NCBI GenBank assembly: GCA_036502465.1
Contig: DASXYO010000163.1
Span: forward strand, 1-58,081
Reading direction: 5' to 3'
DNA length: 58,081 bases
Source of the DNA: Chthoniobacterales bacterium
GTDB lineage: Bacteria; Verrucomicrobiota; Verrucomicrobiia; Chthoniobacterales; UBA10450
In this document: positions 1 to 58,081 of the stretch, one piece after another
How the letters are laid out: each line of letters begins with the position of its first letter
Numbering within the stretch: the first letter of the stretch is position 1
Translations under genes and position numbers: made by a program
The notes under the pieces: generated by a model
The model's database searches: none
Seen by the model: the letters and a program-made list of their open reading frames with translations, nothing else
What the model was told of the DNA's origin: nothing

Positions 1-22
1 GCTGCAGCCAAACGATACGCCG

Positions 23-1234
23 ATGATTGCCTGTCCTGATTGCGGCCTCCTGGAAGAGTTACCCTCGTTAGGCGGGGGAAGTAGCGCGGAGTGCGCGCTC
101 TGCGGCGCCGATCTCGAGCGGACGAGCGGCCGCAGCATCACGGCTGGTCTTTGTTGCGCGCTCGGAACTTTTTTTCTGCTCTTTCCCGCGAACGTCCTGC
201 TCATGCTGCGCGTGCACATCTTCGGCATGCATAACCAGAGCCGGCTCAGCACTGGCATTCTCGCCTTATGGGATGGCGATTGGCTGATTCTCGCCGCGCT
301 TACCGGGGCGTTCGCGGTTTTTCTGCCCTTCGTTCGGTTTGGTCTGCTATCCGCGGTTTTGGGTGCGCTCCGTTTTGGCTTCCGCGGCGGGTGGCTCGGA
401 CCGGTCTATCGCTGGGCGCTCTGGCTCGATGTCTGGGCCATGCCGGATGTTTATTTGCTCGCCGGCTTTGTCGGTTATTACCGGCTCATGCATGCCGGGC
501 CGCTCAAGGTCGCGCTCCAACCAGGCGGATACTGTTTTATCGCCGCGGCGATCTTTGCCATGCTTTCCCGCGCCACGATCGACCGGCGGACGGTTTGGCG
601 CGCCATCGCGCCGGAGGCGAAGGTGGAGGAGGACGAGGAAACAATCTCCTGCACCACCTGCGATCTGGTCCTGCCGCTCGCATGCACGGGCAAGCTCTGC
701 CACCGGTGCGGGGCGCGCCTGCATGTGCGCAAGCCGTACGCCGTCCTGCGCGCAACGGCGCTCACCGCCGCGGCTTTCATCCTGTTTTTTCCGGCCAACA
801 TTCTGCCCATGAACACGACCGTGCAGATGGGGAGCAAGGTCAATTACACGATTTTTCAGGGTGTGCATGAGTTGTTCACGGCGGGTCTCTGGCCCCTCGG
901 GGTCATCATTTTCTGCACCAGCATCGGGATTCCGGCGCTCAAGCTAATGGTCATGGCGTGGGTCCTCATCTCGGTTCGCTGGCGTTCGCGCAAACGCCTC
1001 GTGCTTAAGACCAGAATGCATCGCTTGATCAATGAAATCGGGCGCTGGTCGAATGTGGATCCATTTACGATCACCGTCTTTGTCCCGCTCATGACTTTTG
1101 GCAGCTTTGCTTCTTCGAAGGCCGGCTGGGGGGCGACGGCCTTCATTCTTGTCGTCGTCTTCACTCTCCTCTCTTCGATGTCGTTCGATTCACGTCTGCT
1201 CTGGGATGCGGCTGAGGAAGGGGAAAAGCCATGA
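23..1234 (+). CDS. pqiA: PqiA-family integral membrane protein (paraquat-inducible protein A-like)
   Basis: Two halves, each with a paired Cys motif (CPDCG..CALCG; CTTCD..CHRCG) followed by hydrophobic TM segments. Followed by an MCE protein and a lipoprotein. Its stop overlaps the next start by 4 nt (ATGA at 1231). Confidence 0.8.
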   Translation: MIACPDCGLLEELPSLGGGSSAECALCGADLERTSGRSITAGLCCALGTFFLLFPANVLLMLRVHIFGMHNQSRLSTGILALWDGDWLILAALTGAFAVFLPFVRFGLLSAVLGALRFGFRGGWLGPVYRWALWLDVWAMPDVYLLAGFVGYYRLMHAGPLKVALQPGGYCFIAAAIFAMLSRATIDRRTVWRAIAPEAKVEEDEETISCTTCDLVLPLACTGKLCHRCGARLHVRKPYAVLRATALTAAAFILFFPANILPMNTTVQMGSKVNYTIFQGVHELFTAGLWPLGVIIFCTSIGIPALKLMVMAWVLISVRWRSRKRLVLKTRMHRLINEIGRWSNVDPFTITVFVPLMTFGSFASSKAGWGATAFILVVVFTLLSSMSFDSRLLWDAAEEGEKP

Positions 1235-2517
1235 GCGACGAAAGGGAGGAGGAAAAAATGCCTCGCCGGCGCACCTCCTCCGAGGTCAAAGCCGCGACCA
1301 AACACAGCTGGTGGCCCGGTTGGATTTGGGCGGTGCCGCTGGCCGCGTTTGGCATCGGAGTCTGGCTGCTGGTGCGTTTTCTCACCCAGGGCGGCACGGA
1401 CATTACGATCACCTTTGAAGACGCCTACGGCATTTCGGCCGGCGACACGGTAATCAAATATCGCGGCACCAAGGTCGGCAGCATCGAGAGCGTCGATCTT
1501 TCTCAAGACGGCAAAGGAGTGAAAGTGGAAGCGACGATCAAGGACAGCGCGAAACAATTCCTCACTACCGGCACGTTATTCTACCTGCGCGGGGCCCAGC
1601 CGAGCCTGAGCAACCTTTCCTCGTTAGGCTCGGTCCTTTCCGGACCGACCGTGGTGATGGAGCCCGGGCCGGGGAAGAAGACGAAGCATTTCCAAGGGCT
1701 GGAAAAAAAGCCGGAAATCCCGCGCCAGCACGGGCCGCCGGTCCTCTTTAGGGTGCACTTCGACGGCGCGGTCGGCGATCTGAAGGAAGGCGACGCGGTC
1801 AAGCTGCGCGGCTTCGCGGTCGGCGAAGTGAAAGAGACGGGGTTCCATTACGACGCGGAGACCGGCAAAATCCGCACTCCGGTGACGGTTGCGCTCTATC
1901 CGACCCTCTTTCAGATCGAGCATGCGGCCGCCAAAGACCCGGCCGCGGCCCTGCAGGCTGCGCTCAAGCACCTTGTTGAGGAAGGGCTGCGCGCGAGCCT
2001 CGATCGCGAGCCGCCCTTGATCGGCAGTTATAGAGTCAGCTTCGAAATGGTTCCGGGCGCGCCGCAGGCCGAATTAAAAATCGCCGACAACCTGCCGGAA
2101 ATTCCGACCGCACCCGGCGGCGGTCTGCAATCGCTCGTCAGCAGCGTGAACAAAATCCCGCTCGACCAGATCTCGCAAAACGTTCTCGATCTCACGAAGC
2201 ATCTCGACCAGCTCGCTTCCTCGCCCAAGCTGAAGGAGAGCTTCGCCGAACTCGACGCCTCGCTGCAGGAAATTCATCGCACGGTCGAGACGATCGGTCC
2301 GAAGGTCGACCAGCTCGTGCGGACCTTGCGCAACACCGCCCACCAACTCGACCAGGCCTCGGCCGCGACCGCGAAAACGATCGGCGGCCCGGCCAGCCAG
2401 AACGGATTAAACGATACGATGCGGGAAGTGAAAGACGCCGCCCGCTCGATTCGTTCCCTCGCCGATTACCTCGAGCGCCATCCCGAATCGCTCATCTCAG
2501 GCAAACACGGAGAATGA
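1231..2517 (+). CDS. pqiB: MCE/MlaD-domain intermembrane transport protein (PqiB-like)
   Basis: N-terminal TM helix (WWPGWIWAVPLAAFGIGVWLLV), then MCE-like segments (ISAGDTVKYRGTKVGSI; GDAVKLRGFAVGEV) and a C-terminal helical region. Position between the pqiA-like and pqiC-like genes. Confidence 0.75.
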   Translation: MSDEREEEKMPRRRTSSEVKAATKHSWWPGWIWAVPLAAFGIGVWLLVRFLTQGGTDITITFEDAYGISAGDTVIKYRGTKVGSIESVDLSQDGKGVKVEATIKDSAKQFLTTGTLFYLRGAQPSLSNLSSLGSVLSGPTVVMEPGPGKKTKHFQGLEKKPEIPRQHGPPVLFRVHFDGAVGDLKEGDAVKLRGFAVGEVKETGFHYDAETGKIRTPVTVALYPTLFQIEHAAAKDPAAALQAALKHLVEEGLRASLDREPPLIGSYRVSFEMVPGAPQAELKIADNLPEIPTAPGGGLQSLVSSVNKIPLDQISQNVLDLTKHLDQLASSPKLKESFAELDASLQEIHRTVETIGPKVDQLVRTLRNTAHQLDQASAATAKTIGGPASQNGLNDTMREVKDAARSIRSLADYLERHPESLISGKHGE

Positions 2518-3074
2518 AAATGCGCACGATAACGGCTTTCCTCGCGGTCGTTTTTCTGGCGGGCTGCGGGTCCAGTCCGAAGACGAACTTCTACACCCTG
2601 AGCGTTGCTCCGGCCCGCACCGGACACGCAAGTATCTCCGCCCCGGTGCAGTTGGCCGCGGTCCACATTCCACCCTCGCTCGATCGCCGCCAGATGGTTC
2701 GCCTAACGAACGCGAACAGCGTCGCGATCAGTGAGACGGACCGCTGGTCGGCGCCCTTTGACGAAATGGTGCGGAGCGTCCTCTCGCAGGACCTGGCCGC
2801 GCAATGGCCAAATGGAATGGTCGTTCTGCCTCAGGCACCGGCGCCGCCCGGCACGCGACCGCTGGTCGTGACGATCGCGCAGTTTGGACCCGATGCGGGC
2901 GGCACCGTGCGATTGAGCGGCAGTTGGGCGCTGGTCGACGGCACTTCCGGTGTCGTGCGGCGCGAGCACAACTTTGAGTTCGACGCGGGTCCGGCGGAGA
3001 ACGCAAGTGCCACCGCCGCCGCCATGAGCCAGGCCCTGGGACGACTGTCCACCGCAATCTCGGCCGCGCTCTGA
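2514..3074 (+). CDS. pqiC: PqiC-like ABC-transport auxiliary lipoprotein (DUF330 type)
   Basis: Signal peptide with lipobox (FLAGC). Size of about 185 aa. Third gene of the pqi-type operon, with a 4-nt start/stop overlap. Confidence 0.65.
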   Translation: MKMRTITAFLAVVFLAGCGSSPKTNFYTLSVAPARTGHASISAPVQLAAVHIPPSLDRRQMVRLTNANSVAISETDRWSAPFDEMVRSVLSQDLAAQWPNGMVVLPQAPAPPGTRPLVVTIAQFGPDAGGTVRLSGSWALVDGTSGVVRREHNFEFDAGPAENASATAAAMSQALGRLSTAISAAL

Positions 3075-3188
3075 ACGTCGCCTTTTGCGTCGTCGCCAAA
3101 ATCTTCCCAAGCCCGTTTAAGAGATTCTCGTAAGGGCCTGCAGGGGTCGAAGAAGACACGTTCAGGCCGGGCTTTGTTCGATCTATTA

Positions 3189-3563
3189 ATGGTGACTATT
3201 GGGAAGAAAGAGTGGGCGATCGCCGAAGGCTGGATCCCTTCTTGGAGCCACGGTCCGGAGCCGGAAATGTTGAGCCACGAAACGGCCTGCATTCTGAATT
3301 CAAACGAGACCGCGGCGCAGGTGGAGATCACGATTTACTACACCGATCGCGATCCGGTTGGGCCCTACAAGATCACGGTCCCGCCCCGGCGCACGCTGCA
3401 TCAGCGTTTCAACGACTTAAAGGATCCGGAGCCGATTCCGAAGGCGACGAATTACGCGAGCACGATCGTTTCCGACGTGCCGATCGTCGTCCAGCACACC
3501 CGGCTCGATTCCCGGCAATCGGAGAACGCCCTCGTCACCACCATCGCATTTTCTAACGACTAA
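3189..3563 (+). CDS. Sensory rhodopsin transducer (ASRT)-family small beta-sandwich protein
   Basis: Strong resemblance to the Anabaena ASRT family along its length (WAIAEGWIP..GPEPEMLSHETACILN..VEITIYYTDRDPVGPY..VPIVVQHTRLDSRQSENAL). ATG at 3189 is preferred over the upstream TTG at 3174 used by the ORF track. Confidence 0.75.
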   Translation: MVTIGKKEWAIAEGWIPSWSHGPEPEMLSHETACILNSNETAAQVEITIYYTDRDPVGPYKITVPPRRTLHQRFNDLKDPEPIPKATNYASTIVSDVPIVVQHTRLDSRQSENALVTTIAFSND

Positions 3564-3566
3564 CGA
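3552..3566 (+). repeat. Tandem CTAACGA-CTAACGA (one-mismatch variants of the abundant CCTAACGA motif), spanning the ASRT stop codon
   Basis: Sequence tCTAACGACTAACGA. The TAA stop of the ASRT gene (3561-3563) lies inside the second copy. Confidence 0.8.
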
Positions 3567-3577
3567 ACTCGAAAATT

Positions 3578-5368
3578 ATGTCAGAACTGGTCTCAGACTT
3601 CTTAATCAAACGCATCACCCAATGGGGGCTGAAACGGATCTACGGATTCCCCGGCGACGGGATTAACGGCATCATTGGCGCAATCGATCGCGCTGGCGAC
3701 AAGGTCGATTACGTGCAGGTGCGGCATGAAGAAATGGCCGCCTTCATGGCTTGCGCGCACGCCAAGTTCACCGGCGAAGTCGGCATATGCCTCGCCACTT
3801 CCGGGCCGGGCGCGATCCATCTTCTCAATGGGCTTTACGATGCGAAAATGGATCACCAGCCGGTGGTCGCAATTGTTGGGCAGCAGGCGCGGTCGGCGCT
3901 GGGTGGCGACTACCAGCAGGAGGTGGATCTCATCTCCCTCTTCAAGGATGTGGCTCACGAATATGTCCACATGGCTTCGACGCCGGCGCAGGTGCGCCAC
4001 CTCGTCGACCGCGCCATTCGCATCGCCAAGGCCGAGCGCACCGTCACCTGCATCATTTTCCCTAACGACCTCCAGGAATTGCCCGCGGTCGAGACGCCGC
4101 CGCGCAAACACGGCACGGTTCACTCCGGGATCGGCTATTCGGAGCCGCGCGTCATCCCGCGCGACGAAGATCTGCGCCGGGCGGCCGATATCCTGAACCA
4201 GGGTGAAAAGGTGGCCATGCTCGTGGGCGCGGGCGCGCTCGGGGCGAGCGATGAAGTCATGGGCGTAGCCGAGCTGCTCGGAGCGGGCGTGGCCAAGGCA
4301 TTGTTAGGCAAAGCCGTCATCCCGGATGACGTCTCCTATTGCACCGGCCCGATCGGATTGTTAGGCAGCAAGCCGAGCTGGGACATGATGACGGAATGCG
4401 ACACGCTTCTGATGGTCGGCTCGAGTTTTCCCTATTCGGAATTTCTCCCCAAGGAAGGCCAGGCCCGCGGCATCCAGATCGACATCGATCCCAAGATGCT
4501 CAGCATCCGGTATCCGACCGAAGTGAACCTGACCGGCGACAGCGCCGAGACCTTGCGCGCGCTTATCCCGCTCTTGGAACGGAAGAAAGACCGCTCCTGG
4601 CAGAAGAAGCTGGAAGGCGAGATCAAGGACTGGTGGAAAGTGCTCGAGGCCCGCGCCATGAACAGCGCCGAACCGATCAATCCCGAGCGGGTCTTCTGGG
4701 AGCTCTCCCCGCGCCTGCCCGACAATTGCATTCTCGCCTCCGACTCCGGCTCCGCGGCCAACTGGTTCGCGCGCGACCTCAAGGTGCGGCGCGGGATGAT
4801 GGCCTCGCTCTCCGGCAATCTCGCCACGATGGGCCCCGGCGTTCCTTATTCGGTGGCGGCGAAGTTTGCCTGGCCCGATCGGCCGGTCATCGCGCTCGTC
4901 GGCGACGGCGCGATGCTGATGAACGGGATCAACTGTCTCATCACGATCGCGAACTATTGGAAGGAATGGAGCGACCCGCGCCTCATCGTCATGGTGCTGG
5001 CGAATCGCGATCTCAACCAAGTGACCTGGGAACAGCGCGTGATGGCAGGCGACCCGAAATTCGAAGCTTCGCAAGACGTGCCGAAGTTCGCTTTCGCGAC
5101 CTACGCCGAGATGCTCGGTCTGCGCGGAATCCATGTCGAGAAACCAGAGGATGTCGGCCCGGCCTGGGACCGCGCGCTCGCCTCCGATCGGCCGGTTGTC
5201 TACGAGGCCATGACCGATCCCGAGGTGCCGACTTTGCCGCCGCACATCACCTTTGAGCAGGCGAAGAAATTCACCGAGTCGATGTTCAAGGGCGATCCCG
5301 GCATGCCGGGCATGCTGCGCGGCGCACTCAAGGACGCGGTTGAAAGCTTCATCCCGCACCAGGAGTGA
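3578..5368 (+). CDS. poxB: Thiamine-diphosphate-dependent pyruvate oxidase / pyruvate dehydrogenase (quinone), PoxB-like
   Basis: Full-length TPP enzyme architecture (N-terminal Pyr domain RHEEMAAFMACAHAKFTGE..ATSGPGAIHLLNGLYDA; C-terminal PP domain GDGAMLMN). Length 596 aa. Closest in pattern to PoxB rather than acetolactate synthase, but assignment within the family is tentative. Confidence 0.7.
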   Translation: MSELVSDFLIKRITQWGLKRIYGFPGDGINGIIGAIDRAGDKVDYVQVRHEEMAAFMACAHAKFTGEVGICLATSGPGAIHLLNGLYDAKMDHQPVVAIVGQQARSALGGDYQQEVDLISLFKDVAHEYVHMASTPAQVRHLVDRAIRIAKAERTVTCIIFPNDLQELPAVETPPRKHGTVHSGIGYSEPRVIPRDEDLRRAADILNQGEKVAMLVGAGALGASDEVMGVAELLGAGVAKALLGKAVIPDDVSYCTGPIGLLGSKPSWDMMTECDTLLMVGSSFPYSEFLPKEGQARGIQIDIDPKMLSIRYPTEVNLTGDSAETLRALIPLLERKKDRSWQKKLEGEIKDWWKVLEARAMNSAEPINPERVFWELSPRLPDNCILASDSGSAANWFARDLKVRRGMMASLSGNLATMGPGVPYSVAAKFAWPDRPVIALVGDGAMLMNGINCLITIANYWKEWSDPRLIVMVLANRDLNQVTWEQRVMAGDPKFEASQDVPKFAFATYAEMLGLRGIHVEKPEDVGPAWDRALASDRPVVYEAMTDPEVPTLPPHITFEQAKKFTESMFKGDPGMPGMLRGALKDAVESFIPHQE

Positions 5369-5426
5369 AGGGCCATGAGGTGTCGCCCTTCATTCCTTCG
5401 GGAAATGGGAGCGCGCCGCGTCCTCC

Positions 5427-5560
5427 GGGGAGCGCTCGCGCCTCGCGTGCTGACGATGGCGCCCTCGCCATCGCGGACTTTTCACCGCGACGTGAAGCAT
5501 TCAAAGAAAGCCTGTTTCGGCGAGGCGCCGAAACCAGCACGCGAGGCGCGTGCGCTCCCC
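5427..5560. mobile_element. MITE-like palindromic element, copy A1
   Basis: About 25-nt terminal inverted repeats (GGGGAGCGCTCGCGCCTCGCGTGC ... GCACGCGAGGCGCGTGCGCTCCCC). Two internal hairpins (GATGGCG-ccct-CGCCATC; GTTTCGGCG-agg-CGCCGAAAC). No coding capacity. Ends 2 nt before the ATG at 5563. Confidence 0.8.
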
Positions 5561-5562
5561 AG

Positions 5563-6654
5563 ATGAACGCCTCGCCGATCGAGAAACTGACCGTTTCGGC
5601 TTACAGAGTCCCGACCGATCAACCGGAATCCGACGGCACCTACGAGTGGGAGAGCACCACGATCGTGCTCGTGGAAGCGGAGGCGGCCGGACAGAGATCG
5701 TTAGGCTACACCTACGCTGACGAAGCGACAGCGACGCTGATCGATTCCAAACTGAAGGAGATTGTGCTCGGCCGCGACGCGCTTTCGCCTAACGACACCT
5801 TCGTCGCCCTCACGAAATCGATCCGCAACCTCGGCCGCCCCGGCATTTGCTCGATGGCGATCTCGGCCATCGACACCGCGCTCTGGGATTTGAAGGCGCG
5901 TCTCCTCAGGCTGCCGCTCGTCACGCTTTTTGGGCAGGTGCACGCGGCGATGCCGATCTATGGGAGCGGCGGGTTCACTTCCTATTCGAACGCGAAGTTG
6001 CAGGAACAACTCGGCGGCTGGGTCGAGCAGGGAATTCCCCGGGTGAAAATGAAAATCGGTCGCGATCCCGCGGCTGATCCGGAGCGCGTTGCGGCCGCGC
6101 GCGAGGCGATCGGCGACGAAGCACAGCTTTTCGTCGATGCGAACGGCGCTTATTCGCGCAAGCAGGCACTCGAATTCGCCTACGCTTTTTCGGAGCTCGA
6201 CGTTTCGTGGTTCGAAGAACCGGTGACGTCCGACGATCTGCCCGGGCTTCATCTCCTGCGCGACGACGGCCCGCCTGGGATGGAGATCGCGGCCGGCGAG
6301 TACGGCTACGACGTCACCTACTTCGAGCGCATGCTCGATGCGCAGGCGGTCGACGTTCTGCAAGCCGACGCCACGCGCTGCGGCGGCTATACCGGTTTCT
6401 TCCAGGCCGCCACGCTTTGTGAGGCGCATCATCTCCCGCTCTCGTCCCATTGCGCCCCGGCCCTGCACCTGCACGCGGCCTGCGCGGCGCCCCCTTTCCG
6501 GCACGCTGAATATTTTCACGATCACGTCCGGATTGAGCGGATGCTTTTCGAGGGCCTGCCCAAGCCTAACGACGGCGCGCTCCGGCCCGATCTCTCGCAA
6601 CCGGGGAACGGACTCGAACTCAAGCGCCAGGAGGCGGCCAAATTCGCCCTATGA
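5563..6654 (+). CDS. Enolase-superfamily enzyme (mandelate racemase / muconate lactonizing enzyme family)
   Basis: MR/MLE-type motifs (KMKIGRDP..; LFVDANGAY; SWFEEPV; DVLQAD). Start moved to the ATG at 5563, because the 66 codons upstream in the ORF-track model are read-through of repeat A1. Confidence 0.75.
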   Translation: MNASPIEKLTVSAYRVPTDQPESDGTYEWESTTIVLVEAEAAGQRSLGYTYADEATATLIDSKLKEIVLGRDALSPNDTFVALTKSIRNLGRPGICSMAISAIDTALWDLKARLLRLPLVTLFGQVHAAMPIYGSGGFTSYSNAKLQEQLGGWVEQGIPRVKMKIGRDPAADPERVAAAREAIGDEAQLFVDANGAYSRKQALEFAYAFSELDVSWFEEPVTSDDLPGLHLLRDDGPPGMEIAAGEYGYDVTYFERMLDAQAVDVLQADATRCGGYTGFFQAATLCEAHHLPLSSHCAPALHLHAACAAPPFRHAEYFHDHVRIERMLFEGLPKPNDGALRPDLSQPGNGLELKRQEAAKFAL

Positions 6655-6670
6655 CGTCGCAGGAGACTCT

Positions 6671-6805
6671 GGGGAGCGCACGCGCCCTCGCGTGCTGGTT
6701 TCGGCGCCCCGCCGAAACAGGCTTTTTCTTCCGCCCTGTCTTCCCGGCACAAGTTCGCGACGGCGAGGGCGCCATCGCCCGCACGCGAGGGCGCGTGCGC
6801 TCCCC
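6671..6805. mobile_element. MITE-like palindromic element, copy A2 (inverted relative to A1)
   Basis: Same termini (GGGGAGCGCACGCGCCCTCGCGTGC ... GCACGCGAGGGCGCGTGCGCTCCCC) and the same two inner hairpins in reverse order. Begins 16 nt after the enolase-family stop codon. Confidence 0.8.
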
Positions 6806-6855
6806 AGAAAAACTGCGACGCGCTGCGGGAAACATCACGTCCCCTTAACGAATTT

Positions 6856-9800
6856 ATGGCTAAAGTACTGGAACAAAATGTGAGCGATCCACCGTCCGGC
6901 GCGGCGCACCTGAACGAGACTCAACGCGCCACGCTGCCGGAAAAATTACGCGCCCGGATCAGCGGCGAAGTCCGCTTCGATGACGGGAGCCGCGCCCTCT
7001 ACGCGACCGACGGCTCAAATTATCGTCAACCACCGATCGGCGTCGTCATTCCCCGCAGCGTCGCCGACGTCATCAGCGCGATCGCGACCGCGCGCGAGTA
7101 CGGCGCGCCGATCACGAGCCGCGGCTGCGGCACCAGCCTGGCCGGACAATGCTGCAACACCTCGATCATCCTCGACATGTCGAAATACCTGAACCGGGTG
7201 CTCGAGATCGACGTCGAAAAAAAACTCGGCCGCGTCCAGCCCGGCACGATCCTCGACGATCTCCGTCACGCCGCGGAGAAACACGGGCTGACTTTCGGCC
7301 CCGACCCGGCGACGCATAATCATTGCACGCTCGGCGGCATGCTGGGCAACAACTCCTGCGGCATCCACTCCGTCATGGCGGCCTTCAACGGGACCGGCGC
7401 GCGCACTTCCGACAACACCCATGAACTCGAAATCCTGACCTACGACGGCGAGCGGATGAAGGTGGGCCCGACGAGTGAAGAAGAGTTGGAGGCGATTGTT
7501 AGGCAGGGCGGCCGCCGGGGTGAGATCTACGGAAAACTGCGCGCCCTGCGCGGTAAATACGCCGACCTCATCCGCGAAAAATTTCCCGATATTCCGCGAC
7601 GCGTTTCCGGTTACAACCTGCCCGAGCTGCTGCCGGAGAAAGGCTTCAATGTCGCGCGCGCACTCGTCGGAAGTGAGGGCACCTGCGTCACCATTCTCGA
7701 GGCCAGCCTGCGCCTGATTCCGAACCCGAAAGCGCGCAGCCTCCTCGTCCTCGGTTACCCCGATGTCTACAGCGCGGGCGATCACGCGCCCGAGATCATG
7801 GAGCACAAACCGATCGGGCTGGAAGGGATCGATCATCGTCTCATCGGTTACATGAAAAAGACCGGGCTCCATCCGCAGGACATCCAGCTTTTGCCCGATG
7901 GAAAGGGATTCTTGCTCGCCGAGTTTGGCGGCGATTCGAAGGAGGATTCAGACGCGAAGGCGCGCGAGGTGATGGAGGCGCTGAAGAAAAAGGGCGACGC
8001 GCCCAACATGAAACTCTTCGACGACAAAGAAGACGAATCGAAGGTCTGGGAGGTGCGCGAATCGGGTTTGGGCGCGACCGCGTTTGTCCCCGGGCTGCGC
8101 GACACCTGGCCGGGTTGGGAAGATTCCGCGGTCCCGCCGCAGAAGGTCGGTCCCTATCTGCGCGACCTGCGCAAGCTGTTTCACAAATACGATTATGAAG
8201 CCTCGCTTTACGGGCACTTCGGACAGGGTTGCATCCATTGCCGCATTCCGTTCGATCTCTATACCGCGAAGGGGATCGACCAATGGCGGGCCTTCCTCGA
8301 CGAAGCCTCCGATCTCGTCCTGAGCTACGGCGGTTCGCTCTCCGGCGAACACGGTGACGGCCAGGCGCGCGCCGAGCTGCTCCCGAAAATGTACGGACCG
8401 GAAATCATGCAGGCTTTCCGCGAGTTCAAATCGATCTGGGACCCGGAGTGGAAAATGAATCCAGGCAAGGTGATCGACGCCTACCCGATCACCTCCAATC
8501 TCCGGATCGGGAGCGACTACAATCCGCGCGAACCGAAAACCTACTTCGCTTACCCTAACGATGACGGCAGCTTCGCTCGCGCCGCTCTGCGTTGTGTCGG
8601 GGTCGGGAAATGCCGGCGGCTGGAGGGCGGGACGATGTGCCCGAGTTTCATGGTGACGCGCGAGGAAAAAGACGCGACCCGCGGCCGCGCTCATCTCCTT
8701 TTCGAGATGTTGCGCGGCGAAGTGATCGGCAAGAAAGGCTGGAAAGAAGAGAGCGTGAAAGACGCGCTCGATCTCTGCCTCGCCTGCAAAGGTTGCAAGG
8801 ATGATTGCCCGGTGAGCGTCGACATGGCGACCTACAAGGCGGAGTTCCTCGCGCATTATTACAAAGGCAGGCTGCGCCCGATCTACGCCTATGCCTTCGG
8901 CCTCATCCACGTCTGGGCTCGGCTCGCGCAGATCGCGCCGTCGCTGGTCAATTTCGTCAATCGCGCGCCGTTCCTGAGCAGCGTGGTGAAGGGATTCCTC
9001 CGCGTCGCGCAAGAGCGCACCATGCCGGCCTTCGCGCCGGAATCGTTCAAGAGCTGGTTCGCGCGGCGTCCGGTCCACAATCGTGGGCAAAAGCGCGTCC
9101 TGCTTTGGCCCGACACCTTTAACAATTATTTTCACCCCGCGGTGGCGAAGGCGGCGGTGGAAGTCCTGGAGGACGCCGGTTTCCAGGTCGTGCTGCCGAA
9201 ACGCGACCTCTGCTGTGGACGGCCGCTCTACGACTACGGCATGCTCGACACCGCGCAGCGCTGGCTTCTCCAGATTCTCGATTCGTTAGGCGAGGAAATC
9301 GAAGCCGGCACCCCGATCGTCGGCCTCGAGCCGAGCTGCACCGCGGTCTTTCGCGACGAGGTTTACGAGATGTTCCCGCATCACGAAAACGCGCGCCGTT
9401 TGAAAAAGCAGACCTTCACCCTCGCGGAATTCATCGAGAAACACGCCCCCGATTACGAGGTGCCAAAGTTGCAGCGCAAGGCGCTCGTGCACGGCCACTG
9501 CCATCACAAAGCGGTCATGCATCTCGATTGTGAAAAGAAACTGCTCGAGAAAATCGGCCTCGACTACAAGGTGCCGGATTCCGGCTGTTGCGGAATGGCC
9601 GGCGCTTTCGGCTTTGAGGCCGACAAATACGACGTCTCGATCGCGATCGGCGAACGCGTTCTTTTGCCGGCGGTGCGAAAGGCAGCCAAGGACACGCTGA
9701 TCATCGCAGATGGCTTCAGTTGTCGCACCCAGGTGCAGGAAACAACCAACCGTCATGCCCTCCACCTCGCGCAGGTCCTGAAGATGGGTCTTGAGCACGG

Positions 9801-9966
9801 CCCGCGCGGTCCGGCCGGAAATTTTCCTGAATCCGACTATATCCAACCGGAGCCATCGATCCCGTCGAAAGGCAAAACGTTGGCCGCGCTCGCCCTGGCA
9901 GCGCTTGTCATCGGCGGGATTCTTTCAGCCGGCTTCGGCGGTGGCAAGCGGGATTCAGGCCGATGA
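6856..9966 (+). CDS. Fused FAD-binding oxidase + Fe-S/CCG-domain protein (GlcD-GlcF-like 2-hydroxyacid/D-lactate dehydrogenase), with a C-terminal TM anchor
   Basis: N-terminal FAD PCMH-type domain (VVIPRS..ITSRGCGTSLAGQ). Central 4Fe-4S Cys clusters (CLACKGCKDDCP). C-terminal Cys-rich CCG repeats (CCGRPL; CCGMAG). Hydrophobic tail LAALALAALVIGGIL. Confidence 0.75.
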   Translation: MAKVLEQNVSDPPSGAAHLNETQRATLPEKLRARISGEVRFDDGSRALYATDGSNYRQPPIGVVIPRSVADVISAIATAREYGAPITSRGCGTSLAGQCCNTSIILDMSKYLNRVLEIDVEKKLGRVQPGTILDDLRHAAEKHGLTFGPDPATHNHCTLGGMLGNNSCGIHSVMAAFNGTGARTSDNTHELEILTYDGERMKVGPTSEEELEAIVRQGGRRGEIYGKLRALRGKYADLIREKFPDIPRRVSGYNLPELLPEKGFNVARALVGSEGTCVTILEASLRLIPNPKARSLLVLGYPDVYSAGDHAPEIMEHKPIGLEGIDHRLIGYMKKTGLHPQDIQLLPDGKGFLLAEFGGDSKEDSDAKAREVMEALKKKGDAPNMKLFDDKEDESKVWEVRESGLGATAFVPGLRDTWPGWEDSAVPPQKVGPYLRDLRKLFHKYDYEASLYGHFGQGCIHCRIPFDLYTAKGIDQWRAFLDEASDLVLSYGGSLSGEHGDGQARAELLPKMYGPEIMQAFREFKSIWDPEWKMNPGKVIDAYPITSNLRIGSDYNPREPKTYFAYPNDDGSFARAALRCVGVGKCRRLEGGTMCPSFMVTREEKDATRGRAHLLFEMLRGEVIGKKGWKEESVKDALDLCLACKGCKDDCPVSVDMATYKAEFLAHYYKGRLRPIYAYAFGLIHVWARLAQIAPSLVNFVNRAPFLSSVVKGFLRVAQERTMPAFAPESFKSWFARRPVHNRGQKRVLLWPDTFNNYFHPAVAKAAVEVLEDAGFQVVLPKRDLCCGRPLYDYGMLDTAQRWLLQILDSLGEEIEAGTPIVGLEPSCTAVFRDEVYEMFPHHENARRLKKQTFTLAEFIEKHAPDYEVPKLQRKALVHGHCHHKAVMHLDCEKKLLEKIGLDYKVPDSGCCGMAGAFGFEADKYDVSIAIGERVLLPAVRKAAKDTLIIADGFSCRTQVQETTNRHALHLAQVLKMGLEHGPRGPAGNFPESDYIQPEPSIPSKGKTLAALALAALVIGGILSAGFGGGKRDSGR

Positions 9967-10187
9967 AGCATCATGCTTCTCCCGCAAGAGCGCCTGGCCC
10001 TTTCCTAATCCATAAAAAAGTGAAGCCGATAGCCAAGTGTGACGCGAAAGACAAGTGGCGCACGGAGAACGCCGAGAGAGAATGAAACGTTAATTGGGGT
10101 GGGAATGAAAACTTCTTCCGTCTTTCTTTTGGGGATGATCGCGGGTGAGCCGCGCGGAACCTGACGCCGAGGGCGAGAAAAGCTTTC

Positions 10188-10847
10188 ATGGCACAGATTT
10201 TCGCCCGTAGCTCCAACGTCCATTCCAAGGTCATCATTGTCCTCGTCGTCGTTCTGGTCTGCGGAGCGGGCTGGACGACTTACGCGGTTTTTTGGTCGCC
10301 CTATACCACCTACGTCGGCGTGCCCCTCGACCAGCCGGTCCCCTTTAGTCACAAGCACCACGTCGGCGATGACGGGATCGATTGCCGCTATTGCCACACC
10401 TCGGTCGAGAAATCCTCGTTCGCCGGCGTTCCGAGCACGCAGGTTTGCATGACCTGCCACTCGCAGCTCTGGAACGAAACGCCCACTCTCGCGCCGGTCC
10501 GGGCCAGCCTAACGAGTGACAAACCGTTGCGCTGGAATCGGGTCAACGACCTGCCGGATTTCGTCTATTTCAATCACAGCATCCACGTCAACAAAGGTGT
10601 CGGCTGTTCCACCTGCCACGGCGAGATCGACAAAATGCCGCTCACCTGGCGGGCGCAGACGCTTTACATGAAGTGGTGTCTCGAGTGCCATCGCGCGCCG
10701 CAGAATTACGTCCGGCCGAGTGACCAGATTTATAACCTGCACTGGAAACCGCCGCCCGATCAGGAAAAACAAGGCGCCCGGCTCGTCGCGCAATACCGGA
10801 TCGACACGAGCGGTCGCCTAACGAACTGCTCTGTCTGCCACCGATGA
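10188..10847 (+). CDS. actA: Alternative Complex III subunit ActA, pentahaem cytochrome c
   Basis: N-terminal TM helix plus five CxxCH motifs (CRYCH, CMTCH, CSTCH, CLECH, CSVCH). First gene of an act-type operon. Confidence 0.85.
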   Translation: MAQIFARSSNVHSKVIIVLVVVLVCGAGWTTYAVFWSPYTTYVGVPLDQPVPFSHKHHVGDDGIDCRYCHTSVEKSSFAGVPSTQVCMTCHSQLWNETPTLAPVRASLTSDKPLRWNRVNDLPDFVYFNHSIHVNKGVGCSTCHGEIDKMPLTWRAQTLYMKWCLECHRAPQNYVRPSDQIYNLHWKPPPDQEKQGARLVAQYRIDTSGRLTNCSVCHR

Positions 10848-13765
10848 AGGAGCGACCCCAAATGTGGCGCAGCCTGGAGGAACTTGCCGCGACTCCCGGG
10901 TTTGAGGAGATGCTTCATCGGGAATTTCCGCGCGGCGCCTCGGAGTGGACTAACGAAATGCAGCGGCGCGATTTTCTCCGCCTGATGGGTGCCTCAGTCG
11001 CGCTCGCCGGTCTCGGCGCCTGCACCAAGCAGCCGATCGAAAAAATCGTGCCCTATGTCGATCAGCCCGAGGAAGTGATCCCGGGAAAACCGCTTCGCTT
11101 CGCGAGCGCGACGAGCTTTTGCGGTTTCGGCCAGGGCATCGTGGTCACGAGTTACGAAGGCCGCCCGACCAAGATCGAGGGCAATCCGGATCATCCCGCG
11201 AGTCGCGGTGCGACCTCCGTCTGGGCGCAGGCCGACGTGCTCGATCTCTACGATCCCGATCGGGCCAAAGTCCTGACGAATGGTGATTCTGGCGCCACCT
11301 GGGGAACATTTCTCGACAGACTAAAAGTTGCCCTCGACGCCCAAGCGGGGAGCGGCGGCGCAGGCCTCCGCATTCTCACCCAAACGGTCACCTCGCCCAC
11401 GATGGCAGCGCAGTTGCAGGAGATCGGACAAAAATTTCCCACTGCGAAATGGCACCAATGGGAGCCGTTGACGCGCGATGCCGAACGCGAGGCGCGTGCC
11501 GGCGGCGTCTTCGGTGCCGAGACGCTCTACGATTTCTCGAAAGCGAAAGTGATCGTCGCGCTCGACTCGGATTTTCTCTATCTCCATCCAGCGGCGCTGC
11601 GACATGCGCGCGATTTCGCCACGCGCCGCCGCGTCGAGGGACCGCAGGGTGCGAGCATGAGCCGTTTCTACGCGGTCGAGCCGACCCCGAGCATCACGGG
11701 ATCGAACGCCGATCACCGTCTCGCGCTCGCCGGGCACGAAATTCCAAAACTCGCCGCGGCCCTGGCGGCGCTTGTTGGCTCGGGTGGCGAGGGCGCGAAT
11801 GTACCTGACGAAGCGACGACCTGGGTTTGGGCCGCAGCGCAGGATCTGCGCGCCAACGCCGGGGCCAGCATCGTGATCGCGGGCGAGACCCAGCCGCCGG
11901 AAGTGCACGCGCTCGTCGGTCAGATCAACGCTTCGTTAGGCAACATCAATACCACCATCCGGCATTGCGCCTCGGTTGAGACGAACCCGGTTAACCAACT
12001 GCAATCGCTCCAGCAGCTGGTGCAGGAAATGAAGAGCGGAGCGGTCGAGGTGCTTCTCATTCTTGGGGGCAACCCAGTTTACGACGCCCCGGCCGATCTC
12101 GATTTTGCGGGCGCGCTGCAAAAGGTGAAGCTGCGTCTGCATCACAGTCTTTGGCCTAACGAAACTTCGGAGCGCTGCCAGTGGCTCATCCCGGCGACCC
12201 ATTTCCTCGAGAGCTGGAGCGACATTCGCGCCTTCGACGGCACGGTCACGATCGTGCAGCCGCTCGTCGAACCGCTCTACGACGGCTTTTCCGCGCATCA
12301 GTTGCTCGACGCCTTTCTTCTCCAACCGGTGCGCAGCGCCTACGATCTCGTTAGGGCGACCTGGCAGAAGAACAACCCGACCACTACGTTCGAGGCGCAA
12401 TGGCGTTCCATCCTGAGCGATGGCGCGACGCCCGGGATCGGTGGCGACCTGACCCCGGAACAAGGCGCTGCCTCCGCCCGGGCCGCCATCGCACCGCCGA
12501 CGGGGCAGGGGCTCGAGATTCTTTTCCGGCCCGATCCGAGCACGCTCGACGGCCGCTACGCGAACAATGGCTGGCTGCAGGAACTGCCGAAGCCGTTCTC
12601 CAAGATTACCTGGGACAATGCCGCACTCGTTAGTCCAAAGCTTGCCGCCCGCGAGCACTTGGAGAATGGCGATTATATCGAGCTGAATTTCCGGGGACGG
12701 AAACTAGGCGCGCCGATTTGGATTCTCCCTGGCCAGGCGGAAAACAGCGTCACGCTCCAGTTGGGTTACGGCCGGAAAAAGGCCGGTCAGACGGGCACGA
12801 ACAAGGGCTACAACGCCTACACCTTGCGCACCTCGGATGCGCTTTGGCAGGGTGTTGGCCTAACGATCAGGAAAATCGATCGGCATCTCAAGTTCGCCAC
12901 CACCCAGAATCATTTCTCGATCGAAGGCCGAGATATGTACCGCGCCGGGACGCTGGCGGAATTCATCAGGCAACCACAGTTCGCGACCGAGATGGCCGAA
13001 GTGCCGAAACACGACGAAACGCTCTACAACCCGGACGAATACAAGAACGCCGGCTATGCCTGGGCGATGGTGGTCGACCTCAACACCTGCATCGGCTGTA
13101 ACGCCTGCACGATTGCCTGCCAGGCGGAGAACAACATTCCGATCGTAGGCAAGGCGCAGGTGATCGCCGGACGCGAGATGCACTGGATCCGGGTCGATAC
13201 CTATTACGCGGGCCCGCCTAACGACCCGCAATTTCATCATCAGCCCGTTCCCTGCATGCATTGCCAGGACGCGCCCTGCGAACTGGTCTGCCCGGTGGCG
13301 GCGACCATGACCGATGACGAAGGCCTCAATGTCCAGGTTTACAACCGCTGCGTCGGCACACGCTATTGCTCGAACAACTGCCCTTATAAAGTGCGGCGCT
13401 TCAATTTTCTCGAATACAACGGCGCGCTCTCGCCAAGCGAGAAGCTGGTCAAGAACCCGGAAGTGACGGTGCGCTGTCGCGGCGTGATGGAGAAGTGCAC
13501 CTATTGCCTGCAACGGATTAACGCCGCTCGCATCACGGCTCAGCTCGAAGAGCGCAAAATCCGCGATGGCGAGATCGTTCCCGCATGCGCGCAGGTGTGC
13601 CCGGCAGAGGCGATCACCTTTGGCGACATTCACGACCCGAAGAGCCGGGTCTCGCGGCGCAAGGCGCTGCCGCTCGATTACGGGATGCTGGCGGAATTGA
13701 ACACGCGGCCGCGCACCAGCTACGCCGCGAAACTGCGCAATCCCAACCCGCAATTGAAGTCATGA
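10844..13765 (+). CDS. actB: Alternative Complex III subunit ActB (molybdopterin-like + 4Fe-4S ferredoxin fusion)
   Basis: Twin-arginine signal (RRDFLRLMGASVALAGLGA). Large MopB-like domain. C-terminal Fe-S clusters (CIGCNACTIAC; CMHCQDAPC; CSNNCPY). 4-nt overlap with actA. Confidence 0.9.
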   Translation: MKERPQMWRSLEELAATPGFEEMLHREFPRGASEWTNEMQRRDFLRLMGASVALAGLGACTKQPIEKIVPYVDQPEEVIPGKPLRFASATSFCGFGQGIVVTSYEGRPTKIEGNPDHPASRGATSVWAQADVLDLYDPDRAKVLTNGDSGATWGTFLDRLKVALDAQAGSGGAGLRILTQTVTSPTMAAQLQEIGQKFPTAKWHQWEPLTRDAEREARAGGVFGAETLYDFSKAKVIVALDSDFLYLHPAALRHARDFATRRRVEGPQGASMSRFYAVEPTPSITGSNADHRLALAGHEIPKLAAALAALVGSGGEGANVPDEATTWVWAAAQDLRANAGASIVIAGETQPPEVHALVGQINASLGNINTTIRHCASVETNPVNQLQSLQQLVQEMKSGAVEVLLILGGNPVYDAPADLDFAGALQKVKLRLHHSLWPNETSERCQWLIPATHFLESWSDIRAFDGTVTIVQPLVEPLYDGFSAHQLLDAFLLQPVRSAYDLVRATWQKNNPTTTFEAQWRSILSDGATPGIGGDLTPEQGAASARAAIAPPTGQGLEILFRPDPSTLDGRYANNGWLQELPKPFSKITWDNAALVSPKLAAREHLENGDYIELNFRGRKLGAPIWILPGQAENSVTLQLGYGRKKAGQTGTNKGYNAYTLRTSDALWQGVGLTIRKIDRHLKFATTQNHFSIEGRDMYRAGTLAEFIRQPQFATEMAEVPKHDETLYNPDEYKNAGYAWAMVVDLNTCIGCNACTIACQAENNIPIVGKAQVIAGREMHWIRVDTYYAGPPNDPQFHHQPVPCMHCQDAPCELVCPVAATMTDDEGLNVQVYNRCVGTRYCSNNCPYKVRRFNFLEYNGALSPSEKLVKNPEVTVRCRGVMEKCTYCLQRINAARITAQLEERKIRDGEIVPACAQVCPAEAITFGDIHDPKSRVSRRKALPLDYGMLAELNTRPRTSYAAKLRNPNPQLKS

Positions 13766-13784
13766 AAAGCATCTCGACAGAACT

Positions 13785-13947
13785 CCGGGGAGCACAGGCC
13801 GCTGGCCTGTTGGTTTTGGCGGCCCGCCAAAACACGCTTCCAAAACGGTGGTCCGAAGTTTCGATCTCCGCATTGGCAAGAAGCGTCGCAGGAAGTTCGC
13901 GAAGGCGGGCCGCCTTCGCCAACAGGCCAGCGGCCTGTGCTTCCCGG
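13785..13947. mobile_element. MITE-like palindromic element B (related architecture to A1/A2), in the actB-actC spacer
   Basis: About 29-nt terminal inverted repeats (CCGGGGAGCACAGGCCGCTGGCCTGTTGG ... CCAACAGGCCAGCGGCCTGTGCTTCCCGG). Inner hairpins GTTTTGGCG-gcc-CGCCAAAAC and CGAAGGCG-ggc-CGCCTTCG. Confidence 0.8.
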
Positions 13948-13955
13948 AAAAAGGC

Positions 13956-15356
13956 ATGAGCACGATCCCGCCTAACGAGAAGAAAAACACGCGGATGTCG
14001 CCGCTCGGTTATCCGTCGAATCTCCTCGCCCCGAATCAAACCTACGAGTCGGTCAACGAGACGATCGGTTCGATCGTGCTTCGCAACCGCCAGCCGGCGC
14101 CGTGGTGGATCGGGTTCGTCGTCGCCTTCTGTCTCCTCATGATGTTTTTCTTCGCGCTCGCCTGGCTCTTCATCCGCGGCGTCGGTATCTGGGGGATCAA
14201 CATCCCGGTCGCCTGGGGATTCGCGATCGTGAACTTCGTCTGGTGGGTCGGAATCGGTCACGCCGGCACGTTCATCTCCGCCATTTTGCTTCTGATGTTC
14301 CAGCATTGGCGAACGGCGATTAATCGCTTCGCCGAAGCGATGACGCTTTTCGCTGTCGCCTGTGCCGGCCTGATGCCGTTGCTCCATCTCGGTCGACCAT
14401 GGCTTTTCTATTATCTCTTTCCTTATCCCGACACGATGGGCCTCTGGCCGCAATTTCGCAGCCCGTTGGTCTGGGATGTCTTCGCCGTCGGCACCTATTT
14501 TCTCGTTTCGCTCATGTTTTGGTATCTCGGGCTGGTCCCTGACCTGGCCACGATTCGCGATCGGGCGCAGAAAACCTGGCAGAGGAAATTCTACGGCATA
14601 CTCGCCCTTGGCTGGCGCAATTCAGCGGCGCATTGGCAGCGACACCAGATCGCTTACTTATTGTTAGGTGGTCTCGCCACGCCGCTCGTTCTTTCCGTGC
14701 ACAGCGTGGTGAGCTTCGACTTCGCGGTCGCGATTGTGCCCGGGTGGCATTCGACCATTTTCCCGCCCTACTTCGTGGCCGGCGCGATCTATTCCGGCTT
14801 CGCGATGGTGCTCAACATCGTCATTCCGGTACGCAAGATTTATCACCTCGAGAACCTGATCACCGAGCGTTACCTGAACAACATGGCGAACGTCATGTTC
14901 GTCACCGGGCTGATGGTCGCTTACGGCTACGTGATCGAGGCCTTCATGTCGTGGTACAGCGGCGACATCTTCGAGCAATACATGATGATGAACCGCGCCT
15001 TCGGCCCTTACGGCTGGGTCTTCTGGTGCCTCATGGCCTGCAATGTTTTTATTCCGCAGGCGCTCTGGTCGGCGCGGATCCGGCGCAATCCGCTCACGCT
15101 TTTTATCGTCGCGTTTTTCATCAACGTCGGGATGTGGGTGGAGCGTTTCGTGATCGTCATCACGAGCCTGCATCGCGATTTTACGCCGTCGGCCTGGGGC
15201 ATGTTTTATCCGACGTTTTGGGATTGGGCGACGCTCTTCGGCAGCGTGGGGCTTTTCCTGACGCTCCTCTTTCTGTTCGTGCGCTTCTTCCCCATGATCT
15301 CGATTTCTGAATCGCGCGAGCTGGTCGCGGAACCGCAAAAGGCCAACGTCCTATGA
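13956..15356 (+). CDS. actC: Alternative Complex III subunit ActC (NrfD/PsrC-like quinol-interacting membrane subunit)
   Basis: Polytopic membrane protein with NrfD-like pattern (GINIPVAWGFAIVNFVWWVGIGHAGTFISA). Start moved to the ATG at 13956, because the upstream 36 codons of the ORF-track model lie in repeat B. Confidence 0.85.
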   Translation: MSTIPPNEKKNTRMSPLGYPSNLLAPNQTYESVNETIGSIVLRNRQPAPWWIGFVVAFCLLMMFFFALAWLFIRGVGIWGINIPVAWGFAIVNFVWWVGIGHAGTFISAILLLMFQHWRTAINRFAEAMTLFAVACAGLMPLLHLGRPWLFYYLFPYPDTMGLWPQFRSPLVWDVFAVGTYFLVSLMFWYLGLVPDLATIRDRAQKTWQRKFYGILALGWRNSAAHWQRHQIAYLLLGGLATPLVLSVHSVVSFDFAVAIVPGWHSTIFPPYFVAGAIYSGFAMVLNIVIPVRKIYHLENLITERYLNNMANVMFVTGLMVAYGYVIEAFMSWYSGDIFEQYMMMNRAFGPYGWVFWCLMACNVFIPQALWSARIRRNPLTLFIVAFFINVGMWVERFVIVITSLHRDFTPSAWGMFYPTFWDWATLFGSVGLFLTLLFLFVRFFPMISISESRELVAEPQKANVL

Positions 15357-15886
15357 ACGAAGAAGGGCTTTACGGATTAGCGGCGGAGTTCGAGAGCGAT
15401 GCGCAGTTGATGCACGCGGCGGAGGAAGCCTACGCCCGCGGTTATCGCAAAATGGACGGCTACACGCCATTCCCGATCGAGGGGTTGGCGTCGGCGCTGG
15501 GGAAATCGAATCGCATTCCGCTGCTCGTGCTTTGCGCGGGAATTCTCGGCGGCTGCAGCGCCTATTTCATGCAGTGGTTCGCCAATGTCGTGAGCTATCC
15601 GATCAATATCGGTGGACGTCCGCTCCATAGCTGGCCTTCGTTCATTCCAATCACGTTTGAGCTGACTGTCCTCGGGGCGTCGTTAACCGCTTTTTTCTTT
15701 TCGTTAGGCTTGAACGGCCTACCGCAGCCGTATCATCCGATGTTCAATCTCCCGGAGTTTGAGCGCGCTTCGCAGGATCGCTTCTTCCTCTGCATCGAGG
15801 CCGACGACACGCTTTTCGAAAAGCAAAACACCCGGGTGTTTCTGGAAAGCCTGGAGCCCTTGATGGTGGCGGAGGTGCCAAAATGA
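15353..15886 (+). CDS. actD: Alternative Complex III subunit ActD (DUF3341-type)
   Basis: About 177 aa with two central TM helices. Conserved operon position, with 4-nt overlaps on both sides. Confidence 0.75.
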   Translation: MNEEGLYGLAAEFESDAQLMHAAEEAYARGYRKMDGYTPFPIEGLASALGKSNRIPLLVLCAGILGGCSAYFMQWFANVVSYPINIGGRPLHSWPSFIPITFELTVLGASLTAFFFSLGLNGLPQPYHPMFNLPEFERASQDRFFLCIEADDTLFEKQNTRVFLESLEPLMVAEVPK

Positions 15887-16452
15887 AAAGCGCGCTCTGC
15901 TTTTTCACGGCGCTGGCCTTCAGCCTGAGCGCCTGCCGGCAGGACATGTATAACCAGCCGCGAACCAAGCCGTATTCGGAAACCGAATTCTTCTCGGATG
16001 GGACCAGTGCCCGCCCTGTTCCCGCGCACACCGTCCAATTTCACGGTCTACCGAAGAGTGACGCTTTCGCCACCGGCCTAACGAATGGGCTGCTGGTCGC
16101 CCAGCTGCCGGTCAAGCTTACGCCGGCGCTCCTCGAGCGTGGACGAGGACGTTACGACATCTATTGCGCGGTCTGCCACGGCGCGACCGGGGACGGGAAC
16201 GGAGAGATCGTGCAGCGCGGTTTTCCCGCGCCGCCGACCTATCACAGCGACCGGCTGCGCAACGCCCCGATCGGACATTTCTACGACGTGATCACGAACG
16301 GCTATGGCGTCATGTATTCCTACGCCTCACGAGTTGAGCCACAGGATCGGTGGGCGATCGCGGCTTACATTCGCGCCCTGCAACTGAGTCAGCACGCGAG
16401 CGCGAGCGAGCTTCCGCCTAACGAGCAGAAATCTTTGGAGCAAGCCCGATGA
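15883..16452 (+). CDS. actE: Alternative Complex III subunit ActE, monohaem cytochrome c lipoprotein
   Basis: Lipobox (LSAC), a single CAVCH haem motif, and operon position. Confidence 0.8.
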   Translation: MKSALCFFTALAFSLSACRQDMYNQPRTKPYSETEFFSDGTSARPVPAHTVQFHGLPKSDAFATGLTNGLLVAQLPVKLTPALLERGRGRYDIYCAVCHGATGDGNGEIVQRGFPAPPTYHSDRLRNAPIGHFYDVITNGYGVMYSYASRVEPQDRWAIAAYIRALQLSQHASASELPPNEQKSLEQAR

Positions 16453-17612
16453 GCGAGGATCTGAAAACGCTGGTCGGAAATCGCCACCGCCTTGCGCTCG
16501 GGATCGGGGTCGTCGCGCTCCTCCTGTGCGGGCTCGGGTGGTTCGCTAGTCCGCAGCAGTTTTTTATCTCCTATCTCTTTGCCGAGCTGGTTTGGCTCGG
16601 CGTCGCCCTCGGCTGCATGGCGTTCCTCATGATCCATTACCTGACCGGGGGAAAATGGGGCTGGCCGGTCCGGCGCATGTTCGAGGCCGCCGCCAATACG
16701 CTCCCACTCCTCGCGCTTCTCTTCATTCCGATCTTTTTCGGAATTCACCTGCTCTACCCGTGGGCGCAGCCGGCGCAGGTGGCGGCGGATCACGTCCTGC
16801 GCCACAAGCATCCTTACATGAGCCCTCTCTGGTTCATCGTGAAGGCGATCGTCTCTTTCGGCGTTTGGATTTGGATGGCGCACCTCCTCAATAAGTGGTC
16901 GCGCGAGCAGGACGCGACGCGCGATGTCGCGCCGATGAAGCGGCTCCGCAAACTGAGCGGACCGGGCCTGGTGATTTATCCCCTAACGATCACGGTGACC
17001 TTCGTCGACTGGGTGATGTCGCTCGAGCCGGATTGGTTTTCGACCATTTTTCCGGTCCTGATCTGCATCGGGCAAATGTTGAGTGGGCTCGCTTTTATCA
17101 TTCTCATCCTCGCCTGGATCGGGCCGCGCACTTCGCTCTCGGAGATCATCGGGAAGGAGAATTTTCATCACCTCGGCAGCCTGCTTCTCGCCTTCACAAT
17201 GCTCTGGGCCTACATGGCTTTTTCGCAGCTGCTTATCATCTGGTCGGGCAATCTGCCGCACGAGATTTCGTGGTATCTCCATCGCATCGCCGGCGGCTGG
17301 CGCTGGGTCGTAGTCTTTCTCGTTCTCTTTCATTTCTTTGGTCCGTTTTTCCTTCTGCTTTCCCGCCAGATGAAGAAGACGCGACAGGCGCTGGCCACGG
17401 TTGCGGCCGTCATGTTCGCGGCCCACGTCGTCGATGTCTGGTGGATGATCACGCCGACTTTTTATCCGCACGGGCTGCACGTGAGCTGGCTCGACTTCAC
17501 GGCATTGTTAGGCGTGGGCGGTGTCTGGTTCTTCGTTTTCATCTTCAATCTGGAAAGCAAACCGCTCGTGCCGGTGAATGACCCGCGGTTTGCGGTCGCG
17601 ACAGAGGTATGA
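16449..17612 (+). CDS. actF: Alternative Complex III subunit ActF (second polytopic membrane subunit)
   Basis: Polytopic membrane protein of about 387 aa. Operon position after actE, with a 4-nt overlap. Confidence 0.75.
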   Translation: MSEDLKTLVGNRHRLALGIGVVALLLCGLGWFASPQQFFISYLFAELVWLGVALGCMAFLMIHYLTGGKWGWPVRRMFEAAANTLPLLALLFIPIFFGIHLLYPWAQPAQVAADHVLRHKHPYMSPLWFIVKAIVSFGVWIWMAHLLNKWSREQDATRDVAPMKRLRKLSGPGLVIYPLTITVTFVDWVMSLEPDWFSTIFPVLICIGQMLSGLAFIILILAWIGPRTSLSEIIGKENFHHLGSLLLAFTMLWAYMAFSQLLIIWSGNLPHEISWYLHRIAGGWRWVVVFLVLFHFFGPFFLLLSRQMKKTRQALATVAAVMFAAHVVDVWWMITPTFYPHGLHVSWLDFTALLGVGGVWFFVFIFNLESKPLVPVNDPRFAVATEV

Positions 17613-18085
17613 ATCCGCAAGGCCATCAAGCCAGCTACGGCACGCACGAAAAGAAGGATGCCGACGTGATCAGCCTCGGAATGATCGCCGTCCTGCTTTT
17701 TCTTATCATCGCGGTTTGTCTGCTCGTCTGCTGGGGCATCCTGCATGAGTTCAATCGCTCCCGGGCTGTGCACGAGCGGCCGCGGATTCGGGCGGCCGAG
17801 GAAGTGGCGCAAATGCCGCAACCGCAACTCATCACGCGGCCGGGAAAGGAATGGAGCGAAGTGCGACTCCTCGAGCAGACGAAGCTGCAGACTCTTGGCT
17901 GGGTTGATCGTCAGGCCGGGGTGGCGCGGGTTCCGATTTCCGAGGCGATGAAGCTACTTGTCGAGCGCGGCCTGCCCGAGGTTGGCGCCGGGCAGACGCG
18001 CCTCCAGTTGATGCAGGCGCGCCCGCAAACCGATGTTCAGCCTAACAATCCCATCACTTTACCGGCGCCGGAGGCCACGCCATGA
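17609..18085 (+). CDS. Single-pass membrane protein coupled to ACIII/oxidase genes (ActG position; function unknown)
   Basis: One TM helix (ISLGMIAVLLFLIIAVCLLVCWGIL). ATGA overlaps with both neighbours. No recognisable catalytic motif. Confidence 0.45.
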   Translation: MNPQGHQASYGTHEKKDADVISLGMIAVLLFLIIAVCLLVCWGILHEFNRSRAVHERPRIRAAEEVAQMPQPQLITRPGKEWSEVRLLEQTKLQTLGWVDRQAGVARVPISEAMKLLVERGLPEVGAGQTRLQLMQARPQTDVQPNNPITLPAPEATP

Positions 18086-18900
18086 GAATGCGCCCGTTTT
18101 TTTTCAGCCTAACGATTTTGGTTTTGGTCCTGCGGACAACGCCGGTCGTGGCCGGGTTGTCGCCGGACGACATGAAGAAGATCACCTACGACCAGCACAT
18201 CGGGCAGCAGCTTTCGCCCGGTCTCATCTTTCAGGATTCGACGGGAAGGCAACGGGCCTTGGGGGATATTTTTACCACGAAGCCGACCTTGCTCGTGCTC
18301 GGCTATTACCATTGCCCGATGCTCTGCACCTTGATCAACGATGGACTGATCGAGGCGCTGCAGGAATTGCGCTTCAATGTAGGGCGCGATTTTAACGTCA
18401 TCAATTTGAGCATCGATCCGCACGAGACTCCGAATGTCGCAGCGGCGAAAAAGAAGGAATACCTCCGGCGCTACGGACGGCCCGGCGCAGCGGACGGCTG
18501 GCACTTTCTTACCGGGAACGAACAATCGATCGCGCAACTTGCGAACGAGGCGGGCTTTCGCTACCAGCTCGACCCGGTCTCGAACGAATACGCGCACCCG
18601 AGCGGATTCATCGTGCTGACGCCGGACGGGAAGATTTCGCGCTACTTCTTCGGGGTAAATTTCGAACCGAAAGAATTGCGCAGCGCGATTATCGCGGCTT
18701 CGAAGGGCGAGCGCGGATCGGTCGTCAAGCAACTGATCCTCCTCTGCTGCGAATATAACCCGATCACCGGACAGTACGGCGCGCTCGTCCTCACGGTCCT
18801 GCGCGTTCTTGGAGTGGGAACAGTGGTCCTGCTCGTGGGCTGGATTGTCTGGATGAGCCGGCGCGATTCGCATCGGCAAGCATCAACGGAGGCCGGCTAG
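18082..18900 (+). CDS. SCO1/SenC-family copper chaperone (CuA assembly)
   Basis: Thioredoxin-like CxxxC motif (YYHCPMLCTL) with a downstream His (EYAHPSGFIVLTPDG). Located immediately upstream of oxidase subunit II. Confidence 0.8.
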   Translation: MRMRPFFFSLTILVLVLRTTPVVAGLSPDDMKKITYDQHIGQQLSPGLIFQDSTGRQRALGDIFTTKPTLLVLGYYHCPMLCTLINDGLIEALQELRFNVGRDFNVINLSIDPHETPNVAAAKKKEYLRRYGRPGAADGWHFLTGNEQSIAQLANEAGFRYQLDPVSNEYAHPSGFIVLTPDGKISRYFFGVNFEPKELRSAIIAASKGERGSVVKQLILLCCEYNPITGQYGALVLTVLRVLGVGTVVLLVGWIVWMSRRDSHRQASTEAG

Positions 18901-18901
18901 G

Positions 18902-19846
18902 ATGGATCGCTTTCATCTTTTTCCGCCCGAAGCCTCGACCAGCGCGCAGCAGGTCGACTGGCTCTACTTCGGCCTGACGGCGATGATGATTTTCTTCTGC
19001 GTCGTCGTCTTTCTCCCGATCATTTATTTTTCGATTCGCTATCGACGAGGTTCGGGGGCGGATCGGTCGAATCCGTCTTCCGGCAATAATTTGCTCGAGA
19101 CAGGCTGGACGCTTTTTCCGTTGCTCGTATCCCTCGGGTTCTTCTCCTGGGGAGCGATTGTTTACTACCACATCGAACGGCCGCCCCGGAACGCTCTCGA
19201 GGTACAGGTCGTGGCCAAGCAGTGGATGTGGAAGCTGCAACACGCGGAAGGAAAAAAGGAGATCAACGAACTTCACGTGCCGCTCGGGCGAGCGGTCGCC
19301 CTAACGATGACTTCGCAGGACGTGATCCATAGCTTTTACGTCCCGGCTTTTCGGGTGAAGCAGGATGTGGTGCCCGGCAAATACACTTCCGAGTGGTTCC
19401 AGCCCAACCGCCTCGGCGAGTATCACCTTTTTTGCGCGGAATACTGCGGAACGAACCATTCCAAGATGATTGGCCGCGTAGTGGTGATGAGTCCGGCGGA
19501 TTACGAGCAGTGGCTAACGACCGGCGACACCGGACAATCGATCGCGCTTGAGGGCCGGCGGCTGTTCCGCGAGAAGGGCTGCAGTGGTTGCCATGAGGGC
19601 AACTCCGTCGTGCATGCTCCTCCGCTCGCGGGAGTTTATGGCAAGCAGGTGCCGCTGAATTCCGGCGAGATTGTGACGGCCGACGATCAATACATTCGCG
19701 ATTCCATCCTGCTTCCCGGGAAACAAATTTCCGCCGGCTACGACAACCTGATGCCGAGTTTTACGGGTCACATCACTGAAGCCGAAATCATGCAGATCAT
19801 CGACTACCTCAAATCGATCGGAGACCAATCGAAGGAAGAAAAATGA
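18902..19846 (+). CDS. ctaC: Cytochrome c oxidase subunit II with fused C-terminal cytochrome c domain (caa3-type)
   Basis: Two TM helices. CuA site (HSFYVP...CAEYCGTNHSKM). C-terminal CSGCH haem c motif. Confidence 0.9.
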   Translation: MDRFHLFPPEASTSAQQVDWLYFGLTAMMIFFCVVVFLPIIYFSIRYRRGSGADRSNPSSGNNLLETGWTLFPLLVSLGFFSWGAIVYYHIERPPRNALEVQVVAKQWMWKLQHAEGKKEINELHVPLGRAVALTMTSQDVIHSFYVPAFRVKQDVVPGKYTSEWFQPNRLGEYHLFCAEYCGTNHSKMIGRVVVMSPADYEQWLTTGDTGQSIALEGRRLFREKGCSGCHEGNSVVHAPPLAGVYGKQVPLNSGEIVTADDQYIRDSILLPGKQISAGYDNLMPSFTGHITEAEIMQIIDYLKSIGDQSKEEK

Positions 19847-19866
19847 GGATCTCGAAAGAGGACTAA

Positions 19867-21522
19867 ATGGAAAACGCGACGGCGACTGTCATCCGCACAT
19901 CTGGAGAGATCGCTCCGGTTAACTACCTGAGCCGGGATCACAGTGTGAAGTCGTGGCTGCTTACGACGGATCACAAGCGGATCGGCATCCTCTACCTCTG
20001 GACCATCATTGTTTTCTTTTTCATCGCGAGTGTGGCGGCCGCGATGATGCGGATTGAGCTGCTCACCCCCCAGGGAGATCTCGTCACCTCGGAGACTTAC
20101 AACAAGCTCTTCACCATTCACGGCGTCCTGATGGTTTGGTTTTTTCTCATCCCATCGATCCCGGCGGTCCTGGGTAACTTCGTCCTGCCGATGATGCTGG
20201 GCGCGCGCGATGTCGCCTTCCCCAGGCTTAATTTGATGAGTTGGTATCTCTTCATCCTGGGCGGTGCGCTTGCTCTTTGGTCGCTCATCCACGGCGGCGT
20301 GGATACGGGCTGGACCTTTTACACGCCTTACAGCACGACCTACGCGAACTCACACGTGATCTCGATGGCGGCCGGGGTTTTCATCGCCGGATTCTCCTCC
20401 ATCCTGACCGGACTGAATTTCATCGTCACGACGCACAAGATGCGCGCGCCGGGACTGACGTGGTTTCGCCTGCCACTCTTTGTCTGGTCGCTCTACGCCA
20501 CCAGTCTCATCATGGTTTTGGCCACGCCGGTGCTAGCGATCACGCTCGCGCTCATGTCGGTGGAACGTTTTTGGGGCGTCGGAATTTTTGACCCAAAACT
20601 GGGCGGCGACCCCATTCTCTTTCAGCACCTCTTTTGGTTCTATTCGCATCCGGCCGTCTACATCATGATCCTGCCGGGGATGGGAGTGATCAGCGAATTG
20701 ATCACCTGCTTTTCGCGCAAGCCGATCTTTGGTTATGCCTGGATCGCGTGCGCGAGCATGGCGATTGCGATCCTCGGTTTCATCGTCTGGGGCCATCACA
20801 TGTTCGTTAGTTCGCAGTCGATCTACGCCGGGATGGTGTTTTCGATTTTGAGTTTCATCGTCGCGATCCCATCCGGGATTAAAGTCTTCAACTGGACCGC
20901 GACCCTGCATAAGGGATCGATCAGTTTTCAGACGCCGATGCTCTACGCGCTTGGGTTTATCGGGCTCTTCACGATCGGCGGCCTGACGGGTCTATTTCTC
21001 GCCTCGCTGGCGGTGGATGTGCACGTGACGGACACCTACTTCGTGGTTGCGCATTTCCATTACATCATGGTGGGAGGGATGGTGATGGCCTTCATGGGCG
21101 GGCTGCATTATTGGTGGCCGAAAATTACCGGTCGGCTCTATCCGGAATTTCTGGGGAAGATGGCGGCCATCATTACGTTCATTGGCTTCAACCTGACGTT
21201 CTTCCCTCAGTTTTTGCTCGGCTATCTCGGAATGCCGCGTCGTTATCACGCTTACCCGCCGGAGTTTCAGGTCTTTCACATTTTGTCGACCGCGGGCGCT
21301 TCGATCCTGGGGGTTGGTTATCTGTTGCCGCTCCTCTATTTCCTCTGGTCGCTCAAGCACGGCCGCGCGGCGGGTCCGAACCCCTGGCGCGCGACGGGCT
21401 TGGAATGGCAAACCGATTCGCCCCCGCCAAAACATAATTTCCAGCGAACACCAGTCGTGACCGGGCCACCCTACCAATATAGCGCCGAGGAAGATCAGGA
21501 GCTGCACGTCGCCAACGTCTAG
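19867..21522 (+). CDS. ctaD: Cytochrome c oxidase subunit I
   Basis: Canonical haem-copper oxidase subunit I sequence ([17 protein letters not shown]; WGHHMF; HFHYIMVGG). Confidence 0.95.
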
Positions 21523-21570
21523 CTGCGGAGACATGGTTGCCGGAGCAGTCGCACCCGATTCCTTTGCACG

Positions 21571-22479
21571 ATGGCGAATTCGATCGAGATCATCCTCAAC
21601 AAAGGATCCGGCTCCCACGAGGCACAGGATTCCCACGAGATCCTGACGAAGATTTTCCGCGAGTCCGGCAGGTCCTTCGCGATTTCAGTCGCGTCGGGGG
21701 AGGAGATCAGCCGACTGGCGCAGGAAAAGGCGAAGAGCGACTGCGAAGTGCTGGTGGCCGGAGGAGGCGACGGGACGATTTGTGGCGTGGCTGAAGCGGC
21801 GCGCGAACACGGCAAGACTCTGGGTGTTCTGCCCCTCGGAACCTTTAATTATTTCGCAAAAAATCTCGGCATCCCGCTCGAGTTGGAAGAAGCGGCGCGG
21901 GTCATCCTGGAAGGAGAATCGGTCCGTGCTTCCGTGCTCGATCTGGATGGACGACTCATCCTGAACAACAGCAGCATCGGTATTCATCCGGCCGTGCTCA
22001 TGCAGCGCCGGAAATTGTATCGACGCTGGGGCCGGAATCAGCTCAATGCATATCTCTCCGTCCTGATCACGGCCTCGCAACCGGCGCCGCGTCTGCGTGT
22101 GCGCCTGGCGACGGATGAAGGGGAAGTGGTGCGCGAAACGCCACTCGTGATGATCTGTTCGAACGCTTTCCAGATGGAGGAGTTCGCTCTCGCCGGCAGG
22201 GAATGTTTGGCGGAAGAAAAATTCGCGCTCTACGTCGCGCGCATGGCTGGCCGCACGACCATCTTTCGCCTGGGGATGCGAGCGTTGTTCCGCTGCCTGC
22301 GGCCCGGGATTGATTACGAAGTCATCTGCACCTCCGACGTCACCATCGAAACGTTGCGCCGCCGCCGACTGCGGGCCGCGGTCGATGGCGAGCTGCAGAC
22401 CTTGAACAGCCCGATGCGATTTCAAGTCGCGCCCCAGCCGCTCTGCGTTCTCGCGCCACGGGAGAAGCCGGGCGGGTGA
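21571..22479 (+). CDS. Diacylglycerol/lipid kinase family protein (YegS-like)
   Basis: DAGK catalytic-domain motifs (VLVAGGGDGTI; LGVLPLGTFNYFAKNLG). Confidence 0.75.
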   Translation: MANSIEIILNKGSGSHEAQDSHEILTKIFRESGRSFAISVASGEEISRLAQEKAKSDCEVLVAGGGDGTICGVAEAAREHGKTLGVLPLGTFNYFAKNLGIPLELEEAARVILEGESVRASVLDLDGRLILNNSSIGIHPAVLMQRRKLYRRWGRNQLNAYLSVLITASQPAPRLRVRLATDEGEVVRETPLVMICSNAFQMEEFALAGRECLAEEKFALYVARMAGRTTIFRLGMRALFRCLRPGIDYEVICTSDVTIETLRRRRLRAAVDGELQTLNSPMRFQVAPQPLCVLAPREKPGG

Positions 22480-23285
22480 GGACGCTGCTCCATCTTTCTG
22501 ATTTGCACTTCGGGCGGGTGGACGATTCGTTAGTCGAGCCGCTCGTGGCCGCGGCTCGCGCGGTCGCGCCGGATCTCCTGATCGTCTCGGGCGACTTCAC
22601 CCAACGCGCGCGGCGCGGAGAGTATCGCGCGGCCCGGGCGTTTCTCGGTCGGATGCCGGAACCGCAATTGGTGGTGCCGGGGAATCACGACATCCCGTTG
22701 TGGGACGTGATCCGGCGTTTCGTTAGTCCGCTGGGACGCTACCGGCATTACATTTCGCGGGAACTCATGCCCTTTTACGAGGACGAGGAAATTGCCGTCC
22801 TGGGAATCAACACGGCGCGTTCCCTAACGAGAAAATATGGCCGGATCAACGCGCGCCAGATCGAGGAAGCCCGGAAGATTCTTGCCGCGGTGAAATCAAA
22901 TGTCGTGAAAGTGGTCGTGACTCATCACCCTTTTGACGTTCCGCCCGATTCGCGCAGCCATCTGGTCGGGCGCGCCGTCATGGCAATGGAAGGACTGGCT
23001 CAGGCCGGAGTGGATCTTCTTCTCGCTGGTCATCTCCATCTCCGGCACACCGGGCTGACAGCCCAGCGCTATCAAATCGAAGGCCACTCCGCCTTGATCG
23101 TGCAGGCCGGGACAACCATTTCCACGCGCGGCCGGGGCGAGGCGAATTCCTTTAACGTGATTCGAATCGAACGGCCAGAAATCTCGATTGAGCAGTACGC
23201 CTGGTCGCCAGAGAAAACCGAATTCGTGAAGGAACGTGTGGAGCGATTTACGCGCGGACCGGACGTCTGGACCCGCGCCAGGTAA
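22476..23285 (+). CDS. Calcineurin-like metallophosphoesterase
   Basis: Metallophosphoesterase motif series (HLSDLHFG; SGDFT; GNHD; THHP; GHLH). GTG start overlaps the upstream TGA. Confidence 0.8.
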   Translation: MRTLLHLSDLHFGRVDDSLVEPLVAAARAVAPDLLIVSGDFTQRARRGEYRAARAFLGRMPEPQLVVPGNHDIPLWDVIRRFVSPLGRYRHYISRELMPFYEDEEIAVLGINTARSLTRKYGRINARQIEEARKILAAVKSNVVKVVVTHHPFDVPPDSRSHLVGRAVMAMEGLAQAGVDLLLAGHLHLRHTGLTAQRYQIEGHSALIVQAGTTISTRGRGEANSFNVIRIERPEISIEQYAWSPEKTEFVKERVERFTRGPDVWTRAR

Positions 23286-23343
23286 GCGGTTGCGGCGCGC
23301 GGAGCAAGGTTCACCTCGTTCCAACGGAGCGGCTTCGGTACAG

Positions 23344-23377
23344 CAAAAATCTTCCACCGGGCGAGGGCCCGGGGAAG
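23344..23377 (-). terminator. Possible rho-independent terminator downstream of the minus-strand lipoprotein gene
   Basis: Interrupted GC stem CTTCC-a-CCGGGC / GCCCGG-g-GGAAG (23351-23377), followed on the minus strand by ATTTTTG. Sits between convergent genes. Confidence 0.45.
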
Positions 23378-23404
23378 ACTTTGCGTTAGGAAGTTAAGCT
23401 TGGA

Positions 23405-23686
23405 CTACGGAGTCGGAGACGCCTCGGTGGTCGAGGTCGTCGACTCCATGGTGCTGCCCTCGGCCGCGGCCGGAGTCATCGTCGCCATGGGCGTGGATTC
23501 CGCCGGGGTCGTCGTGACCGTGGTGTTGCTGTTTGTCGTCTCGCTCGTCGTCGCCGGAGGATTCACAACGGTCGTGTTATTCTCGGTCGACTCCGCGGGA
23601 GAAGCGGCAGGAGCCGCGGTTTCAGTTTTTTGTTCGCACGCCACGAGAAGCGCGGCGCTAGCCAGGATGCAGATATATTTCTTCAT
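23405..23686 (-). CDS. Small Thr/Ser/Pro/Ala-rich lipoprotein (low complexity, function unknown)
   Basis: Signal peptide with lipobox (LLVAC), followed by a T/S/P/A-rich low-complexity region. Preferred over the antisense + strand ORF, which has no signal features. Confidence 0.5.
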   Translation of the reverse strand: MKKYICILASAALLVACEQKTETAAPAASPAESTENNTTVVNPPATTSETTNSNTTVTTTPAESTPMATMTPAAAEGSTMESTTSTTEASPTP

Positions 23687-23794
23687 AGGTTATGGATGAA
23701 CGCCCATGTTGGGTTAACTATTGAATCGGGGCAAGCGAAGTTTTCGGCCCTGCGGCATTTTTATTTTTTCCGCCGCCGCTTCAAAACTGCCCCT

Positions 23795-24922
23795 CTAAGA
23801 AGGAAATGCAGCGCCGCCGTTGGCTTGAAATGGCGGTTGAAATTCCATCCCATGGGCCTCCGCCACGGCGCGGTGCGTGAGTCGTCCGTCCATCGTGTTG
23901 ATCCCGCCAATCAGCGCTGGCTGGCGTTCACACGCCTCTTTCAAGCCGAGATCGGCGAGCAACTCGACGTAGCGATAAGTAATGTTCGTTAGCGCCTGGG
24001 TCGCGGTGCGCGCGTAGGCCGCCGGCATGTTGGCGACGCAGTAATGAATCACGCCCTCCTCGACATAGACCGGGTCGAGGTGAGTCGTGGGGCGCGAGGT
24101 TTCCACGCAGCCGCCTTGATCGATCGCGATATCCACAACGACGCTGCCGGGCCGCATTTGGCGCAACATTTCCCGGGTGATGAGCTTGGGCGCTTTCGCG
24201 CCCGGAACCAGCACCGCGCCGATGAGCAGATCGACCGTCGGCATCAACTCCGCCAAATGCGCCTCGCTCGAGTAGAGCGTGTGAGCCGAGTGCATCGTGA
24301 TGTCGAGGAAGCGCATCCGCTCCAGATCGACCTCGAGAATCGTGACGTCGGCGCCCAGACCGGTCGCCATGCGAGCGGCATTCACGCCCGACGTTCCGCC
24401 GCCCAACACCACCACTTTGCCCGGCAGCACCCCCGGCACACCGCCAAGCAGGACGCCATTGCCGCCATTGTGTTTGGCGAGAAAATAAGCGCCCATCACG
24501 ACCGACATGCGCCCGGCGATTTCGCTCATCGGTTCGAGCAAGGGGAGACGATTACCCACTTGGATCGTCTCATAGGCGATCCCGGTGACGCCGGATTTCA
24601 TCAGCGCTTCGGTCAGCGGCTTGCTCGCCGCGAGGTGGAGATAGGTGAAAAGGATCTGTCCCTTGCGCAGCAGTTCCCACTCCGTCGGCAGCGGCTCCTT
24701 TACTTTCACGATCATGTCGGCCTGCTTGAAAAGCTCGGGCGCGGTGTCGATGATCTTTGCGCCGGCTTTGGTATAATCGGAGTCCGGATAGCCAGTGCCG
24801 ACGCCCGCATTTTTTTCCACCAGGACGGTGTGGCCGCGTTTGGTCAGCTGATAGGCAGCGGACGGTAGCAGGCTGACGCGATTTTCCTGCTGCTTAATCT
24901 CTTTGGGAATGCCGATGATCAT
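23795..24922 (-). CDS. ald: Alanine dehydrogenase
   Basis: Full-length Ald pattern ([18 protein letters not shown]; [14 protein letters not shown] Rossmann motif). Confidence 0.9.
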
Positions 24923-24958
24923 ATTCCCACAGCTTTTCGCACCGAACGTGGCGCGAAG

Positions 24959-25516
24959 CTAGTTCAAAGAAGGATCGTCCGGCGCAGCCGAAAGCATCTT
25001 AAACCAGGGGCCGAGATTGCGCATGATCTCGAACCAGAGACGCGGAAGGCGCTCCGGGTTGAGGACCGTTCGGTCCGGTTTTTGCAGGACCCAGGCATTT
25101 TGTCGCAGCTCGTTTTCGAGCTGACCAGCGTTCCAGCCCGCGTAACCGACAAAGGCACGGATGGCGTTTCGGTCCTGTTCCGCGAGTTGGTTGGCCTCAT
25201 CGATCGCGACGTTCTGGTTCAGGCTCAGCGAATCCCTTCCCGCCCAATCGAAGGCGGCAAAGACCAGCTGGTTGGTCCCGACCGGTCCGCCGAGAAAAAC
25301 CGGCACCTCGGAGAGCGCGTCCGGGGCTGGATCGGCCAGCAACTCGGAGACCTGTTTGTCGAGCGGGCGGTTGATGATTACGCCCATTGCACCTTCCTCC
25401 GCGTCGTGCGAAGAAATGAAAAGCACGCTCCGACGAAAATTTGGATCGAGCATGTTGGGATGGGCGACAAGGAGTTGCCCGGTGAAATTTTGCGGCGTGC
25501 CCGCTGGCTGGCGCAT
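24959..25516 (-). CDS. YqgE/AlgH-family protein (UPF0301)
   Basis: Family-typical N-terminus (LLVAHPNMLDPNFRRSVLFISSHDAEEGAMGVIINRPL) and a size of 185 aa. Confidence 0.8.
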   Translation of the reverse strand: MRQPAGTPQNFTGQLLVAHPNMLDPNFRRSVLFISSHDAEEGAMGVIINRPLDKQVSELLADPAPDALSEVPVFLGGPVGTNQLVFAAFDWAGRDSLSLNQNVAIDEANQLAEQDRNAIRAFVGYAGWNAGQLENELRQNAWVLQKPDRTVLNPERLPRLWFEIMRNLGPWFKMLSAAPDDPSLN

Positions 25517-25567
25517 GAGAAAATAAACGGCGCGGCGGCATCCTCCGCAAGTTGCAGAAACCTGCCT

Positions 25568-26593
25568 CTACAATTCGAGAAGCGTGCCTTCCCACTTGCC
25601 CGTCCGCCAATCGAGCGCGGTTGCGGTCACCAGTTTCTGGGAGTCGTTAGGCAAATGAGAGAGCAGGGCATTTCTGCGGTTGGCGTCCAGCTCGCCGAAG
25701 ATGTCATCGATCAGGAGAAGCGGCCCGATCCCGGTTTGCTCGGCGAAAATGCGTGCCTGGGCCAGCTTGAGAGCGAGCGCGATCGTCCGCTGCTGGCCCT
25801 CAGAAGCGAATTGCGCCGCCGGCATGCCCTGCACCTGCAGACGGAGATCATCCCGGTGCGGCCCGACCGTCGTTAGGCGAAGGCGCTCTTCTTCCGGGCG
25901 GGTGCGCGTCAGGTGAGCGGCGAAATCTTCTTCGTTCCCGGGGGCGTACTCCAGGACGAGTGTTTCTCCATGGCCGCTGATGGCCTGCTGGCTTGCCTCC
26001 GCGTTCGGCGCGAGTTGCCTAACGAGCCTGCCACGCATGTCGTGCAGTAAATTCCCGGCTCGGATGAGCGGTTCGGTATAGGCCTCCAACTCGCGCGGCC
26101 GGGGCGCGGCCGACTTGAGCAAAGCGTTGCGCGAGCGGAGAGCCCGCTCGTAGGCGCGCAAGGCCGGCCGATAGCGCGCGTCCACCTGCAGCCCGATGAA
26201 ATCCAGGTAGCGCCGCCGCATTTCCGCGGCTCCACGAACCAGCTCCAGGTCATGATTGGCAAAGGAAACCACCCTAACGAGTCGCAAATATTCCGACGGA
26301 TTGCGTTGCTCGACGCCGTCGAAGGCCAGCTTGCGGCGCAGGGCGCTGTAGTAAAACTGGAGCAGATGCCCCTCCGCGTGGCCCGAGAGCACGAAGGAGC
26401 GCTGGCCGGCGCGCACTGTCGGGGTCAGGTTTGGCGCGCGCTGCGATTGCAGGCGAAGGAGCACGCAGGCCGCTTCCAAAAGCGTCGTTTTTCCGCGGCC
26501 GTTCGGGCCGACGATGAAATTGAAACCCGGCTCGAATTGGGCAGCGAACGATTCGAAGCAGCGGAAATTCCGCAGTTGCAGGTCGCGCAGCAT
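25568..26593 (-). CDS. recF: DNA replication and repair protein RecF
   Basis: N-terminus LQLRNFRCF and Walker A GPNGRGKTTLLEA. C-terminal signature/Walker B (GQQRTIALALKLA; LLLIDDIFGELD). Confidence 0.9.
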   Translation of the reverse strand: MLRDLQLRNFRCFESFAAQFEPGFNFIVGPNGRGKTTLLEAACVLLRLQSQRAPNLTPTVRAGQRSFVLSGHAEGHLLQFYYSALRRKLAFDGVEQRNPSEYLRLVRVVSFANHDLELVRGAAEMRRRYLDFIGLQVDARYRPALRAYERALRSRNALLKSAAPRPRELEAYTEPLIRAGNLLHDMRGRLVRQLAPNAEASQQAISGHGETLVLEYAPGNEEDFAAHLTRTRPEEERLRLTTVGPHRDDLRLQVQGMPAAQFASEGQQRTIALALKLAQARIFAEQTGIGPLLLIDDIFGELDANRRNALLSHLPNDSQKLVTATALDWRTGKWEGTLLEL

Positions 26594-26603
26594 TCCGCGG
26601 CCG

Positions 26604-27455
26604 TTAGAGGTTGACGAGCTCCAGCCGGCTCGTCATTTGCGGCGTGCTGGCCTGGGGCGGAGAAAAGCTGCCGTCGATCGGCGTCACATCCGCCGGATTT
26701 ATTCCGACGGCGGCGGTGATGAAATTGTGATTCGCGAAAATTCCATTCGTTCCGTCCATTCCGACCCAGCCCGCGCCCGGCAGATAGACTTCGGTCCAGG
26801 CGTGGAGCGAGCCTTCCGCGCGCTTCGTCTCGGAATCCGCTTCGCGCAGATATCCGCTCGTTAGGCGGGCGGCCAGCCCATGCTGGCGGAGAGCGGCGGC
26901 GAGCAAGAGTGCCACGTCGCGACAGGCGCCACGCCCGTGCTGGAGAGTTTCCCGGGGGTCGCGAGCCGGACCTTCTTCGCGCCGTTCGTAGCCGACGCAT
27001 TCATGGAGCGCCTCGTTTAGTTCCACCAGCACGCTGACGGTCGACCGGCGCGCACTGCGGGTGGGGAACTTCCAGCGCGGAATGACGAGTGCCGGTCCCG
27101 TTTCCTTTTGCAGAAAAGGGGCGAGCACCCGTCGCAACTCGGCGGGGTAGGAAAACGGCAGACGGGTCGCTTCCTCGCGCAGGAGAAAGTCGAAAGGGTT
27201 CATTCTCTCCAGCGCGAGATCGAGTTCGAGGAGAAAATGGAGTTCGTTAGCCGGTTCCGGGAAGGAGCAGGCGGCCACGATATTATCGAAGACATCGCGC
27301 CCAAAACGGACGTAGGCGTTGCGGTTGGTTTCGAAACGCAACCGCTGGACCTGGGTGAAGACATCCCCACGCGGAAAGAGCCGGATTTCGTGCTTCGAAA
27401 AGTGGACCGGCGTCGCGTAGTGGTAGGCCGTTTCGCAGCGGATGCCGAGTCTCAC
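26604..27455 (-). CDS. Transglutaminase-family protein (N-terminal bacterial transglutaminase domain + core)
   Basis: Core region with a Cys/His pattern (RGACRDVALLLAAALR..; HAWTEVYLPGAGWVGMD). Confidence 0.7.
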   Translation of the reverse strand: MRLGIRCETAYHYATPVHFSKHEIRLFPRGDVFTQVQRLRFETNRNAYVRFGRDVFDNIVAACSFPEPANELHFLLELDLALERMNPFDFLLREEATRLPFSYPAELRRVLAPFLQKETGPALVIPRWKFPTRSARRSTVSVLVELNEALHECVGYERREEGPARDPRETLQHGRGACRDVALLLAAALRQHGLAARLTSGYLREADSETKRAEGSLHAWTEVYLPGAGWVGMDGTNGIFANHNFITAAVGINPADVTPIDGSFSPPQASTPQMTSRLELVNL

Positions 27456-27622
27456 GGGGAGACGGTAGGTGCTTTCTCAACTTTTTTTCAACCGGGACGA
27501 AGAATTTTCTTGCACCCGCAGGTTAGGTCGCTTATTCCCAACTCGGATTTGAAAGATTGTTCTGGGGGGAACAGCCGCCCTTCATGCCCTTCGGGTGTGG
27601 GGGGCGGTACTTTTTTGGGCTG

Positions 27623-28318
27623 ATGGAGTTACAAACGGACCGGCCCGCGCCCGAGAAGAGAGCGCGCTCGCTCGGATGCCTCGCTGCCACTCTCCTCGTT
27701 CTGCTCATTTTCGCGCTCCTGGCGGTCTTTATTTTTCATCGAATCGAGACCTGGCCCGAGCGGACCGTCGACCACGGGGTGACGAGGCTGGAAGAACTCG
27801 GTCGCAAGGCCCGCGATGCGTTTGTCGAGCTGGCGCATCTTCAACCGAAAGTGACGGTGAACAATCGCGTTTACCTGGAGCAAACCGCGCCCGTGGCCGA
27901 ACTGGCCGTCCTCGCGCGTCGCGTCCAGGTCGAGCAGGAGATGACGCATACCTGGGCCGGGAGCACGAAGCGGATCAGGCTCCATGGAACTTTCCTGGTG
28001 AAAGCCGGCTTTGATCTGCGGAAAAAATTTACCGTCAACATCCGCCCGAACGAAATCGTGATCGAACTGCCCCACGCTCAAATCCTTTCCGTCGAGCAGG
28101 AGAAAATCGAGGTGCAAGCGCTCGAAAATGGATTGTGGAACCGGATTTCGCCGGATGACGTGGAGTCGCAGCTCGCCGCCCTTCCGCAACAGGCCCGCGC
28201 CAGGGCGGCCGATTTGCCGGGCGCGGCGGAGCAGACCTTCACCCGTCAGTTGCTCGAAAAATTTCGCCCAGAGCAGGCGGTGCGTGCAATCTTTCCAGCG
28301 CCCACGCCGCGCGGTTAG
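27623..28318 (+). CDS. Membrane-anchored hypothetical protein (DUF4230-like)
   Basis: N-terminal TM helix (LAATLLVLLIFALLAVFIF) followed by a soluble domain with a DUF4230-like pattern (GTFLVKAGFDL). The start is uncertain (TTG 27557, ATG 27584 or ATG 27623). Confidence 0.45.
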   Translation: MELQTDRPAPEKRARSLGCLAATLLVLLIFALLAVFIFHRIETWPERTVDHGVTRLEELGRKARDAFVELAHLQPKVTVNNRVYLEQTAPVAELAVLARRVQVEQEMTHTWAGSTKRIRLHGTFLVKAGFDLRKKFTVNIRPNEIVIELPHAQILSVEQEKIEVQALENGLWNRISPDDVESQLAALPQQARARAADLPGAAEQTFTRQLLEKFRPEQAVRAIFPAPTPRG

Positions 28319-28344
28319 GTATCGTTAGGCGGGGCTGCCAGCCG

Positions 28345-31167
28345 ATGTCCTTCCGCAAACGTCTTGTCGTTTTCCTGCTCTTCGTCCTCGTGGCCGGAGC
28401 GCTCGACGCGCTCTTTGCGCCTTTTGTCATCGCGCACGGCGTGCGCTGGTGGATTGAGTGGGCCGCTCAGCGCCAGGGATTGTCGGCGGAGATCGAGCAG
28501 GTCGATGCGCCGTTTCTGCGCCCCGTCACGATTCGGAATCTGTCGTTCGAGCCGGGCATAAAAACGGAGCACCAGATATCGTTAGGCATTAGCACTGCCA
28601 CGATCGATCTAAATCTGCGGGGCTGGCTTTTTCGAAAAGACGCAAACCTGCTGCACTCCGTCCGCCTCGCGCGGGTGACCGGGAAGATTCAGATGCCGGT
28701 CGCGCCTGTCGTGGCCGCCCGGCTGGATTGGCGTCCGTGGTCGCGTCTCCTGCCTGATGAGATTCAGGTCAATGACCTGAATCTCGACGTGGCGAGCGGA
28801 GCAACGGCGGTCAGCCTGCGCGGGATCTTGCTGACCGCGAGCTCAATAGAATCGGGCAGGTTTTTCGCCCGCGAGATTTACGTGACGGCTCCGCTCTTGC
28901 GCCAGACATTCAGCAACCTGCGCGGGGCGACTTCGTGGGAAGGTTCGCGCCTAACGATTGCCGGAATCCCGCTGGCCCGCGGCCTTGACCTCGAGGTGCT
29001 CACCTTCGATCTCTCGCGCCTCAGCAAACGTCGGCTCGGGATCGATCTCCAGCTGGATACTTACGGCGGGACTTTGCGCGCCAGTTTTCAGGGCCGCGGC
29101 GGCGAGAAATTTTCCATCGATCTGGCCGGCTCCGCGGCCAACATTTCGCTCGCGCAAATTTCCAGCGCGATGGGTTTTCTCGAGCCGGTCACCGGCTCGG
29201 TGCGCGCCTCGAAATTTACTTTTCGCGGGAACCCTGGCGAATTTCTGAACGCGACCGCCTCCATCTGGATGGAAGTAGCCGACTTCGCCTGGCGGGCGCG
29301 GCGCGCGGAGAGCGTGATGTTCGGTGCGACCTATTACGACCGGCGCCTCGAGGTGGATCAACTCTACGTCCGGCAGCGCGAGAATGAACTGACCGTGAAT
29401 GGCGAACTGCTTTGGCCGAAAAAGCTGAAGAGCTGGGCGCAGCTGCCGTTCCGCGGGCAGATCAACGCGACGATTCCCGACCTCAACGGTTTCGCGCAAT
29501 TGTTCGGTGCGACGACCGGCGATTTTTCCGGGGCGTTGACGGCCAAAGGCGACGTTGATCTGGTCAATCCGGAAGCGGCGGGCCGCCTCGCCTGGAATGG
29601 ACAGGGAGTGACTTTTCGCGGAGTGGCGCTGGAGTCGTTAGGCGCGTCGATTCAGTTGCATGGCCGCGAGGTTGTTTTGGAAAATCTGGAGGCCCGTCAC
29701 GGGGAAGATTTTCTGCGCGGGCAGGGAAGCATCGAACTGACGGCGGGACATCGATTTTCCGGTCGCCTGACCGGCGCAATCGCCGATCTGGGAGTTTACG
29801 CGCCGCTTCTTCCCTCGGAATGGCGCGCCGGGAAAATCGGCGGCGGAGCCACCTTTGACTGGCGCGGGGACGGAACCCTGGCCGCGCACTCCGGCACGGT
29901 GCAGCTTTTCGCACACGGGCTGCAACTGCCGGTCGCTCCCCTCCGCCGGCCGCTCGATCTCATCCTCGAGGGAAGTTATTCGCCGCGGGACATTTTTTTC
30001 CGCACTTTCAGCCTGGCGAACGATCATTTCTCGTTAGGCGGATTTCTCATGCTGGGGAGCAATTTCATCGAACTCCAGACCTTCGAATTGCTGCTCGACG
30101 GGACGCGCCGCGCCAGCGGAACACTTTTTCTTCCCTTCAGCTTCGAGCGCTGGCGAACGACGCGGAGCTGGCTGGCGGCGTTCGATGAAGAGCAGAAGTT
30201 CGATGTCGATCTCGCGCTCGATCATCTCGATCTCACAAAGCTGGGCAGCGCGGTTGGTGAGTCGTTAGGCAGCGGAATTCTCGATGGCAAACTGGCTGCG
30301 TTTGGCCTTCTCGGTGGCTTGCAGGTGACGACCGATTGGCGCCTAAAGAATTTCGGAGCGACCAAGAGCCCTAATGCGATGGACTTTCACGGACGACTCG
30401 ATGGCGGGCGAATGGAGTCACAGACGACGGCGACATTTGGCGTTTCTGACCCGGTTAGTGTCTACGCTTCCTTGCCCTTATTGCTCGGGAAGAAACGTAT
30501 GGAATCTGGAGACTGGATTGATCCGGCGGCTTCTTTGTCCGCCAATCTCGATTTTCCGGCGCTTTTTCTCGAGACCCTGCCTAACGACTGGCGAATCGGC
30601 GACGGGCGTGGATTGGTGACAGGCCATATTTCCTGGACCGGTAAATTTCCGGCTCCGACGATCAGCGGAGAGGCGGACATCGTGAACGCGGCTTTCCAAC
30701 CGCCGCCGCCCTGGCCGGAAGTGTCCGCGCTTCGAGCGCATGTCCTGTTCACCGACTCGGTCGCCCGGATTGATTCTCTGCGCTGCGAAGTCGATTCAAT
30801 TCCCCTCGATCTGCGAGGCCGCTTCACGACTAATTCGACAGGATATGCCCTGACTGTTTCCCCGGTTAACGGGCGAGTCGAGTTGCTTAGTCAACCGTCC
30901 GAAGGCGCTACGCTCTCAAGCGTGCGGGTGCTCGGTGGCGGCCGGAGTGAGGGGCAGCCTTTGCTGCGGGAGGCACTTGTCCGCGGGACCGTCTTGCCGT
31001 CGGCACTTAGTGTAACGGTGAAAAGCGGCTCCAAATCTGGCGAGACTGTGTCCCAAGCAACCTATTTCGCGCCGTCTCGCCTAACGAATGGTGGCCCACT
31101 CCTGATCCGAATCGTATCGCCAGAAAATTCCCCCGGACTGGAACTTGGCGGTCCCGAACGTCCCTAG
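28345..31167 (+). CDS. Large (940 aa) membrane-anchored hypothetical protein, possibly AsmA/TamB-like
   Basis: N-terminal TM anchor (LVVFLLFVLVAGALDALFAPFVIA), followed by a long beta-rich, Gly/Leu-rich region without catalytic motifs. The functional call is an inference from architecture only. Confidence 0.45.
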   Translation: MSFRKRLVVFLLFVLVAGALDALFAPFVIAHGVRWWIEWAAQRQGLSAEIEQVDAPFLRPVTIRNLSFEPGIKTEHQISLGISTATIDLNLRGWLFRKDANLLHSVRLARVTGKIQMPVAPVVAARLDWRPWSRLLPDEIQVNDLNLDVASGATAVSLRGILLTASSIESGRFFAREIYVTAPLLRQTFSNLRGATSWEGSRLTIAGIPLARGLDLEVLTFDLSRLSKRRLGIDLQLDTYGGTLRASFQGRGGEKFSIDLAGSAANISLAQISSAMGFLEPVTGSVRASKFTFRGNPGEFLNATASIWMEVADFAWRARRAESVMFGATYYDRRLEVDQLYVRQRENELTVNGELLWPKKLKSWAQLPFRGQINATIPDLNGFAQLFGATTGDFSGALTAKGDVDLVNPEAAGRLAWNGQGVTFRGVALESLGASIQLHGREVVLENLEARHGEDFLRGQGSIELTAGHRFSGRLTGAIADLGVYAPLLPSEWRAGKIGGGATFDWRGDGTLAAHSGTVQLFAHGLQLPVAPLRRPLDLILEGSYSPRDIFFRTFSLANDHFSLGGFLMLGSNFIELQTFELLLDGTRRASGTLFLPFSFERWRTTRSWLAAFDEEQKFDVDLALDHLDLTKLGSAVGESLGSGILDGKLAAFGLLGGLQVTTDWRLKNFGATKSPNAMDFHGRLDGGRMESQTTATFGVSDPVSVYASLPLLLGKKRMESGDWIDPAASLSANLDFPALFLETLPNDWRIGDGRGLVTGHISWTGKFPAPTISGEADIVNAAFQPPPPWPEVSALRAHVLFTDSVARIDSLRCEVDSIPLDLRGRFTTNSTGYALTVSPVNGRVELLSQPSEGATLSSVRVLGGGRSEGQPLLREALVRGTVLPSALSVTVKSGSKSGETVSQATYFAPSRLTNGGPLLIRIVSPENSPGLELGGPERP

Positions 31168-31529
31168 TGATAAACGAAGCCGGTCGCCGTCACGACCTGC
31201 CCGTCGCGAATGAGCGCAGTATGTTTTTGCGCTCCGGTCGGCGCTCCAAAGATGTTGCGCGCGTTGACTGAGAAATCGACCAGGAATCCGGACACTATCC
31301 GGCCTTTCCCGACATCCAGTTCGCCCGGCCGCGGCTCGCCCAGGAATTTGATATTTGCGCTCCGCGGATCACCCAGATTGGCATTCAACCAGGAGGTGAT
31401 GATTTCCTTGTAGTTCGCCGGGTAGGCACCGTAAACCGCACCGGCTGGCGGCAGGTTCTGAGCGAAGCTGCCCGCCGAGAGCAGGGCGAAAACGGTCGCC
31501 AAAAAGAGACATCTCGATTGCCGTTTCAC
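31164..31529 (-). CDS. Small secreted hypothetical protein
   Basis: Cleavable signal peptide (LFLATVFALLSAGSFAQ). 121 aa. Shares a CTAG stop overlap with the convergent upstream gene. Confidence 0.45.
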   Translation of the reverse strand: MKRQSRCLFLATVFALLSAGSFAQNLPPAGAVYGAYPANYKEIITSWLNANLGDPRSANIKFLGEPRPGELDVGKGRIVSGFLVDFSVNARNIFGAPTGAQKHTALIRDGQVVTATGFVYH

Positions 31530-31617
31530 TTTTCAGAATAGCCATGCGACTGCCGAAAGTCGAGCACCTGGGAAAAACGAACTTCACTTTCAAAAAGCTC
31601 GCGCCTATGCGTCGTGG

Positions 31618-32925
31618 ATGAAGTCCGCCTTTCTTCTCCTTGCCGCCTGGTTAACGATTTCAGGCTCTCTCGTCCAGGCGCAACCGGCACCATCCGCGCC
31701 CCTAACGAACGCGTCGGCCAATACGAAATCATTCGATCCGGCGGCGGCGACCCGCGCCTGGCTGGCGACGGTTCCGGCCGAGAAAAGGGCGCGATCAGAT
31801 GCCTATTTCGAAGGCGGCTACTGGCTCATTCTTTGGAATTGTTTGCTCGCGGTCGCGATTGCCATTTTCTTTCTGGCGAGCGGACTTTCGGCGCGCCTGC
31901 GCGATTTCGCGGAACGGCTCACGCGTTCCAAAATTCTCCAGCCCGCTCTCTACGCGATTCCCTATGTCGTCATCGTCTATCTGCTCTCGTTCCCCTTGCT
32001 GGTTTACTCCGACTTCTTTCGCGAGCATGCCTACGGGCTGGCCAACCAGAGTTTCGGGCCCTGGTTTGGCGAGCAGCTCATTGGTCTTGCTCTAACGATC
32101 GCCTTCAGCAGCCTCCTGATGATGGCGCTCTACGCGGCGTTTCGGCGTGCGCCGCGGACCTGGTGGCTCTGGGGATCGGGCCTCGGCCTTCTTTTTCTCG
32201 CCCTGCAAATGTTGATCGCGCCGGTTTTCATCGCGCCTCTTTTTAATAAATACACTCCGCTCTCCGACCCGAAGATCAGCCAGCCGATTCTGGCCATGGC
32301 CACGGCCAACCAAATTCCGGTGCATCAGGTTTTCGAAGTGGACGCGTCGCGCCAGAGCAAACGAGTGAGCGCAAACGTGTCGGGACTTTTCGGGACGACG
32401 CGGATCTCACTGAACGACAATCTGCTCAAGCAATGCACGCTCCCGGAAATCCGGATCGTCATGGCGCACGAGATGGGCCATTACGTCCTCAATCACGCCT
32501 TTAAATTGATCCTCTATTTTGGCCTGTTCGTGGCTGGTGCCTTCGCTTTTTCCTTCGTTTTCTTCGAACGCGCCATCCGGCGCTGGGGCGCGCCCTGGCG
32601 TGTCCGCGGAGTGGCGGACCCGGCGGGGCTGCCCCTTCTCGTGTTGCTTTTCACGCTTTATTTTTTTCTTCTCACGCCGCTCGCCAACACGGCGATTCGG
32701 GTGACGGAACGGGAAGCGGACGCTTTTGGAATCAACACCGCCCGGGAAGCGGATGGCTTTGCAATGGTGGCGCTCAAGCTCGGAACATATCGCAAGCTCG
32801 ATCCCGGCTCGCTCGAAGAGATTGTTTTTTTCGATCACCCGAGCGGCCGCGCCCGGATTCGGATGGCGATGGATTGGAAGGCGGCCAACCTGCCGCCCGG
32901 GGACGCCGGTGGTACTACTCGTTAG
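31618..32925 (+). CDS. M48-family zinc metallopeptidase (Ste24/HtpX-like)
   Basis: HExxH motif (HEMGHYVLNH). Multiple TM helices with an N-terminal signal/anchor. The TAG stop lies inside a TCGTTAGG motif copy. Confidence 0.8.
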   Translation: MKSAFLLLAAWLTISGSLVQAQPAPSAPLTNASANTKSFDPAAATRAWLATVPAEKRARSDAYFEGGYWLILWNCLLAVAIAIFFLASGLSARLRDFAERLTRSKILQPALYAIPYVVIVYLLSFPLLVYSDFFREHAYGLANQSFGPWFGEQLIGLALTIAFSSLLMMALYAAFRRAPRTWWLWGSGLGLLFLALQMLIAPVFIAPLFNKYTPLSDPKISQPILAMATANQIPVHQVFEVDASRQSKRVSANVSGLFGTTRISLNDNLLKQCTLPEIRIVMAHEMGHYVLNHAFKLILYFGLFVAGAFAFSFVFFERAIRRWGAPWRVRGVADPAGLPLLVLLFTLYFFLLTPLANTAIRVTEREADAFGINTAREADGFAMVALKLGTYRKLDPGSLEEIVFFDHPSGRARIRMAMDWKAANLPPGDAGGTTR

Positions 32926-33033
32926 GTGCTATGGAGAGGGCGAAGGCGATTCGTTAGGGGTGACGATCGGCGCGGCCGGGGCAGGAGTGGCGCTGGAAGC
33001 AGGCGTTGCCGGGGTTGGGGAGGATTCGTTAGG
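32919..33033. repeat. Cluster of three TCGTTAGG motif copies at a convergent gene junction
   Basis: Exact copies at 32919, 32951 and 33026. The first holds the M48 stop codon. The other two encode the repeated PNES of the nuclease tail on the minus strand. Confidence 0.9.
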
Positions 33034-34140
33034 GCCGAGCACTTTCTCGAGTAAATCGGCCAATCGCCATCCGGCAAGTTGCATTTCCTGGAGCACGACC
33101 CGGGCGGACCATTTACTATACGACAGACCGTCCTTCATCGGTTCTTCCACGACTTCGCCGTCGGCTACCATCTTTTCGTGGTCCAGTTTCGGCGTCACGT
33201 TCTGATAGCGGAGTCGTTCGTGGACTTGTCGCGCGAGGGGCAGGATGCTGTTCGCCCACGCTTCGGGGTAATCGCTCACCGGCAGGCTCGAGGGCAGCCG
33301 CCAATTCTTCGGTTCCTCTTTCGCCAGGCGATCGCTCAATTCTTTTTCCGCCCCATCCATCTTCGCCTGGCGTTCCTCTTTCGGCATGGTGTCGGGAAAT
33401 TGCGGCAGGTTCGCGAAGACGGTGTCGCCATCCCAGAAACCGTGCAGCTTCGGGTCCTTCTTCCGCGGGACGAAGTCGCGTGTCAGCTTTAGGCGAAGTG
33501 AATTGCCGCCCTCGTCCGGGAAGACTTCGCCGCCGCGCTCGGGGTCGACCGGCTGCCCCTTGGCATCGAAATACTGCGCGCCGACATGGAGTGGCTGGTG
33601 AATGTCGCCAACGAAGTGCGCAAGGAGAATGAGCGCGACCGGCTTGGTGATTTTGCGCGCGTTCTCCTCCGGTTCCTTGCCCTGCAGGACGGCGATGCAA
33701 AAGCGCATCATGTGGACGATGTCCCATTGGCTGCGCCCGACTTTACCGTCGGCGTAGTTCGCGTTACCGACGAGCGGCACGTCGGTGTAGTGGAACCAGT
33801 GGTGCGACGGAACCGGCGACTTATCGTCCGTCGTGGGCGGATTCGCTTTCCAAAATTCACGCAGCTGTTCCGCGATCTTCGGATGCGAGGAAAAATATTT
33901 TTGCACCTTGGGATCATCGATCCCGGGCTTGTCCCATTGCTTGATCGTGTCAGCGATGATCGAGGCCTCCTCCAGGGTGTAGCCATCGAGCAACTCGGTG
34001 ACGCGCGCTCCTGCAGGCGTGCCGGCCAGCTTCTTGTCGGCGATTGCCCCGATGATTTTATGGCCGTCCGGCCCGTAAGCGTGGACCGTTGGCGCCAAAG
34101 CAAGGGCTAGCAAGAGCGAGTAAAAAAAAGATTTCTTCAT
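32929..34140 (-). CDS. Secreted S1/P1-type zinc nuclease with a Pro/Ser/Thr/Ala-rich C-terminal tail
   Basis: Signal peptide, then S1/P1 nuclease-like motifs (YGPDGHKIIG; HWFHYTDVP; AHFVGDIHQPLHV; GGN; LHGFWD). Low-complexity tail (SSPTPATPASSATPAPAAP..PSPSP). Confidence 0.75.
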   Translation of the reverse strand: MKKSFFYSLLLALALAPTVHAYGPDGHKIIGAIADKKLAGTPAGARVTELLDGYTLEEASIIADTIKQWDKPGIDDPKVQKYFSSHPKIAEQLREFWKANPPTTDDKSPVPSHHWFHYTDVPLVGNANYADGKVGRSQWDIVHMMRFCIAVLQGKEPEENARKITKPVALILLAHFVGDIHQPLHVGAQYFDAKGQPVDPERGGEVFPDEGGNSLRLKLTRDFVPRKKDPKLHGFWDGDTVFANLPQFPDTMPKEERQAKMDGAEKELSDRLAKEEPKNWRLPSSLPVSDYPEAWANSILPLARQVHERLRYQNVTPKLDHEKMVADGEVVEEPMKDGLSYSKWSARVVLQEMQLAGWRLADLLEKVLGPNESSPTPATPASSATPAPAAPIVTPNESPSPSP

Positions 34141-34148
34141 GAAGCCGG

Positions 34149-34252
34149 CCTAACGATAACAGGAAAAGACAAGAGCGGAGCCGCGAATGACTGCGCGGCC
34201 GAAACTCTCTCCGCCTCTCCGGCGTTTGACAAGAACGGATCTCGCCTAACGA
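34149..34252. repeat. Two direct CCTAACGA motif copies in the nuclease-smc spacer
   Basis: Exact copies at 34149 and 34245. The second contains the minus-strand TAG stop of smc (34246-34248). Confidence 0.9.
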
Positions 34253-37200
34253 CTGGCGGCGAGATTTTCCGTGGCGTCGTTCAGCTCGAGCGGCTTCTGC
34301 TGCGCCGGCGCCTGTTCGCGCGCGGGCAGACTTTCGCCCTCAGGCTTGGCGGCGCTGAGGCGCATCCCGACAAGGCGGCTGATGCCACGTTCTTCCATCG
34401 TCACCCCGTAAAGAATATCGGCTTTCGCGATCGTCCGTTTGTTGTGCGTGATGATGATGAACTGGCTCTGCGCGATGAAGCGATCGAGCATCTTGATGAA
34501 GCGGTTGATGTTCGATTCGTCGAGCGGCGCGTCCATTTCGTCGAGGATGCAGAACGGACTCGGCCGCACCATGTAGATGGCGAAGAGGAGTGCGACGGCC
34601 GTCATCGTGCGCTCGCCGCCGGAGAGAAGCGAGACGCTCTGCAATTGTTTGCCCGGCGGCTTGGCGATGATGTCGATGCCGCAGTTGAGCGCGTCGTTCT
34701 CGTCGAGGAGCGCGAGATCGGCGCGCCCACCACCGAAAAGCTCGGCGAACATTTCGCGGAAATTGATCCGCACCTGCGCAAAAGTTTCGGCGAAAAGTTT
34801 CTCCGTCGTCTGGTTGATGCGGGCGATGACGTCGAGCAACTCGCGGCGCGAGTTCGTTAGGTCGGCATTTTGGGTTTCGAGGAAAGTGTGGCGCTCTTCC
34901 AGTTCGTCGTACTCATGGACGGCGTCCAGATTGACCGGTCCCATCGCGTCGAGCTGGCGAGTGAGTTGTTCGATGATTTCGCGGAGCTGCGCTTCGTCGA
35001 ACTCGGCGGCTTCCTCTCCGGCCGTTTCCGCTTCGGATTTCCCACGCTGTTTGGTTTGCGCGCGGTAAGTCTTGGTGAAGATGTAGCGATCGGGAGAAAA
35101 CTCGCGCAGGTCGACCTGGTAGCGGCGTATGACGTGCTCGGCCAGGTTCTCCATCTTGAGCTGCATCTGGGTTTGGCGAACCTCTTCCTTGCCGCGCGCA
35201 TCGTGCAGTTCGCTCAGGGCTTTGCGGCGATTGCGCAGATCCGCTTCCAGGTTGTTTACTTCCGTCAGGCGTTCGGCGCGCCGAGCTGCGATTTCTGTCA
35301 CGGCCAATTCCGCCTTGCCGAGTTCGCCGCCTTTTTCCTCGATCGCGCGTTCGGCTGCCAGCGTCTCCGTTGTCTGCTGCTCGCGGCGCGCCTGGTAGCT
35401 CGCGATGTCCGACCGGCGCGAAGCGAGGAGCTCGGCCAGCTCCGCCTGGCGCGCGGTCATCGGCTGGCGCTGGGTTTGCAACCCTTCGTGGCGCTGACGT
35501 TCGGTCGCAACCGCGAGCCGCAGCTCGTTCAGTTGCTCGGCCAGTTCGTCGTCACGCAGACGAGCAGCCTCAGTTTCTGACTGTAAGGCAGCTTGTCGTT
35601 GGCGCGCTTCTTCCAGGAACGAACGTTGCGTAGCCGCTTCGCCTTCCAACTGCTGCACACGCTCGGCGGAGCTGGCCAGTTGCTGGTCGAGAGTGGTGCG
35701 CTCCCATTCGAGGGCGTCCACTTTCCGCCCGACTTCGTGCACCTCGCGCTCGATTGCCGTGATCTGCGAAGTTGCCGCCGAATGCGCGCCGCGCGCCGCC
35801 TGATGCTGCTCGCGGACTCGCTCGAGGCGTTCGGTCTTTTCCGTTAGGCCACTTTCGATTTCTTCCCGGCGGTTTTGCAGGTTCCGTCGGTCGTCCAGCA
35901 ACGCGCGATGCTCCGTCGCGAGCGCGGCGATCTGTACCTTGCGCGCGAAAAGAGAACTGTTTTCCTCGTTTACCCGGCCGCCATAGATCACGCCCTTGGC
36001 GGAAATCAGGTCGCCCGCGATGGTGGCGAAGGCGAGGCCGGGAAAATCCCGTTTCAATTTCTGCGCCTGGTCGAGATCGGACACGAGAACGACTTCGCCT
36101 AACAAATGCCTAACGAGCGCTTCGAGCTCCGCGGGGGCGTGGACCTTTTCGGTCGCCCAGGCAAGGGCGCCGGGCGGGAGTTCGCCTGCGGTCGCCGGAG
36201 TGGCGGCGCTCAACTCAGGCACGATGAGGGCGGTTTGGCCAAGCTTACGGCTCGAGACGGTGGCGATGATCTCGCTCGCGAGCTCGGAATTCTGCAGGAC
36301 GATCGCGTGCAGGTTGCGTCCGAGGGCCGCCTCGACCGCCGGGATGAATTGTTCCTCGACCTCAATGAGCGAAGCCAGCGCGCCCGTGAGCGCCGGCAGG
36401 ATGCGGGACGGATCGTCGAGGCCGCGCAGGATCGCCTGCGAACCTTCGGTCAGGCCTTCGCCCTCGGCGTTCAGTTGCTGCAAAATCTCGAGCCGGGATT
36501 GCCGTTCGGCGATCGCGCGATCGCTCGTGATGAGCGCCGTTTCGGCTTCGCGCAGTTGCTGCTGTTGCCGGCTGAGCTCTTCTTCCGCGGCGGGAATTTG
36601 CGCCGCCAGGTCCTGCAACGCGTTGTGCTGTTCGTCCGCGCTTGCCTTGCTCGCGGAAAGTTGATTCGCGACCCGATCGCGAGCGCTGGATGCTTCGCCT
36701 AACGACGCCGCCAACTCCGCGAGGCGCGGCTCGGTCGCGGCGCGGCGGGAGACAGTCCCGGCGATCTCCGCTTCCAGGTCGGCCAGCCGGTTCTCCGCCT
36801 TCGAAATGGCGAGCTCGATCGTCTGCAATTCGCGCTCGCTTTCCTCGCGTTCGCGTCGCACTTCGGCGGCGTGGGTGTTGAGTTCCGCGAGTTCGGTTTG
36901 TTTCGCGGCCAGAAGGCGCTCGGTTTCGGAAAGGAGCAGGTCGGTGTCGTGAATTTCTGTTTCCTGCTGCGCGAGTTTGCCTTCGGTGGTCGTGATATCG
37001 AGCTCGTAACGCTCAATCAGGGTGCTCAGCTCCTGTGCTCGTTCGCGGTTGAATTCGATCCGGTTGCGATGCGACGCGATCTCGTTTTGCAGCCGCTGCA
37101 CTTCGGTGCGCGCGGCGTTGATCTGCGTATCGACTTCCTCCAGGCGGCCGCGGTGGGCCGTGACTTCGTTTTCCTGTTCCTCGATCGCGCTCTCGGTCGT

Positions 37201-37968
37201 GCGCTGGTCTTCGTCGAAACGGGCCGTGGCACTTCGTGAGCGCTCCATTGCCGCCTCGAGCAAATCGAGCTGGGCGCGAGAATGATGCGTGTCGAGCACT
37301 TGCAAATCGGCCATCAGCACCTGGTAACGGCGAGCCTTGCCAGCCTGGCGTTGAAGCGAACCGATCTGGCGTTTCACTTCCTTGATGATGTCGCCCAGGC
37401 GCAAAAGATTGGCCTCGGTCGCCTCCAGCTTGCGAAGCGCTTCCTTTTTTTGCCCCTTGTATTTCGTGATGCCGGCGGCTTCCTCGAACACCGAGCGGCG
37501 ATCTTCCGGGCGCGAGCTGAGGATCTGATCGATCCGGCCCTGTTCCATCATCGAATAAGCGCTGCGCCCGATGCCGGTGTCGGCGAAAAGCGCCTGGATG
37601 TCTTTCAAGCGGCAGACATTTTTGTTGAGCAGATATTCCGAATTCCCGTCGCGAAAAACACGCCGGCTGACCCGCACCTCGTGCCAATCGACACCAAGTT
37701 CCTGCGAGCAGTCGGTAAACGTGAGCGAAACCTCCGCGTAACCAACCGGCTTGCGGTTGTCCGTGCCGTTGAAAATGACGTCGGCCATTTCGCCGCCACG
37801 CAACGCCTTGGCCGATTGCTCGCCGAGGACCCAACGAACGGCGTCGAGGACGTTGGATTTGCCGCAGCCGTTAGGGCCGACAATGGCGGTTACGCCCTCG
37901 TGAAAGTTAAAGACGGTTTTGTCGGCGAAGGATTTGAAGCCGAAGAGCTCGAGCGATTGGAGATGCAT
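34246..37968 (-). CDS. smc: Chromosome partition protein SMC
   Basis: N-terminal Walker A (MHLQSLELFGFKSF..GPNGCGKSN), a long coiled coil with a hinge, and a C-terminal signature/Walker B (LSGGERTMTAVALLFA; FCILDEMDAPLD). Start set at the internal ATG at 37968 rather than 38013. Confidence 0.9.
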   Translation of the reverse strand: MHLQSLELFGFKSFADKTVFNFHEGVTAIVGPNGCGKSNVLDAVRWVLGEQSAKALRGGEMADVIFNGTDNRKPVGYAEVSLTFTDCSQELGVDWHEVRVSRRVFRDGNSEYLLNKNVCRLKDIQALFADTGIGRSAYSMMEQGRIDQILSSRPEDRRSVFEEAAGITKYKGQKKEALRKLEATEANLLRLGDIIKEVKRQIGSLQRQAGKARRYQVLMADLQVLDTHHSRAQLDLLEAAMERSRSATARFDEDQRTTESAIEEQENEVTAHRGRLEEVDTQINAARTEVQRLQNEIASHRNRIEFNRERAQELSTLIERYELDITTTEGKLAQQETEIHDTDLLLSETERLLAAKQTELAELNTHAAEVRREREESERELQTIELAISKAENRLADLEAEIAGTVSRRAATEPRLAELAASLGEASSARDRVANQLSASKASADEQHNALQDLAAQIPAAEEELSRQQQQLREAETALITSDRAIAERQSRLEILQQLNAEGEGLTEGSQAILRGLDDPSRILPALTGALASLIEVEEQFIPAVEAALGRNLHAIVLQNSELASEIIATVSSRKLGQTALIVPELSAATPATAGELPPGALAWATEKVHAPAELEALVRHLLGEVVLVSDLDQAQKLKRDFPGLAFATIAGDLISAKGVIYGGRVNEENSSLFARKVQIAALATEHRALLDDRRNLQNRREEIESGLTEKTERLERVREQHQAARGAHSAATSQITAIEREVHEVGRKVDALEWERTTLDQQLASSAERVQQLEGEAATQRSFLEEARQRQAALQSETEAARLRDDELAEQLNELRLAVATERQRHEGLQTQRQPMTARQAELAELLASRRSDIASYQARREQQTTETLAAERAIEEKGGELGKAELAVTEIAARRAERLTEVNNLEADLRNRRKALSELHDARGKEEVRQTQMQLKMENLAEHVIRRYQVDLREFSPDRYIFTKTYRAQTKQRGKSEAETAGEEAAEFDEAQLREIIEQLTRQLDAMGPVNLDAVHEYDELEERHTFLETQNADLTNSRRELLDVIARINQTTEKLFAETFAQVRINFREMFAELFGGGRADLALLDENDALNCGIDIIAKPPGKQLQSVSLLSGGERTMTAVALLFAIYMVRPSPFCILDEMDAPLDESNINRFIKMLDRFIAQSQFIIITHNKRTIAKADILYGVTMEERGISRLVGMRLSAAKPEGESLPAREQAPAQQKPLELNDATENLAASR

Positions 37969-38077
37969 GTTGGGACCTCTGGCGTGCATACAGCCACGAC
38001 CGGAGGCTGACAAGCAAAATAAACGCTATTTAGAGGGGCCGGGAGACAGGCTCGCACAAGATATGGTATGCCGGGCG

Positions 38078-39430
38078 TTAGGCTAGGGATTTTCTCATTG
38101 CTCGCTGGAGGAGGAAAAGGATCGACGCCGCGGCCAGGACCAGAGCGGTGACCGTCAGTTCCTGTCCAGTCGCCTGGGCGAGAATCGTGAGACTGATCAC
38201 TATCCCTGACACGGGGAAGATCCAGGCCCCAGAAAAGTGGAACGGCTGGGTGGTCGCCGCAGTTTCACGCCGCATCAGGCGAAGGGCCGCGCCGCAGGAG
38301 AGAAAATAAAGCACCAGGACCGCCACGTTTGAGAGAACAGCGAGTTGCTGAAACGTGGAACTGAGGGAGAGAACGGCGGCGATCGCGCAATAGGTCAGAA
38401 TCGCGACGTCCGGCGTTCGAAAACGAGCGTGCACATGTGCGAACGCTCGTGGAAGAAAGCGATCGCGACCGAAGGCAAAGAGAACCCGCGGTGAGCTGAG
38501 AACGTCGCTCGCGAGAAAACCAAACGCGGAAATGCTGGCTCCGGTCAGCATCAAGGTGCGTCCGGGTTCGCCGAGAAAATGGGAGGCGGCCTGGGCGAGG
38601 GGAGCGGTGGGATATTTCCCGAGGCTGTCGCCGAGGAGACCTTGCGCGACCAATTGGATGAGGAGGTAAAGGACGGTCGTGACGCCAAGCGCGAGATAAA
38701 TCGCGCGCGGCACGGTGCGCGACGGATCCTTCACTTCCCCGCTCGGCATAAGCGCGACTTCGATCCCGACGAAAGCGAAAAGGAGGAGAAGCACCCCGCG
38801 ACCGAGGGGCTGGGCTCCCGGCCAGGTAATCGTTAGGGCGTCGGCCTGCCTAACGAAAAAGATCCCCGCGAAAACGAAAATAAAAAGCGGGACAAGCTTG
38901 GCGATGGTCACGATCCAGACGGCACGGGCGCCGGATTTCACCCCGCGGATGTTGACCCAGGCGAGCGAACCGAAAACGAGGAGGACGACCAGGAAGTGCA
39001 TGACGCCGTGGGCGAAAATCGGTGCCATCGCCCCGATTGTATCCGCGAAGAGCGCAACGATCCCCGAGGAAGCGAGGATCGCGGTCAGAAAATAAAGTAC
39101 GCCGGCGATGAAGCCGACGTAGCGGCCGAAGGCGCTTTCGACGTAGGCGTAAAGCCCCCCGGTCGCGGAGACGCGGCTTCCGGCGATCGCGAAGGAAGTG
39201 ACAAAAATCGCCATGGCCGCCGCACAGATAAGGAAGGCAAGCGGCGCGCCGGTCCCGAGCTGCGCCGCGATCAAGGCGGGCAGCGCGAAAATTCCCGCGC
39301 CCACGGTCGAGTTCACGATATTCGCCGCCAGACTCGGGACGCCGAGGGCGCGGACAAGTTGTGCTTCGTCGGCGGGTTCAGCGGGTGCGTCCATGCGTCG
39401 CAGGCTGCGCAAATGCATTCCTTCCGGCAA
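38078..39430 (-). CDS. APC-family amino acid permease
   Basis: About 12 predicted TM segments. N-terminal APC-like motif (NIVNSTVGAGIF). The start is uncertain (39430, 39418 or 39394). Confidence 0.8.
   Translation of the reverse strand: MPEGMHLRSLRRMDAPAEPADEAQLVRALGVPSLAANIVNSTVGAGIFALPALIAAQLGTGAPLAFLICAAAMAIFVTSFAIAGSRVSATGGLYAYVESAFGRYVGFIAGVLYFLTAILASSGIVALFADTIGAMAPIFAHGVMHFLVVLLVFGSLAWVNIRGVKSGARAVWIVTIAKLVPLFIFVFAGIFFVRQADALTITWPGAQPLGRGVLLLLFAFVGIEVALMPSGEVKDPSRTVPRAIYLALGVTTVLYLLIQLVAQGLLGDSLGKYPTAPLAQAASHFLGEPGRTLMLTGASISAFGFLASDVLSSPRVLFAFGRDRFLPRAFAHVHARFRTPDVAILTYCAIAAVLSLSSTFQQLAVLSNVAVLVLYFLSCGAALRLMRRETAATTQPFHFSGAWIFPVSGIVISLTILAQATGQELTVTALVLAAASILFLLQRAMRKSLA
38830..38856. 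repeat. Inverted pair of the abundant motif (TCGTTAGG-11 nt-CCTAACGA), hairpin-competent
   Basis: TCGTTAGGgcgtcggcctgCCTAACGA, inside the permease coding sequence. Confidence 0.9.
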
Positions 39431-39471
39431 GTCGTTAGTTGTCGTCGCGCGAAGCTGTTCTACTCTTCGAG

Positions 39472-40815
39472 ATGCGCGATTCTTATCTTGAGGAGTTTTT
39501 TACCTTCCTGCGTTTTCCCAGCATTTCGACCGATGATGCCTACAACGGAAAGCTCGGCGAATGCGCGCAATGGCTGGTTGAAAAGCTGAACGGAATAGGG
39601 CTCGAGACCAAGCTCGTTCGCACCAAGGGGCATCCGGTTGTTTGGGCGAAAAACAAACATCAGCCGGGCCGCAAAACCGTCATGATTTACGGGCACTACG
39701 ATGTCCAGCCGCCCGATCCGCTCGAGCTCTGGGACTCGCCGCCTTTCGAGCCGGTTTTGAAAAACGGATACGTTTACGCCCGGGGCGCGACGGACAACAA
39801 AGGGCAGATCCTCGCCCACATTCTCGGCATCCAGGAAACGCTCGCGGAAAAGGGCGATCTTCCGGTCAATCTCCACCTCATCATCGAGGGCGAAGAAGAA
39901 ATCGGGAGCGGCAATCTGCCGGGATTTCTGAAGGATCATCGTGATGATTTGAAATGCGACGTGGCGGTCGTCTCGGACACCGGCATGATCGCGCGCGGCG
40001 TGCCGACCTTGAGCTACGGATTGCGTGGCGTGACCGCTTGCGAGGTGAAAATCACCGGGTCGAAGATGGATTTGCATTCCGGCGTGTTCGGCGGGGCGGT
40101 GGCGAACTCTGTGACGGCGCTCGCGCAATTGCTCGCGACCCTGCACGACGAGAACGGCCACGTCGCGGTCGAAGGCTTCTACGACGACGTGAAACCGCTC
40201 GAGGATTGGGAGCGCGAGGCCTGGAGGAAGTTGCCGATCGATGGCGACGAGGAAATTCTCAATGAGACCGGCTCGCCGGCGCTTTTCGGCGAGAAAGGCT
40301 TTAGCACCTTGGAGCGAATCTGGGCGCGTCCCACTGCGGAAATCAATGGGATCGGCGGCGGGTATCAGGGGAAGGGGACGAAGACGGTGATCGCGAGTCA
40401 CGCGATGGCGAAACTGACTTTCCGTCTCGTGCCTAACCAGGATGGCGACACGATTTTGAAGCAGGTCCGGAAGCACCTGGAAAAACACCTTCCGCCCGGC
40501 GTGACAATGGAAATCGTCGATGGCCATAGCGGGCCGTGGTATTTGACCGATCCGCACGCGACCTTTGGCGAAGCCGCCCAGCGCGCTCTGAAAGCGGCCT
40601 TCCAAAAAGATGTCGCCCTCATCCGCGAAGGCGGCAGCATCCCGATCGTTTCGCAATTCCGAGATATTCTCGGGGTCGAGACCCTTCTCTTGGGCCTCGC
40701 CCTGGCCGATTGCCGGGCGCATTCGCCTAACGAGAACTTTCCGCTCGAGAACCTGGAAGCCGGGATCAAGATGAACAAGGCGATCCTGCAGGAGCTCGGC
40801 GCAGCTGCTCGTTAG
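39472..40815 (+). CDS. M20-family metallo-dipeptidase
   Basis: M20 motifs (YGHYDVQP; RGATDNKGQ; IEGEEEIGS). Start set at the ATG at 39472 (39439 is also possible). The TAG stop lies inside a TCGTTAGG copy. Confidence 0.85.
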   Translation: MRDSYLEEFFTFLRFPSISTDDAYNGKLGECAQWLVEKLNGIGLETKLVRTKGHPVVWAKNKHQPGRKTVMIYGHYDVQPPDPLELWDSPPFEPVLKNGYVYARGATDNKGQILAHILGIQETLAEKGDLPVNLHLIIEGEEEIGSGNLPGFLKDHRDDLKCDVAVVSDTGMIARGVPTLSYGLRGVTACEVKITGSKMDLHSGVFGGAVANSVTALAQLLATLHDENGHVAVEGFYDDVKPLEDWEREAWRKLPIDGDEEILNETGSPALFGEKGFSTLERIWARPTAEINGIGGGYQGKGTKTVIASHAMAKLTFRLVPNQDGDTILKQVRKHLEKHLPPGVTMEIVDGHSGPWYLTDPHATFGEAAQRALKAAFQKDVALIREGGSIPIVSQFRDILGVETLLLGLALADCRAHSPNENFPLENLEAGIKMNKAILQELGAAAR

Positions 40816-40833
40816 GCCTCGACACAAATTTTC

Positions 40834-41805
40834 ATGGCCCGCCGGACGCGATGCAGGCTTCGAGATCGCGCGTTCGCGCTTGCTCTTGGCCTGCTTTTTC
40901 TGCCGGCTCCCGTTTTCGACCTGAAGGCGGAGGAACCTTCGTTAGGCGAAAAAATCAAACGAATTTTCGCCACCCCGACGCCGACTCCAGCCCGCCGCCA
41001 CAGGAAGACAACCAGGAAAAGCTCTCCCACGCCTTCCCCGAGTCCGACCCCTCGACGGAAGCACAAGGCCTCGCCCACGCCCGCCGAAGAAGAAACGCCC
41101 AAACCGAAAAAGAGGAAATCGTCGCCGACTCCCTCGCCCAGCCCGTCACCGAGTCCGACGGAAACACCGTCGCCAACTCCCACTCCCGAAGAATCACCGA
41201 GTCCGACGCCATCGCCGACCGCGACTCCCAAAGTCGCCTCGGTGGCGCCAGATGAAATTGCTGGATTCGACAAAAATCCCGAGCCGGTGCGCAAATTACT
41301 GACCGCCGCACTCGAGCTGACAAAGCGCAATCTCGATTACAAATACGGTTCGGCCGATCCGGCCGATGGCGGGATGGATTGTTCCGGCTTCATCTATTTC
41401 GTCCTGCGCGAAAATGGAGTGAAAGACGTGCCGCGCGACGCGAGCGGGCAGTATGTCTGGGTGCGGAAAGCCGGAAATTTCCGCGCGGTTCTGAGTCGCG
41501 AGATCGATTCGTTCGAACTCGATGAACTCAAGCCGGGTGACCTCCTTTTCTGGACTGGCACCTACAGCGTGGAGCGCGATCCGCCGGTCACCCACACCAT
41601 GATTTATCTCGGGAAACAAAAGGATTCCGGCAAACCGATCATGGTCGGGGCCAGCGACGGCCGAACTTACGAAGGCCAGCAGCAGTTCGGAGTCAGCGTC
41701 TTCGATTTCAAGGCCGCGCCTTCCAAGAAGGCAGCCCCCTCGGGGATCCATCCGCGCTTTGTCGGCTACGCCAAGATTCCCGGTCTCGGCGAGACGAGCC
41801 CGTGA
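40834..41805 (+). CDS. NlpC/P60-family cell-wall peptidase with a long Pro/Ser/Thr-rich linker
   Basis: Signal sequence, then a PSPTP-type low-complexity region, then a C-terminal C40 domain ([13 protein letters not shown]...HTMIYLG). Confidence 0.8.
40969..41239 (+). repeat. Low-complexity coding repeat (Pro/Ser/Thr; SPTP/SPSP units) within the NlpC/P60 gene
   Basis: Translated tract [54 protein letters not shown]. Confidence 0.8.
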
Positions 41806-41808
41806 ATT

Positions 41809-41988
41809 CTATTTCGGGCTCTTCGCTGGTGTCGCCTGCACGGCCTCGTTAGGCGAGTGTGGTTGCGAATCCCGATGGCGGTAGTGCTGAGTGAGTAACC
41901 CCAGAATTACGGCCAGAACGATAAAGGCGATCGTGCGCTGTTCCTGGCGCGTCAGGACGAACATTCCGAATCTGGAGCGCAGGCTCAT
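41809..41988 (-). CDS. Small (59 aa) single-TM protein translationally coupled to queC (below the ORF-track length cut-off)
   Basis: My own translation is [59 protein letters not shown]. Its ATG overlaps the queC TGA (ATGA at 41985-41988). There is one clear hydrophobic helix. Confidence 0.35.
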
Positions 41989-42668
41989 CTTGCGTAGGAA
42001 ATCGGATCGGTCAGACCGGCTTCACGAAAGCCTTTCAGCCGCAGCTGGCAGGAATCGCACAGGCCGCAAGCGCGTCCATCCGGTGTCGGGTCGTAGCAAC
42101 TGTGAGTAAGGGAATAATCCACCCCTAACGAAACCCCGCGTTCGATGATCTGCGCCTTGCTCAGGGCGAGAAGCGGGGCGTGCACCTTGAAGCGCGCACC
42201 TTCCACGCCGGCGCGGGTTGCGAGGTTGGCCAGCTCCTCGAAAGCGCGGATGAATTCCGGCCGGCAATCGGGGTAGCCGCTGTAATCGATCGCGTTCGCG
42301 CCGATAAAAATATCCGTCGCGCCGAGCACCTCGGCCCAACCAAGCGCGTAGGAGAGAAAAATAGTGTTCCGCGCCGGCACGTAAGTGATCGGAATTCCAC
42401 TCGCCATTTCACTGGCGGATCGCGCCTGTGGGACGGCAAGATCATCAGTCAGGGCGGAACCGCCGAAAGCACGCAGATCGATCTCCACGCAACGGTGCTC
42501 GGTCGCGCCTAACGAGGCGGCCACGGTCTCGGCCGCGGCCAGTTCGCGTCCGTGCCGCTGGCCGTAGCGGAAGGAAAGCGCGTAAACCTCGAAGCCTTCG
42601 GTGCGGGCGATGGCCAGGACGGTTGCGGAATCCAGGCCGCCGCTGAGGAGGACGACTGCGCGCTTCAT
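41985..42668 (-). CDS. queC: 7-cyano-7-deazaguanine synthase QueC
   Basis: PP-loop motif ([12 protein letters not shown]) and C-terminal zinc Cys cluster ([10 protein letters not shown]). Confidence 0.9.
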
Positions 42669-43096
42669 CAGGCTCCGTCGTCGTCCAGGTCGGGATGAAT
42701 CGCTCTTATCGTTAGGCTAATTCCACCGCGCGAGGCGAACTCGGCCTGCACAATCATTCGTCGTGGAGCACAAGCCTCAACCAGGTCATCGAGGATTTGG
42801 TTGGTCACGGCTTCGTTGAAAGCGCGCTTGTTCCGATAGGACGCGAGATAGAACTTGAGGGACTTCGTCTCCAGGCAGCGCGCGCCTGGCTGATAATCAA
42901 TCTGGATTTGCGCGAAATCGGCCTGGCCGGTGATCGGGCAAAGCGAGGTGAAATCGGCCGATTGAAATTGGATCCAATAAGGACGCTGCGCCGGATTGGC
43001 GAACGTTTCGAGGATGGCCACGGAGGGACTGCGCGGAACGGACGTTTCGCTGCGCCCGAGGAGAGTCAGACCTTTCGGTTTTCGCTTTTTGGCCAT
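42668..43096 (-). CDS. queF: NADPH-dependent 7-cyano-7-deazaguanine reductase QueF (unimodular type)
   Basis: Catalytic Cys context ([13 protein letters not shown]) and QueF motif ([14 protein letters not shown]). 1-nt TGATG overlap with queC. Confidence 0.9.
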
Positions 43097-43154
43097 GCGC
43101 CACTAAACCGGAGTCATCCCGGCCGTTCAATCGTTTTCACGAACGGCGCTGTCG

Positions 43155-44027
43155 TTAGTCTGGATGCTCCAGCTTGCGATTGAGCAGGGCGCGCTTGCGG
43201 TCGCCCACGCCGTGGTAGTTCCAATAGTCGACCTTCAAGCTGCGCTTGAGCTGGAGCTGACTCCCGTCCGCCGCCTGCCAGGTCCGAAGGAGATAGGGAA
43301 AATCGCGGTCGAGCACGAAACGGTCGATTCCGCCGTTATGGGTAACGGTGACGTAGATCGCCCGTTCGGTGGACTCGAAATGCACCTGCGCCGGTTTCCA
43401 GACGAGCTTGTCTTTTTTCGAATTGATGATGCCAGGTGCGAGCTGGATCTCGAAGTCGCCGCTCGGTTTCGAGAAATCGATCGTCCGCACCCGCAGCGGA
43501 AGCTCGTCGTAAAAGAATCCGTTAGGCGGGAGCGTGACCTTTTCGCGTCCCTCGGCCATGCCATCCCAATAGGTGTGCCATTGATAATGGAAAATTTCGC
43601 CGCCCCGGCGCGCTTCCTTGTAGGTGTTGCCACAGCTGTCGTTGCTCGTTAGGGAAAATTTGGCGAGACGCCCGTTGTCCGCGCGCCAGAAGTTGGAGTG
43701 CATCTGCTGGTAAACGTAAAGCCCGGTCGGGATGTGCAGGATCTGGTTCATTTTCAGCACCTGGATCGTGCCCGGCCGCTGCCAATCGTCCGATTTGACG
43801 AACTGTTTCAAATCAAAAGGCTCGCGCACCAGGATGTGCAGAATCTCCGTCTGGCGCGGCTGGCCGTAGCGCACGATCTGGCCGTCGTAGATGTCGAATT
43901 CGGCTTTGCCGTCGTTCCAATAACTGGCGTTGGCGATGAACGCAGGACTGAACTGGGCGACGGCTGCGCTCGGATCGAGAGCCAGGCAAAAAGCAGCGAT
44001 GAAAACGTTTCGGAGGACGTTGTTCAT
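43155..44027 (-). CDS. Secreted hypothetical protein (290 aa)
   Basis: Signal peptide (FIAAFCLALDPSAAVAQ). Non-repetitive, Trp/Tyr-rich sequence. I recognise no family. Lies 58 nt upstream of queF on the same strand. Confidence 0.5.
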   Translation of the reverse strand: MNNVLRNVFIAAFCLALDPSAAVAQFSPAFIANASYWNDGKAEFDIYDGQIVRYGQPRQTEILHILVREPFDLKQFVKSDDWQRPGTIQVLKMNQILHIPTGLYVYQQMHSNFWRADNGRLAKFSLTSNDSCGNTYKEARRGGEIFHYQWHTYWDGMAEGREKVTLPPNGFFYDELPLRVRTIDFSKPSGDFEIQLAPGIINSKKDKLVWKPAQVHFESTERAIYVTVTHNGGIDRFVLDRDFPYLLRTWQAADGSQLQLKRSLKVDYWNYHGVGDRKRALLNRKLEHPD

Positions 44028-44082
44028 GCAGCCAAAGCTTCCGGCTTGCGATCGACCGGCGCAAGCGGGATGGTCGCGCTAC

Positions 44083-44472
44083 ATGGCTTCTTTGGAAGGA
44101 CCGGAACCCGTCGGCGTCGAGCGCGCCGATGTGATTGATTTCTTCGCGCACGATACCAAGCGCGACGAAGTGCTCCTCGCGATGTACGAGTCGCGGCCGT
44201 GGGATAATTCGGATCTGCAGCTCTTCCAAGTGCAGGAAAAATTTAATTCCTATGTCTCCTTTCTCCTCGACGGCGAATTGGCCGAAGCGCATCCGGAATT
44301 GTCGGGAAAGAACGCGCGGATCGAGCTGCGCTGCGCGGAAATGCCGGAAGGGCGCATCCTGGATTTGCTGCACGCGATTCACGACCAGCTCGCGCTCCAG
44401 GAGATTCCGGTCGAGGTGATAGCGGAAGATCGCAGCGGGAGTTGCGGAGCCGGCTGCAGCTGCGGGCACTAG
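44083..44472 (+). CDS. Small acidic hypothetical protein with a Cys/Gly-rich C-terminus
   Basis: ORF with a plausible ATG at 44083. The longer ORF-track model would overlap the divergent gene start. The tail is GSCGAGCSCGH. I recognise no family. Confidence 0.4.
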   Translation: MASLEGPEPVGVERADVIDFFAHDTKRDEVLLAMYESRPWDNSDLQLFQVQEKFNSYVSFLLDGELAEAHPELSGKNARIELRCAEMPEGRILDLLHAIHDQLALQEIPVEVIAEDRSGSCGAGCSCGH

Positions 44473-44999
44473 TATTTCAGGAAGCTGACCACCGGCGTCG
44501 GGTCGAGTTTTTCGCGTCCATGCAGGAACTCGAGCTCGATGAGAAACTGCGCTTCCAGCAGGTCGCCGCCGATTTTTTTGATCAAAGCCGCCGCTGCCGC
44601 GGAAGTGCCGCCGGTCGCGAGCAGGTCATCGATGAGCACGATTTTTTCGCCGGGCTCGATGCTGTCGACGTGCATCTCCATTTCGGCATCGCCGTACTCG
44701 AGTGAATAGGCCGCGCTCGCTGTCTTGAACGGGAGTTTTCCTTTCTTGCGGATCGGGACGAACCCGACCCCGAGCGCGTAGGCGACGGCCGAGCCGAAGA
44801 GAAATCCGCGTGCGTCGATTCCGACCACTTTGTCGATCGGGAGCGTGCGGCAGCGCGCGAGGAAAATGTCGATCGATTCGCGGAAGAGCTGCGCGTCGAC
44901 CAGGATGGGCGTGATGTCTTTAAAAACGATGCCGTGTTTCGGAAAATTGGGAACGTCGCGAATTCCCGCGTGCAAACGAGCGATCGAATCAACAGCCAT
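44469..44999 (-). CDS. apt: Adenine phosphoribosyltransferase
   Basis: PRTase motifs (VVGIDARGFLFG; VLIDDLLATGGT). 176 aa. Confidence 0.9.
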   Translation of the reverse strand: MAVDSIARLHAGIRDVPNFPKHGIVFKDITPILVDAQLFRESIDIFLARCRTLPIDKVVGIDARGFLFGSAVAYALGVGFVPIRKKGKLPFKTASAAYSLEYGDAEMEMHVDSIEPGEKIVLIDDLLATGGTSAAAAALIKKIGGDLLEAQFLIELEFLHGREKLDPTPVVSFLKY

Positions 45000-45080
45000 G
45001 GCCCGAGGCTAGCGGGCCGAGGCGAATCGTCAACGCCCCGCTCGCGGGGTCACTAAAGAGGCGGGATGGCGCGGCGGCTC

Positions 45081-45293
45081 CTAGAAAGTGAGCGCCTGCT
45101 GGCGCCCATCGGGTCCGATGCGAACCCGGACACAGGCATCGCTCGGATCGCGTCCTGTGTGATAGCGCTGCCATTCGGCCATCGCCCTCGTCCTTAGCTT
45201 GGCGTAGCTCTGGTCCAGCGCCCGCTGCAGTCCCTGCGCTTCCCTGCTTGTCGCGTTCTCCGCCCCGTTTGTCCTTCGCGCCAACGTTTTCAT
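45081..45293 (-). CDS. Possible small hypothetical protein (70 aa)
   Basis: ATG at 45293 within a 385-bp spacer, divergent from the hem operon. There is no homology evidence and it could be spurious. Confidence 0.25.
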   Translation of the reverse strand: MKTLARRTNGAENATSREAQGLQRALDQSYAKLRTRAMAEWQRYHTGRDPSDACVRVRIGPDGRQQALTF

Positions 45294-45384
45294 GTCGGAA
45301 GTCGAAAAGCAGGAAGCGCGCCTACCTCGGTCGGACCTGAACTCGGATTGCCAAGCGGCATGCCGCCTTTTACCTTCGAGACCG

Positions 45385-46176
45385 ATGGATCGCTCGCTCC
45401 TGATCATCTCAACGCTCTTTTTTTTCCTCGCCATGGTCCGGACGACGATCGCGATCAGGGCGCGTAGTTATCGAGCGGCCGGCTTCAATTTTTCCACCAT
45501 TGCGCTCGGGTTTGTTTTCCAGACAGCTTTCCTCTCGGTCCGTGGGCACGCGCTGGGACGCTGTCCGCTGACGAATCTCTTTGAAGTTTTTGTCTTTCTC
45601 GCCTGGTCGGTTTCGCTCATTTATCTGCTTATCGGACCGGCCTACCGGCTCTCGCTGATGGGGGCATTTACGGCGCCTTTTGTTTTTGTTCTCCAGGGAT
45701 TTGCTCTCCTCGCACCGATTGACGTGCCGCATCCCCCAGGCTCTTCGCCTTCACCATGGCTGGAAATACACGCCTCGGTCTCGCTCATCGCCTACGGGGC
45801 CTTCGCCCTCGCCTGCGTCGCAGGTCTCATGTATTTGCTCCAGGAGCGCCAGCTCAAGTCGCGGCAGATCAATTCCATGTTTTATCATTTTCCCCCACTG
45901 ACGGATCTTTTCGCGGCTATCACCCGGCTGCTCTGGCTCGGATTCATTCTCCTGACGCTCGGGATCGCAGCCGGGTTTCTGACCGGACAACCGCTCCCGT
46001 ACGTGAAAATCGCCTGGTCGTTAGGCGTGTGGACGTTCTACGCGGCGATTTTGCTCGCGCGTCACCTCCGTACAACTGCGCCGCGCCGGATCGCGACGCT
46101 TTGTGTTCTAGCTTTTAGTGCCGCGCTTACGCTACTCTGGGGCATCACGTTTCTTGCGCAGACCCACGCGCTCTGA
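45385..46176 (+). CDS. Cytochrome c assembly (CcsA/HemX-like) membrane protein preceding hemA
   Basis: Polytopic membrane protein with a CcsA-family-like pattern. Its stop overlaps the hemA start (TGATG). Start set at the ATG at 45385. Confidence 0.7.
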   Translation: MDRSLLIISTLFFFLAMVRTTIAIRARSYRAAGFNFSTIALGFVFQTAFLSVRGHALGRCPLTNLFEVFVFLAWSVSLIYLLIGPAYRLSLMGAFTAPFVFVLQGFALLAPIDVPHPPGSSPSPWLEIHASVSLIAYGAFALACVAGLMYLLQERQLKSRQINSMFYHFPPLTDLFAAITRLLWLGFILLTLGIAAGFLTGQPLPYVKIAWSLGVWTFYAAILLARHLRTTAPRRIATLCVLAFSAALTLLWGITFLAQTHAL

Positions 46177-47240
46177 TGAATCTCTTCTGCGTTGGCCTCA
46201 GCCATCACACCGCAAATGTCGAAACGCGCGAACGTTTCCTCGGGCACGCCGCGATCGATCGCGTATTGCGTGAAAAAGTGGGATGTTCGGAGGCGCTTTT
46301 CCTTACCACCTGTAATCGGGTCGAAGTCTACGCTGCGGCCGAGCAACCGATCACGACGCAACGGATCGCGCAGTGCCTGCTCGCAGAGGGCATGATGCCG
46401 GAGGACGATCAAATGGGGGCCTTCTATCGCCATGAAGCGCAACAATGTGTGCAGCATCTTTTCCGGGTCGCGTCCGGGCTCGACTCGATGGTGATCGGCG
46501 AGACCGAGATTCTCGGGCAGGCCAAGAAGGCTTACGAAGCGGCGCGGGAATCCGGCGCCGCGGGGCCATTTTTGCACCGGCTTTTCCAGCGCGCCTTTCG
46601 TGTCGCGAAGCAGGTTCGCACGCGGACCGGGATCACGCGCGGGGCGGTTTCGATCGGGTCGGTGGCGGTGGATCTGGCGGAACAAATTTTCGGGCACTTC
46701 GAAACGCGCCGAGTGCTTCTGCTCGGCGCGGGCGAAGCAAGCGAGCGGACCGCTCGTGCGCTGGTCAAGCGCGGGGTGCGCGACATTCGGGTCACAAATC
46801 GTTCGCCGGAGCGAGCGGAGGCGCTCGCGGCGCTTGTCGGCGGACGCGCGGTGGCGATGGAAGAATGGGAGATCCACTGTCGCGAGGTCGACATCCTCAT
46901 TTCATCGACCGCTTCTCTCGCGCCGATCGTGACCTGTGAAAATCTGGCGCCGCTTTTGCATAACCGCCTCGACCGGCCGCTTTTTATTATCGACATCGCC
47001 GTCCCGCGCGACGTGGCACCGGAAGTCCACGACATGGAAGGCGTTTTTCTTTACGACATCGACTCGCTGCAATCGATCGCGCAGCAATCCCTCGCTTTGC
47101 GCCGGCAGCAGGTCGCGGCCGGCGAGGAGATCATTGCCCGGCACGTCGAAGATTTTAGCGGTTGGTTCGCTTCGGCGCGGGGACGGAGATTGAATCCGCC
47201 CGGAATAAGCGACTCGGCATTGCGCGCCTCGGAAAGCTGA
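46176..47240 (+). CDS. hemA: Glutamyl-tRNA reductase
   Basis: N-terminus (GLSHHTANVETRERF; TCNRVEVY) and NADPH Rossmann motif (VLLLGAGEASERTA). Confidence 0.9.
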   Translation: MNLFCVGLSHHTANVETRERFLGHAAIDRVLREKVGCSEALFLTTCNRVEVYAAAEQPITTQRIAQCLLAEGMMPEDDQMGAFYRHEAQQCVQHLFRVASGLDSMVIGETEILGQAKKAYEAARESGAAGPFLHRLFQRAFRVAKQVRTRTGITRGAVSIGSVAVDLAEQIFGHFETRRVLLLGAGEASERTARALVKRGVRDIRVTNRSPERAEALAALVGGRAVAMEEWEIHCREVDILISSTASLAPIVTCENLAPLLHNRLDRPLFIIDIAVPRDVAPEVHDMEGVFLYDIDSLQSIAQQSLALRRQQVAAGEEIIARHVEDFSGWFASARGRRLNPPGISDSALRASES

Positions 47241-48149
47241 GTGGGCGCTCCGGAGAGAATTGTGCTCGGATCGCGTGGAAGCGATCTCGCGCGGAGACAA
47301 ACGCGGATGGTCGAGGAGGCCTTGCGCAAGGCCTGGCCCGAGTTGGAAATCGCGCTCGAGATTATCCGCACGAGCGGCGACGAGGGAGGCGGTCCGGTGG
47401 TGGCCGATCGAAAAGCCGGGCGCAAGGGCATGTTCACGCGGGAAATCGAGCAGCAGCTTCTCGTTAGGCGAATCGACCTCGCGGTGCACAGCGCGAAGGA
47501 TCTGCCGAGCGAGCGGATGGACGAACTGGAAATCGGCGCAGTTCTTCCGCGCGGCCCGACTGGGGACGTGCTGATCGCACGAAATGGATTATGCCTAACG
47601 ACTTTACCGACCGGCGCGGTAGTCGCGACCGGGAGCATCCGGCGTCAGCGGCAACTGCTCTGGAAACGGCCGGATCTTGAAGTGGCAGATCTGCGCGGCA
47701 ACGTGCCGACTCGGTTGCGCAAGCTCTGCGAGAACGAAAATTGGAGCGGAATCATCCTGGCCCGGGCAGGTCTCGCGCGACTCGGTCTGGAACCGGAGAT
47801 GGAAATTCTCTCGCCCGACGACTTTGTCCCGGCTGGTGGCCAGGGCGTGATCGCGCTTCAGACCCGGCGCGACGACGAACGCGTGCACCGGTTGCTGGCC
47901 CCGATTGATGACGAGCCGACCCGGCTTTGCCTCCATGCGGAGCGTGAATTTTTGCGGCTTTTGGACGGCGATTGCGATTCGCCGGTCGGAGTGCACGGCC
48001 GAATGATCGATGGGAAGTTGCACCTCCAGGCGCAGGTTTTTGAAGAAGAAATTGCGGCGCCGCGCATCGGTATCGTGACGGGTGCGAGTGGTCAACCGGA
48101 AGCGCTGGCCGCCGAATTAATGGACAAACTTTATGGCAACCAAAATTGA
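47241..48149 (+). CDS. hemC: Hydroxymethylbilane synthase (porphobilinogen deaminase)
   Basis: HemC pattern (LGSRGSDLARRQ; DLAVHSAKDLP; RGNVPTRL; CDSPVG cofactor Cys). GTG start directly after the hemA stop. Confidence 0.9.
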   Translation: MGAPERIVLGSRGSDLARRQTRMVEEALRKAWPELEIALEIIRTSGDEGGGPVVADRKAGRKGMFTREIEQQLLVRRIDLAVHSAKDLPSERMDELEIGAVLPRGPTGDVLIARNGLCLTTLPTGAVVATGSIRRQRQLLWKRPDLEVADLRGNVPTRLRKLCENENWSGIILARAGLARLGLEPEMEILSPDDFVPAGGQGVIALQTRRDDERVHRLLAPIDDEPTRLCLHAEREFLRLLDGDCDSPVGVHGRMIDGKLHLQAQVFEEEIAAPRIGIVTGASGQPEALAAELMDKLYGNQN

Positions 48150-49656
48150 ACCCGGGCGTTGTTACCTTGTCGGCGCAGGTCCTGGTGATTTCGGATTGGC
48201 GACTTTGCGCGCGAAGCAACTGATCGAACGGGCCGAGGTGGTGGTTTACGACTACCTCTGCAATCCCGAGATGCTGCAGTGGGCACCGGAAACGGCCGAG
48301 ATCATTTACGCTGGGAAAAAAGCCGGCGCGCACACCCTGAAGCAGGAGGAGATCAACGCCCTCCTGGTTGAAAAAGCGCAGGCCGGCAAACTAGTGGTTA
48401 GGCTAAAGGGCGGCGATCCGTTTCTTTTCGGACGCGGCGGTGAAGAAGCGCAGGCTTTAGTTGCTGCTTCCATTCCGTTCGAGGTCGTGCCGGGGGTGAC
48501 TTCGGCGATTGCTGCGCCGGCTTACGCAGGCATTCCGGTAACGCATCGTGGAATGACCTCGCACGTCACTTTTTTCACTGGCCACGAGGATCCGGAGAAA
48601 ACGGAGGGCTCGCTCAATTTCGAGGCGCTCGCAAAATTGGGCGGAACCCAGGTGATGCTGATGGGCGTCGAACGGATCGACGCGATCGCGCAGCAAATGC
48701 GAGAGCACGGTGTCCGCGCGGATCTGCCGGTGGCCTTGATTCGCTGGGGGACGACCGGGCGACAGGAAACGATCCGCGGGACGCTGGAGGACATCGCGCA
48801 GAAGGTGGCGGAACAGAATTTCGCTCCGCCTGCGGTGGCGGTCTTTGGCGAGGTGGTCTCGTTAGGCAAGGAGCTGGACTGGCGCAAGGCGCAGCCACTG
48901 ACCGGGAAACGGATCGTGGTCACGCGGACCCGAAAACAAGCCGGCATCCTGAGTGAGCAACTGCGCGATCTCGGCGCGGAGGTGATCGAGTTGCCGACCA
49001 TCCGGATCGAACCGCCGACCGATCTGCGCGCTTTCGCCGAGCTGGTGCAGGATGCGCACGGCTACGACTGGATTGTCTTCACCAGCCCGAATGGGGTGAC
49101 GGCGTTTTTTGAGATGTTCTACAAACTTTACGACGACGCCCGCGACATCGGCGGGGCGCGAATCGCGGCCATCGGGCCGGCCACGGCGCAGCGGGTGCGC
49201 GAGTTTCATCTCAAGGTCGACCTACAGCCGGATGAGTTCGTGGCCGAGGCAGTGGTGCGTGAATTCAAGAAGCAAGGCGACATCGAAAATCTCCGAATTC
49301 TCATCGCTCGGGCGGAAGAGGCGCGAGACCTGCTACCAAGGGAGCTCGGAGCCTTGGGAGCCATAGTGGATGTTGCTGTTGCCTACCGAACGGTCGCCGA
49401 GACAAGCGATCGGACGGAAGCAAGATCGCGACTGGTAGCCGAGAGCGCGGATATGATCACCTTTACAAGTTCATCGACGGTCGAAAACTTTCTTGCCCTG
49501 GGCCTGCCCTGGCCGGCCGGGATGGAAGTGGCGAGCATCGGCCCGATTACCTCGAAGACCGCGCGCGATCGCGGCCTAACGATCGGGGTGGAGGCAAAAC
49601 GGCACGATATTCCCGGACTGGTGGAGGCGATTCGCCGCCATTACGGCAGGGATTGA
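48133..49656 (+). CDS. cobA: Fused uroporphyrinogen-III C-methyltransferase / uroporphyrinogen-III synthase
   Basis: N-terminal SUMT motifs (LVGAGPGDFGLATLRA; RLKGGDPFLFGRGGEE) followed by a HemD-like C-terminal half (about 250 aa). Confidence 0.85.
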   Translation: MATKIEPGRCYLVGAGPGDFGLATLRAKQLIERAEVVVYDYLCNPEMLQWAPETAEIIYAGKKAGAHTLKQEEINALLVEKAQAGKLVVRLKGGDPFLFGRGGEEAQALVAASIPFEVVPGVTSAIAAPAYAGIPVTHRGMTSHVTFFTGHEDPEKTEGSLNFEALAKLGGTQVMLMGVERIDAIAQQMREHGVRADLPVALIRWGTTGRQETIRGTLEDIAQKVAEQNFAPPAVAVFGEVVSLGKELDWRKAQPLTGKRIVVTRTRKQAGILSEQLRDLGAEVIELPTIRIEPPTDLRAFAELVQDAHGYDWIVFTSPNGVTAFFEMFYKLYDDARDIGGARIAAIGPATAQRVREFHLKVDLQPDEFVAEAVVREFKKQGDIENLRILIARAEEARDLLPRELGALGAIVDVAVAYRTVAETSDRTEARSRLVAESADMITFTSSSTVENFLALGLPWPAGMEVASIGPITSKTARDRGLTIGVEAKRHDIPGLVEAIRRHYGRD

Positions 49657-49660
49657 TGGA

Positions 49661-50329
49661 ATGAGCGAGGCGATCGAAGTCGACGCAGATTTTGGCACCG
49701 CGATGCACGAACTAAGTGCGGAAGCGGTCACGCCTCCGTCCCGTCGGAAAGAGCCCGAGCCTTCCGCCACGACGGCGCTGATCGGCGCGGTCTATTCCTT
49801 GAATCAGCGGATGGAGGCCCTCGAGGAATCGATGCTGCGAAAATTCGAGTCGATTCATTTTGAAAAAATCGAAGAGCAGCTCGCGGTCATCCGCGACAGC
49901 GAAACGGTGAACCAGAAGCTGTTCGATTCGCTCCACCAGGAATTGATCAGCTACCGCGATAATTTCGTCCGCGATGCGCTGCAGAAGCCGTTCATTCGCG
50001 ATCTGCTGATGCTTTTCGACGACCTGAGCGCGCTGGCCGACCAAATGGGATCGACGGCGGAAAAGGAAAGCAGCGATGGGGCGCAAACCCGCTCGCTCGA
50101 TAACCTGACCAACGTTCTCCATTTCGTGGTCGAGATCCTGCACCGTCTCGAAGTGACCGAGATCGAAGTGAAGGAGAGAGTCGATCGCACGCTGCATCGT
50201 GTGATCAGCTTCGAGCCGGCTGAGTCGGCGGAGGAAGATGGCCTCATTGTGAAGCGGCTGAAGCGCGGCTTTATCTGGCAGGACCGGACGCTGCGCGCTG
50301 AAGAAGTCATCGCGAAGCGGTTCCAATAA
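49661..50329 (+). CDS. GrpE-like nucleotide-exchange-factor homolog (divergent)
   Basis: Long helical region with a GrpE-like pattern (LHQELISYRDNFVRDALQKPFIRDLLMLFDDLSAL). C-terminal beta domain pattern (VKRLKRGFIWQDRTLRAEEVIAKR). Lies directly upstream of an Hsp70 paralog. Confidence 0.55.
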   Translation: MSEAIEVDADFGTAMHELSAEAVTPPSRRKEPEPSATTALIGAVYSLNQRMEALEESMLRKFESIHFEKIEEQLAVIRDSETVNQKLFDSLHQELISYRDNFVRDALQKPFIRDLLMLFDDLSALADQMGSTAEKESSDGAQTRSLDNLTNVLHFVVEILHRLEVTEIEVKERVDRTLHRVISFEPAESAEEDGLIVKRLKRGFIWQDRTLRAEEVIAKRFQ

Positions 50330-50459
50330 TTCCGCCCGCGCGGTTGCTCTGCACGAGGGGAAAAAAAGTTCCCGCAGAATTTGAAACGCCGGAGGCATGA
50401 AAACTGCATTGAGTTGGGCGCAGTCAAGAAATGGCAATTCAGGGAAACCTTCAAAGCAC

Positions 50460-52022
50460 ATGAGCAATCGCAAAGCAGTCGGAATCGATCTCGGCACTAC
50501 TTTCTCGGCCGTCGCCCATATCGACGCCTACGGGAAACCGCAAATCATCCCCAACGCGGAGAGTGAGCGAATCACACCGTCCGTCGTTCTCTTCGATGGC
50601 AGCAACGCCATCGTCGGCACGATCGCGAAGAACAACACCGTCGCGGAACCGGAAAAGATCGTCGACTTCGTCAAGCGCGAAATTGGAAAATCGAAGGAGC
50701 AATTTAATCGCGAGTTCAGCGGGACCAAGTATTCGGCGGAGGAACTTTCCGCGCTCATCCTGAAAAAGCTGAAGTCGGATGCGGAAAAATATCTCAAGGT
50801 GCCGGTGACCGATGCCGTCATCACGGTCCCGGCTTACTTCAACGATGCCGAGCGGACCGCCACGATCACCGCTGGCCGGCTCGCCGGATTGAACGTTCTG
50901 CAAATCATCAACGAACCGACGGCCGCCGCGCTCGCTTACGGCTTGGACAAGCTGGATGACGACCAGACGGTTTTCGTGTTCGATCTGGGCGGCGGCACTT
51001 TTGACGTCACGCTCATGCGGATCGAGGGCCATCGCCTCGAGATGGTGGCGACAAACGGCGATCACCGACTTGGGGGCAAAGATTGGGACGACATCATCGT
51101 CAACCACGTCGCGGAAGAATTTGATCGCGCGCATGGCGAAAATCCGCTGCTCGATCTGCAAAGCTACCAGGATCTGCAAAGCCGCGCGCTGGCCGCAAAG
51201 ATCCAGCTCTCGAGCCGCGACCGGACGACGATCGTGCACAGCCACAACGGCAAGAGTGTGAAGATCGAGATGACCCGGGAGCAATTTGAAAAAATGACCC
51301 GGCACCTGGTCGAGAAGTGCAAGGCGATCTGCGACATCGTGATGCGCGAGGCCAAGATGCAATGGTCGGAGGTGGACAAGATCCTTCTTGTCGGCGGCAT
51401 GACGCGCATGCCGATGGTGCGCGAGATGATTGCCCAGCTCACGTCCGTGCCTTTGGCCGAAGACGTGAACCCCGACGAAGCCGTCGCAGTCGGCGCCGCC
51501 ATCCAGGCGGTCCTCTCACTCCTCAACGAAGAGGAGACGACCGGGGAAAAAGTTCTCCCGTCGGAAACGCGCCAGCAATTTTCTTCCCGCGAAGGCGGCC
51601 TCATCCAGGTGCGGAACATCACCTCGCACACACTCGGAGTGGTGCTCTGGGATGAAGCCCATCTCGAGGAATACGTCTTCCCGATGATTAAAAAAATGAC
51701 CGCGATGCCGGCGGTCGCGAAGAATTCCTTTGGAACCGCGACGGCCAACATGCAGCGCGCGATCGTGCGCATCGTCGAAGGCGAAAGCACCCTGCCGCAG
51801 GAGTGCACGCCGCTCGGGATCTGCGATGTCGAGCTGCCACCTTTTTTACCGAAAGGTTCCCCGGTTGAATTGACCTACGAATATAACGCCAACCAGGTCC
51901 TCGAAGTTGCGGTGGAAGCCTGCGGAAATTCCGCTTCGGTTTCAATCGAGCGCAAGACCGGGCTCTCGGAGGCAGAACTCGGTCGCGCAACGGCAGCGTT
52001 GGGGCAATTGAGCGTCGTCTGA
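50460..52022 (+). CDS. Hsp70-family ATPase, short form without the C-terminal helical lid
   Basis: Actin-fold/Hsp70 motifs (GIDLGTTFSAVA; DLGGGTFDVT; NEPTAAALAYG; LLVGGMTRMP). About 520 aa from the ATG at 50460, compared with about 640 aa for DnaK. Confidence 0.85.
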   Translation: MSNRKAVGIDLGTTFSAVAHIDAYGKPQIIPNAESERITPSVVLFDGSNAIVGTIAKNNTVAEPEKIVDFVKREIGKSKEQFNREFSGTKYSAEELSALILKKLKSDAEKYLKVPVTDAVITVPAYFNDAERTATITAGRLAGLNVLQIINEPTAAALAYGLDKLDDDQTVFVFDLGGGTFDVTLMRIEGHRLEMVATNGDHRLGGKDWDDIIVNHVAEEFDRAHGENPLLDLQSYQDLQSRALAAKIQLSSRDRTTIVHSHNGKSVKIEMTREQFEKMTRHLVEKCKAICDIVMREAKMQWSEVDKILLVGGMTRMPMVREMIAQLTSVPLAEDVNPDEAVAVGAAIQAVLSLLNEEETTGEKVLPSETRQQFSSREGGLIQVRNITSHTLGVVLWDEAHLEEYVFPMIKKMTAMPAVAKNSFGTATANMQRAIVRIVEGESTLPQECTPLGICDVELPPFLPKGSPVELTYEYNANQVLEVAVEACGNSASVSIERKTGLSEAELGRATAALGQLSVV

Positions 52023-52023
52023 G

Positions 52024-53625
52024 ATGCTCAATCCGGTCAGCTTCCCGATTCCGTTGCCGGACGATCCGCGCAAGTGGGACGGCTGGAGCCGCTATAATTC
52101 GCCCGACCCGTACGAGCGGCTCTGCCTCGATCCGCAGACCAATCCGAGCAACGATCTGATCGAAGAGCGCTTTCGCGAGCTGCTCTTGTGGTGGCAGAAA
52201 AAGCTCCCGCTCAAAAATCAGCCGAGCAATCCGCTCGCCCAGCTGCTCCGTTCCGGGCTCGATGAATCTTCCCGCTTCCTGACCGAGGCGCGGGTCGAGC
52301 TGCTCAACCCCGAGCGGCGCCGAGAGCTCGACAACGAACTAGCCGCCCAGGCCGAGCAGCGAGCGATCGCGGAGTTCCACAAATACATGACGTTCGCGCT
52401 GAACGACAAAACCCTCTCGCCTCAGGAGGAGGACACGCTCCTGGCGTTTGGACATCAGCACGGGCTGAAAGACGAGCGGATGTTCGAGCTGATCGAGGCG
52501 GAATTGCTGAAGTGCGGGGCCGTCCGCGTGACGCCGCCTCCCCCGCCGGCGTTGGCCGAGGCTGTCGTGGAAAAGGTCGCCACCAATCTCGATCCGAACG
52601 AGGATTTCATGCGGATGTTGCGGCTGAGCGGGCTTGACGCCGACGAGATGACCGACGACCAGCGCGACGCGTTTGTGAATATGGCGGAAAATCTCGGGAT
52701 TGACCCGGGCGACGCCGAGGATTTGGTCGATCTCTACCTGGAAGAGATCGAAGAAAAATCGGCCCCTCCGCCGAAGCCGGTCGTAGTGGTCGCGCCGAAG
52801 GCGCCGGTCGTTTCGACTAACGGCGCGAGCCCGGCGCCGGTCGCGAGAGCCGTTACCGCGGTCGATATCGCAGCGGAGCGAGCTCGCTTCGCAAATTTTA
52901 CGAGCAGCATTGGCGCGCAATTACTCCTCGTTCCGTCGGGAAGTTTCGAGATGGGAAGCGAGGCGGCCGACTCTGCGCCTAACGAACGGCCGATTACTCC
53001 CGTCACTCTGACCCGCTATTACCTCTCCCGCTTCCCGATCACCAACGCGCAATACGAATCATTCGATCCCAGCCACCTTCGGAAAAGGGCGCCGGGGGCG
53101 GGCGACCAGCATCCGGTCGTTTACGTGAGCAGCACCGACGCGATCAAGTTTTGCCAATGGCTCAGCTCGCGCGATCGCCGCCGTTACCGGCTCCCGACCG
53201 AGGCGGAGTGGGAGTATGCCGCGCGCGGCGCGGACGGACGCAAATATCCGTGGGGAAGCCAGGAAGGCCGCGGCGACCTCGCAAACTTCGCCGACCGCAA
53301 CACGGTTTTTGCCTGGAGCGACCGCGAGATTGATGACGGCTATGCCGAGAGTTCGCCGGTGGGATCGTTTCCGCTGGGGGCGAGCCCTTTCGGGATGGAA
53401 GACATGGCGGGCAACGTCTGGGAATGGTGCCTGGACTTTTTCGAAGCTTACCGGGGAACTCCGAAGATGAACCCTCGCGGAGCTGTCTCTGGGTTGAAGC
53501 GAATCTACCGCGGCGGCAGCTGGAAATCGCGTTTCAACAGTCTGCGGACGACGACCCGGGGTTCAAACGTGCCGAATTACACCTGCAACGATCTTGGATT
53601 TCGGATCGTCTGCGAATGCGAATAG
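52024..53625 (+). CDS. Multidomain protein: degenerate J-like domain (no HPD) + helical repeats + Pro-rich linker + FGE/SUMF1-like domain
   Basis: N-terminus is J-like (DPYERLCLDP...IEERFRELLLWW...ARVELLNPERRRELDNEL) but has no His-Pro-Asp. C-terminus has FGE-sulfatase motifs (RLPTEAEWEYAARG; GNVWEWC; YRGGSW). Its start lies 1 nt after the Hsp70 stop. Confidence 0.7.
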   Translation: MLNPVSFPIPLPDDPRKWDGWSRYNSPDPYERLCLDPQTNPSNDLIEERFRELLLWWQKKLPLKNQPSNPLAQLLRSGLDESSRFLTEARVELLNPERRRELDNELAAQAEQRAIAEFHKYMTFALNDKTLSPQEEDTLLAFGHQHGLKDERMFELIEAELLKCGAVRVTPPPPPALAEAVVEKVATNLDPNEDFMRMLRLSGLDADEMTDDQRDAFVNMAENLGIDPGDAEDLVDLYLEEIEEKSAPPPKPVVVVAPKAPVVSTNGASPAPVARAVTAVDIAAERARFANFTSSIGAQLLLVPSGSFEMGSEAADSAPNERPITPVTLTRYYLSRFPITNAQYESFDPSHLRKRAPGAGDQHPVVYVSSTDAIKFCQWLSSRDRRRYRLPTEAEWEYAARGADGRKYPWGSQEGRGDLANFADRNTVFAWSDREIDDGYAESSPVGSFPLGASPFGMEDMAGNVWEWCLDFFEAYRGTPKMNPRGAVSGLKRIYRGGSWKSRFNSLRTTTRGSNVPNYTCNDLGFRIVCECE

Positions 53626-53733
53626 GCGCAGCCGCGATTCAAAAAAAACGCAGGGAAGGCGGAGAACTCCCGAGTTTTCCGTCCTCGGTAATTCTCTGCG
53701 TCCCCTGCAGTTAAAGCAGTCTGGTCCTGGCTC

Positions 53734-53931
53734 TTACGACGGGTTAAAACGAAACTTGGCGCGTCCCCGCTTGGCATTGGCTTTCGCCTTGCGACGGGTC
53801 TTTTGCGAAGGTGTTTCGAAGGCACGCAAGCGGCGCACCTCTTCCAAAATTCCTTCGGCGTCCAGCTTGTTCTTAAGCCGCTTCAAGGCCCGGTCCACTG
53901 GCTCACCTTTACGAACGATCACTTCTGGCAT
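53734..53931 (-). CDS. rpsU: 30S ribosomal protein S21
   Basis: MPEVIVRKGEPVDRALKRLKNKL...RAFETPSQKTRRK is typical of S21. AGGAG lies upstream of the start on the minus strand. Confidence 0.9.
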   Translation of the reverse strand: MPEVIVRKGEPVDRALKRLKNKLDAEGILEEVRRLRAFETPSQKTRRKAKANAKRGRAKFRFNPS

Positions 53932-54087
53932 TGCGTTATTTCTCCTGAATCCTGTTGAAATTTAAAAGGCTTGTCCCGACTCGGGGCCAGCGATCCTAAG
54001 GCTCCCTTTAGCGAGCGTCAACTATGGCTTTTGTTAGGCTCGCCGCCTCCCGCCCCGAAGGAACGCAACCCGCGTGGAAATCCTTTT

Positions 54088-56439
54088 CTACGGTGTCGGC
54101 GTCGGTCTCGCGGCGGATGTCTTTTGGATCACTTCCCGGCGCAAACTGCTCGCGCTGCCGCCCCGTGCCCGGGTCCACCAGAGCACGATCGGTGACGCGA
54201 TGAAGACCGACGAGTAGGTGCCGACGACCACACCGATAATGATGGCCAGGGCAAAATCCTGCAGGACGGCGCCGCCGAAAAAGTAGAGGCACAAGATCGG
54301 GATGAGCGTTGTCGTGCTCGTTAGGATCGTGCGACTCAGCGTCTGATTGACGCTCTCGTTCATGATCTGCTCGATGGAGCCTTTCCGACTGCTGGCCAGT
54401 CCCTCGCGGATTCGATCGTAAACCACGATCGTGTCGTTGATCGAGTAACCGGCGATGGTGAGCACGGCTCCGACCATCGTGAGCGTCAGCTCGCGACCGA
54501 GCAGCGCAAACATGCCGACAGTGATGAGCACGTCGTGCAGCAGCGCAACGATCGCGCCGACCGCAAAAGAAAATTCGAAGCGGAAGGTGACGTAGATCAA
54601 AATTCCCAGGATTCCGAGCCCGAGCGCTATGAGCGAACTCCGGGCCAATTCACCGCCAACCAAGGCGCCGACGCGCTCCGATCCCTCGATCTTGTAACCT
54701 TCATTGGGGAAGGATTGCAGGATCTGATGCTCGATCTTGTCACTCGTGTTTAGCGGGCTCCGGATCGTGAGGTAGCTGCGATCGCCTTGTTGCGATTGCT
54801 GGATGGCGACGTCCGCCAAACCGATTTGCTGGAGCACTCCGCGCACTTGGGCGACATCGATCTTGTGGGGCGCGCTCAAGGTCGCGAGATCGCCGCCCCG
54901 AAAGTCCACGCCGAAGTTTTTCTCGCCGCGCTTGTAGAAGGCGGCCGCGCCGCCCAGGATGAGGGCGAGCGAGCACATGCTCGCGATGAAGCCTTTGCCA
55001 AGAAAGTTCCAGTTCTTGGGCGAGATCAAATGCAGCATCGAGATTTTCGTGAGCCGTCCTGTTTCGACGAGCCAACTCAAGGCATTGCGTCCGACGATGA
55101 GGGCGGTAAAGAGCGAAGCCAGGATCCCGAGCATGAGCACGATGGCGAAGCCCTTGACTGGCCCGCTGGCATAGAAAAACAGGATCGTCGCCGTGATGAG
55201 GGTGGTCACGTTGGCGTCGAAAATGGAGCTGAACGCCTTGTCGTAGGCCGCGGGCAAGGCAACCCGAAGAGATTTCCCGCTCGCCAATTCTTCGCGTAAT
55301 CGTTCGTAAATCAGAACGCTCGCGTCCACCGCCATGCCGATGGTGAGGATGATACCGGCAATACCAGGCAGGGTCAGAACGACTCCGCCGGGAATTAATT
55401 GAAACTCACCCAGCAGGAGGATGAGGTTCACAATCAGGGCAAGATTCACCACCAGACCCGCGAATTTGTAGTAAACCGCGACGCAAACCAGGGTCACGGC
55501 AAGTCCGATCAAACCCGCGCGAATACTCGCCCGGATTGAATCCAAGCCCAGGGTCGGCGAGACGCTGCGTTCTTCTTCGATGCTAACCGGCACTTGCAAC
55601 GGGTTCTCCAGCACGCTGGCCAGGCCGCGGGCTTCCTGTTCCTGGAAGCTCCCGGTGATGATGGCGTCGCCTCCGTAAATGGCTGTCCGGATACTGGGTG
55701 CCGATTGAATCACTCCGTCGAGGACGATGGCGAATCGATGCCCGACATTCGCCTCGGTGATCTGGCCAAATTTCTTCGCACCTTCGCTGTCAAACTTGAG
55801 CTGGACCGTCCAGCCATCGTTCCCGTAGTAGGCGTTGGATTCTGTCACCCGGTCGCCGCCGAGATCCGCCTTTTTCTTCACCAGCAAGCGCTCGGTGACC
55901 GGCTTCTCGCCCGGGTTCCTCGGCTGCATTTTGTAGGTCTCGATGCGGTACTCGGGCGGAATCACTTCCGTTCCTGCATCGATCGCACGCAGTCGTGCGC
56001 CATCGTCTGGATAAACGAGTCGGAATTCGAGCTTCGCCACCCGCGAAAGCTGGTCGCGCGCTTCCTGGATCTTCGCGGCATCAAGGCCGGGAATTTGCAC
56101 AAGAATGCGGTCCGTTCCGACCGGGCTGATGACCGGCTCCCCGCTGCCGAAATAATCCACGCGTTTGCGGATCACTTCGACCGCCTGGTCGAGCATTCCT
56201 TTGCTCAACGTCTTGTCCTCGCTCTTTAGGCGGATGAGGAAGGAGGTGCCGCCCTTGATGTCGAGACCAAGGCGCACCTTTTCTTTCAGCGGAAAAATGC
56301 TCCAGATGCTGAAAACCACCAGGAGGACGACCAGCGTGGCCGCCAACAAGTGTTTCCGCTGACCGCGATCGGTCGCGAAATACCATCCAAAGAGGACGAG
56401 CAGGCCGAGGCCCATGAAAAATTCGACGATGGAATTCAT
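54088..56439 (-). CDS. secDF: Protein translocase subunit SecDF (fusion)
   Basis: 783 aa. SecD periplasmic domain plus 12-TM RND-like pattern (LGLDIKGG; LTLPGIAGIILTIGMAVDA; SecF half INDTIVVYDRIRE). Confidence 0.9.
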   Translation of the reverse strand: MNSIVEFFMGLGLLVLFGWYFATDRGQRKHLLAATLVVLLVVFSIWSIFPLKEKVRLGLDIKGGTSFLIRLKSEDKTLSKGMLDQAVEVIRKRVDYFGSGEPVISPVGTDRILVQIPGLDAAKIQEARDQLSRVAKLEFRLVYPDDGARLRAIDAGTEVIPPEYRIETYKMQPRNPGEKPVTERLLVKKKADLGGDRVTESNAYYGNDGWTVQLKFDSEGAKKFGQITEANVGHRFAIVLDGVIQSAPSIRTAIYGGDAIITGSFQEQEARGLASVLENPLQVPVSIEEERSVSPTLGLDSIRASIRAGLIGLAVTLVCVAVYYKFAGLVVNLALIVNLILLLGEFQLIPGGVVLTLPGIAGIILTIGMAVDASVLIYERLREELASGKSLRVALPAAYDKAFSSIFDANVTTLITATILFFYASGPVKGFAIVLMLGILASLFTALIVGRNALSWLVETGRLTKISMLHLISPKNWNFLGKGFIASMCSLALILGGAAAFYKRGEKNFGVDFRGGDLATLSAPHKIDVAQVRGVLQQIGLADVAIQQSQQGDRSYLTIRSPLNTSDKIEHQILQSFPNEGYKIEGSERVGALVGGELARSSLIALGLGILGILIYVTFRFEFSFAVGAIVALLHDVLITVGMFALLGRELTLTMVGAVLTIAGYSINDTIVVYDRIREGLASSRKGSIEQIMNESVNQTLSRTILTSTTTLIPILCLYFFGGAVLQDFALAIIIGVVVGTYSSVFIASPIVLWWTRARGGSASSLRREVIQKTSAARPTPTP

Positions 56440-56496
56440 TGGTCGGTGTGGAGTCGGCGTTTGCGCAGGGCGCGTTGGTCGGCGTTTTGCATCGAG

Positions 56497-56826
56497 TTAG
56501 TTCCTGACCGCGTCAGCCTTTAGCACGTTTGTGATGGCTGCTTTCTCCATTTCGATTTTGACGTTATCCGCGACTTTCACGGTCACGGTGGTGTCCTTAA
56601 CGTTGGTAATCATGCCGTGAATGCCGGACGCGGTCACCACCCGGTCGCCCGTCTTGAGCGCGGAAACGAGCGCCTTTTGTTCCTTCGCCCGCCGCATCTG
56701 GGGCCGGAAGAGAACAAAATACATAATGATAAAAATCAGAATGATGGGGATGAACGAGGCGAGCGGATTCGGCGCGGCGCCGGCAGGAGCGGCCGGCTGG
56801 GCCTGAGCGAGAAGAATCAAAAACAT
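56497..56826 (-). CDS. yajC: Preprotein translocase subunit YajC
   Basis: Single TM helix plus the YajC motif (FIIMYFVLFRPQMRRAKEQ...GDRVVTASGIHGMI). Start set at the internal ATG at 56826, because the longer ORF-track model adds a non-homologous extension. Confidence 0.85.
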   Translation of the reverse strand: MFLILLAQAQPAAPAGAAPNPLASFIPIILIFIIMYFVLFRPQMRRAKEQKALVSALKTGDRVVTASGIHGMITNVKDTTVTVKVADNVKIEMEKAAITNVLKADAVRN

Positions 56827-57002
56827 GATGGAATAATTGGTCTGCGTGGCAACGGCGCGCAATAAGCGCGACTGACCTGCCAAAGCGAGCATTCCACTGA
56901 GCACAGTTGCGGCCCAATTGCAAGATGCAGCACGCTTCGAATAATGTAGTTCGAAGCGCAAATGGGCTAACAGAGGCCCGGAATTTTACATGCCGGACGG
57001 GG

Positions 57003-58081
57003 ATGTTACGTTTTGGTCTATTGAATCAAAACCCGCCATTCCCAACGCCGGAAGAACTGCAGAGCAAGCTCTCCGAATTCATGAAATCGAACTTCGGAGA
57101 CAAAGTCTCTTTCGCGAGCTTTGCCCAGCCCGAGCGCGCCGAAGAGGGCGATGACGAAAAGCCGATCCAGCAGAGCGGCGACCATTTTGTTTTCGATTTT
57201 CTGCCACGCGACATCAAGGCCCATCTCGACCGCTTTGTTATCAAGCAGGACGAAGCGAAAAAGGTCCTCTCGATCGCGGTCTGCGATCACTACAACCACG
57301 TCAATTACATCCGCCAGTTGGAGAGCGAAGACGCTCTCCGCGCCGAGGAGACCGAGTACGCGAAACAAAACGTCATCCTCGTCGGCCCGACCGGGGTTGG
57401 AAAAACTTACCTCATCAAGCACATCGCCGACCTGATCAAAGTTCCGTTCGTCAAAGCCGACGCGACCAAGTTTAGCGAGACCGGTTACGTCGGCGGCGAT
57501 GTGGAGGATCTCGTTAGGGAGCTTGTCCAGAAGGCTGATGGCGATGTTGGCCTCGCGCAGTTTGGCATCATCTACATCGACGAAGTCGACAAGCTGGCCG
57601 CGGCTTCCAACATGCACGGTCGCGACGTGAGCGGGCGCGGCGTCCAGACGACGCTCCTCAAGCTAATGGAAGAAACCGAAGTGCCGCTGCGGAGCGCGAA
57701 CGATCTCCAGGGACAGCTTCAGGCCGCCTTTGAATTCCAGAAGCGCGGGAAGGCGAAGCGCGAAACAATCAGCACGCGGCACATCTTGTTTGTCGTGAGC
57801 GGCGCCTTCGAGCGTTTGAAGACGCAGGTCTCGAAGCGGCTCGCGCAGGGGCAGATTGGGTTCAAGGCCGAGCCGGTCAAAGTGCTCGACAACGAAATCT
57901 TCCAGCACGTCGGGACGCAGGATTTTGTCGAGTACGGGTTCGAGCCGGAATTCATCGGCCGGCTTCCGGTTCGAGTCGTCTGCGAGGAACTGACGGCGGA
58001 CGATCTCTTCAAGATCATGAAGTTTTCCGAGGGCAGCATCCTGCGGCAATACGAGCGCGCCTTCCGCGCCTACGGGATCGA
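57003..58081 (+). CDS. ClpX-like AAA+ ATPase lacking the N-terminal zinc-binding domain (3' partial, runs off the window)
   Basis: Not in the ORF track because there is no stop in the window. My translation is MLRFGLLNQNPPFPTPEELQSKLSEFMKSNFGDKV...LDRFVIKQDEAKKVLSIAVCDHYNH...VILVGPTGVGKTYL (Walker A)...IIYIDEVDKL (Walker B)...EPEFIGRLPV. An alternative start is the ATG at 57081. Confidence 0.75.
   Translation, partial: MLRFGLLNQNPPFPTPEELQSKLSEFMKSNFGDKVSFASFAQPERAEEGDDEKPIQQSGDHFVFDFLPRDIKAHLDRFVIKQDEAKKVLSIAVCDHYNHVNYIRQLESEDALRAEETEYAKQNVILVGPTGVGKTYLIKHIADLIKVPFVKADATKFSETGYVGGDVEDLVRELVQKADGDVGLAQFGIIYIDEVDKLAAASNMHGRDVSGRGVQTTLLKLMEETEVPLRSANDLQGQLQAAFEFQKRGKAKRETISTRHILFVVSGAFERLKTQVSKRLAQGQIGFKAEPVKVLDNEIFQHVGTQDFVEYGFEPEFIGRLPVRVVCEELTADDLFKIMKFSEGSILRQYERAFRAYGI

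Follow-up and report, generated by a model that had tools for sequence, protein, structure and literature searches.

GCCTAACGA, a hyper-abundant lineage-specific word in genomes of uncultured soil Chthoniobacterales and a possible self-DNA tag

Introduction

To our knowledge, self tags for DNA uptake have so far been found only in relatives of Neisseria and Haemophilus. Such USS and DUS words occur at a density of roughly one per kb. All of the hyper-abundant short words described to date (DUS and USS, and increasingly also cyanobacterial HIP1) are tied to transformation, and the function of HIP1 is still unsettled. DUS and USS reach "hundreds to thousands of copies" (bioRxiv 10.1101/2025.10.24.684340). 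Terminators contain about half of all DUS/USS copies. For HIP1, conservation at orthologous sites above the synonymous background has been used as an argument for selection (PMC5861425), and its abundance co-varies with orphan methyltransferases (PMC4390886).

Here we describe GCCTAACGA, which occurs about once per kb and in both orientations throughout the genomes of one uncultured group of soil Chthoniobacterales (Verrucomicrobiota). No prior description of this motif was found in the literature. By analogy with DUS/USS or HIP1, we tentatively read it as a genome-wide, lineage-specific self-DNA tag that may act in natural transformation.

Results and discussion

The window, the whole 58-kb stretch of DNA analysed, is an ordinary piece of chromosome from an uncultured member of the Chthoniobacterales, with a GC content of 60.4%. 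An initial annotation had listed 64 exact copies of CCTAACGA in it, 34 on the + strand and 30 on the − strand, and every coordinate matches. Dinucleotide-preserving shuffles (n=100) held a mean of 0.81 copies and at most 4, and an order-3 Markov model predicts 2.4. Shuffling synonymous codons gene by gene (n=1000) left 2.1 genic copies (maximum 7) versus the 58 observed. The excess, first put at tens-fold, is therefore ~27-fold by a codon-aware observed/expected ratio. CCTAACGA ranks first among the 8-mers of the window, as do GCCTAACGA among the 9-mers (47 copies) and CGCCTAACGA among the 10-mers (24 copies). The copies are spaced no more evenly than at random (CV 0.93).

Motif copies in the window (coordinates, strand, 5' base, location)
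65-72, −, G, pqiA-like gene, TCG-TTA-GGn Ser-Leu-Gly
1621-1628, −, G, MlaD-like gene, Ser-Leu-Gly
2702-2709, +, G, lipoprotein gene, CTA-ACG Leu-Thr
4061-4068, +, C, TPP-enzyme gene, Pro-Asn-Asp/Glu
5698-5705, −, G, MR_MLE gene, Ser-Leu-Gly
5788-5795, +, G, MR_MLE gene, Pro-Asn-Asp/Glu
6565-6572, +, G, MR_MLE gene, Pro-Asn-Asp/Glu
8554-8561, +, C, FAD-oxidase gene, Pro-Asn-Asp/Glu
9283-9290, −, G, FAD-oxidase gene, Ser-Leu-Gly
10508-10515, +, G, ACIII cytochrome c gene, Leu-Thr
10817-10824, +, G, ACIII cytochrome c gene, Leu-Thr
11933-11940, −, G, ACIII Fe-S subunit gene, Ser-Leu-Gly
12155-12162, +, G, ACIII Fe-S subunit gene, Pro-Asn-Asp/Glu
12348-12355, −, C, ACIII Fe-S subunit gene, Val-Arg
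12859-12866, +, G, ACIII Fe-S subunit gene, Leu-Thr
13217-13224, +, G, ACIII Fe-S subunit gene, Pro-Asn-Asp/Glu
13971-13978, +, G, NrfD-like gene, Pro-Asn-Asp/Glu
15701-15708, −, G, ActD gene, Ser-Leu-Gly
16077-16084, +, G, cytochrome c gene, Leu-Thr
16417-16424, +, G, cytochrome c gene, Pro-Asn-Asp/Glu
16982-16989, +, C, gene 16449-17612, Leu-Thr
18108-18115, +, G, SCO1/SenC gene, Leu-Thr
19300-19307, +, C, COX2 gene, Leu-Thr
22823-22830, +, C, metallophosphoesterase gene, Leu-Thr
25644-25651, −, G, RecF/SMC_N-like ATPase gene; ortholog in 4 relatives (alignment column 975)
25870-25877, −, G, ortholog in 3 relatives (alignment column 746)
26018-26025, +, G, ortholog in 2 relatives (alignment column 598)
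26273-26280, +, C, ortholog in 1 relative (alignment column 343)
26858-26865, −, G, transglutaminase-like gene; ortholog in 3 relatives
28322-28329, −, G, intergenic or gene boundary
28579-28586, −, G, gene of 940-aa protein, Ser-Leu-Gly
28950-28957, +, G, ortholog in 2 relatives (alignment column 608)
29635-29642, −, G, ortholog in 5/5 aligned relatives (alignment column 1296)
30031-30038, −, G, ortholog in 4 relatives (alignment column 1692)
30262-30269, −, G, ortholog in 1 relative (alignment column 1926)
30580-30587, +, G, ortholog in 3 relatives (alignment column 2244)
31080-31087, +, G, ortholog in 1 relative (alignment column 2759)
31701-31708, +, C, M48 peptidase gene, Leu-Thr
32919-32926, −, A, provides TAG stop of M48 peptidase gene
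32951-32958, −, C, S1/P1 nuclease gene, Pro-Asn-Asp/Glu
33026-33033, −, C, ortholog in 2 relatives
34149-34156, +, G, intergenic, SMC and nuclease genes on either side; found in relatives too
34245-34252, +, G, provides TAG stop of SMC gene; same-place copy in 7/7 motif-rich relatives (L081-L087)
34854-34861, −, A, SMC gene; ortholog in 2 relatives (alignment column 3359)
36109-36116, +, G, ortholog in 5/7 relatives (alignment column 2077); retained in motif-poor L088 too
36698-36705, +, G, ortholog in 6/7 relatives (alignment column 1485)
38830-38837, −, C, permease gene; left arm of the window's only close inverted pair
38849-38856, +, G, permease gene; right arm, inverted pair with 38830-38837
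40726-40733, +, G, M20 peptidase gene; ortholog in 5 relatives (alignment column 1290)
40809-40816, −, G, provides TAG stop of M20 peptidase gene
40939-40946, −, G, NlpC/P60 gene
41846-41853, −, G, intergenic
42124-42131, +, C, QueC gene; ortholog in 4 relatives (alignment column 645)
42508-42515, +, G, QueC gene; ortholog in 3 relatives (alignment column 258)
42709-42716, −, G, QueF gene
43646-43653, −, C, motif copy
46018-46025, −, G, cytochrome c assembly gene
47461-47468, −, G, HemC gene, Val-Arg
47594-47601, +, G, HemC gene, Leu-Thr
48859-48866, −, G, CobA/HemD gene, Ser-Leu-Gly
49575-49582, +, G, CobA/HemD gene, Leu-Thr
52978-52985, +, G, FGE-sulfatase gene, Pro-Asn-Asp/Glu
54318-54325, −, T, SecDF gene, Leu-Thr
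57511-57518, −, C, AAA+ ATPase gene, Val-Arg

The motif is a bare 9-mer, G/C-CCTAACGA, without conserved flanks. Its 5' base is G in 47 and C in 14 of the 64 copies, identical to the first count, and its logo has a strict CTAAC core with looser edges. Outside positions −4 to +9 the information falls to about zero, so the copies do not belong to one longer dispersed repeat. This refutes the idea that the copies are remnants of a mobile element or dispersed repeat such as REP or MITE, to which we give a negligible chance; high copy number is all that such an origin would explain. In addition, ~90% of the window copies are within housekeeping genes, in four reading frames, copies recur at orthologous codons in distant relatives, and there was no match in Rfam.

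The initial annotation had also held that the signal acts at the DNA level and that coding sequence tolerates it, and computation supports both, to the point that the motif is imposed on coding sequence. Its frame assignments hold: 14 copies encode Pro-Asn-Asp/Glu, 21 Leu-Thr, 16 Ser-Leu-Gly and 7 Val-Arg, and 6 lie between genes or at their boundaries. The frame that contains a stop occurs solely at true stop codons, with 3 of the 15 TAG stops of the window inside motif copies. The motif encodes 78-85% of all occurrences of the tripeptide Pro-Asn-Asp/Glu and 73-80% of those of Ser-Leu-Gly, versus 1-6% expected. Motif copies have raised the frequency of both tripeptides in the proteome, where they are 2.4-7 times commoner than in motif-poor genomes. 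Moreover, 23-28% of all TTA/CTA codons fall inside motif copies. This near-saturation of compatible peptides suggests a drive for maximal copy number rather than selection of particular sites. Permissive positions, namely intergenic DNA and stop codons, are preferred, with 2.4 copies per kb outside genes and 1.0 inside.

Enrichment is also seen outside the window, in relatives as well as in unrelated genome regions. In seven relatives (SMC identity 92% to 63%) the motif ranks first among k-mers, at 0.67-1.77 copies per kb, the same order as DUS/USS. A pooled 216 kb contains 196 copies of GCCTAACGA versus 1.2-3.5 expected, and soil-metagenome loci that are non-syntenic with the window hold 12-24 copies each. 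One relative, L087, has an extended dialect, GCCTAACGAGT. Enrichment is intermediate in two further loci (L089 and L307) and at background level in L088, the sister of L087, where no replacement motif was found. In 80 loci from other phyla the motif was at background.

The motif shows no strand polarity. The near-equal orientation first reported (34:30) recurs over 16 loci (166:181), none of which is individually skewed. Signals for polar chromosome processing, such as Chi (RecBCD/AddAB) or KOPS (FtsK), would likewise be short, non-palindromic, over-represented and tolerated within genes. Moreover, the first 23 kb of the window has all of its genes on the + strand, and 19 of the 26 copies there share that strand. 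However, orientation is balanced even in L226 (13:11), where all genes are co-directional. Chi and KOPS show only a few-fold excess, far below the 27 to >100 fold seen here, and the motif has been lost in one sister lineage. We thus strongly disfavour such a signal as highly improbable.

Motif copies are kept where synonymous sites have otherwise diverged. At orthologous positions, 33-86% of motif sites are retained versus 8-34% for random 8-mers, so that motif copies are kept 3-5 times more often, and this difference persists where amino acids are unchanged. Such conservation, the argument also made for HIP1 selection, is compatible with the motif being bound with high affinity by an abundant protein of the chromosome and kept by purifying selection per site, as proposed for HIP1. 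This protein could serve nucleoid organisation, chromosome folding or another form of self-recognition apart from transformation. The strict core with looser edges resembles a protein-binding logo, and use in both orientations fits as well. Yet a structural role is not expected to disappear from L088 without a replacement motif, spacing looks random, there is no known candidate protein, and near-saturation points to a drive for copies. We consider this reading rather unlikely.

The two one-mismatch variants noted initially are present at their coordinates, with 8 copies each versus ~0.4 expected. The commonest one-off variants are the transition neighbours GCCTAACAA (18), GCCTGACGA (12) and GCCTAACGG (12). 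This would be in line with a by-product of a sequence-specific methyltransferase and biased, very-short-patch-like mismatch repair, or of some other bias in mutation or repair, which converts near-matches to matches and leaves a motif with no function of its own. A pattern that hangs on a single dispensable enzyme should be lineage-specific and losable, as this one is, and the co-variation of HIP1 with orphan methyltransferases is a precedent. Nevertheless, known short-patch systems recognise palindromic contexts of 4-5 bp, whereas this motif is an asymmetric 9-mer. The force here shifts amino acids 2.4-7 fold and overrides codon bias. One-step neighbours show no visible depletion, but with expected counts of about 1 none could be discerned. 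Among the genes of the 58-kb window there are none for methyltransferases. On balance, we judge a repair by-product improbable.

A self-DNA tag in natural transformation is the reading that we tentatively prefer. Some protein presumably reads the motif, and by analogy the process would be DNA uptake or transformation. A sequence-specific component of the uptake or processing machinery would prefer motif-bearing DNA. The motif would then spread, and be restored wherever coding constraints permit, because motif-bearing fragments would be taken up and recombined more often. The driving force would be molecular drive, possibly together with selection.

Against this reading, there are no genes for competence or pilins in the 58-kb window. 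A selected protein-binding site or a strong biased-repair process would likewise be expected to yield each of the genomic signatures found.

With respect to foreign DNA, the case for depletion in accessory regions has two sources: a low-sensitivity scan of viral contigs, which found none at host-like motif density, and a single insert in L081, with 3 copies over 8.5 kb.

The likeness to uptake signal sequences proposed at the outset stood in part. The motif is closer to them than to Chi or KOPS, but while DUS and USS are often in terminator hairpins, none of the 64 window copies is inside a terminator-like hairpin. The only close inverted motif pair in the window lies inside a gene; in other loci, inverted motif pairs are found at convergent stops.

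Abundance and form of the word

We recovered 64 exact copies of CCTAACGA by pattern search of the window, 34 on the forward and 30 on the reverse strand, each at the coordinate reported in the initial annotation. This 8-mer is the core of the 9-mer GCCTAACGA (hereafter the word), and the reverse strand reads TCGTTAGG. Dinucleotide-preserving shuffles (n = 100) contained a mean of 0.81 and a maximum of 4 copies of the 8-mer, and an order-3 Markov model predicted 2.4. The large excess that had been estimated from composition also stood up to a codon-aware null, in which protein sequences and per-gene codon usage were fixed and synonymous codons alone were shuffled. Across 1000 such shuffles, 2.1 genic copies were expected and at most 7 were reached, compared to 58 observed. 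In a k-mer census of the window (60.4% GC), the top 8-mer was CCTAACGA, the top 9-mer was GCCTAACGA with 47 copies, and the top 10-mer was CGCCTAACGA with 24 copies. Even spacing of the copies is not supported; the coefficient of variation of their spacing (0.93) was no different from random.

The preference for G (47 copies) or C (14 copies) 5' of the 8-mer was confirmed. A logo drawn from all 248 copies in the window and seven related loci confined the information to G or C followed by CCTAACGA, with a weak pyrimidine bias from -4 to -2 and no signal beyond. Since the flanks carry no information beyond this weak bias, the copies are not fragments of a longer repeat. Dispersed repeats of the REP or MITE type are expected to be longer units that lie mainly outside genes, whereas 58 of the 64 copies here are intragenic, and we therefore give almost no credence to such an origin.

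Both one-mismatch variants of the initial annotation were found where it had placed them, with 8 copies each compared to approximately 0.4 expected. In 216 kb of pooled sequence, the word occurred 196 times against an expectation of 1.2-3.5, and most of its single-base variants occurred at roughly their expected frequency. The few exceptions mostly concern edge positions or transitions, and apart from them the CTAAC core is strict.

Single-base variants of the word above expectation in 216 kb of pooled sequence
CCCTAACGA, 39 copies
GCCTAACAA, 18 copies
GACTAACGA, 12 copies
GCCTGACGA, 12 copies
GCCTAACGG, 12 copies
ACCTAACGA, 10 copies

The one-mismatch variants are mostly not decayed copies; relatives carry the perfect word at only one of 11 testable sites. 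One variant, CCTAACAA, starts at 36098 in the SMC gene and precedes the perfect copy (36109) by 11 nt (window 36098-36116). It is unchanged in five of seven aligned relatives and thus forms a conserved tandem with the perfect copy.

Placement in genes and effect on proteins

Six of the 64 window copies are intergenic or located at gene ends. The 58 intragenic copies are read in the four frames that had been described, encoding Pro-Asn-Asp/Glu (14 copies), Leu-Thr (21), Ser-Leu-Gly (16) and Val-Arg (7). The remaining frame, which contains TAG or TAA, occurs solely at genuine gene ends, again as first noted; of the 15 genes in the window that end in TAG, three take this stop from TCGTTAGG. Across loci, copies are denser outside genes (2.4 per kb) than inside (1.0 per kb). 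Genes were called by a simple GC3-based procedure, whose stops are reliable and whose starts are not.

The word dominates the codon contexts that can accommodate it. It encodes 14 of the 18 Pro-Asn-Asp/Glu tripeptides in the window, where codon usage predicts 5%, and 16 of the 20 Ser-Leu-Gly tripeptides, where codon usage predicts 1%. Of the Leu-Thr contexts, 49% are encoded by the word, compared to 0.5% expected. Copies also account for 23%-28% of the leucine codons TTA and CTA in these genes. Motif-rich loci encode 1.05 Pro-Asn-Asp/Glu per 1000 residues, compared to 0.15 in motif-poor loci of similar GC. The corresponding values for Ser-Leu-Gly are 1.24 and 0.51, and control tripeptides in reversed order showed no comparable excess in motif-rich loci. 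The proteome is shifted by a force that acts at the DNA level.

The window has 114 terminator-like hairpins, none of which overlaps any of the 64 copies. Window copies form a single close inverted pair, located inside a permease gene. At three loci from a search that selected close inverted pairs, two convergent genes both take their TAG stop from an inverted pair (TCGTTAGG ... CCTAACGA). These are L205 (2587-2609), L303 (1909-1934) and L216 (4965-5009), and the palindromic arrangement provides two stop codons and a potential hairpin.

Orientation of the copies

The near-equal orientation seen at the outset was upheld over 16 loci, with a ratio of 166:181 and no single locus off 1:1, as counted within each locus. 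In L226, a metagenome locus in which all genes are co-directional, the orientations were 13:11. Relative to genes, 112 copies were sense and 82 antisense. This ratio and the balanced orientation exclude a signal that acts at the RNA level.

Chi and the KOPS/AIMS octamers resemble the word in being short, asymmetric, over-represented and tolerated in coding DNA. In contrast to the word, they are polar, and strong co-orientation with replication would be expected of a signal of this type. Furthermore, the excess of the word surpasses theirs by one to two orders of magnitude, and the word has been lost in a sister lineage (L088, described below). The balanced orientation in effect excludes a polar signal of the Chi or KOPS type, and we regard this explanation as very improbable.

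Conservation at orthologous sites

We next aligned 20 orthologous genes by codon to measure conservation. A large number of copies recur at identical codons in several relatives; one site in the SMC gene is common to seven of eight taxa, and another to six of eight, including the 63% relative. The initial annotation had placed the signal at the DNA rather than the protein level, and this was borne out at orthologous positions, where 33-86% of the window copies are retained per relative, compared to 8-34% of arbitrary 8-mers. Motif sites are retained at 3-5 times background, for example in two of the relatives, L084 (12 of 23 window copies, background 10.7%) and L085 (13 of 22, background 12.1%). 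The gap holds also at sites without amino-acid change. For intergenic copies, the evidence of conservation is anecdotal and limited to the SMC-nuclease spacer. Many copies are lineage-specific, which shows that the sites turn over.

Distribution beyond the window

Enrichment is not confined to the window. The SMC neighbourhoods of seven motif-rich relatives (L081-L087, with 92% to 63% SMC identity) carry 0.67-1.77 copies per kb, and in every one of them CCTAACGA ranks at or close to the top of the 8-mers, with balanced orientation; as orthologous loci they are non-independent samples. The closest SMC homologues, with 92% to about 60% identity, all come from soil metagenomes, and those with labels are assigned to Chthoniobacterales, Spartobacteria or Verrucomicrobiota. 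The taxon names of the motif-rich genomes are these NCBI labels and otherwise rest on MAG labels in databases. An accessory TPR/PIN insert in L081 contains 0.35 copies per kb compared to 1.4 in the syntenic core, a value that comes from one insert.

L087, the most distant of the seven, uses a dialect, GCCTAACGAGT, which is roughly T-Y-GCCTAACGA-G-T-n-n-T. Here the base at -1 is G in 97% of the copies, and 18 of the 30 copies read GCCTAACGAG. Compared to these 30 copies in about 23.7 kb, the following loci contain far fewer.

Loci with background or intermediate levels of the word
L088, sister of L087 with 76% SMC identity, 2 copies in 23.7 kb (background)
L307, closest to L088 with 80% SMC identity, 9 copies in 23.7 kb (intermediate)
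L089, 60% SMC identity to the window, 12 copies in 23.8 kb (intermediate)

At the motif sites of L087, the motif-poor L088 shows 2-5 mismatches. The best candidate for a replacement motif in L088, TGGCGGAG (observed/expected ratio of 6), resembles Leu-Ala-Glu codons and does not amount to a similar signal. We argue from the loss in L088 and the intermediate level in L307 that the signal depends on a dispensable determinant. Such a determinant, we further argue, fits three of the hypotheses weighed here and fits an essential architectural role least well. That the word is the selected site of an abundant DNA-binding protein seems unlikely to us.

A GTDB scan with COX1 yielded only relatives of at most 77% identity, spread over many phyla, and these were used as motif-free controls; the exact COX1 of the window has no database record. 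The 80 control loci, which belong to other Verrucomicrobiota, to Planctomycetota, Acidobacteriota and additional phyla, contained 0-1 copy each. A metagenome-wide search with a close inverted pair as the query returned 120 loci, of which approximately 25-30 hold many more copies (GC 55-66%). Examples are L226, with 24 copies in 12 kb, and L274, with 16 copies in 12.9 kb. All but two or three of the copy-rich loci represent parts of the genome that have no relation to the window, and their genes are ordinary ones for metabolism and transport, indicating that the enrichment is genome-wide and clade-wide.

One of the inverted-pair loci raised the question of a second phylum. L205 (metagenome contig Ga0307408_100003769, GC 66%) carries seven copies in 10.3 kb, and the closest named sequence to its GH31 enzyme is a protein labelled Gemmatimonadetes (80%). 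Since the MAG contig of that protein (L306, Gemmatimonadota) contains no copy, L205 is at most a candidate for occurrence outside Chthoniobacterales.

A scan of viral contigs, which was of low sensitivity, found no contig at host-like density, and the viral matches to the inverted pair are chance pairs that do not qualify as phage evidence. Two IMG/VR contigs, L166 (1392-1500) and L107 (11093-11168), contain arrays of 3-4 palindromes of the form TCGTTAGGA(A/T)(A/T)AATCCTAACGA. These lie inside genes for O-like replication initiators of approximately 300 aa, as lambdoid-style origin iterons whose half-site is the word. Considering that the rest of both contigs is not enriched, this match is probably a coincidence, most likely selected by the search. 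Another viral contig, L154 (GC 54%), contains four copies of GCCTAACGA within approximately 220 nt (3684-3909) and none in the remaining 4 kb.

Comparison with known uptake sequences and HIP1

Uptake sequences are described as 9-10-mers with hundreds to thousands of copies, dialects, a preference for permissive places, avoidance of the stop-containing frame and frame biases (bioRxiv 10.1101/2025.10.24.684340). Like the word, the uptake signal sequences (USS, core AAGTGCGGT) of Pasteurellaceae have a 9-nt non-palindromic core that occurs approximately once per kb in both orientations. Their copies also lie mostly inside genes, avoid the stop-containing frame and inflate the encoded tripeptides in the proteome. 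In addition, their positions are conserved between related species, and they are distributed at the family level with variants. In contrast, the USS sequence is unrelated to the word and has AT-rich flanking segments that the word lacks, and the word is hosted by a GC-rich soil genome of the Verrucomicrobiota.

The uptake sequences of Neisseriaceae (DUS, GCCGTCTGAA and its dialects) share with the word the copy density, the clade-specific dialects (here that of L087) and the higher density outside genes. Uptake sequences are expected to be enriched in the core genome and depleted in phages and newly acquired DNA, and the low density in one accessory insert of L081 may be a further likeness to DUS. 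DUS and the word also share inverted pairs between convergent genes, which we found in some loci that were selected for such pairs. The DUS sequence is likewise unrelated to the word. DUS are largely intergenic, with roughly half of them in terminators, whereas about 90% of the window copies are intragenic. Systems of the DUS/USS type are expected to have a dedicated receptor, such as the minor pilin ComP or the predicted ComN, and a competence machinery, none of which is encoded in the window.

The word thus resembles DUS and USS in its abundance over three nulls, its two orientations, its sharing within a clade with dialects and conserved positions, and its permissive placement and proteome effect. 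The large share of copies in terminators (approximately half), often as inverted repeats, is not found in the window. The likeness to uptake signals that was first proposed stands for density, orientation and tolerance in coding sequence, extends to dialects and conservation, and fails for terminator hairpins, both against DUS and against USS.

HIP1, the highly iterated palindrome of cyanobacteria, occurs in 15-300 fold excess, shows conservation both inside ORFs and between them, is lacking from certain lineages and reportedly has a 10-90 kb periodicity (PMC5861425, PMC4390886). The word shares this degree of excess and this conservation, and it resembles HIP1 as an 8-9-mer that averages up to approximately one copy per gene, acts at neither the peptide nor the RNA level and is absent from parts of its clade. 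Unlike the asymmetric word, HIP1 is a palindromic octamer with the sites of two orphan methyltransferases (GATC and CGATCG). We consider it quite improbable that the word is a by-product of a methyltransferase or of biased repair. We also looked at CGATCGCG (43 copies) and GCGATCGC (28 copies), which occur throughout the window and also in L081, as a second HIP1-like signal. They are compositional, because they reach only approximately 1.5-2 times the order-3 Markov expectation.

Judged by analogy, the genomic behaviour of the word matches the account given of uptake sequences in Pasteurellaceae and Neisseriaceae, apart from the terminator hallmark, and it also matches that of HIP1, which is now being linked to transformation. 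For this reason, we favour, at a confidence just short of even, the reading that the word is a tag of self-DNA. Such a tag would bias natural transformation, and the word would spread through the genome by molecular drive.

The word appears to be undescribed, as the initial annotation had supposed: full-text searches returned no paper linking it to Verrucomicrobia or Chthoniobacter. The literature likewise contained no report of uptake sequences in Verrucomicrobia and nothing relevant on competence in Udaeobacter. Sequence-specific self-DNA tags were known from only two proteobacterial families in a 2025 survey (bioRxiv 10.1101/2025.10.24.684340), and surveys of 2025-2026 list only the same two. 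We tentatively suggest that GCCTAACGA could be a third, independent sequence that confers specificity on DNA uptake, and the first one from beyond the Proteobacteria. HIP1 is a debated possible third case of a self-DNA tag, and if it is counted, the word would be a fourth example.

As a candidate self-DNA tag in a new phylum, the word would have several implications. If the uptake reading is true, abundant uncultured soil Verrucomicrobia (Chthoniobacterales) would be naturally competent and prefer the DNA of their own kind, and species-biased gene flow would be predicted in a lineage that dominates soils and is so far beyond experimental manipulation. Because the word is unrelated and occurs in soil and in another phylum, it would also suggest that such tags have arisen repeatedly and are no mere peculiarity of Proteobacteria associated with hosts. 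Under the same reading, the dialect in L087 and the recent loss in lineages such as L088 would make the receptor findable by comparative genomics. The contrast of L088 with L087 and L307 is a natural gain and loss comparison through which a protein recognizing the word could be found. If the word is not an uptake signal, there is still a DNA-level force that fills approximately 80% of the compatible codon contexts and measurably alters proteins. The word could also be useful for the binning and taxonomic assignment of metagenomic contigs, as well as for the design of transforming DNA.

Gene content of the window and minor features

By annotation, the genes of the window are ordinary chromosomal ones only.

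Genes annotated in the window
PqiA/MlaD, SecDF, YajC
Alternative complex III, cytochrome oxidase
TPP enzyme, alanine dehydrogenase, M48 and M20 peptidases, QueC, QueF, haem synthesis
SMC, GrpE, Hsp70

No competence, pilin or methyltransferase genes are encoded within these 58 kb, and an Rfam search of the window gave no match. ARAGORN called a tRNA-Gln(CTG) at 41458-41531, inside an NlpC/P60 ORF. This is probably a false positive; no tRNA reached the Rfam gathering threshold in the whole window. A homolog of the Anabaena sensory rhodopsin transducer (PF07100, E = 9e-54) is located at 3174-3563, and the window contains no rhodopsin gene.

A self-complementary element of approximately 145 nt, with no third copy in the window, flanks an MR_MLE (enolase-superfamily) gene at 5421-5566 and 6667-6808. 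The two copies are direct repeats with a spacing of approximately 1245 nt. Each forms an inverted repeat internally, with arms of approximately 40 nt, and one 40-nt arm shows 98% complementarity from copy to copy. The MR_MLE ORF was called from 5365 and thereby includes the upstream copy, so that the gene probably begins downstream of 5566.

Follow-up and report, generated by a model that had tools for sequence, protein, structure and literature searches.

A putative dedicated Hsp70 machine in the core genome of Chthoniobacterales, with a GrpE-like protein and an HPD-less J-like adaptor candidate

Three adjacent plus-strand genes in a 58,081-nt stretch of a Chthoniobacterales genome (hereafter the window) encode, in order, a GrpE-like protein, an Hsp70 that lacks its helical lid, and a 533-aa protein, P3, in which a J-like domain, two helical modules and a Pro/Ala linker precede a domain of the FGE fold (Table 1). 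In this soil lineage of Verrucomicrobia, the triad seems to constitute a specialised Hsp70 machine that has not been described before, rather than a duplicate serving the stress response or an island for phage defence. Our preferred reading is an Hsp70 module that is dedicated and regulated, is specific for a client or ligand, and relies on a co-evolved J-Hsp70 interface of non-canonical type; we assign a probability of roughly 0.45 to the proposal that it is a lineage-restricted machine of the Chthoniobacterales core genome in which P3 is the adaptor that bears the J-like side of this interface.

Table 1. Features of the triad and its upstream neighbours, in window positions.
Feature	Position	Strand	Basis
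hemA, hemC, cobA/hemD fusion	46176..49656	+	directly upstream; ORFs and Pfam labels from related locus
GrpE-like gene, 222 aa	49661..50329	+	Pfam GrpE; orthologues in same position
Hairpin with A-rich loop in grpE-like/hsp70 gap	50348..50378	+	RNAfold
Sigma54-type -24/-12 promoter-like element GGCATGAAAACTGCA	50394..50408	+	GG 50394-50395, GC 50406-50407
Lidless Hsp70 paralogue, 520 aa	50460..52022	+	Pfam HSP70; alignment with E. coli DnaK and HscC
P3 residues 1-27, invariant Pro/Trp-rich N-terminal segment (F)PxPLPDDPxKWDGW	52024..52104	+	homologue alignment
P3 residues 28-107, J-like domain without HPD	52105..52344	+	hhalign, PDB profile search, AF2/Foldseek
P3 residues 108-168, first acidic helical module	52345..52527	+	AF2 helices 96-125, 133-145, 150-164
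P3 residues 186-246, second acidic helical module	52579..52761	+	AF2 helices 191-202, 211-223, 228-246
P3 residues 247-298, Pro/Ala-rich linker	52762..52917	+	pLDDT <50; length and sequence variable in alignment
P3 residues 299-529, FGE/SUMF1-fold domain without catalytic Cys pair	52918..53610	+	Pfam, alignment, Foldseek

The sequence-only reading had described tight same-strand packing, with gaps of 4, 130 and 1 nt from the hem operon onward, and these distances held. The 222-aa ORF opens with an ATG at 49661, after the cobA/hemD stop codon at 49654-49656, the grpE-like gene ends at 50329 and hsp70 starts at 50460, and the hsp70 end at 52022 is followed by the P3 ORF (52024-53625). The longest hsp70 ORF runs from 50397 (541 aa); because orthologues and gene callers use the MSNRK start at 50460 (520 aa), and because the ATG at 50397 falls within a conserved promoter-like motif, we take the 130-nt gap as correct. 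Starting 4 nt past the cobA/hemD stop, the grpE-like gene probably shares a transcript with the hem operon; many of its orthologues are 207-208 aa long, so its start could alternatively be Met15 at 49703.

The block hemA-hemC-cobA/hemD-grpE-like-hsp70-P3 was syntenic in every scorable Chthoniobacterales species genome (68-72, depending on the gene). The order of the hem genes and triad was found in 68/68 scorable loci (66 by automated check, 2 with the gene present but its match fragmented), the grpE-like gene occupied the same position in 70/70, and hsp70 lay directly 5' of P3 in 72/72 (70 by automated adjacency check, 2 with the gene in fragments, probably due to frameshifts). The same triad with different flanks was present in one Verrucomicrobiae MAG. 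The three genes, for which the sequence-only reading had proposed a co-occurrence test, were adjacent in all 70-72 scorable Chthoniobacterales genomes and one Verrucomicrobiae genome, within a narrow overall distribution (348 of 185,579 species genomes). The surroundings are core chromosome (PqiAB, respiratory complexes, SMC, hem, rpsU, secDF), and in all scorable Chthoniobacterales species the triad occupies one fixed site, flanked by the hem operon and rpsU/secDF.

Within the grpE-like/hsp70 gap, the sigma54-like element ends 52 nt before the hsp70 ATG, with a predicted transcription start near 50419, and is the single match in the window (0.15 expected). Of the 70 orthologous gaps, 65 have a strict match and 5 are one base off; the elements always lie 40-57 nt 5' of the ATG, with flanks that vary in sequence. 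No enhancer-binding protein with a GAFTGA motif was found in the window or in the loci compared. Judged from these sequence patterns, hsp70 and P3 would be served by their own, putatively sigma54-dependent promoter, apart from the hem-linked grpE-like gene. The earlier description of a self-contained system is to be taken with reservation, as hsp70 and P3 have a sigma54-like promoter of their own and the grpE-like gene is attached to the hem operon. The hairpin in this gap recurs at the same relative place in orthologous gaps with different stem sequences (RNAfold); no T-run follows it, and it may form the 3' end of the hem-grpE transcript.

The Hsp70 matched Pfam HSP70 (E 1e-127, profile positions 1-508 of 599) and comprises a nucleotide-binding domain, a ~20-aa insert, an altered interdomain linker (IQVRN where DnaK has VLLLD), a beta substrate-binding domain and a helix A stub. 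As had been proposed, it is a ~520-aa protein without lid and tail: the MAFFT alignment with E. coli DnaK places its C-terminus at about DnaK residue 522, within the helix A stub, and lid helices B-E and the tail are absent, while the catalytic residues D8, K70, E171, D194 and T199 are retained. Alignment with E. coli DnaK and HscC revealed two further changes, R167->Q and loss of the D211 loop. In DnaK, R167 is the residue that pairs with the HPD aspartate. Median identity of this Hsp70 across 69 species was 88.8%, the highest in the block (hemA, 78%; hemC, 63%) and above that of secDF (76%), and the protein is under strong purifying selection.

The 222-aa protein matched Pfam GrpE (E 6.4e-12, 45.9 bits vs a cut-off of 25.8, profile positions 11-162 of 165), in agreement with its earlier assignment, and its orthologues are 45-84% identical. 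DnaK residues 290-295 form a GrpE-signature motif (Mayer 2021), and a 6-residue deletion in the lidless Hsp70 overlaps this motif, so GrpE-type exchange on this Hsp70 is not assured. Both proteins scored far below the NCBI equivalog cut-offs for their families (GrpE, 34 vs 176 bits; DnaK, 431 vs 648 bits), and the GrpE-like protein fell below all NCBIfam GrpE equivalog cut-offs. These scores, together with the absence of the lid from the Hsp70 and of the HPD and the DnaJ zinc-finger and C-terminal domains from P3, uphold the view that this is not the housekeeping dnaK-dnaJ-grpE set. Pfam domain matches aside, none of the three proteins passed a curated family cut-off, and no curated family in Pfam or NCBIfam covers P3 residues 1-290.

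The architecture proposed for P3, a J-like N-terminus without HPD followed by two acidic helical repeats, a Pro-rich linker and an FGE/SUMF1-type domain, was confirmed. In the N-terminal segment, which is non-helical in the AF2 model, P8, P10, P12, D13, P15, W18, G20 and W21 are invariant across 30 homologues, down to 44% identity. The next module aligned with J domains in hhalign (probability 94.8%, E 5.5e-8, residues 28-107 vs J positions 5-70), with 'KKLPLKNQ' of P3 opposite 'KYHPDKNQ' of J domains; LPL thus replaces HPD, within the invariant WWQKKLPLKNQPSNP loop. A PDB profile search with this module returned J domains almost exclusively (best E 2.6e-4). The best Foldseek matches of the AF2 model (pLDDT 93) were also J domains (target-normalised TM-score 0.48-0.64), but with E values of 1.5-9, which makes the structure-based support for the J fold weak. 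Pfam DnaJ did not match P3. The helical modules align with each other at the profile level (hhalign E 1.4e-4), BLASTP between them returning nothing; the first has weak TerB and PDC-S48 similarity, and the second is conserved among homologues.

The C-terminal domain matched Pfam FGE-sulfatase (E 1.7e-51), and its Foldseek matches were PvdO, ToxD and FGE. Its median identity is 79%, with conserved cysteines C377 and C530. The catalytic 'LCHESYC' of the T. curvata FGE corresponds to a gap plus 'KSRFN' in P3, and likewise in all 30 homologues. An FGE fold lacking the Cys pair can still be an enzyme, and PvdO is labelled a dehydrogenase by NCBIfam. As no signal peptide or membrane segment was detected in P3 (maximum 19-residue hydropathy 0.92), the FGE-fold domain is predicted to be cytoplasmic.

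In eight distant loci (L005, L006, L009, L093, L094-L097), a GrpE and a lidless Hsp70 of 525-538 aa directly precede a J-like module of ~30% identity. Four distant J-like members match Pfam DnaJ directly. HPD occurs in none of these J-like domains, in P3 or in the distant relatives. Their partner Hsp70s have Q, A or G at DnaK position 167; R is kept there in HscC and in an extra Hsp70-vWA fusion that the distant cassettes add. One cassette lies close to a TraG-like gene. The C-terminal domains of the distant J-like proteins differ (PEGA, LamG, FGE, membrane segments), and one further genome (L092) has a P3-like gene without an adjacent hsp70 or grpE.

From these data, we infer that the J-like and GrpE-like proteins contact the Hsp70, that the FGE fold binds a ligand and that expression depends on sigma54, and likewise what kind of client is served. 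In the mechanism we propose, P3 would act as an adaptor that contacts the lidless Hsp70 with its J-like domain; the two would have co-evolved a non-canonical interface, formed on the P3 side by the loop in place of HPD and on the Hsp70 side by R167->Q, the deleted D211 loop and the altered linker. The cytoplasmic, non-catalytic FGE-fold domain would capture a specific ligand or client peptide and deliver it to the beta substrate-binding domain of the lidless Hsp70, or else might gate Hsp70 upon ligand binding. The GrpE-like protein would reset the nucleotide state. As the lid is missing, fast substrate binding and release are expected, and the module would be an ATP-driven remodelling or hand-off switch rather than a holdase, with hsp70 and P3 expressed on demand from the sigma54-type promoter and grpE-like transcribed with the hem operon.

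It is unlikely that P3 itself is the client, an FGE-fold enzyme or metal-binding protein in need of a private Hsp70 and exchange factor, as IscU is with HscA/HscB, whose J-like domain would merely tether the chaperone to P3's own C-terminal domain. The 1-nt gap, by which hsp70 and P3 are probably translationally coupled, their common promoter-like element and the high conservation of the FGE-fold domain and its two cysteines are consistent with this proposal, as is the fact that the FGE-fold proteins PvdO, EgtB and ToxD are enzymes or enzyme partners. However, the FGE catalytic Cys pair is missing, and the distant cassettes keep GrpE, lidless Hsp70 and J-like module while the C-terminal domain is swapped for PEGA, LamG or membrane modules, which argues that the chaperone part is not tied to the FGE fold.

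We consider it somewhat less probable again that the lidless Hsp70 is a co-chaperone of canonical DnaK, acting as an Hsp110-like exchange factor or disaggregation booster. Such a role was proposed, for truncated bacterial DnaK paralogues in general, in a FEBS J 2026 review, for paralogues with altered J-binding and substrate-binding parts (PMC13580251), and the changed linker and R167 loss recall Hsp110-type divergence. Against this, the lidless Hsp70 has kept its catalytic residues and its beta substrate-binding domain, and an own GrpE-like gene and J-like partner, needless for an exchange factor, are always adjacent.

A conflict- or defence-type NTPase system had been among the suggested roles. 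Our data disfavour this role, here in the form of a conflict or anti-phage system whose FGE-fold domain would detect a molecule of the invader, and we give it a slim chance. Among prokaryotic conflict systems, Kaur, Burroughs, Iyer and Aravind (eLife 2020) described HSP70-GrpE-DnaJ modules as well as FGS (FGE-type) domains, the latter proposed as binding modules in NTP-dependent systems (PMC7159879). Like the triad, their systems combine Hsp70, GrpE and a J domain fused to non-chaperone domains. The Hsp70-vWA fusion of the distant cassettes, with the TraG-like neighbour in one, also points this way, as does the weak similarity of the post-J helical module to PDC-S48, a candidate defence family matched by 8/16 members (best E 5e-5). 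However, the published modules belong to neighbourhoods in actinobacteria and firmicutes that are centred on GAP1-N2 GTPases and include FNIII-repeat proteins, whereas the triad has a fixed core-genome site and an Hsp70 more conserved than housekeeping enzymes. Neither an effector domain, a GTPase nor a vWA protein was found at the triad locus (ORFs and Pfam), PADLOC gave no significant or convincing match to a known defence family, and the window contains no mobile-element genes.

An equally slim chance attaches to a role in tetrapyrrole biosynthesis, for instance in keeping glutamyl-tRNA reductase or another hem enzyme stable or assembled, which would account for the joining of the triad to the hem operon. 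The 4-nt spacing of cobA/hemD and the grpE-like gene and the conserved order with the hem genes in all 68 scorable loci speak for it. Outside Chthoniobacterales, however, the neighbours of the triad are unrelated, hsp70 and P3 have their own promoter-like element, and no domain known for tetrapyrrole binding occurs in the triad. That the triad is the sole, remodelled housekeeping Hsp70/GrpE set is highly improbable: its conservation is very high and neither the window nor the fetched loci, which span <2% of a genome, contain a canonical dnaK or dnaJ, but its distribution is narrow, all 52 surveyed Verrucomicrobia genomes, Chthoniobacter flavus among them, encode one or more DnaKs of the PRK00290 type (PMC11019930 supplement), and among 130 genomes no derived paralogue occurs without a bona fide DnaK (PMC13580251).

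Several known systems resemble the dedicated machine that we propose. In the ribosome-associated complex, Ssz1/HSPA14 is the fixed partner of one J-type protein, zuotin, rather than a general chaperone, and zuotin keeps its HPD and applies it to a second Hsp70, Ssb. HPD-less J-like domains such as those of Pam16/Tim16 and DNAJB13 serve docking or regulation, not classical ATPase stimulation. Ssz1/HSPA14 is an atypical Hsp70 without a helical lid (PMC13580251), so the complex resembles the triad in tying a lidless Hsp70 to one J-type protein; it differs in being eukaryotic, in the retained HPD and in having neither GrpE nor an FGE-fold domain, and homology is implied only at the Hsp70 and J folds. 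Pam16/Tim16 and DNAJB13, whose J domain also lacks HPD, share J topology without the tripeptide with P3, which belongs to another lineage, has a hydrophobic loop at the HPD position and is partnered by an Hsp70 without R167. Myxococcus xanthus MxDnaK2 (SglK, MXAN_6671), which is not heat-induced and has specialised clients, likewise has a paralogous GrpE (MXAN_6672) directly upstream in its operon, but it is a full-length PRK00290-type DnaK able to replace E. coli DnaK (PMC11019930) and has no dedicated HPD-less J-like adaptor.

E. coli HscC with DjlB and DjlC is, like the triad, a case of a specialised bacterial Hsp70 that has J-type partners of its own. Two deletions in the nucleotide-binding domain, one near DnaK 76-101 and one at the D211 loop, are common to HscC and the lidless Hsp70, as is an insertion in loop L1,2 of the beta substrate-binding domain; DjlB and DjlC also depart from HPD (HPE). 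Unlike the lidless Hsp70, HscC (556 aa) keeps a shortened lid and R167 and is thought to be independent of GrpE. P3 showed no similarity to DjlC, and the lidless Hsp70 is nearer to DnaK (35% identity, 298 bits) than to HscC (32%, 218 bits).

The sequence-only reading had described three tightly packed genes on one strand, directly 3' of the hem operon (hemA, hemC, cobA/hemD), encoding a GrpE-like protein (hereafter P1), an Hsp70 paralogue (P2) and a protein that joins a J-like to an FGE-type domain (P3). An ORF map agreed with the spacing it gave: the cobA/hemD fusion stops at 49656, 4 nt before the ATG of the P1 ORF, and a single nucleotide separates P2 from P3. The P2 ORF has two possible starts, at 50397 (541 aa) or 50460 (520 aa). 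As orthologues and independent gene calls start at MSNRK/MTNRK and yield 520 aa, and the alternative ATG at 50397 sits within a conserved promoter-like motif, we take P2 to be ~520 aa long with a 130-nt gap 5' of it, and the earlier values for both were right. The start of P1 is uncertain (49661 vs 49703); among orthologues a length of 207-208 aa is common, corresponding to 93-94% coverage of the query, as expected were translation to begin at the second Met (residue 15); this would widen the gap after cobA/hemD to 46 nt instead of 4 nt.

Table. Positions of the triad, its promoter-like element and other annotated features in the window
Feature	Position	Strand	Remark
PqiA and MlaD/PqiB-like protein	23-2517		core chromosome
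TPP enzyme, MR/MLE enzyme, FAD-oxidase/CCG protein	within 23-38013		core chromosome
Fe-S and NrfD proteins	10844-15356		typical of alternative complex III
Cytochrome oxidase subunit I	19867-21522
940-aa ORF	28345-31167		no Pfam match
SMC	34246-38013	-
CcsA/HemX-like membrane protein	45292-46176		head of hem operon; basis: Pfam Cytochrom_C_asm in orthologous locus L001
P1, GrpE-like protein	49661-50329	+	222 aa
Hairpin	50348-50378		just past the grpE-like stop
Sigma54-type promoter-like element	50394-50408	+	only motif match in 58 kb
P2, lidless Hsp70	50460-52022	+	520 aa
P3, J-like/FGE-fold protein	52024-53625	+	533 aa
Conserved motif VCEC(E/D)	53605-53625		C-terminus of P3
Ribosomal protein S21 (rpsU)	53734-53931	-	65 aa; between P3 and secDF
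Sigma70-like promoter match	54021-53993	-	sole match of the region; just upstream of rpsU

The match of P2 to Pfam HSP70 (E 1e-127) covered profile positions 1-508 of 599 and left 509-599 unmatched. When aligned with E. coli DnaK, P2 broke off near DnaK residue 522, with only a stub of helix A remaining, and was without the helical lid (SBD-alpha) and the C-terminal tail, while its nucleotide-binding domain retained all of the catalytic residues D8, K70, E171, D194 and T199. Profile coverage and alignment together bear out the proposal of an Hsp70 that has the nucleotide-binding motifs and no lid or tail, and, judged from its nucleotide-binding domain and catalytic residues, P2 is a predicted ATPase of the Hsp70 superfamily. 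The same alignment indicated that P2 is without approximately DnaK residues 84-103, the D211 loop and approximately 286-291. There is also an insert of ~20 residues ahead of the interdomain linker (IQVRN vs VLLLD in DnaK), and DnaK R167, a J-domain contact residue, is replaced by Q. P2 scored below the NCBIfam DnaK equivalog cut-offs (NF001413 and TIGR02350; 431 vs 648 and 426 vs 822.6 bits). Proteins of the HscC subfamily have 550-580 aa and a lid that is shortened but present, and are nearer to HscC than to DnaK; P2 was ruled out as a member, having 520 aa, no lid and slightly greater similarity to DnaK (35% identity, 298 bits) than to HscC (32%, 218 bits).

P1 matched Pfam GrpE (PF01025) at E 6.4e-12 with 45.9 bits, vs a gathering score of 25.8, and over profile positions 11-162 of 165, so that its description as GrpE-like stands. 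Its scores were far under every NCBIfam GrpE equivalog cut-off (best, 34 vs 176 bits), and P1 by itself had no relevant sequence match in the PDB. The GrpE-signature region of DnaK (290-295) overlaps a deletion in the partner P2.

P3 residues 1-290 were covered by no Pfam or NCBIfam model, and a profile of the N-terminal module was compared with a J-domain alignment. Residues 28-107 of P3 aligned on J positions 5-70 (hhalign probability 94.8%, E 5.5e-8), with KKLPLKNQ placed on KYHPDKNQ, such that HPD is replaced by LPL, in agreement with the predicted J-like N-terminus lacking HPD. The PDB matches of the same profile were nearly all J domains (best E 2.6e-4). Pfam DnaJ (PF00226) was matched directly by 4/16 family members, all of them distant (best E 1.2e-5); window P3 itself had no Pfam DnaJ match. 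Foldseek on a full-length P3 model gave FGE-fold matches only, and a separate AF2 model of residues 1-169 was made. This model was confident (pLDDT 93), and its best Foldseek matches were J domains, with target-normalised TM-scores of 0.48-0.64 but non-significant E values (>1). The P3 loop WWQKKLPLKNQPSNP and the PxPLPDDPxKWDGW segment at the N-terminus are both invariant in homologues down to 44% overall identity. No class A/B DnaJ features (G/F region, zinc finger, C-terminal domains) were matched by Pfam in P3, for which FGE-sulfatase was the sole match, consistent with the earlier remark that the triad contains no zinc-finger DnaJ. The two proposed helical repeats (108-168 and 186-246) proved related at the profile level only (hhalign), as BLASTP of one against the other gave no alignment, and the linker after the second, described earlier as Pro-rich, is a Pro/Ala segment of varying length. 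A weak similarity to PDC-S48, a candidate family of PADLOC, was also noted for residues 96-156, in the helical module that follows the J-like domain (full-length P3, E 2e-6; 8/16 family members match, best E 5e-5); we found no paper on PDC-S48. The similarity of these residues to TerB is very weak.

The FGE/SUMF1-type domain claimed for the C-terminal part of P3 was recovered at residues 299-529 (Pfam FGE-sulfatase, E 1.7e-51), with PDB sequence matches at 1e-27 and Foldseek matches to PvdO and FGE. P3 was nevertheless rejected as a formylglycine-generating enzyme, as the fold is present but the catalytic copper-binding Cys pair (human C336/C341) is absent: opposite LCHESYC of T. curvata FGE, P3 has a gap and KSRFN, and the pair is likewise missing in 30/30 aligned P3 homologues. 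C377, in the FGE-fold domain, is invariant, and C530 is nearly so; the two may contribute to a metal site or a disulfide. No membrane segment or signal-like hydrophobic stretch was detected in P1, P2 or P3.

The closest homologues bear the names Chthoniobacterales, Spartobacteria or Verrucomicrobiota, which places the window in that lineage. The N-terminal module of P3 is rare. Out of 1.84 billion representatives it accounts for 184 clusters at 50% identity, and in 185,579 species genomes 348 loci carry it. We took synteny counts from the best 80 of these 348 loci, all of which are in Chthoniobacterales or Verrucomicrobiota MAGs. Among these 80, hsp70 lies directly upstream of P3 in 72/72 scorable loci (in fragments, probably through frameshifts, in two), a grpE-like gene is present in 70/70 and cobA/hemD in 68/68 (with fragmented matches in two), and rpsU and secDF follow downstream on the opposite strand. 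The three genes thus co-occur across genomes, and in one Verrucomicrobiae MAG the same triad has unrelated flanking genes. The sole exception is a P3-like gene on a 4.5-Mb contig (locus L092, 7191-10893; P0128), 47% identical in its N-terminal part and 50% in its FGE domain, without adjacent hsp70 or grpE; its downstream neighbour, of 377 aa, opens with another HPD-less J-like motif (MIDYYEVLQVSPDASEETIDEQYRFLLQAFEADPFED).

More distant proteins share the N-terminal module only, at ~30% identity, and continue into another J-like domain without HPD, an Ig-like domain, membrane segments, and PEGA, LamG or FGE domains. Their genes lie directly 3' of genes for GrpE and a lidless Hsp70 of 525-538 aa in loci L005, L006, L009, L093 and L094-L097, and at some of the distant loci an Hsp70-vWA fusion lies upstream as well. 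A metagenome scan with a narrow alignment found 5 loci. L005 (5548-12310), L006 and L093 (3616-9608) are four-gene cassettes. Besides genes for a GrpE and a lidless Hsp70, each encodes an Hsp70 (NBD and beta SBD)-vWA fusion of 677-696 aa in which R167 is kept, and a membrane protein that carries two J-like domains without HPD; rhomboid and FlgO/CsgG-like genes flank L005, and L093 has a PEGA protein and, ~3 kb downstream, a TraG/VirD4-like gene.

In the DnaK-DnaJ complex, R167 of DnaK is well established to pair with the Asp of HPD (see also PMC13580251). R167 is lost in every lidless partner Hsp70 (Q in the window family, A in L005, G in L009) and retained in the Hsp70-vWA paralogue of the same loci and in HscC. 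Loss on both sides, of R167 and of HPD, in three lineages points to an interface between the J-like domain and Hsp70 that has probably been re-built rather than decaying. Across species, median identity is 88.8% for the Hsp70, 82% for cobA/hemD, 79% for the FGE domain of P3, 78% for hemA, 76% for secDF, 71% for the N-terminal part of P3, 63% for hemC and 58% for the GrpE-like protein. By these identities the Hsp70 paralogue is more constrained than its housekeeping neighbours, and from a conservation above that of nearby housekeeping enzymes it follows that the triad probably matters to Chthoniobacterales physiology.

Among the roles suggested from sequence was a conflict or defence system, and conflict systems that contain HSP70-GrpE-DnaJ modules and FGS domains provide a precedent for the parts (Kaur et al. 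2020, PMC7159879). PADLOC-DB 2.0 gave only weak matches (HamA, 0.009; PDC-M61B, 0.0017; PDC-S48, 2e-6 on one helical module), PHROGs gave no informative match on the locus, and the locus has no effector. As the triad also occupies a fixed core-genome site, among PqiAB, respiratory complexes, SMC, hem and secDF, and is very highly conserved, it is probably not a defence system, and this role is disfavoured. Membership of the HscC/DjlC group was rejected after comparison with HscC and DjlC; the likeness lies in a private J partner with an HPE variant (DjlB/DjlC) and in similar NBD deletions (HscC). Nor does the triad appear to be the housekeeping dnaK-dnaJ-grpE set, in line with the sequence-only reading: P2 and P1 fall short of the DnaK and GrpE equivalog scores, and the lid, HPD and zinc finger are missing. 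Neither a DnaK lid of the canonical kind nor a canonical DnaJ was found in the window or in any of the fetched loci, which are a small part of any genome. A PRK00290-type DnaK was found in 52/52 Verrucomicrobia genomes surveyed, Chthoniobacter flavus included (PMC11019930), and in another survey no derived DnaK paralogue occurred without a bona fide DnaK (PMC13580251). Two further precedents are MxDnaK2, a paralogue with its own operon GrpE (PMC11019930), and Ssz1 with zuotin, a lid-less Hsp70 with a J-type partner (PMC13580251). In none of these four precedents does a lidless Hsp70 occur together with both its own GrpE and a J-like/FGE adaptor without HPD.

The gap between the grpE-like gene and hsp70 varies in sequence except for GGCAYG-N4-YTGCA, which is present in 65/70 orthologous gaps, is one base off in the remaining 5, and lies 40-57 nt 5' of the Hsp70 ATG in all. 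Its GG and GC doublets are 12 nt apart, a spacing as in the sigma54 consensus TGGCAC-N5-TTGCW, which suggests a sigma54-type promoter. This element would drive hsp70 and P3, and the grpE-like gene would be part of the hem operon transcript. The distant cassettes L004, L005, L007 and L009 lack the motif, and no enhancer-binding protein with GAFTGA is encoded in the window or the fetched loci. A sigma-70 promoter scan of the locus found no promoter-like site on the + strand, terminator-like sites were no more frequent than expected by chance, and Rfam had no match on the locus. A hairpin with an A-rich loop and an inner stem of GGGAA/TTCCC precedes the sigma54-like element by ~15-45 nt (the loop by ~25-35 nt) and has no T-run after it; orthologous gaps have a hairpin in the same relative place with other stem sequences, e.g. 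GAGAGC-GAAAAA-GCTCTC.

The best-supported picture is a dedicated Hsp70 module, with contacts predicted from sequence. P3 would serve as an adaptor, with a co-evolved hydrophobic loop by which its J-like domain binds the lidless Hsp70 and an FGE-fold domain that would be the source of specificity; the GrpE-like protein may recycle nucleotide on the Hsp70, and sigma54 may gate expression. We further propose, at a probability of roughly one in five, a new mode of J-Hsp70 coupling, in which a J-like domain lacking HPD and bearing a hydrophobic WW...LPL loop would form, with a lidless Hsp70 without R167, a stable ligand-gated ATP switch, with input from the FGE fold (PEGA, LamG or membrane modules in relatives) and the whole module under sigma54 control. 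If true, this would define a bacterial 'sensor-chaperone' class apart from DnaK, HscA and HscC, one that might represent an ancestor-like core of the Hsp70-vWA cassettes in other lineages.

Complex bacteria commonly have truncated DnaK paralogues, whose roles a review acknowledges as an open question (FEBS J 2026, PMC13580251). We found nothing specific on the triad in the literature. The locus offers a clean test case: a single lidless Hsp70 is accompanied by a GrpE-like factor and an HPD-less J-like adaptor of its own, the predicted interface (LPL loop vs Q167) is open to mutational test, and sigma54 is the predicted regulatory input. The triad is fixed in Chthoniobacterales, a widespread soil group. 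The J-like module is undescribed, its 184 clusters having no Pfam or NCBIfam model, and the locus supplies a putative molecular partner for one of many orphan non-catalytic FGE-fold domains.

MAG BP_754 carries the whole hem-grpE-hsp70-P3-secDF block twice, on two scaffolds (L069 and L070), with very similar identities to the window; the block may truly be duplicated, or the second copy may come from mixed strains or from an error in binning. The remainder of the window, 23-38013, is ordinary core chromosome. The hem operon, headed by a CcsA/HemX-like gene, resembles the Bacillus hemAXCDBL arrangement.
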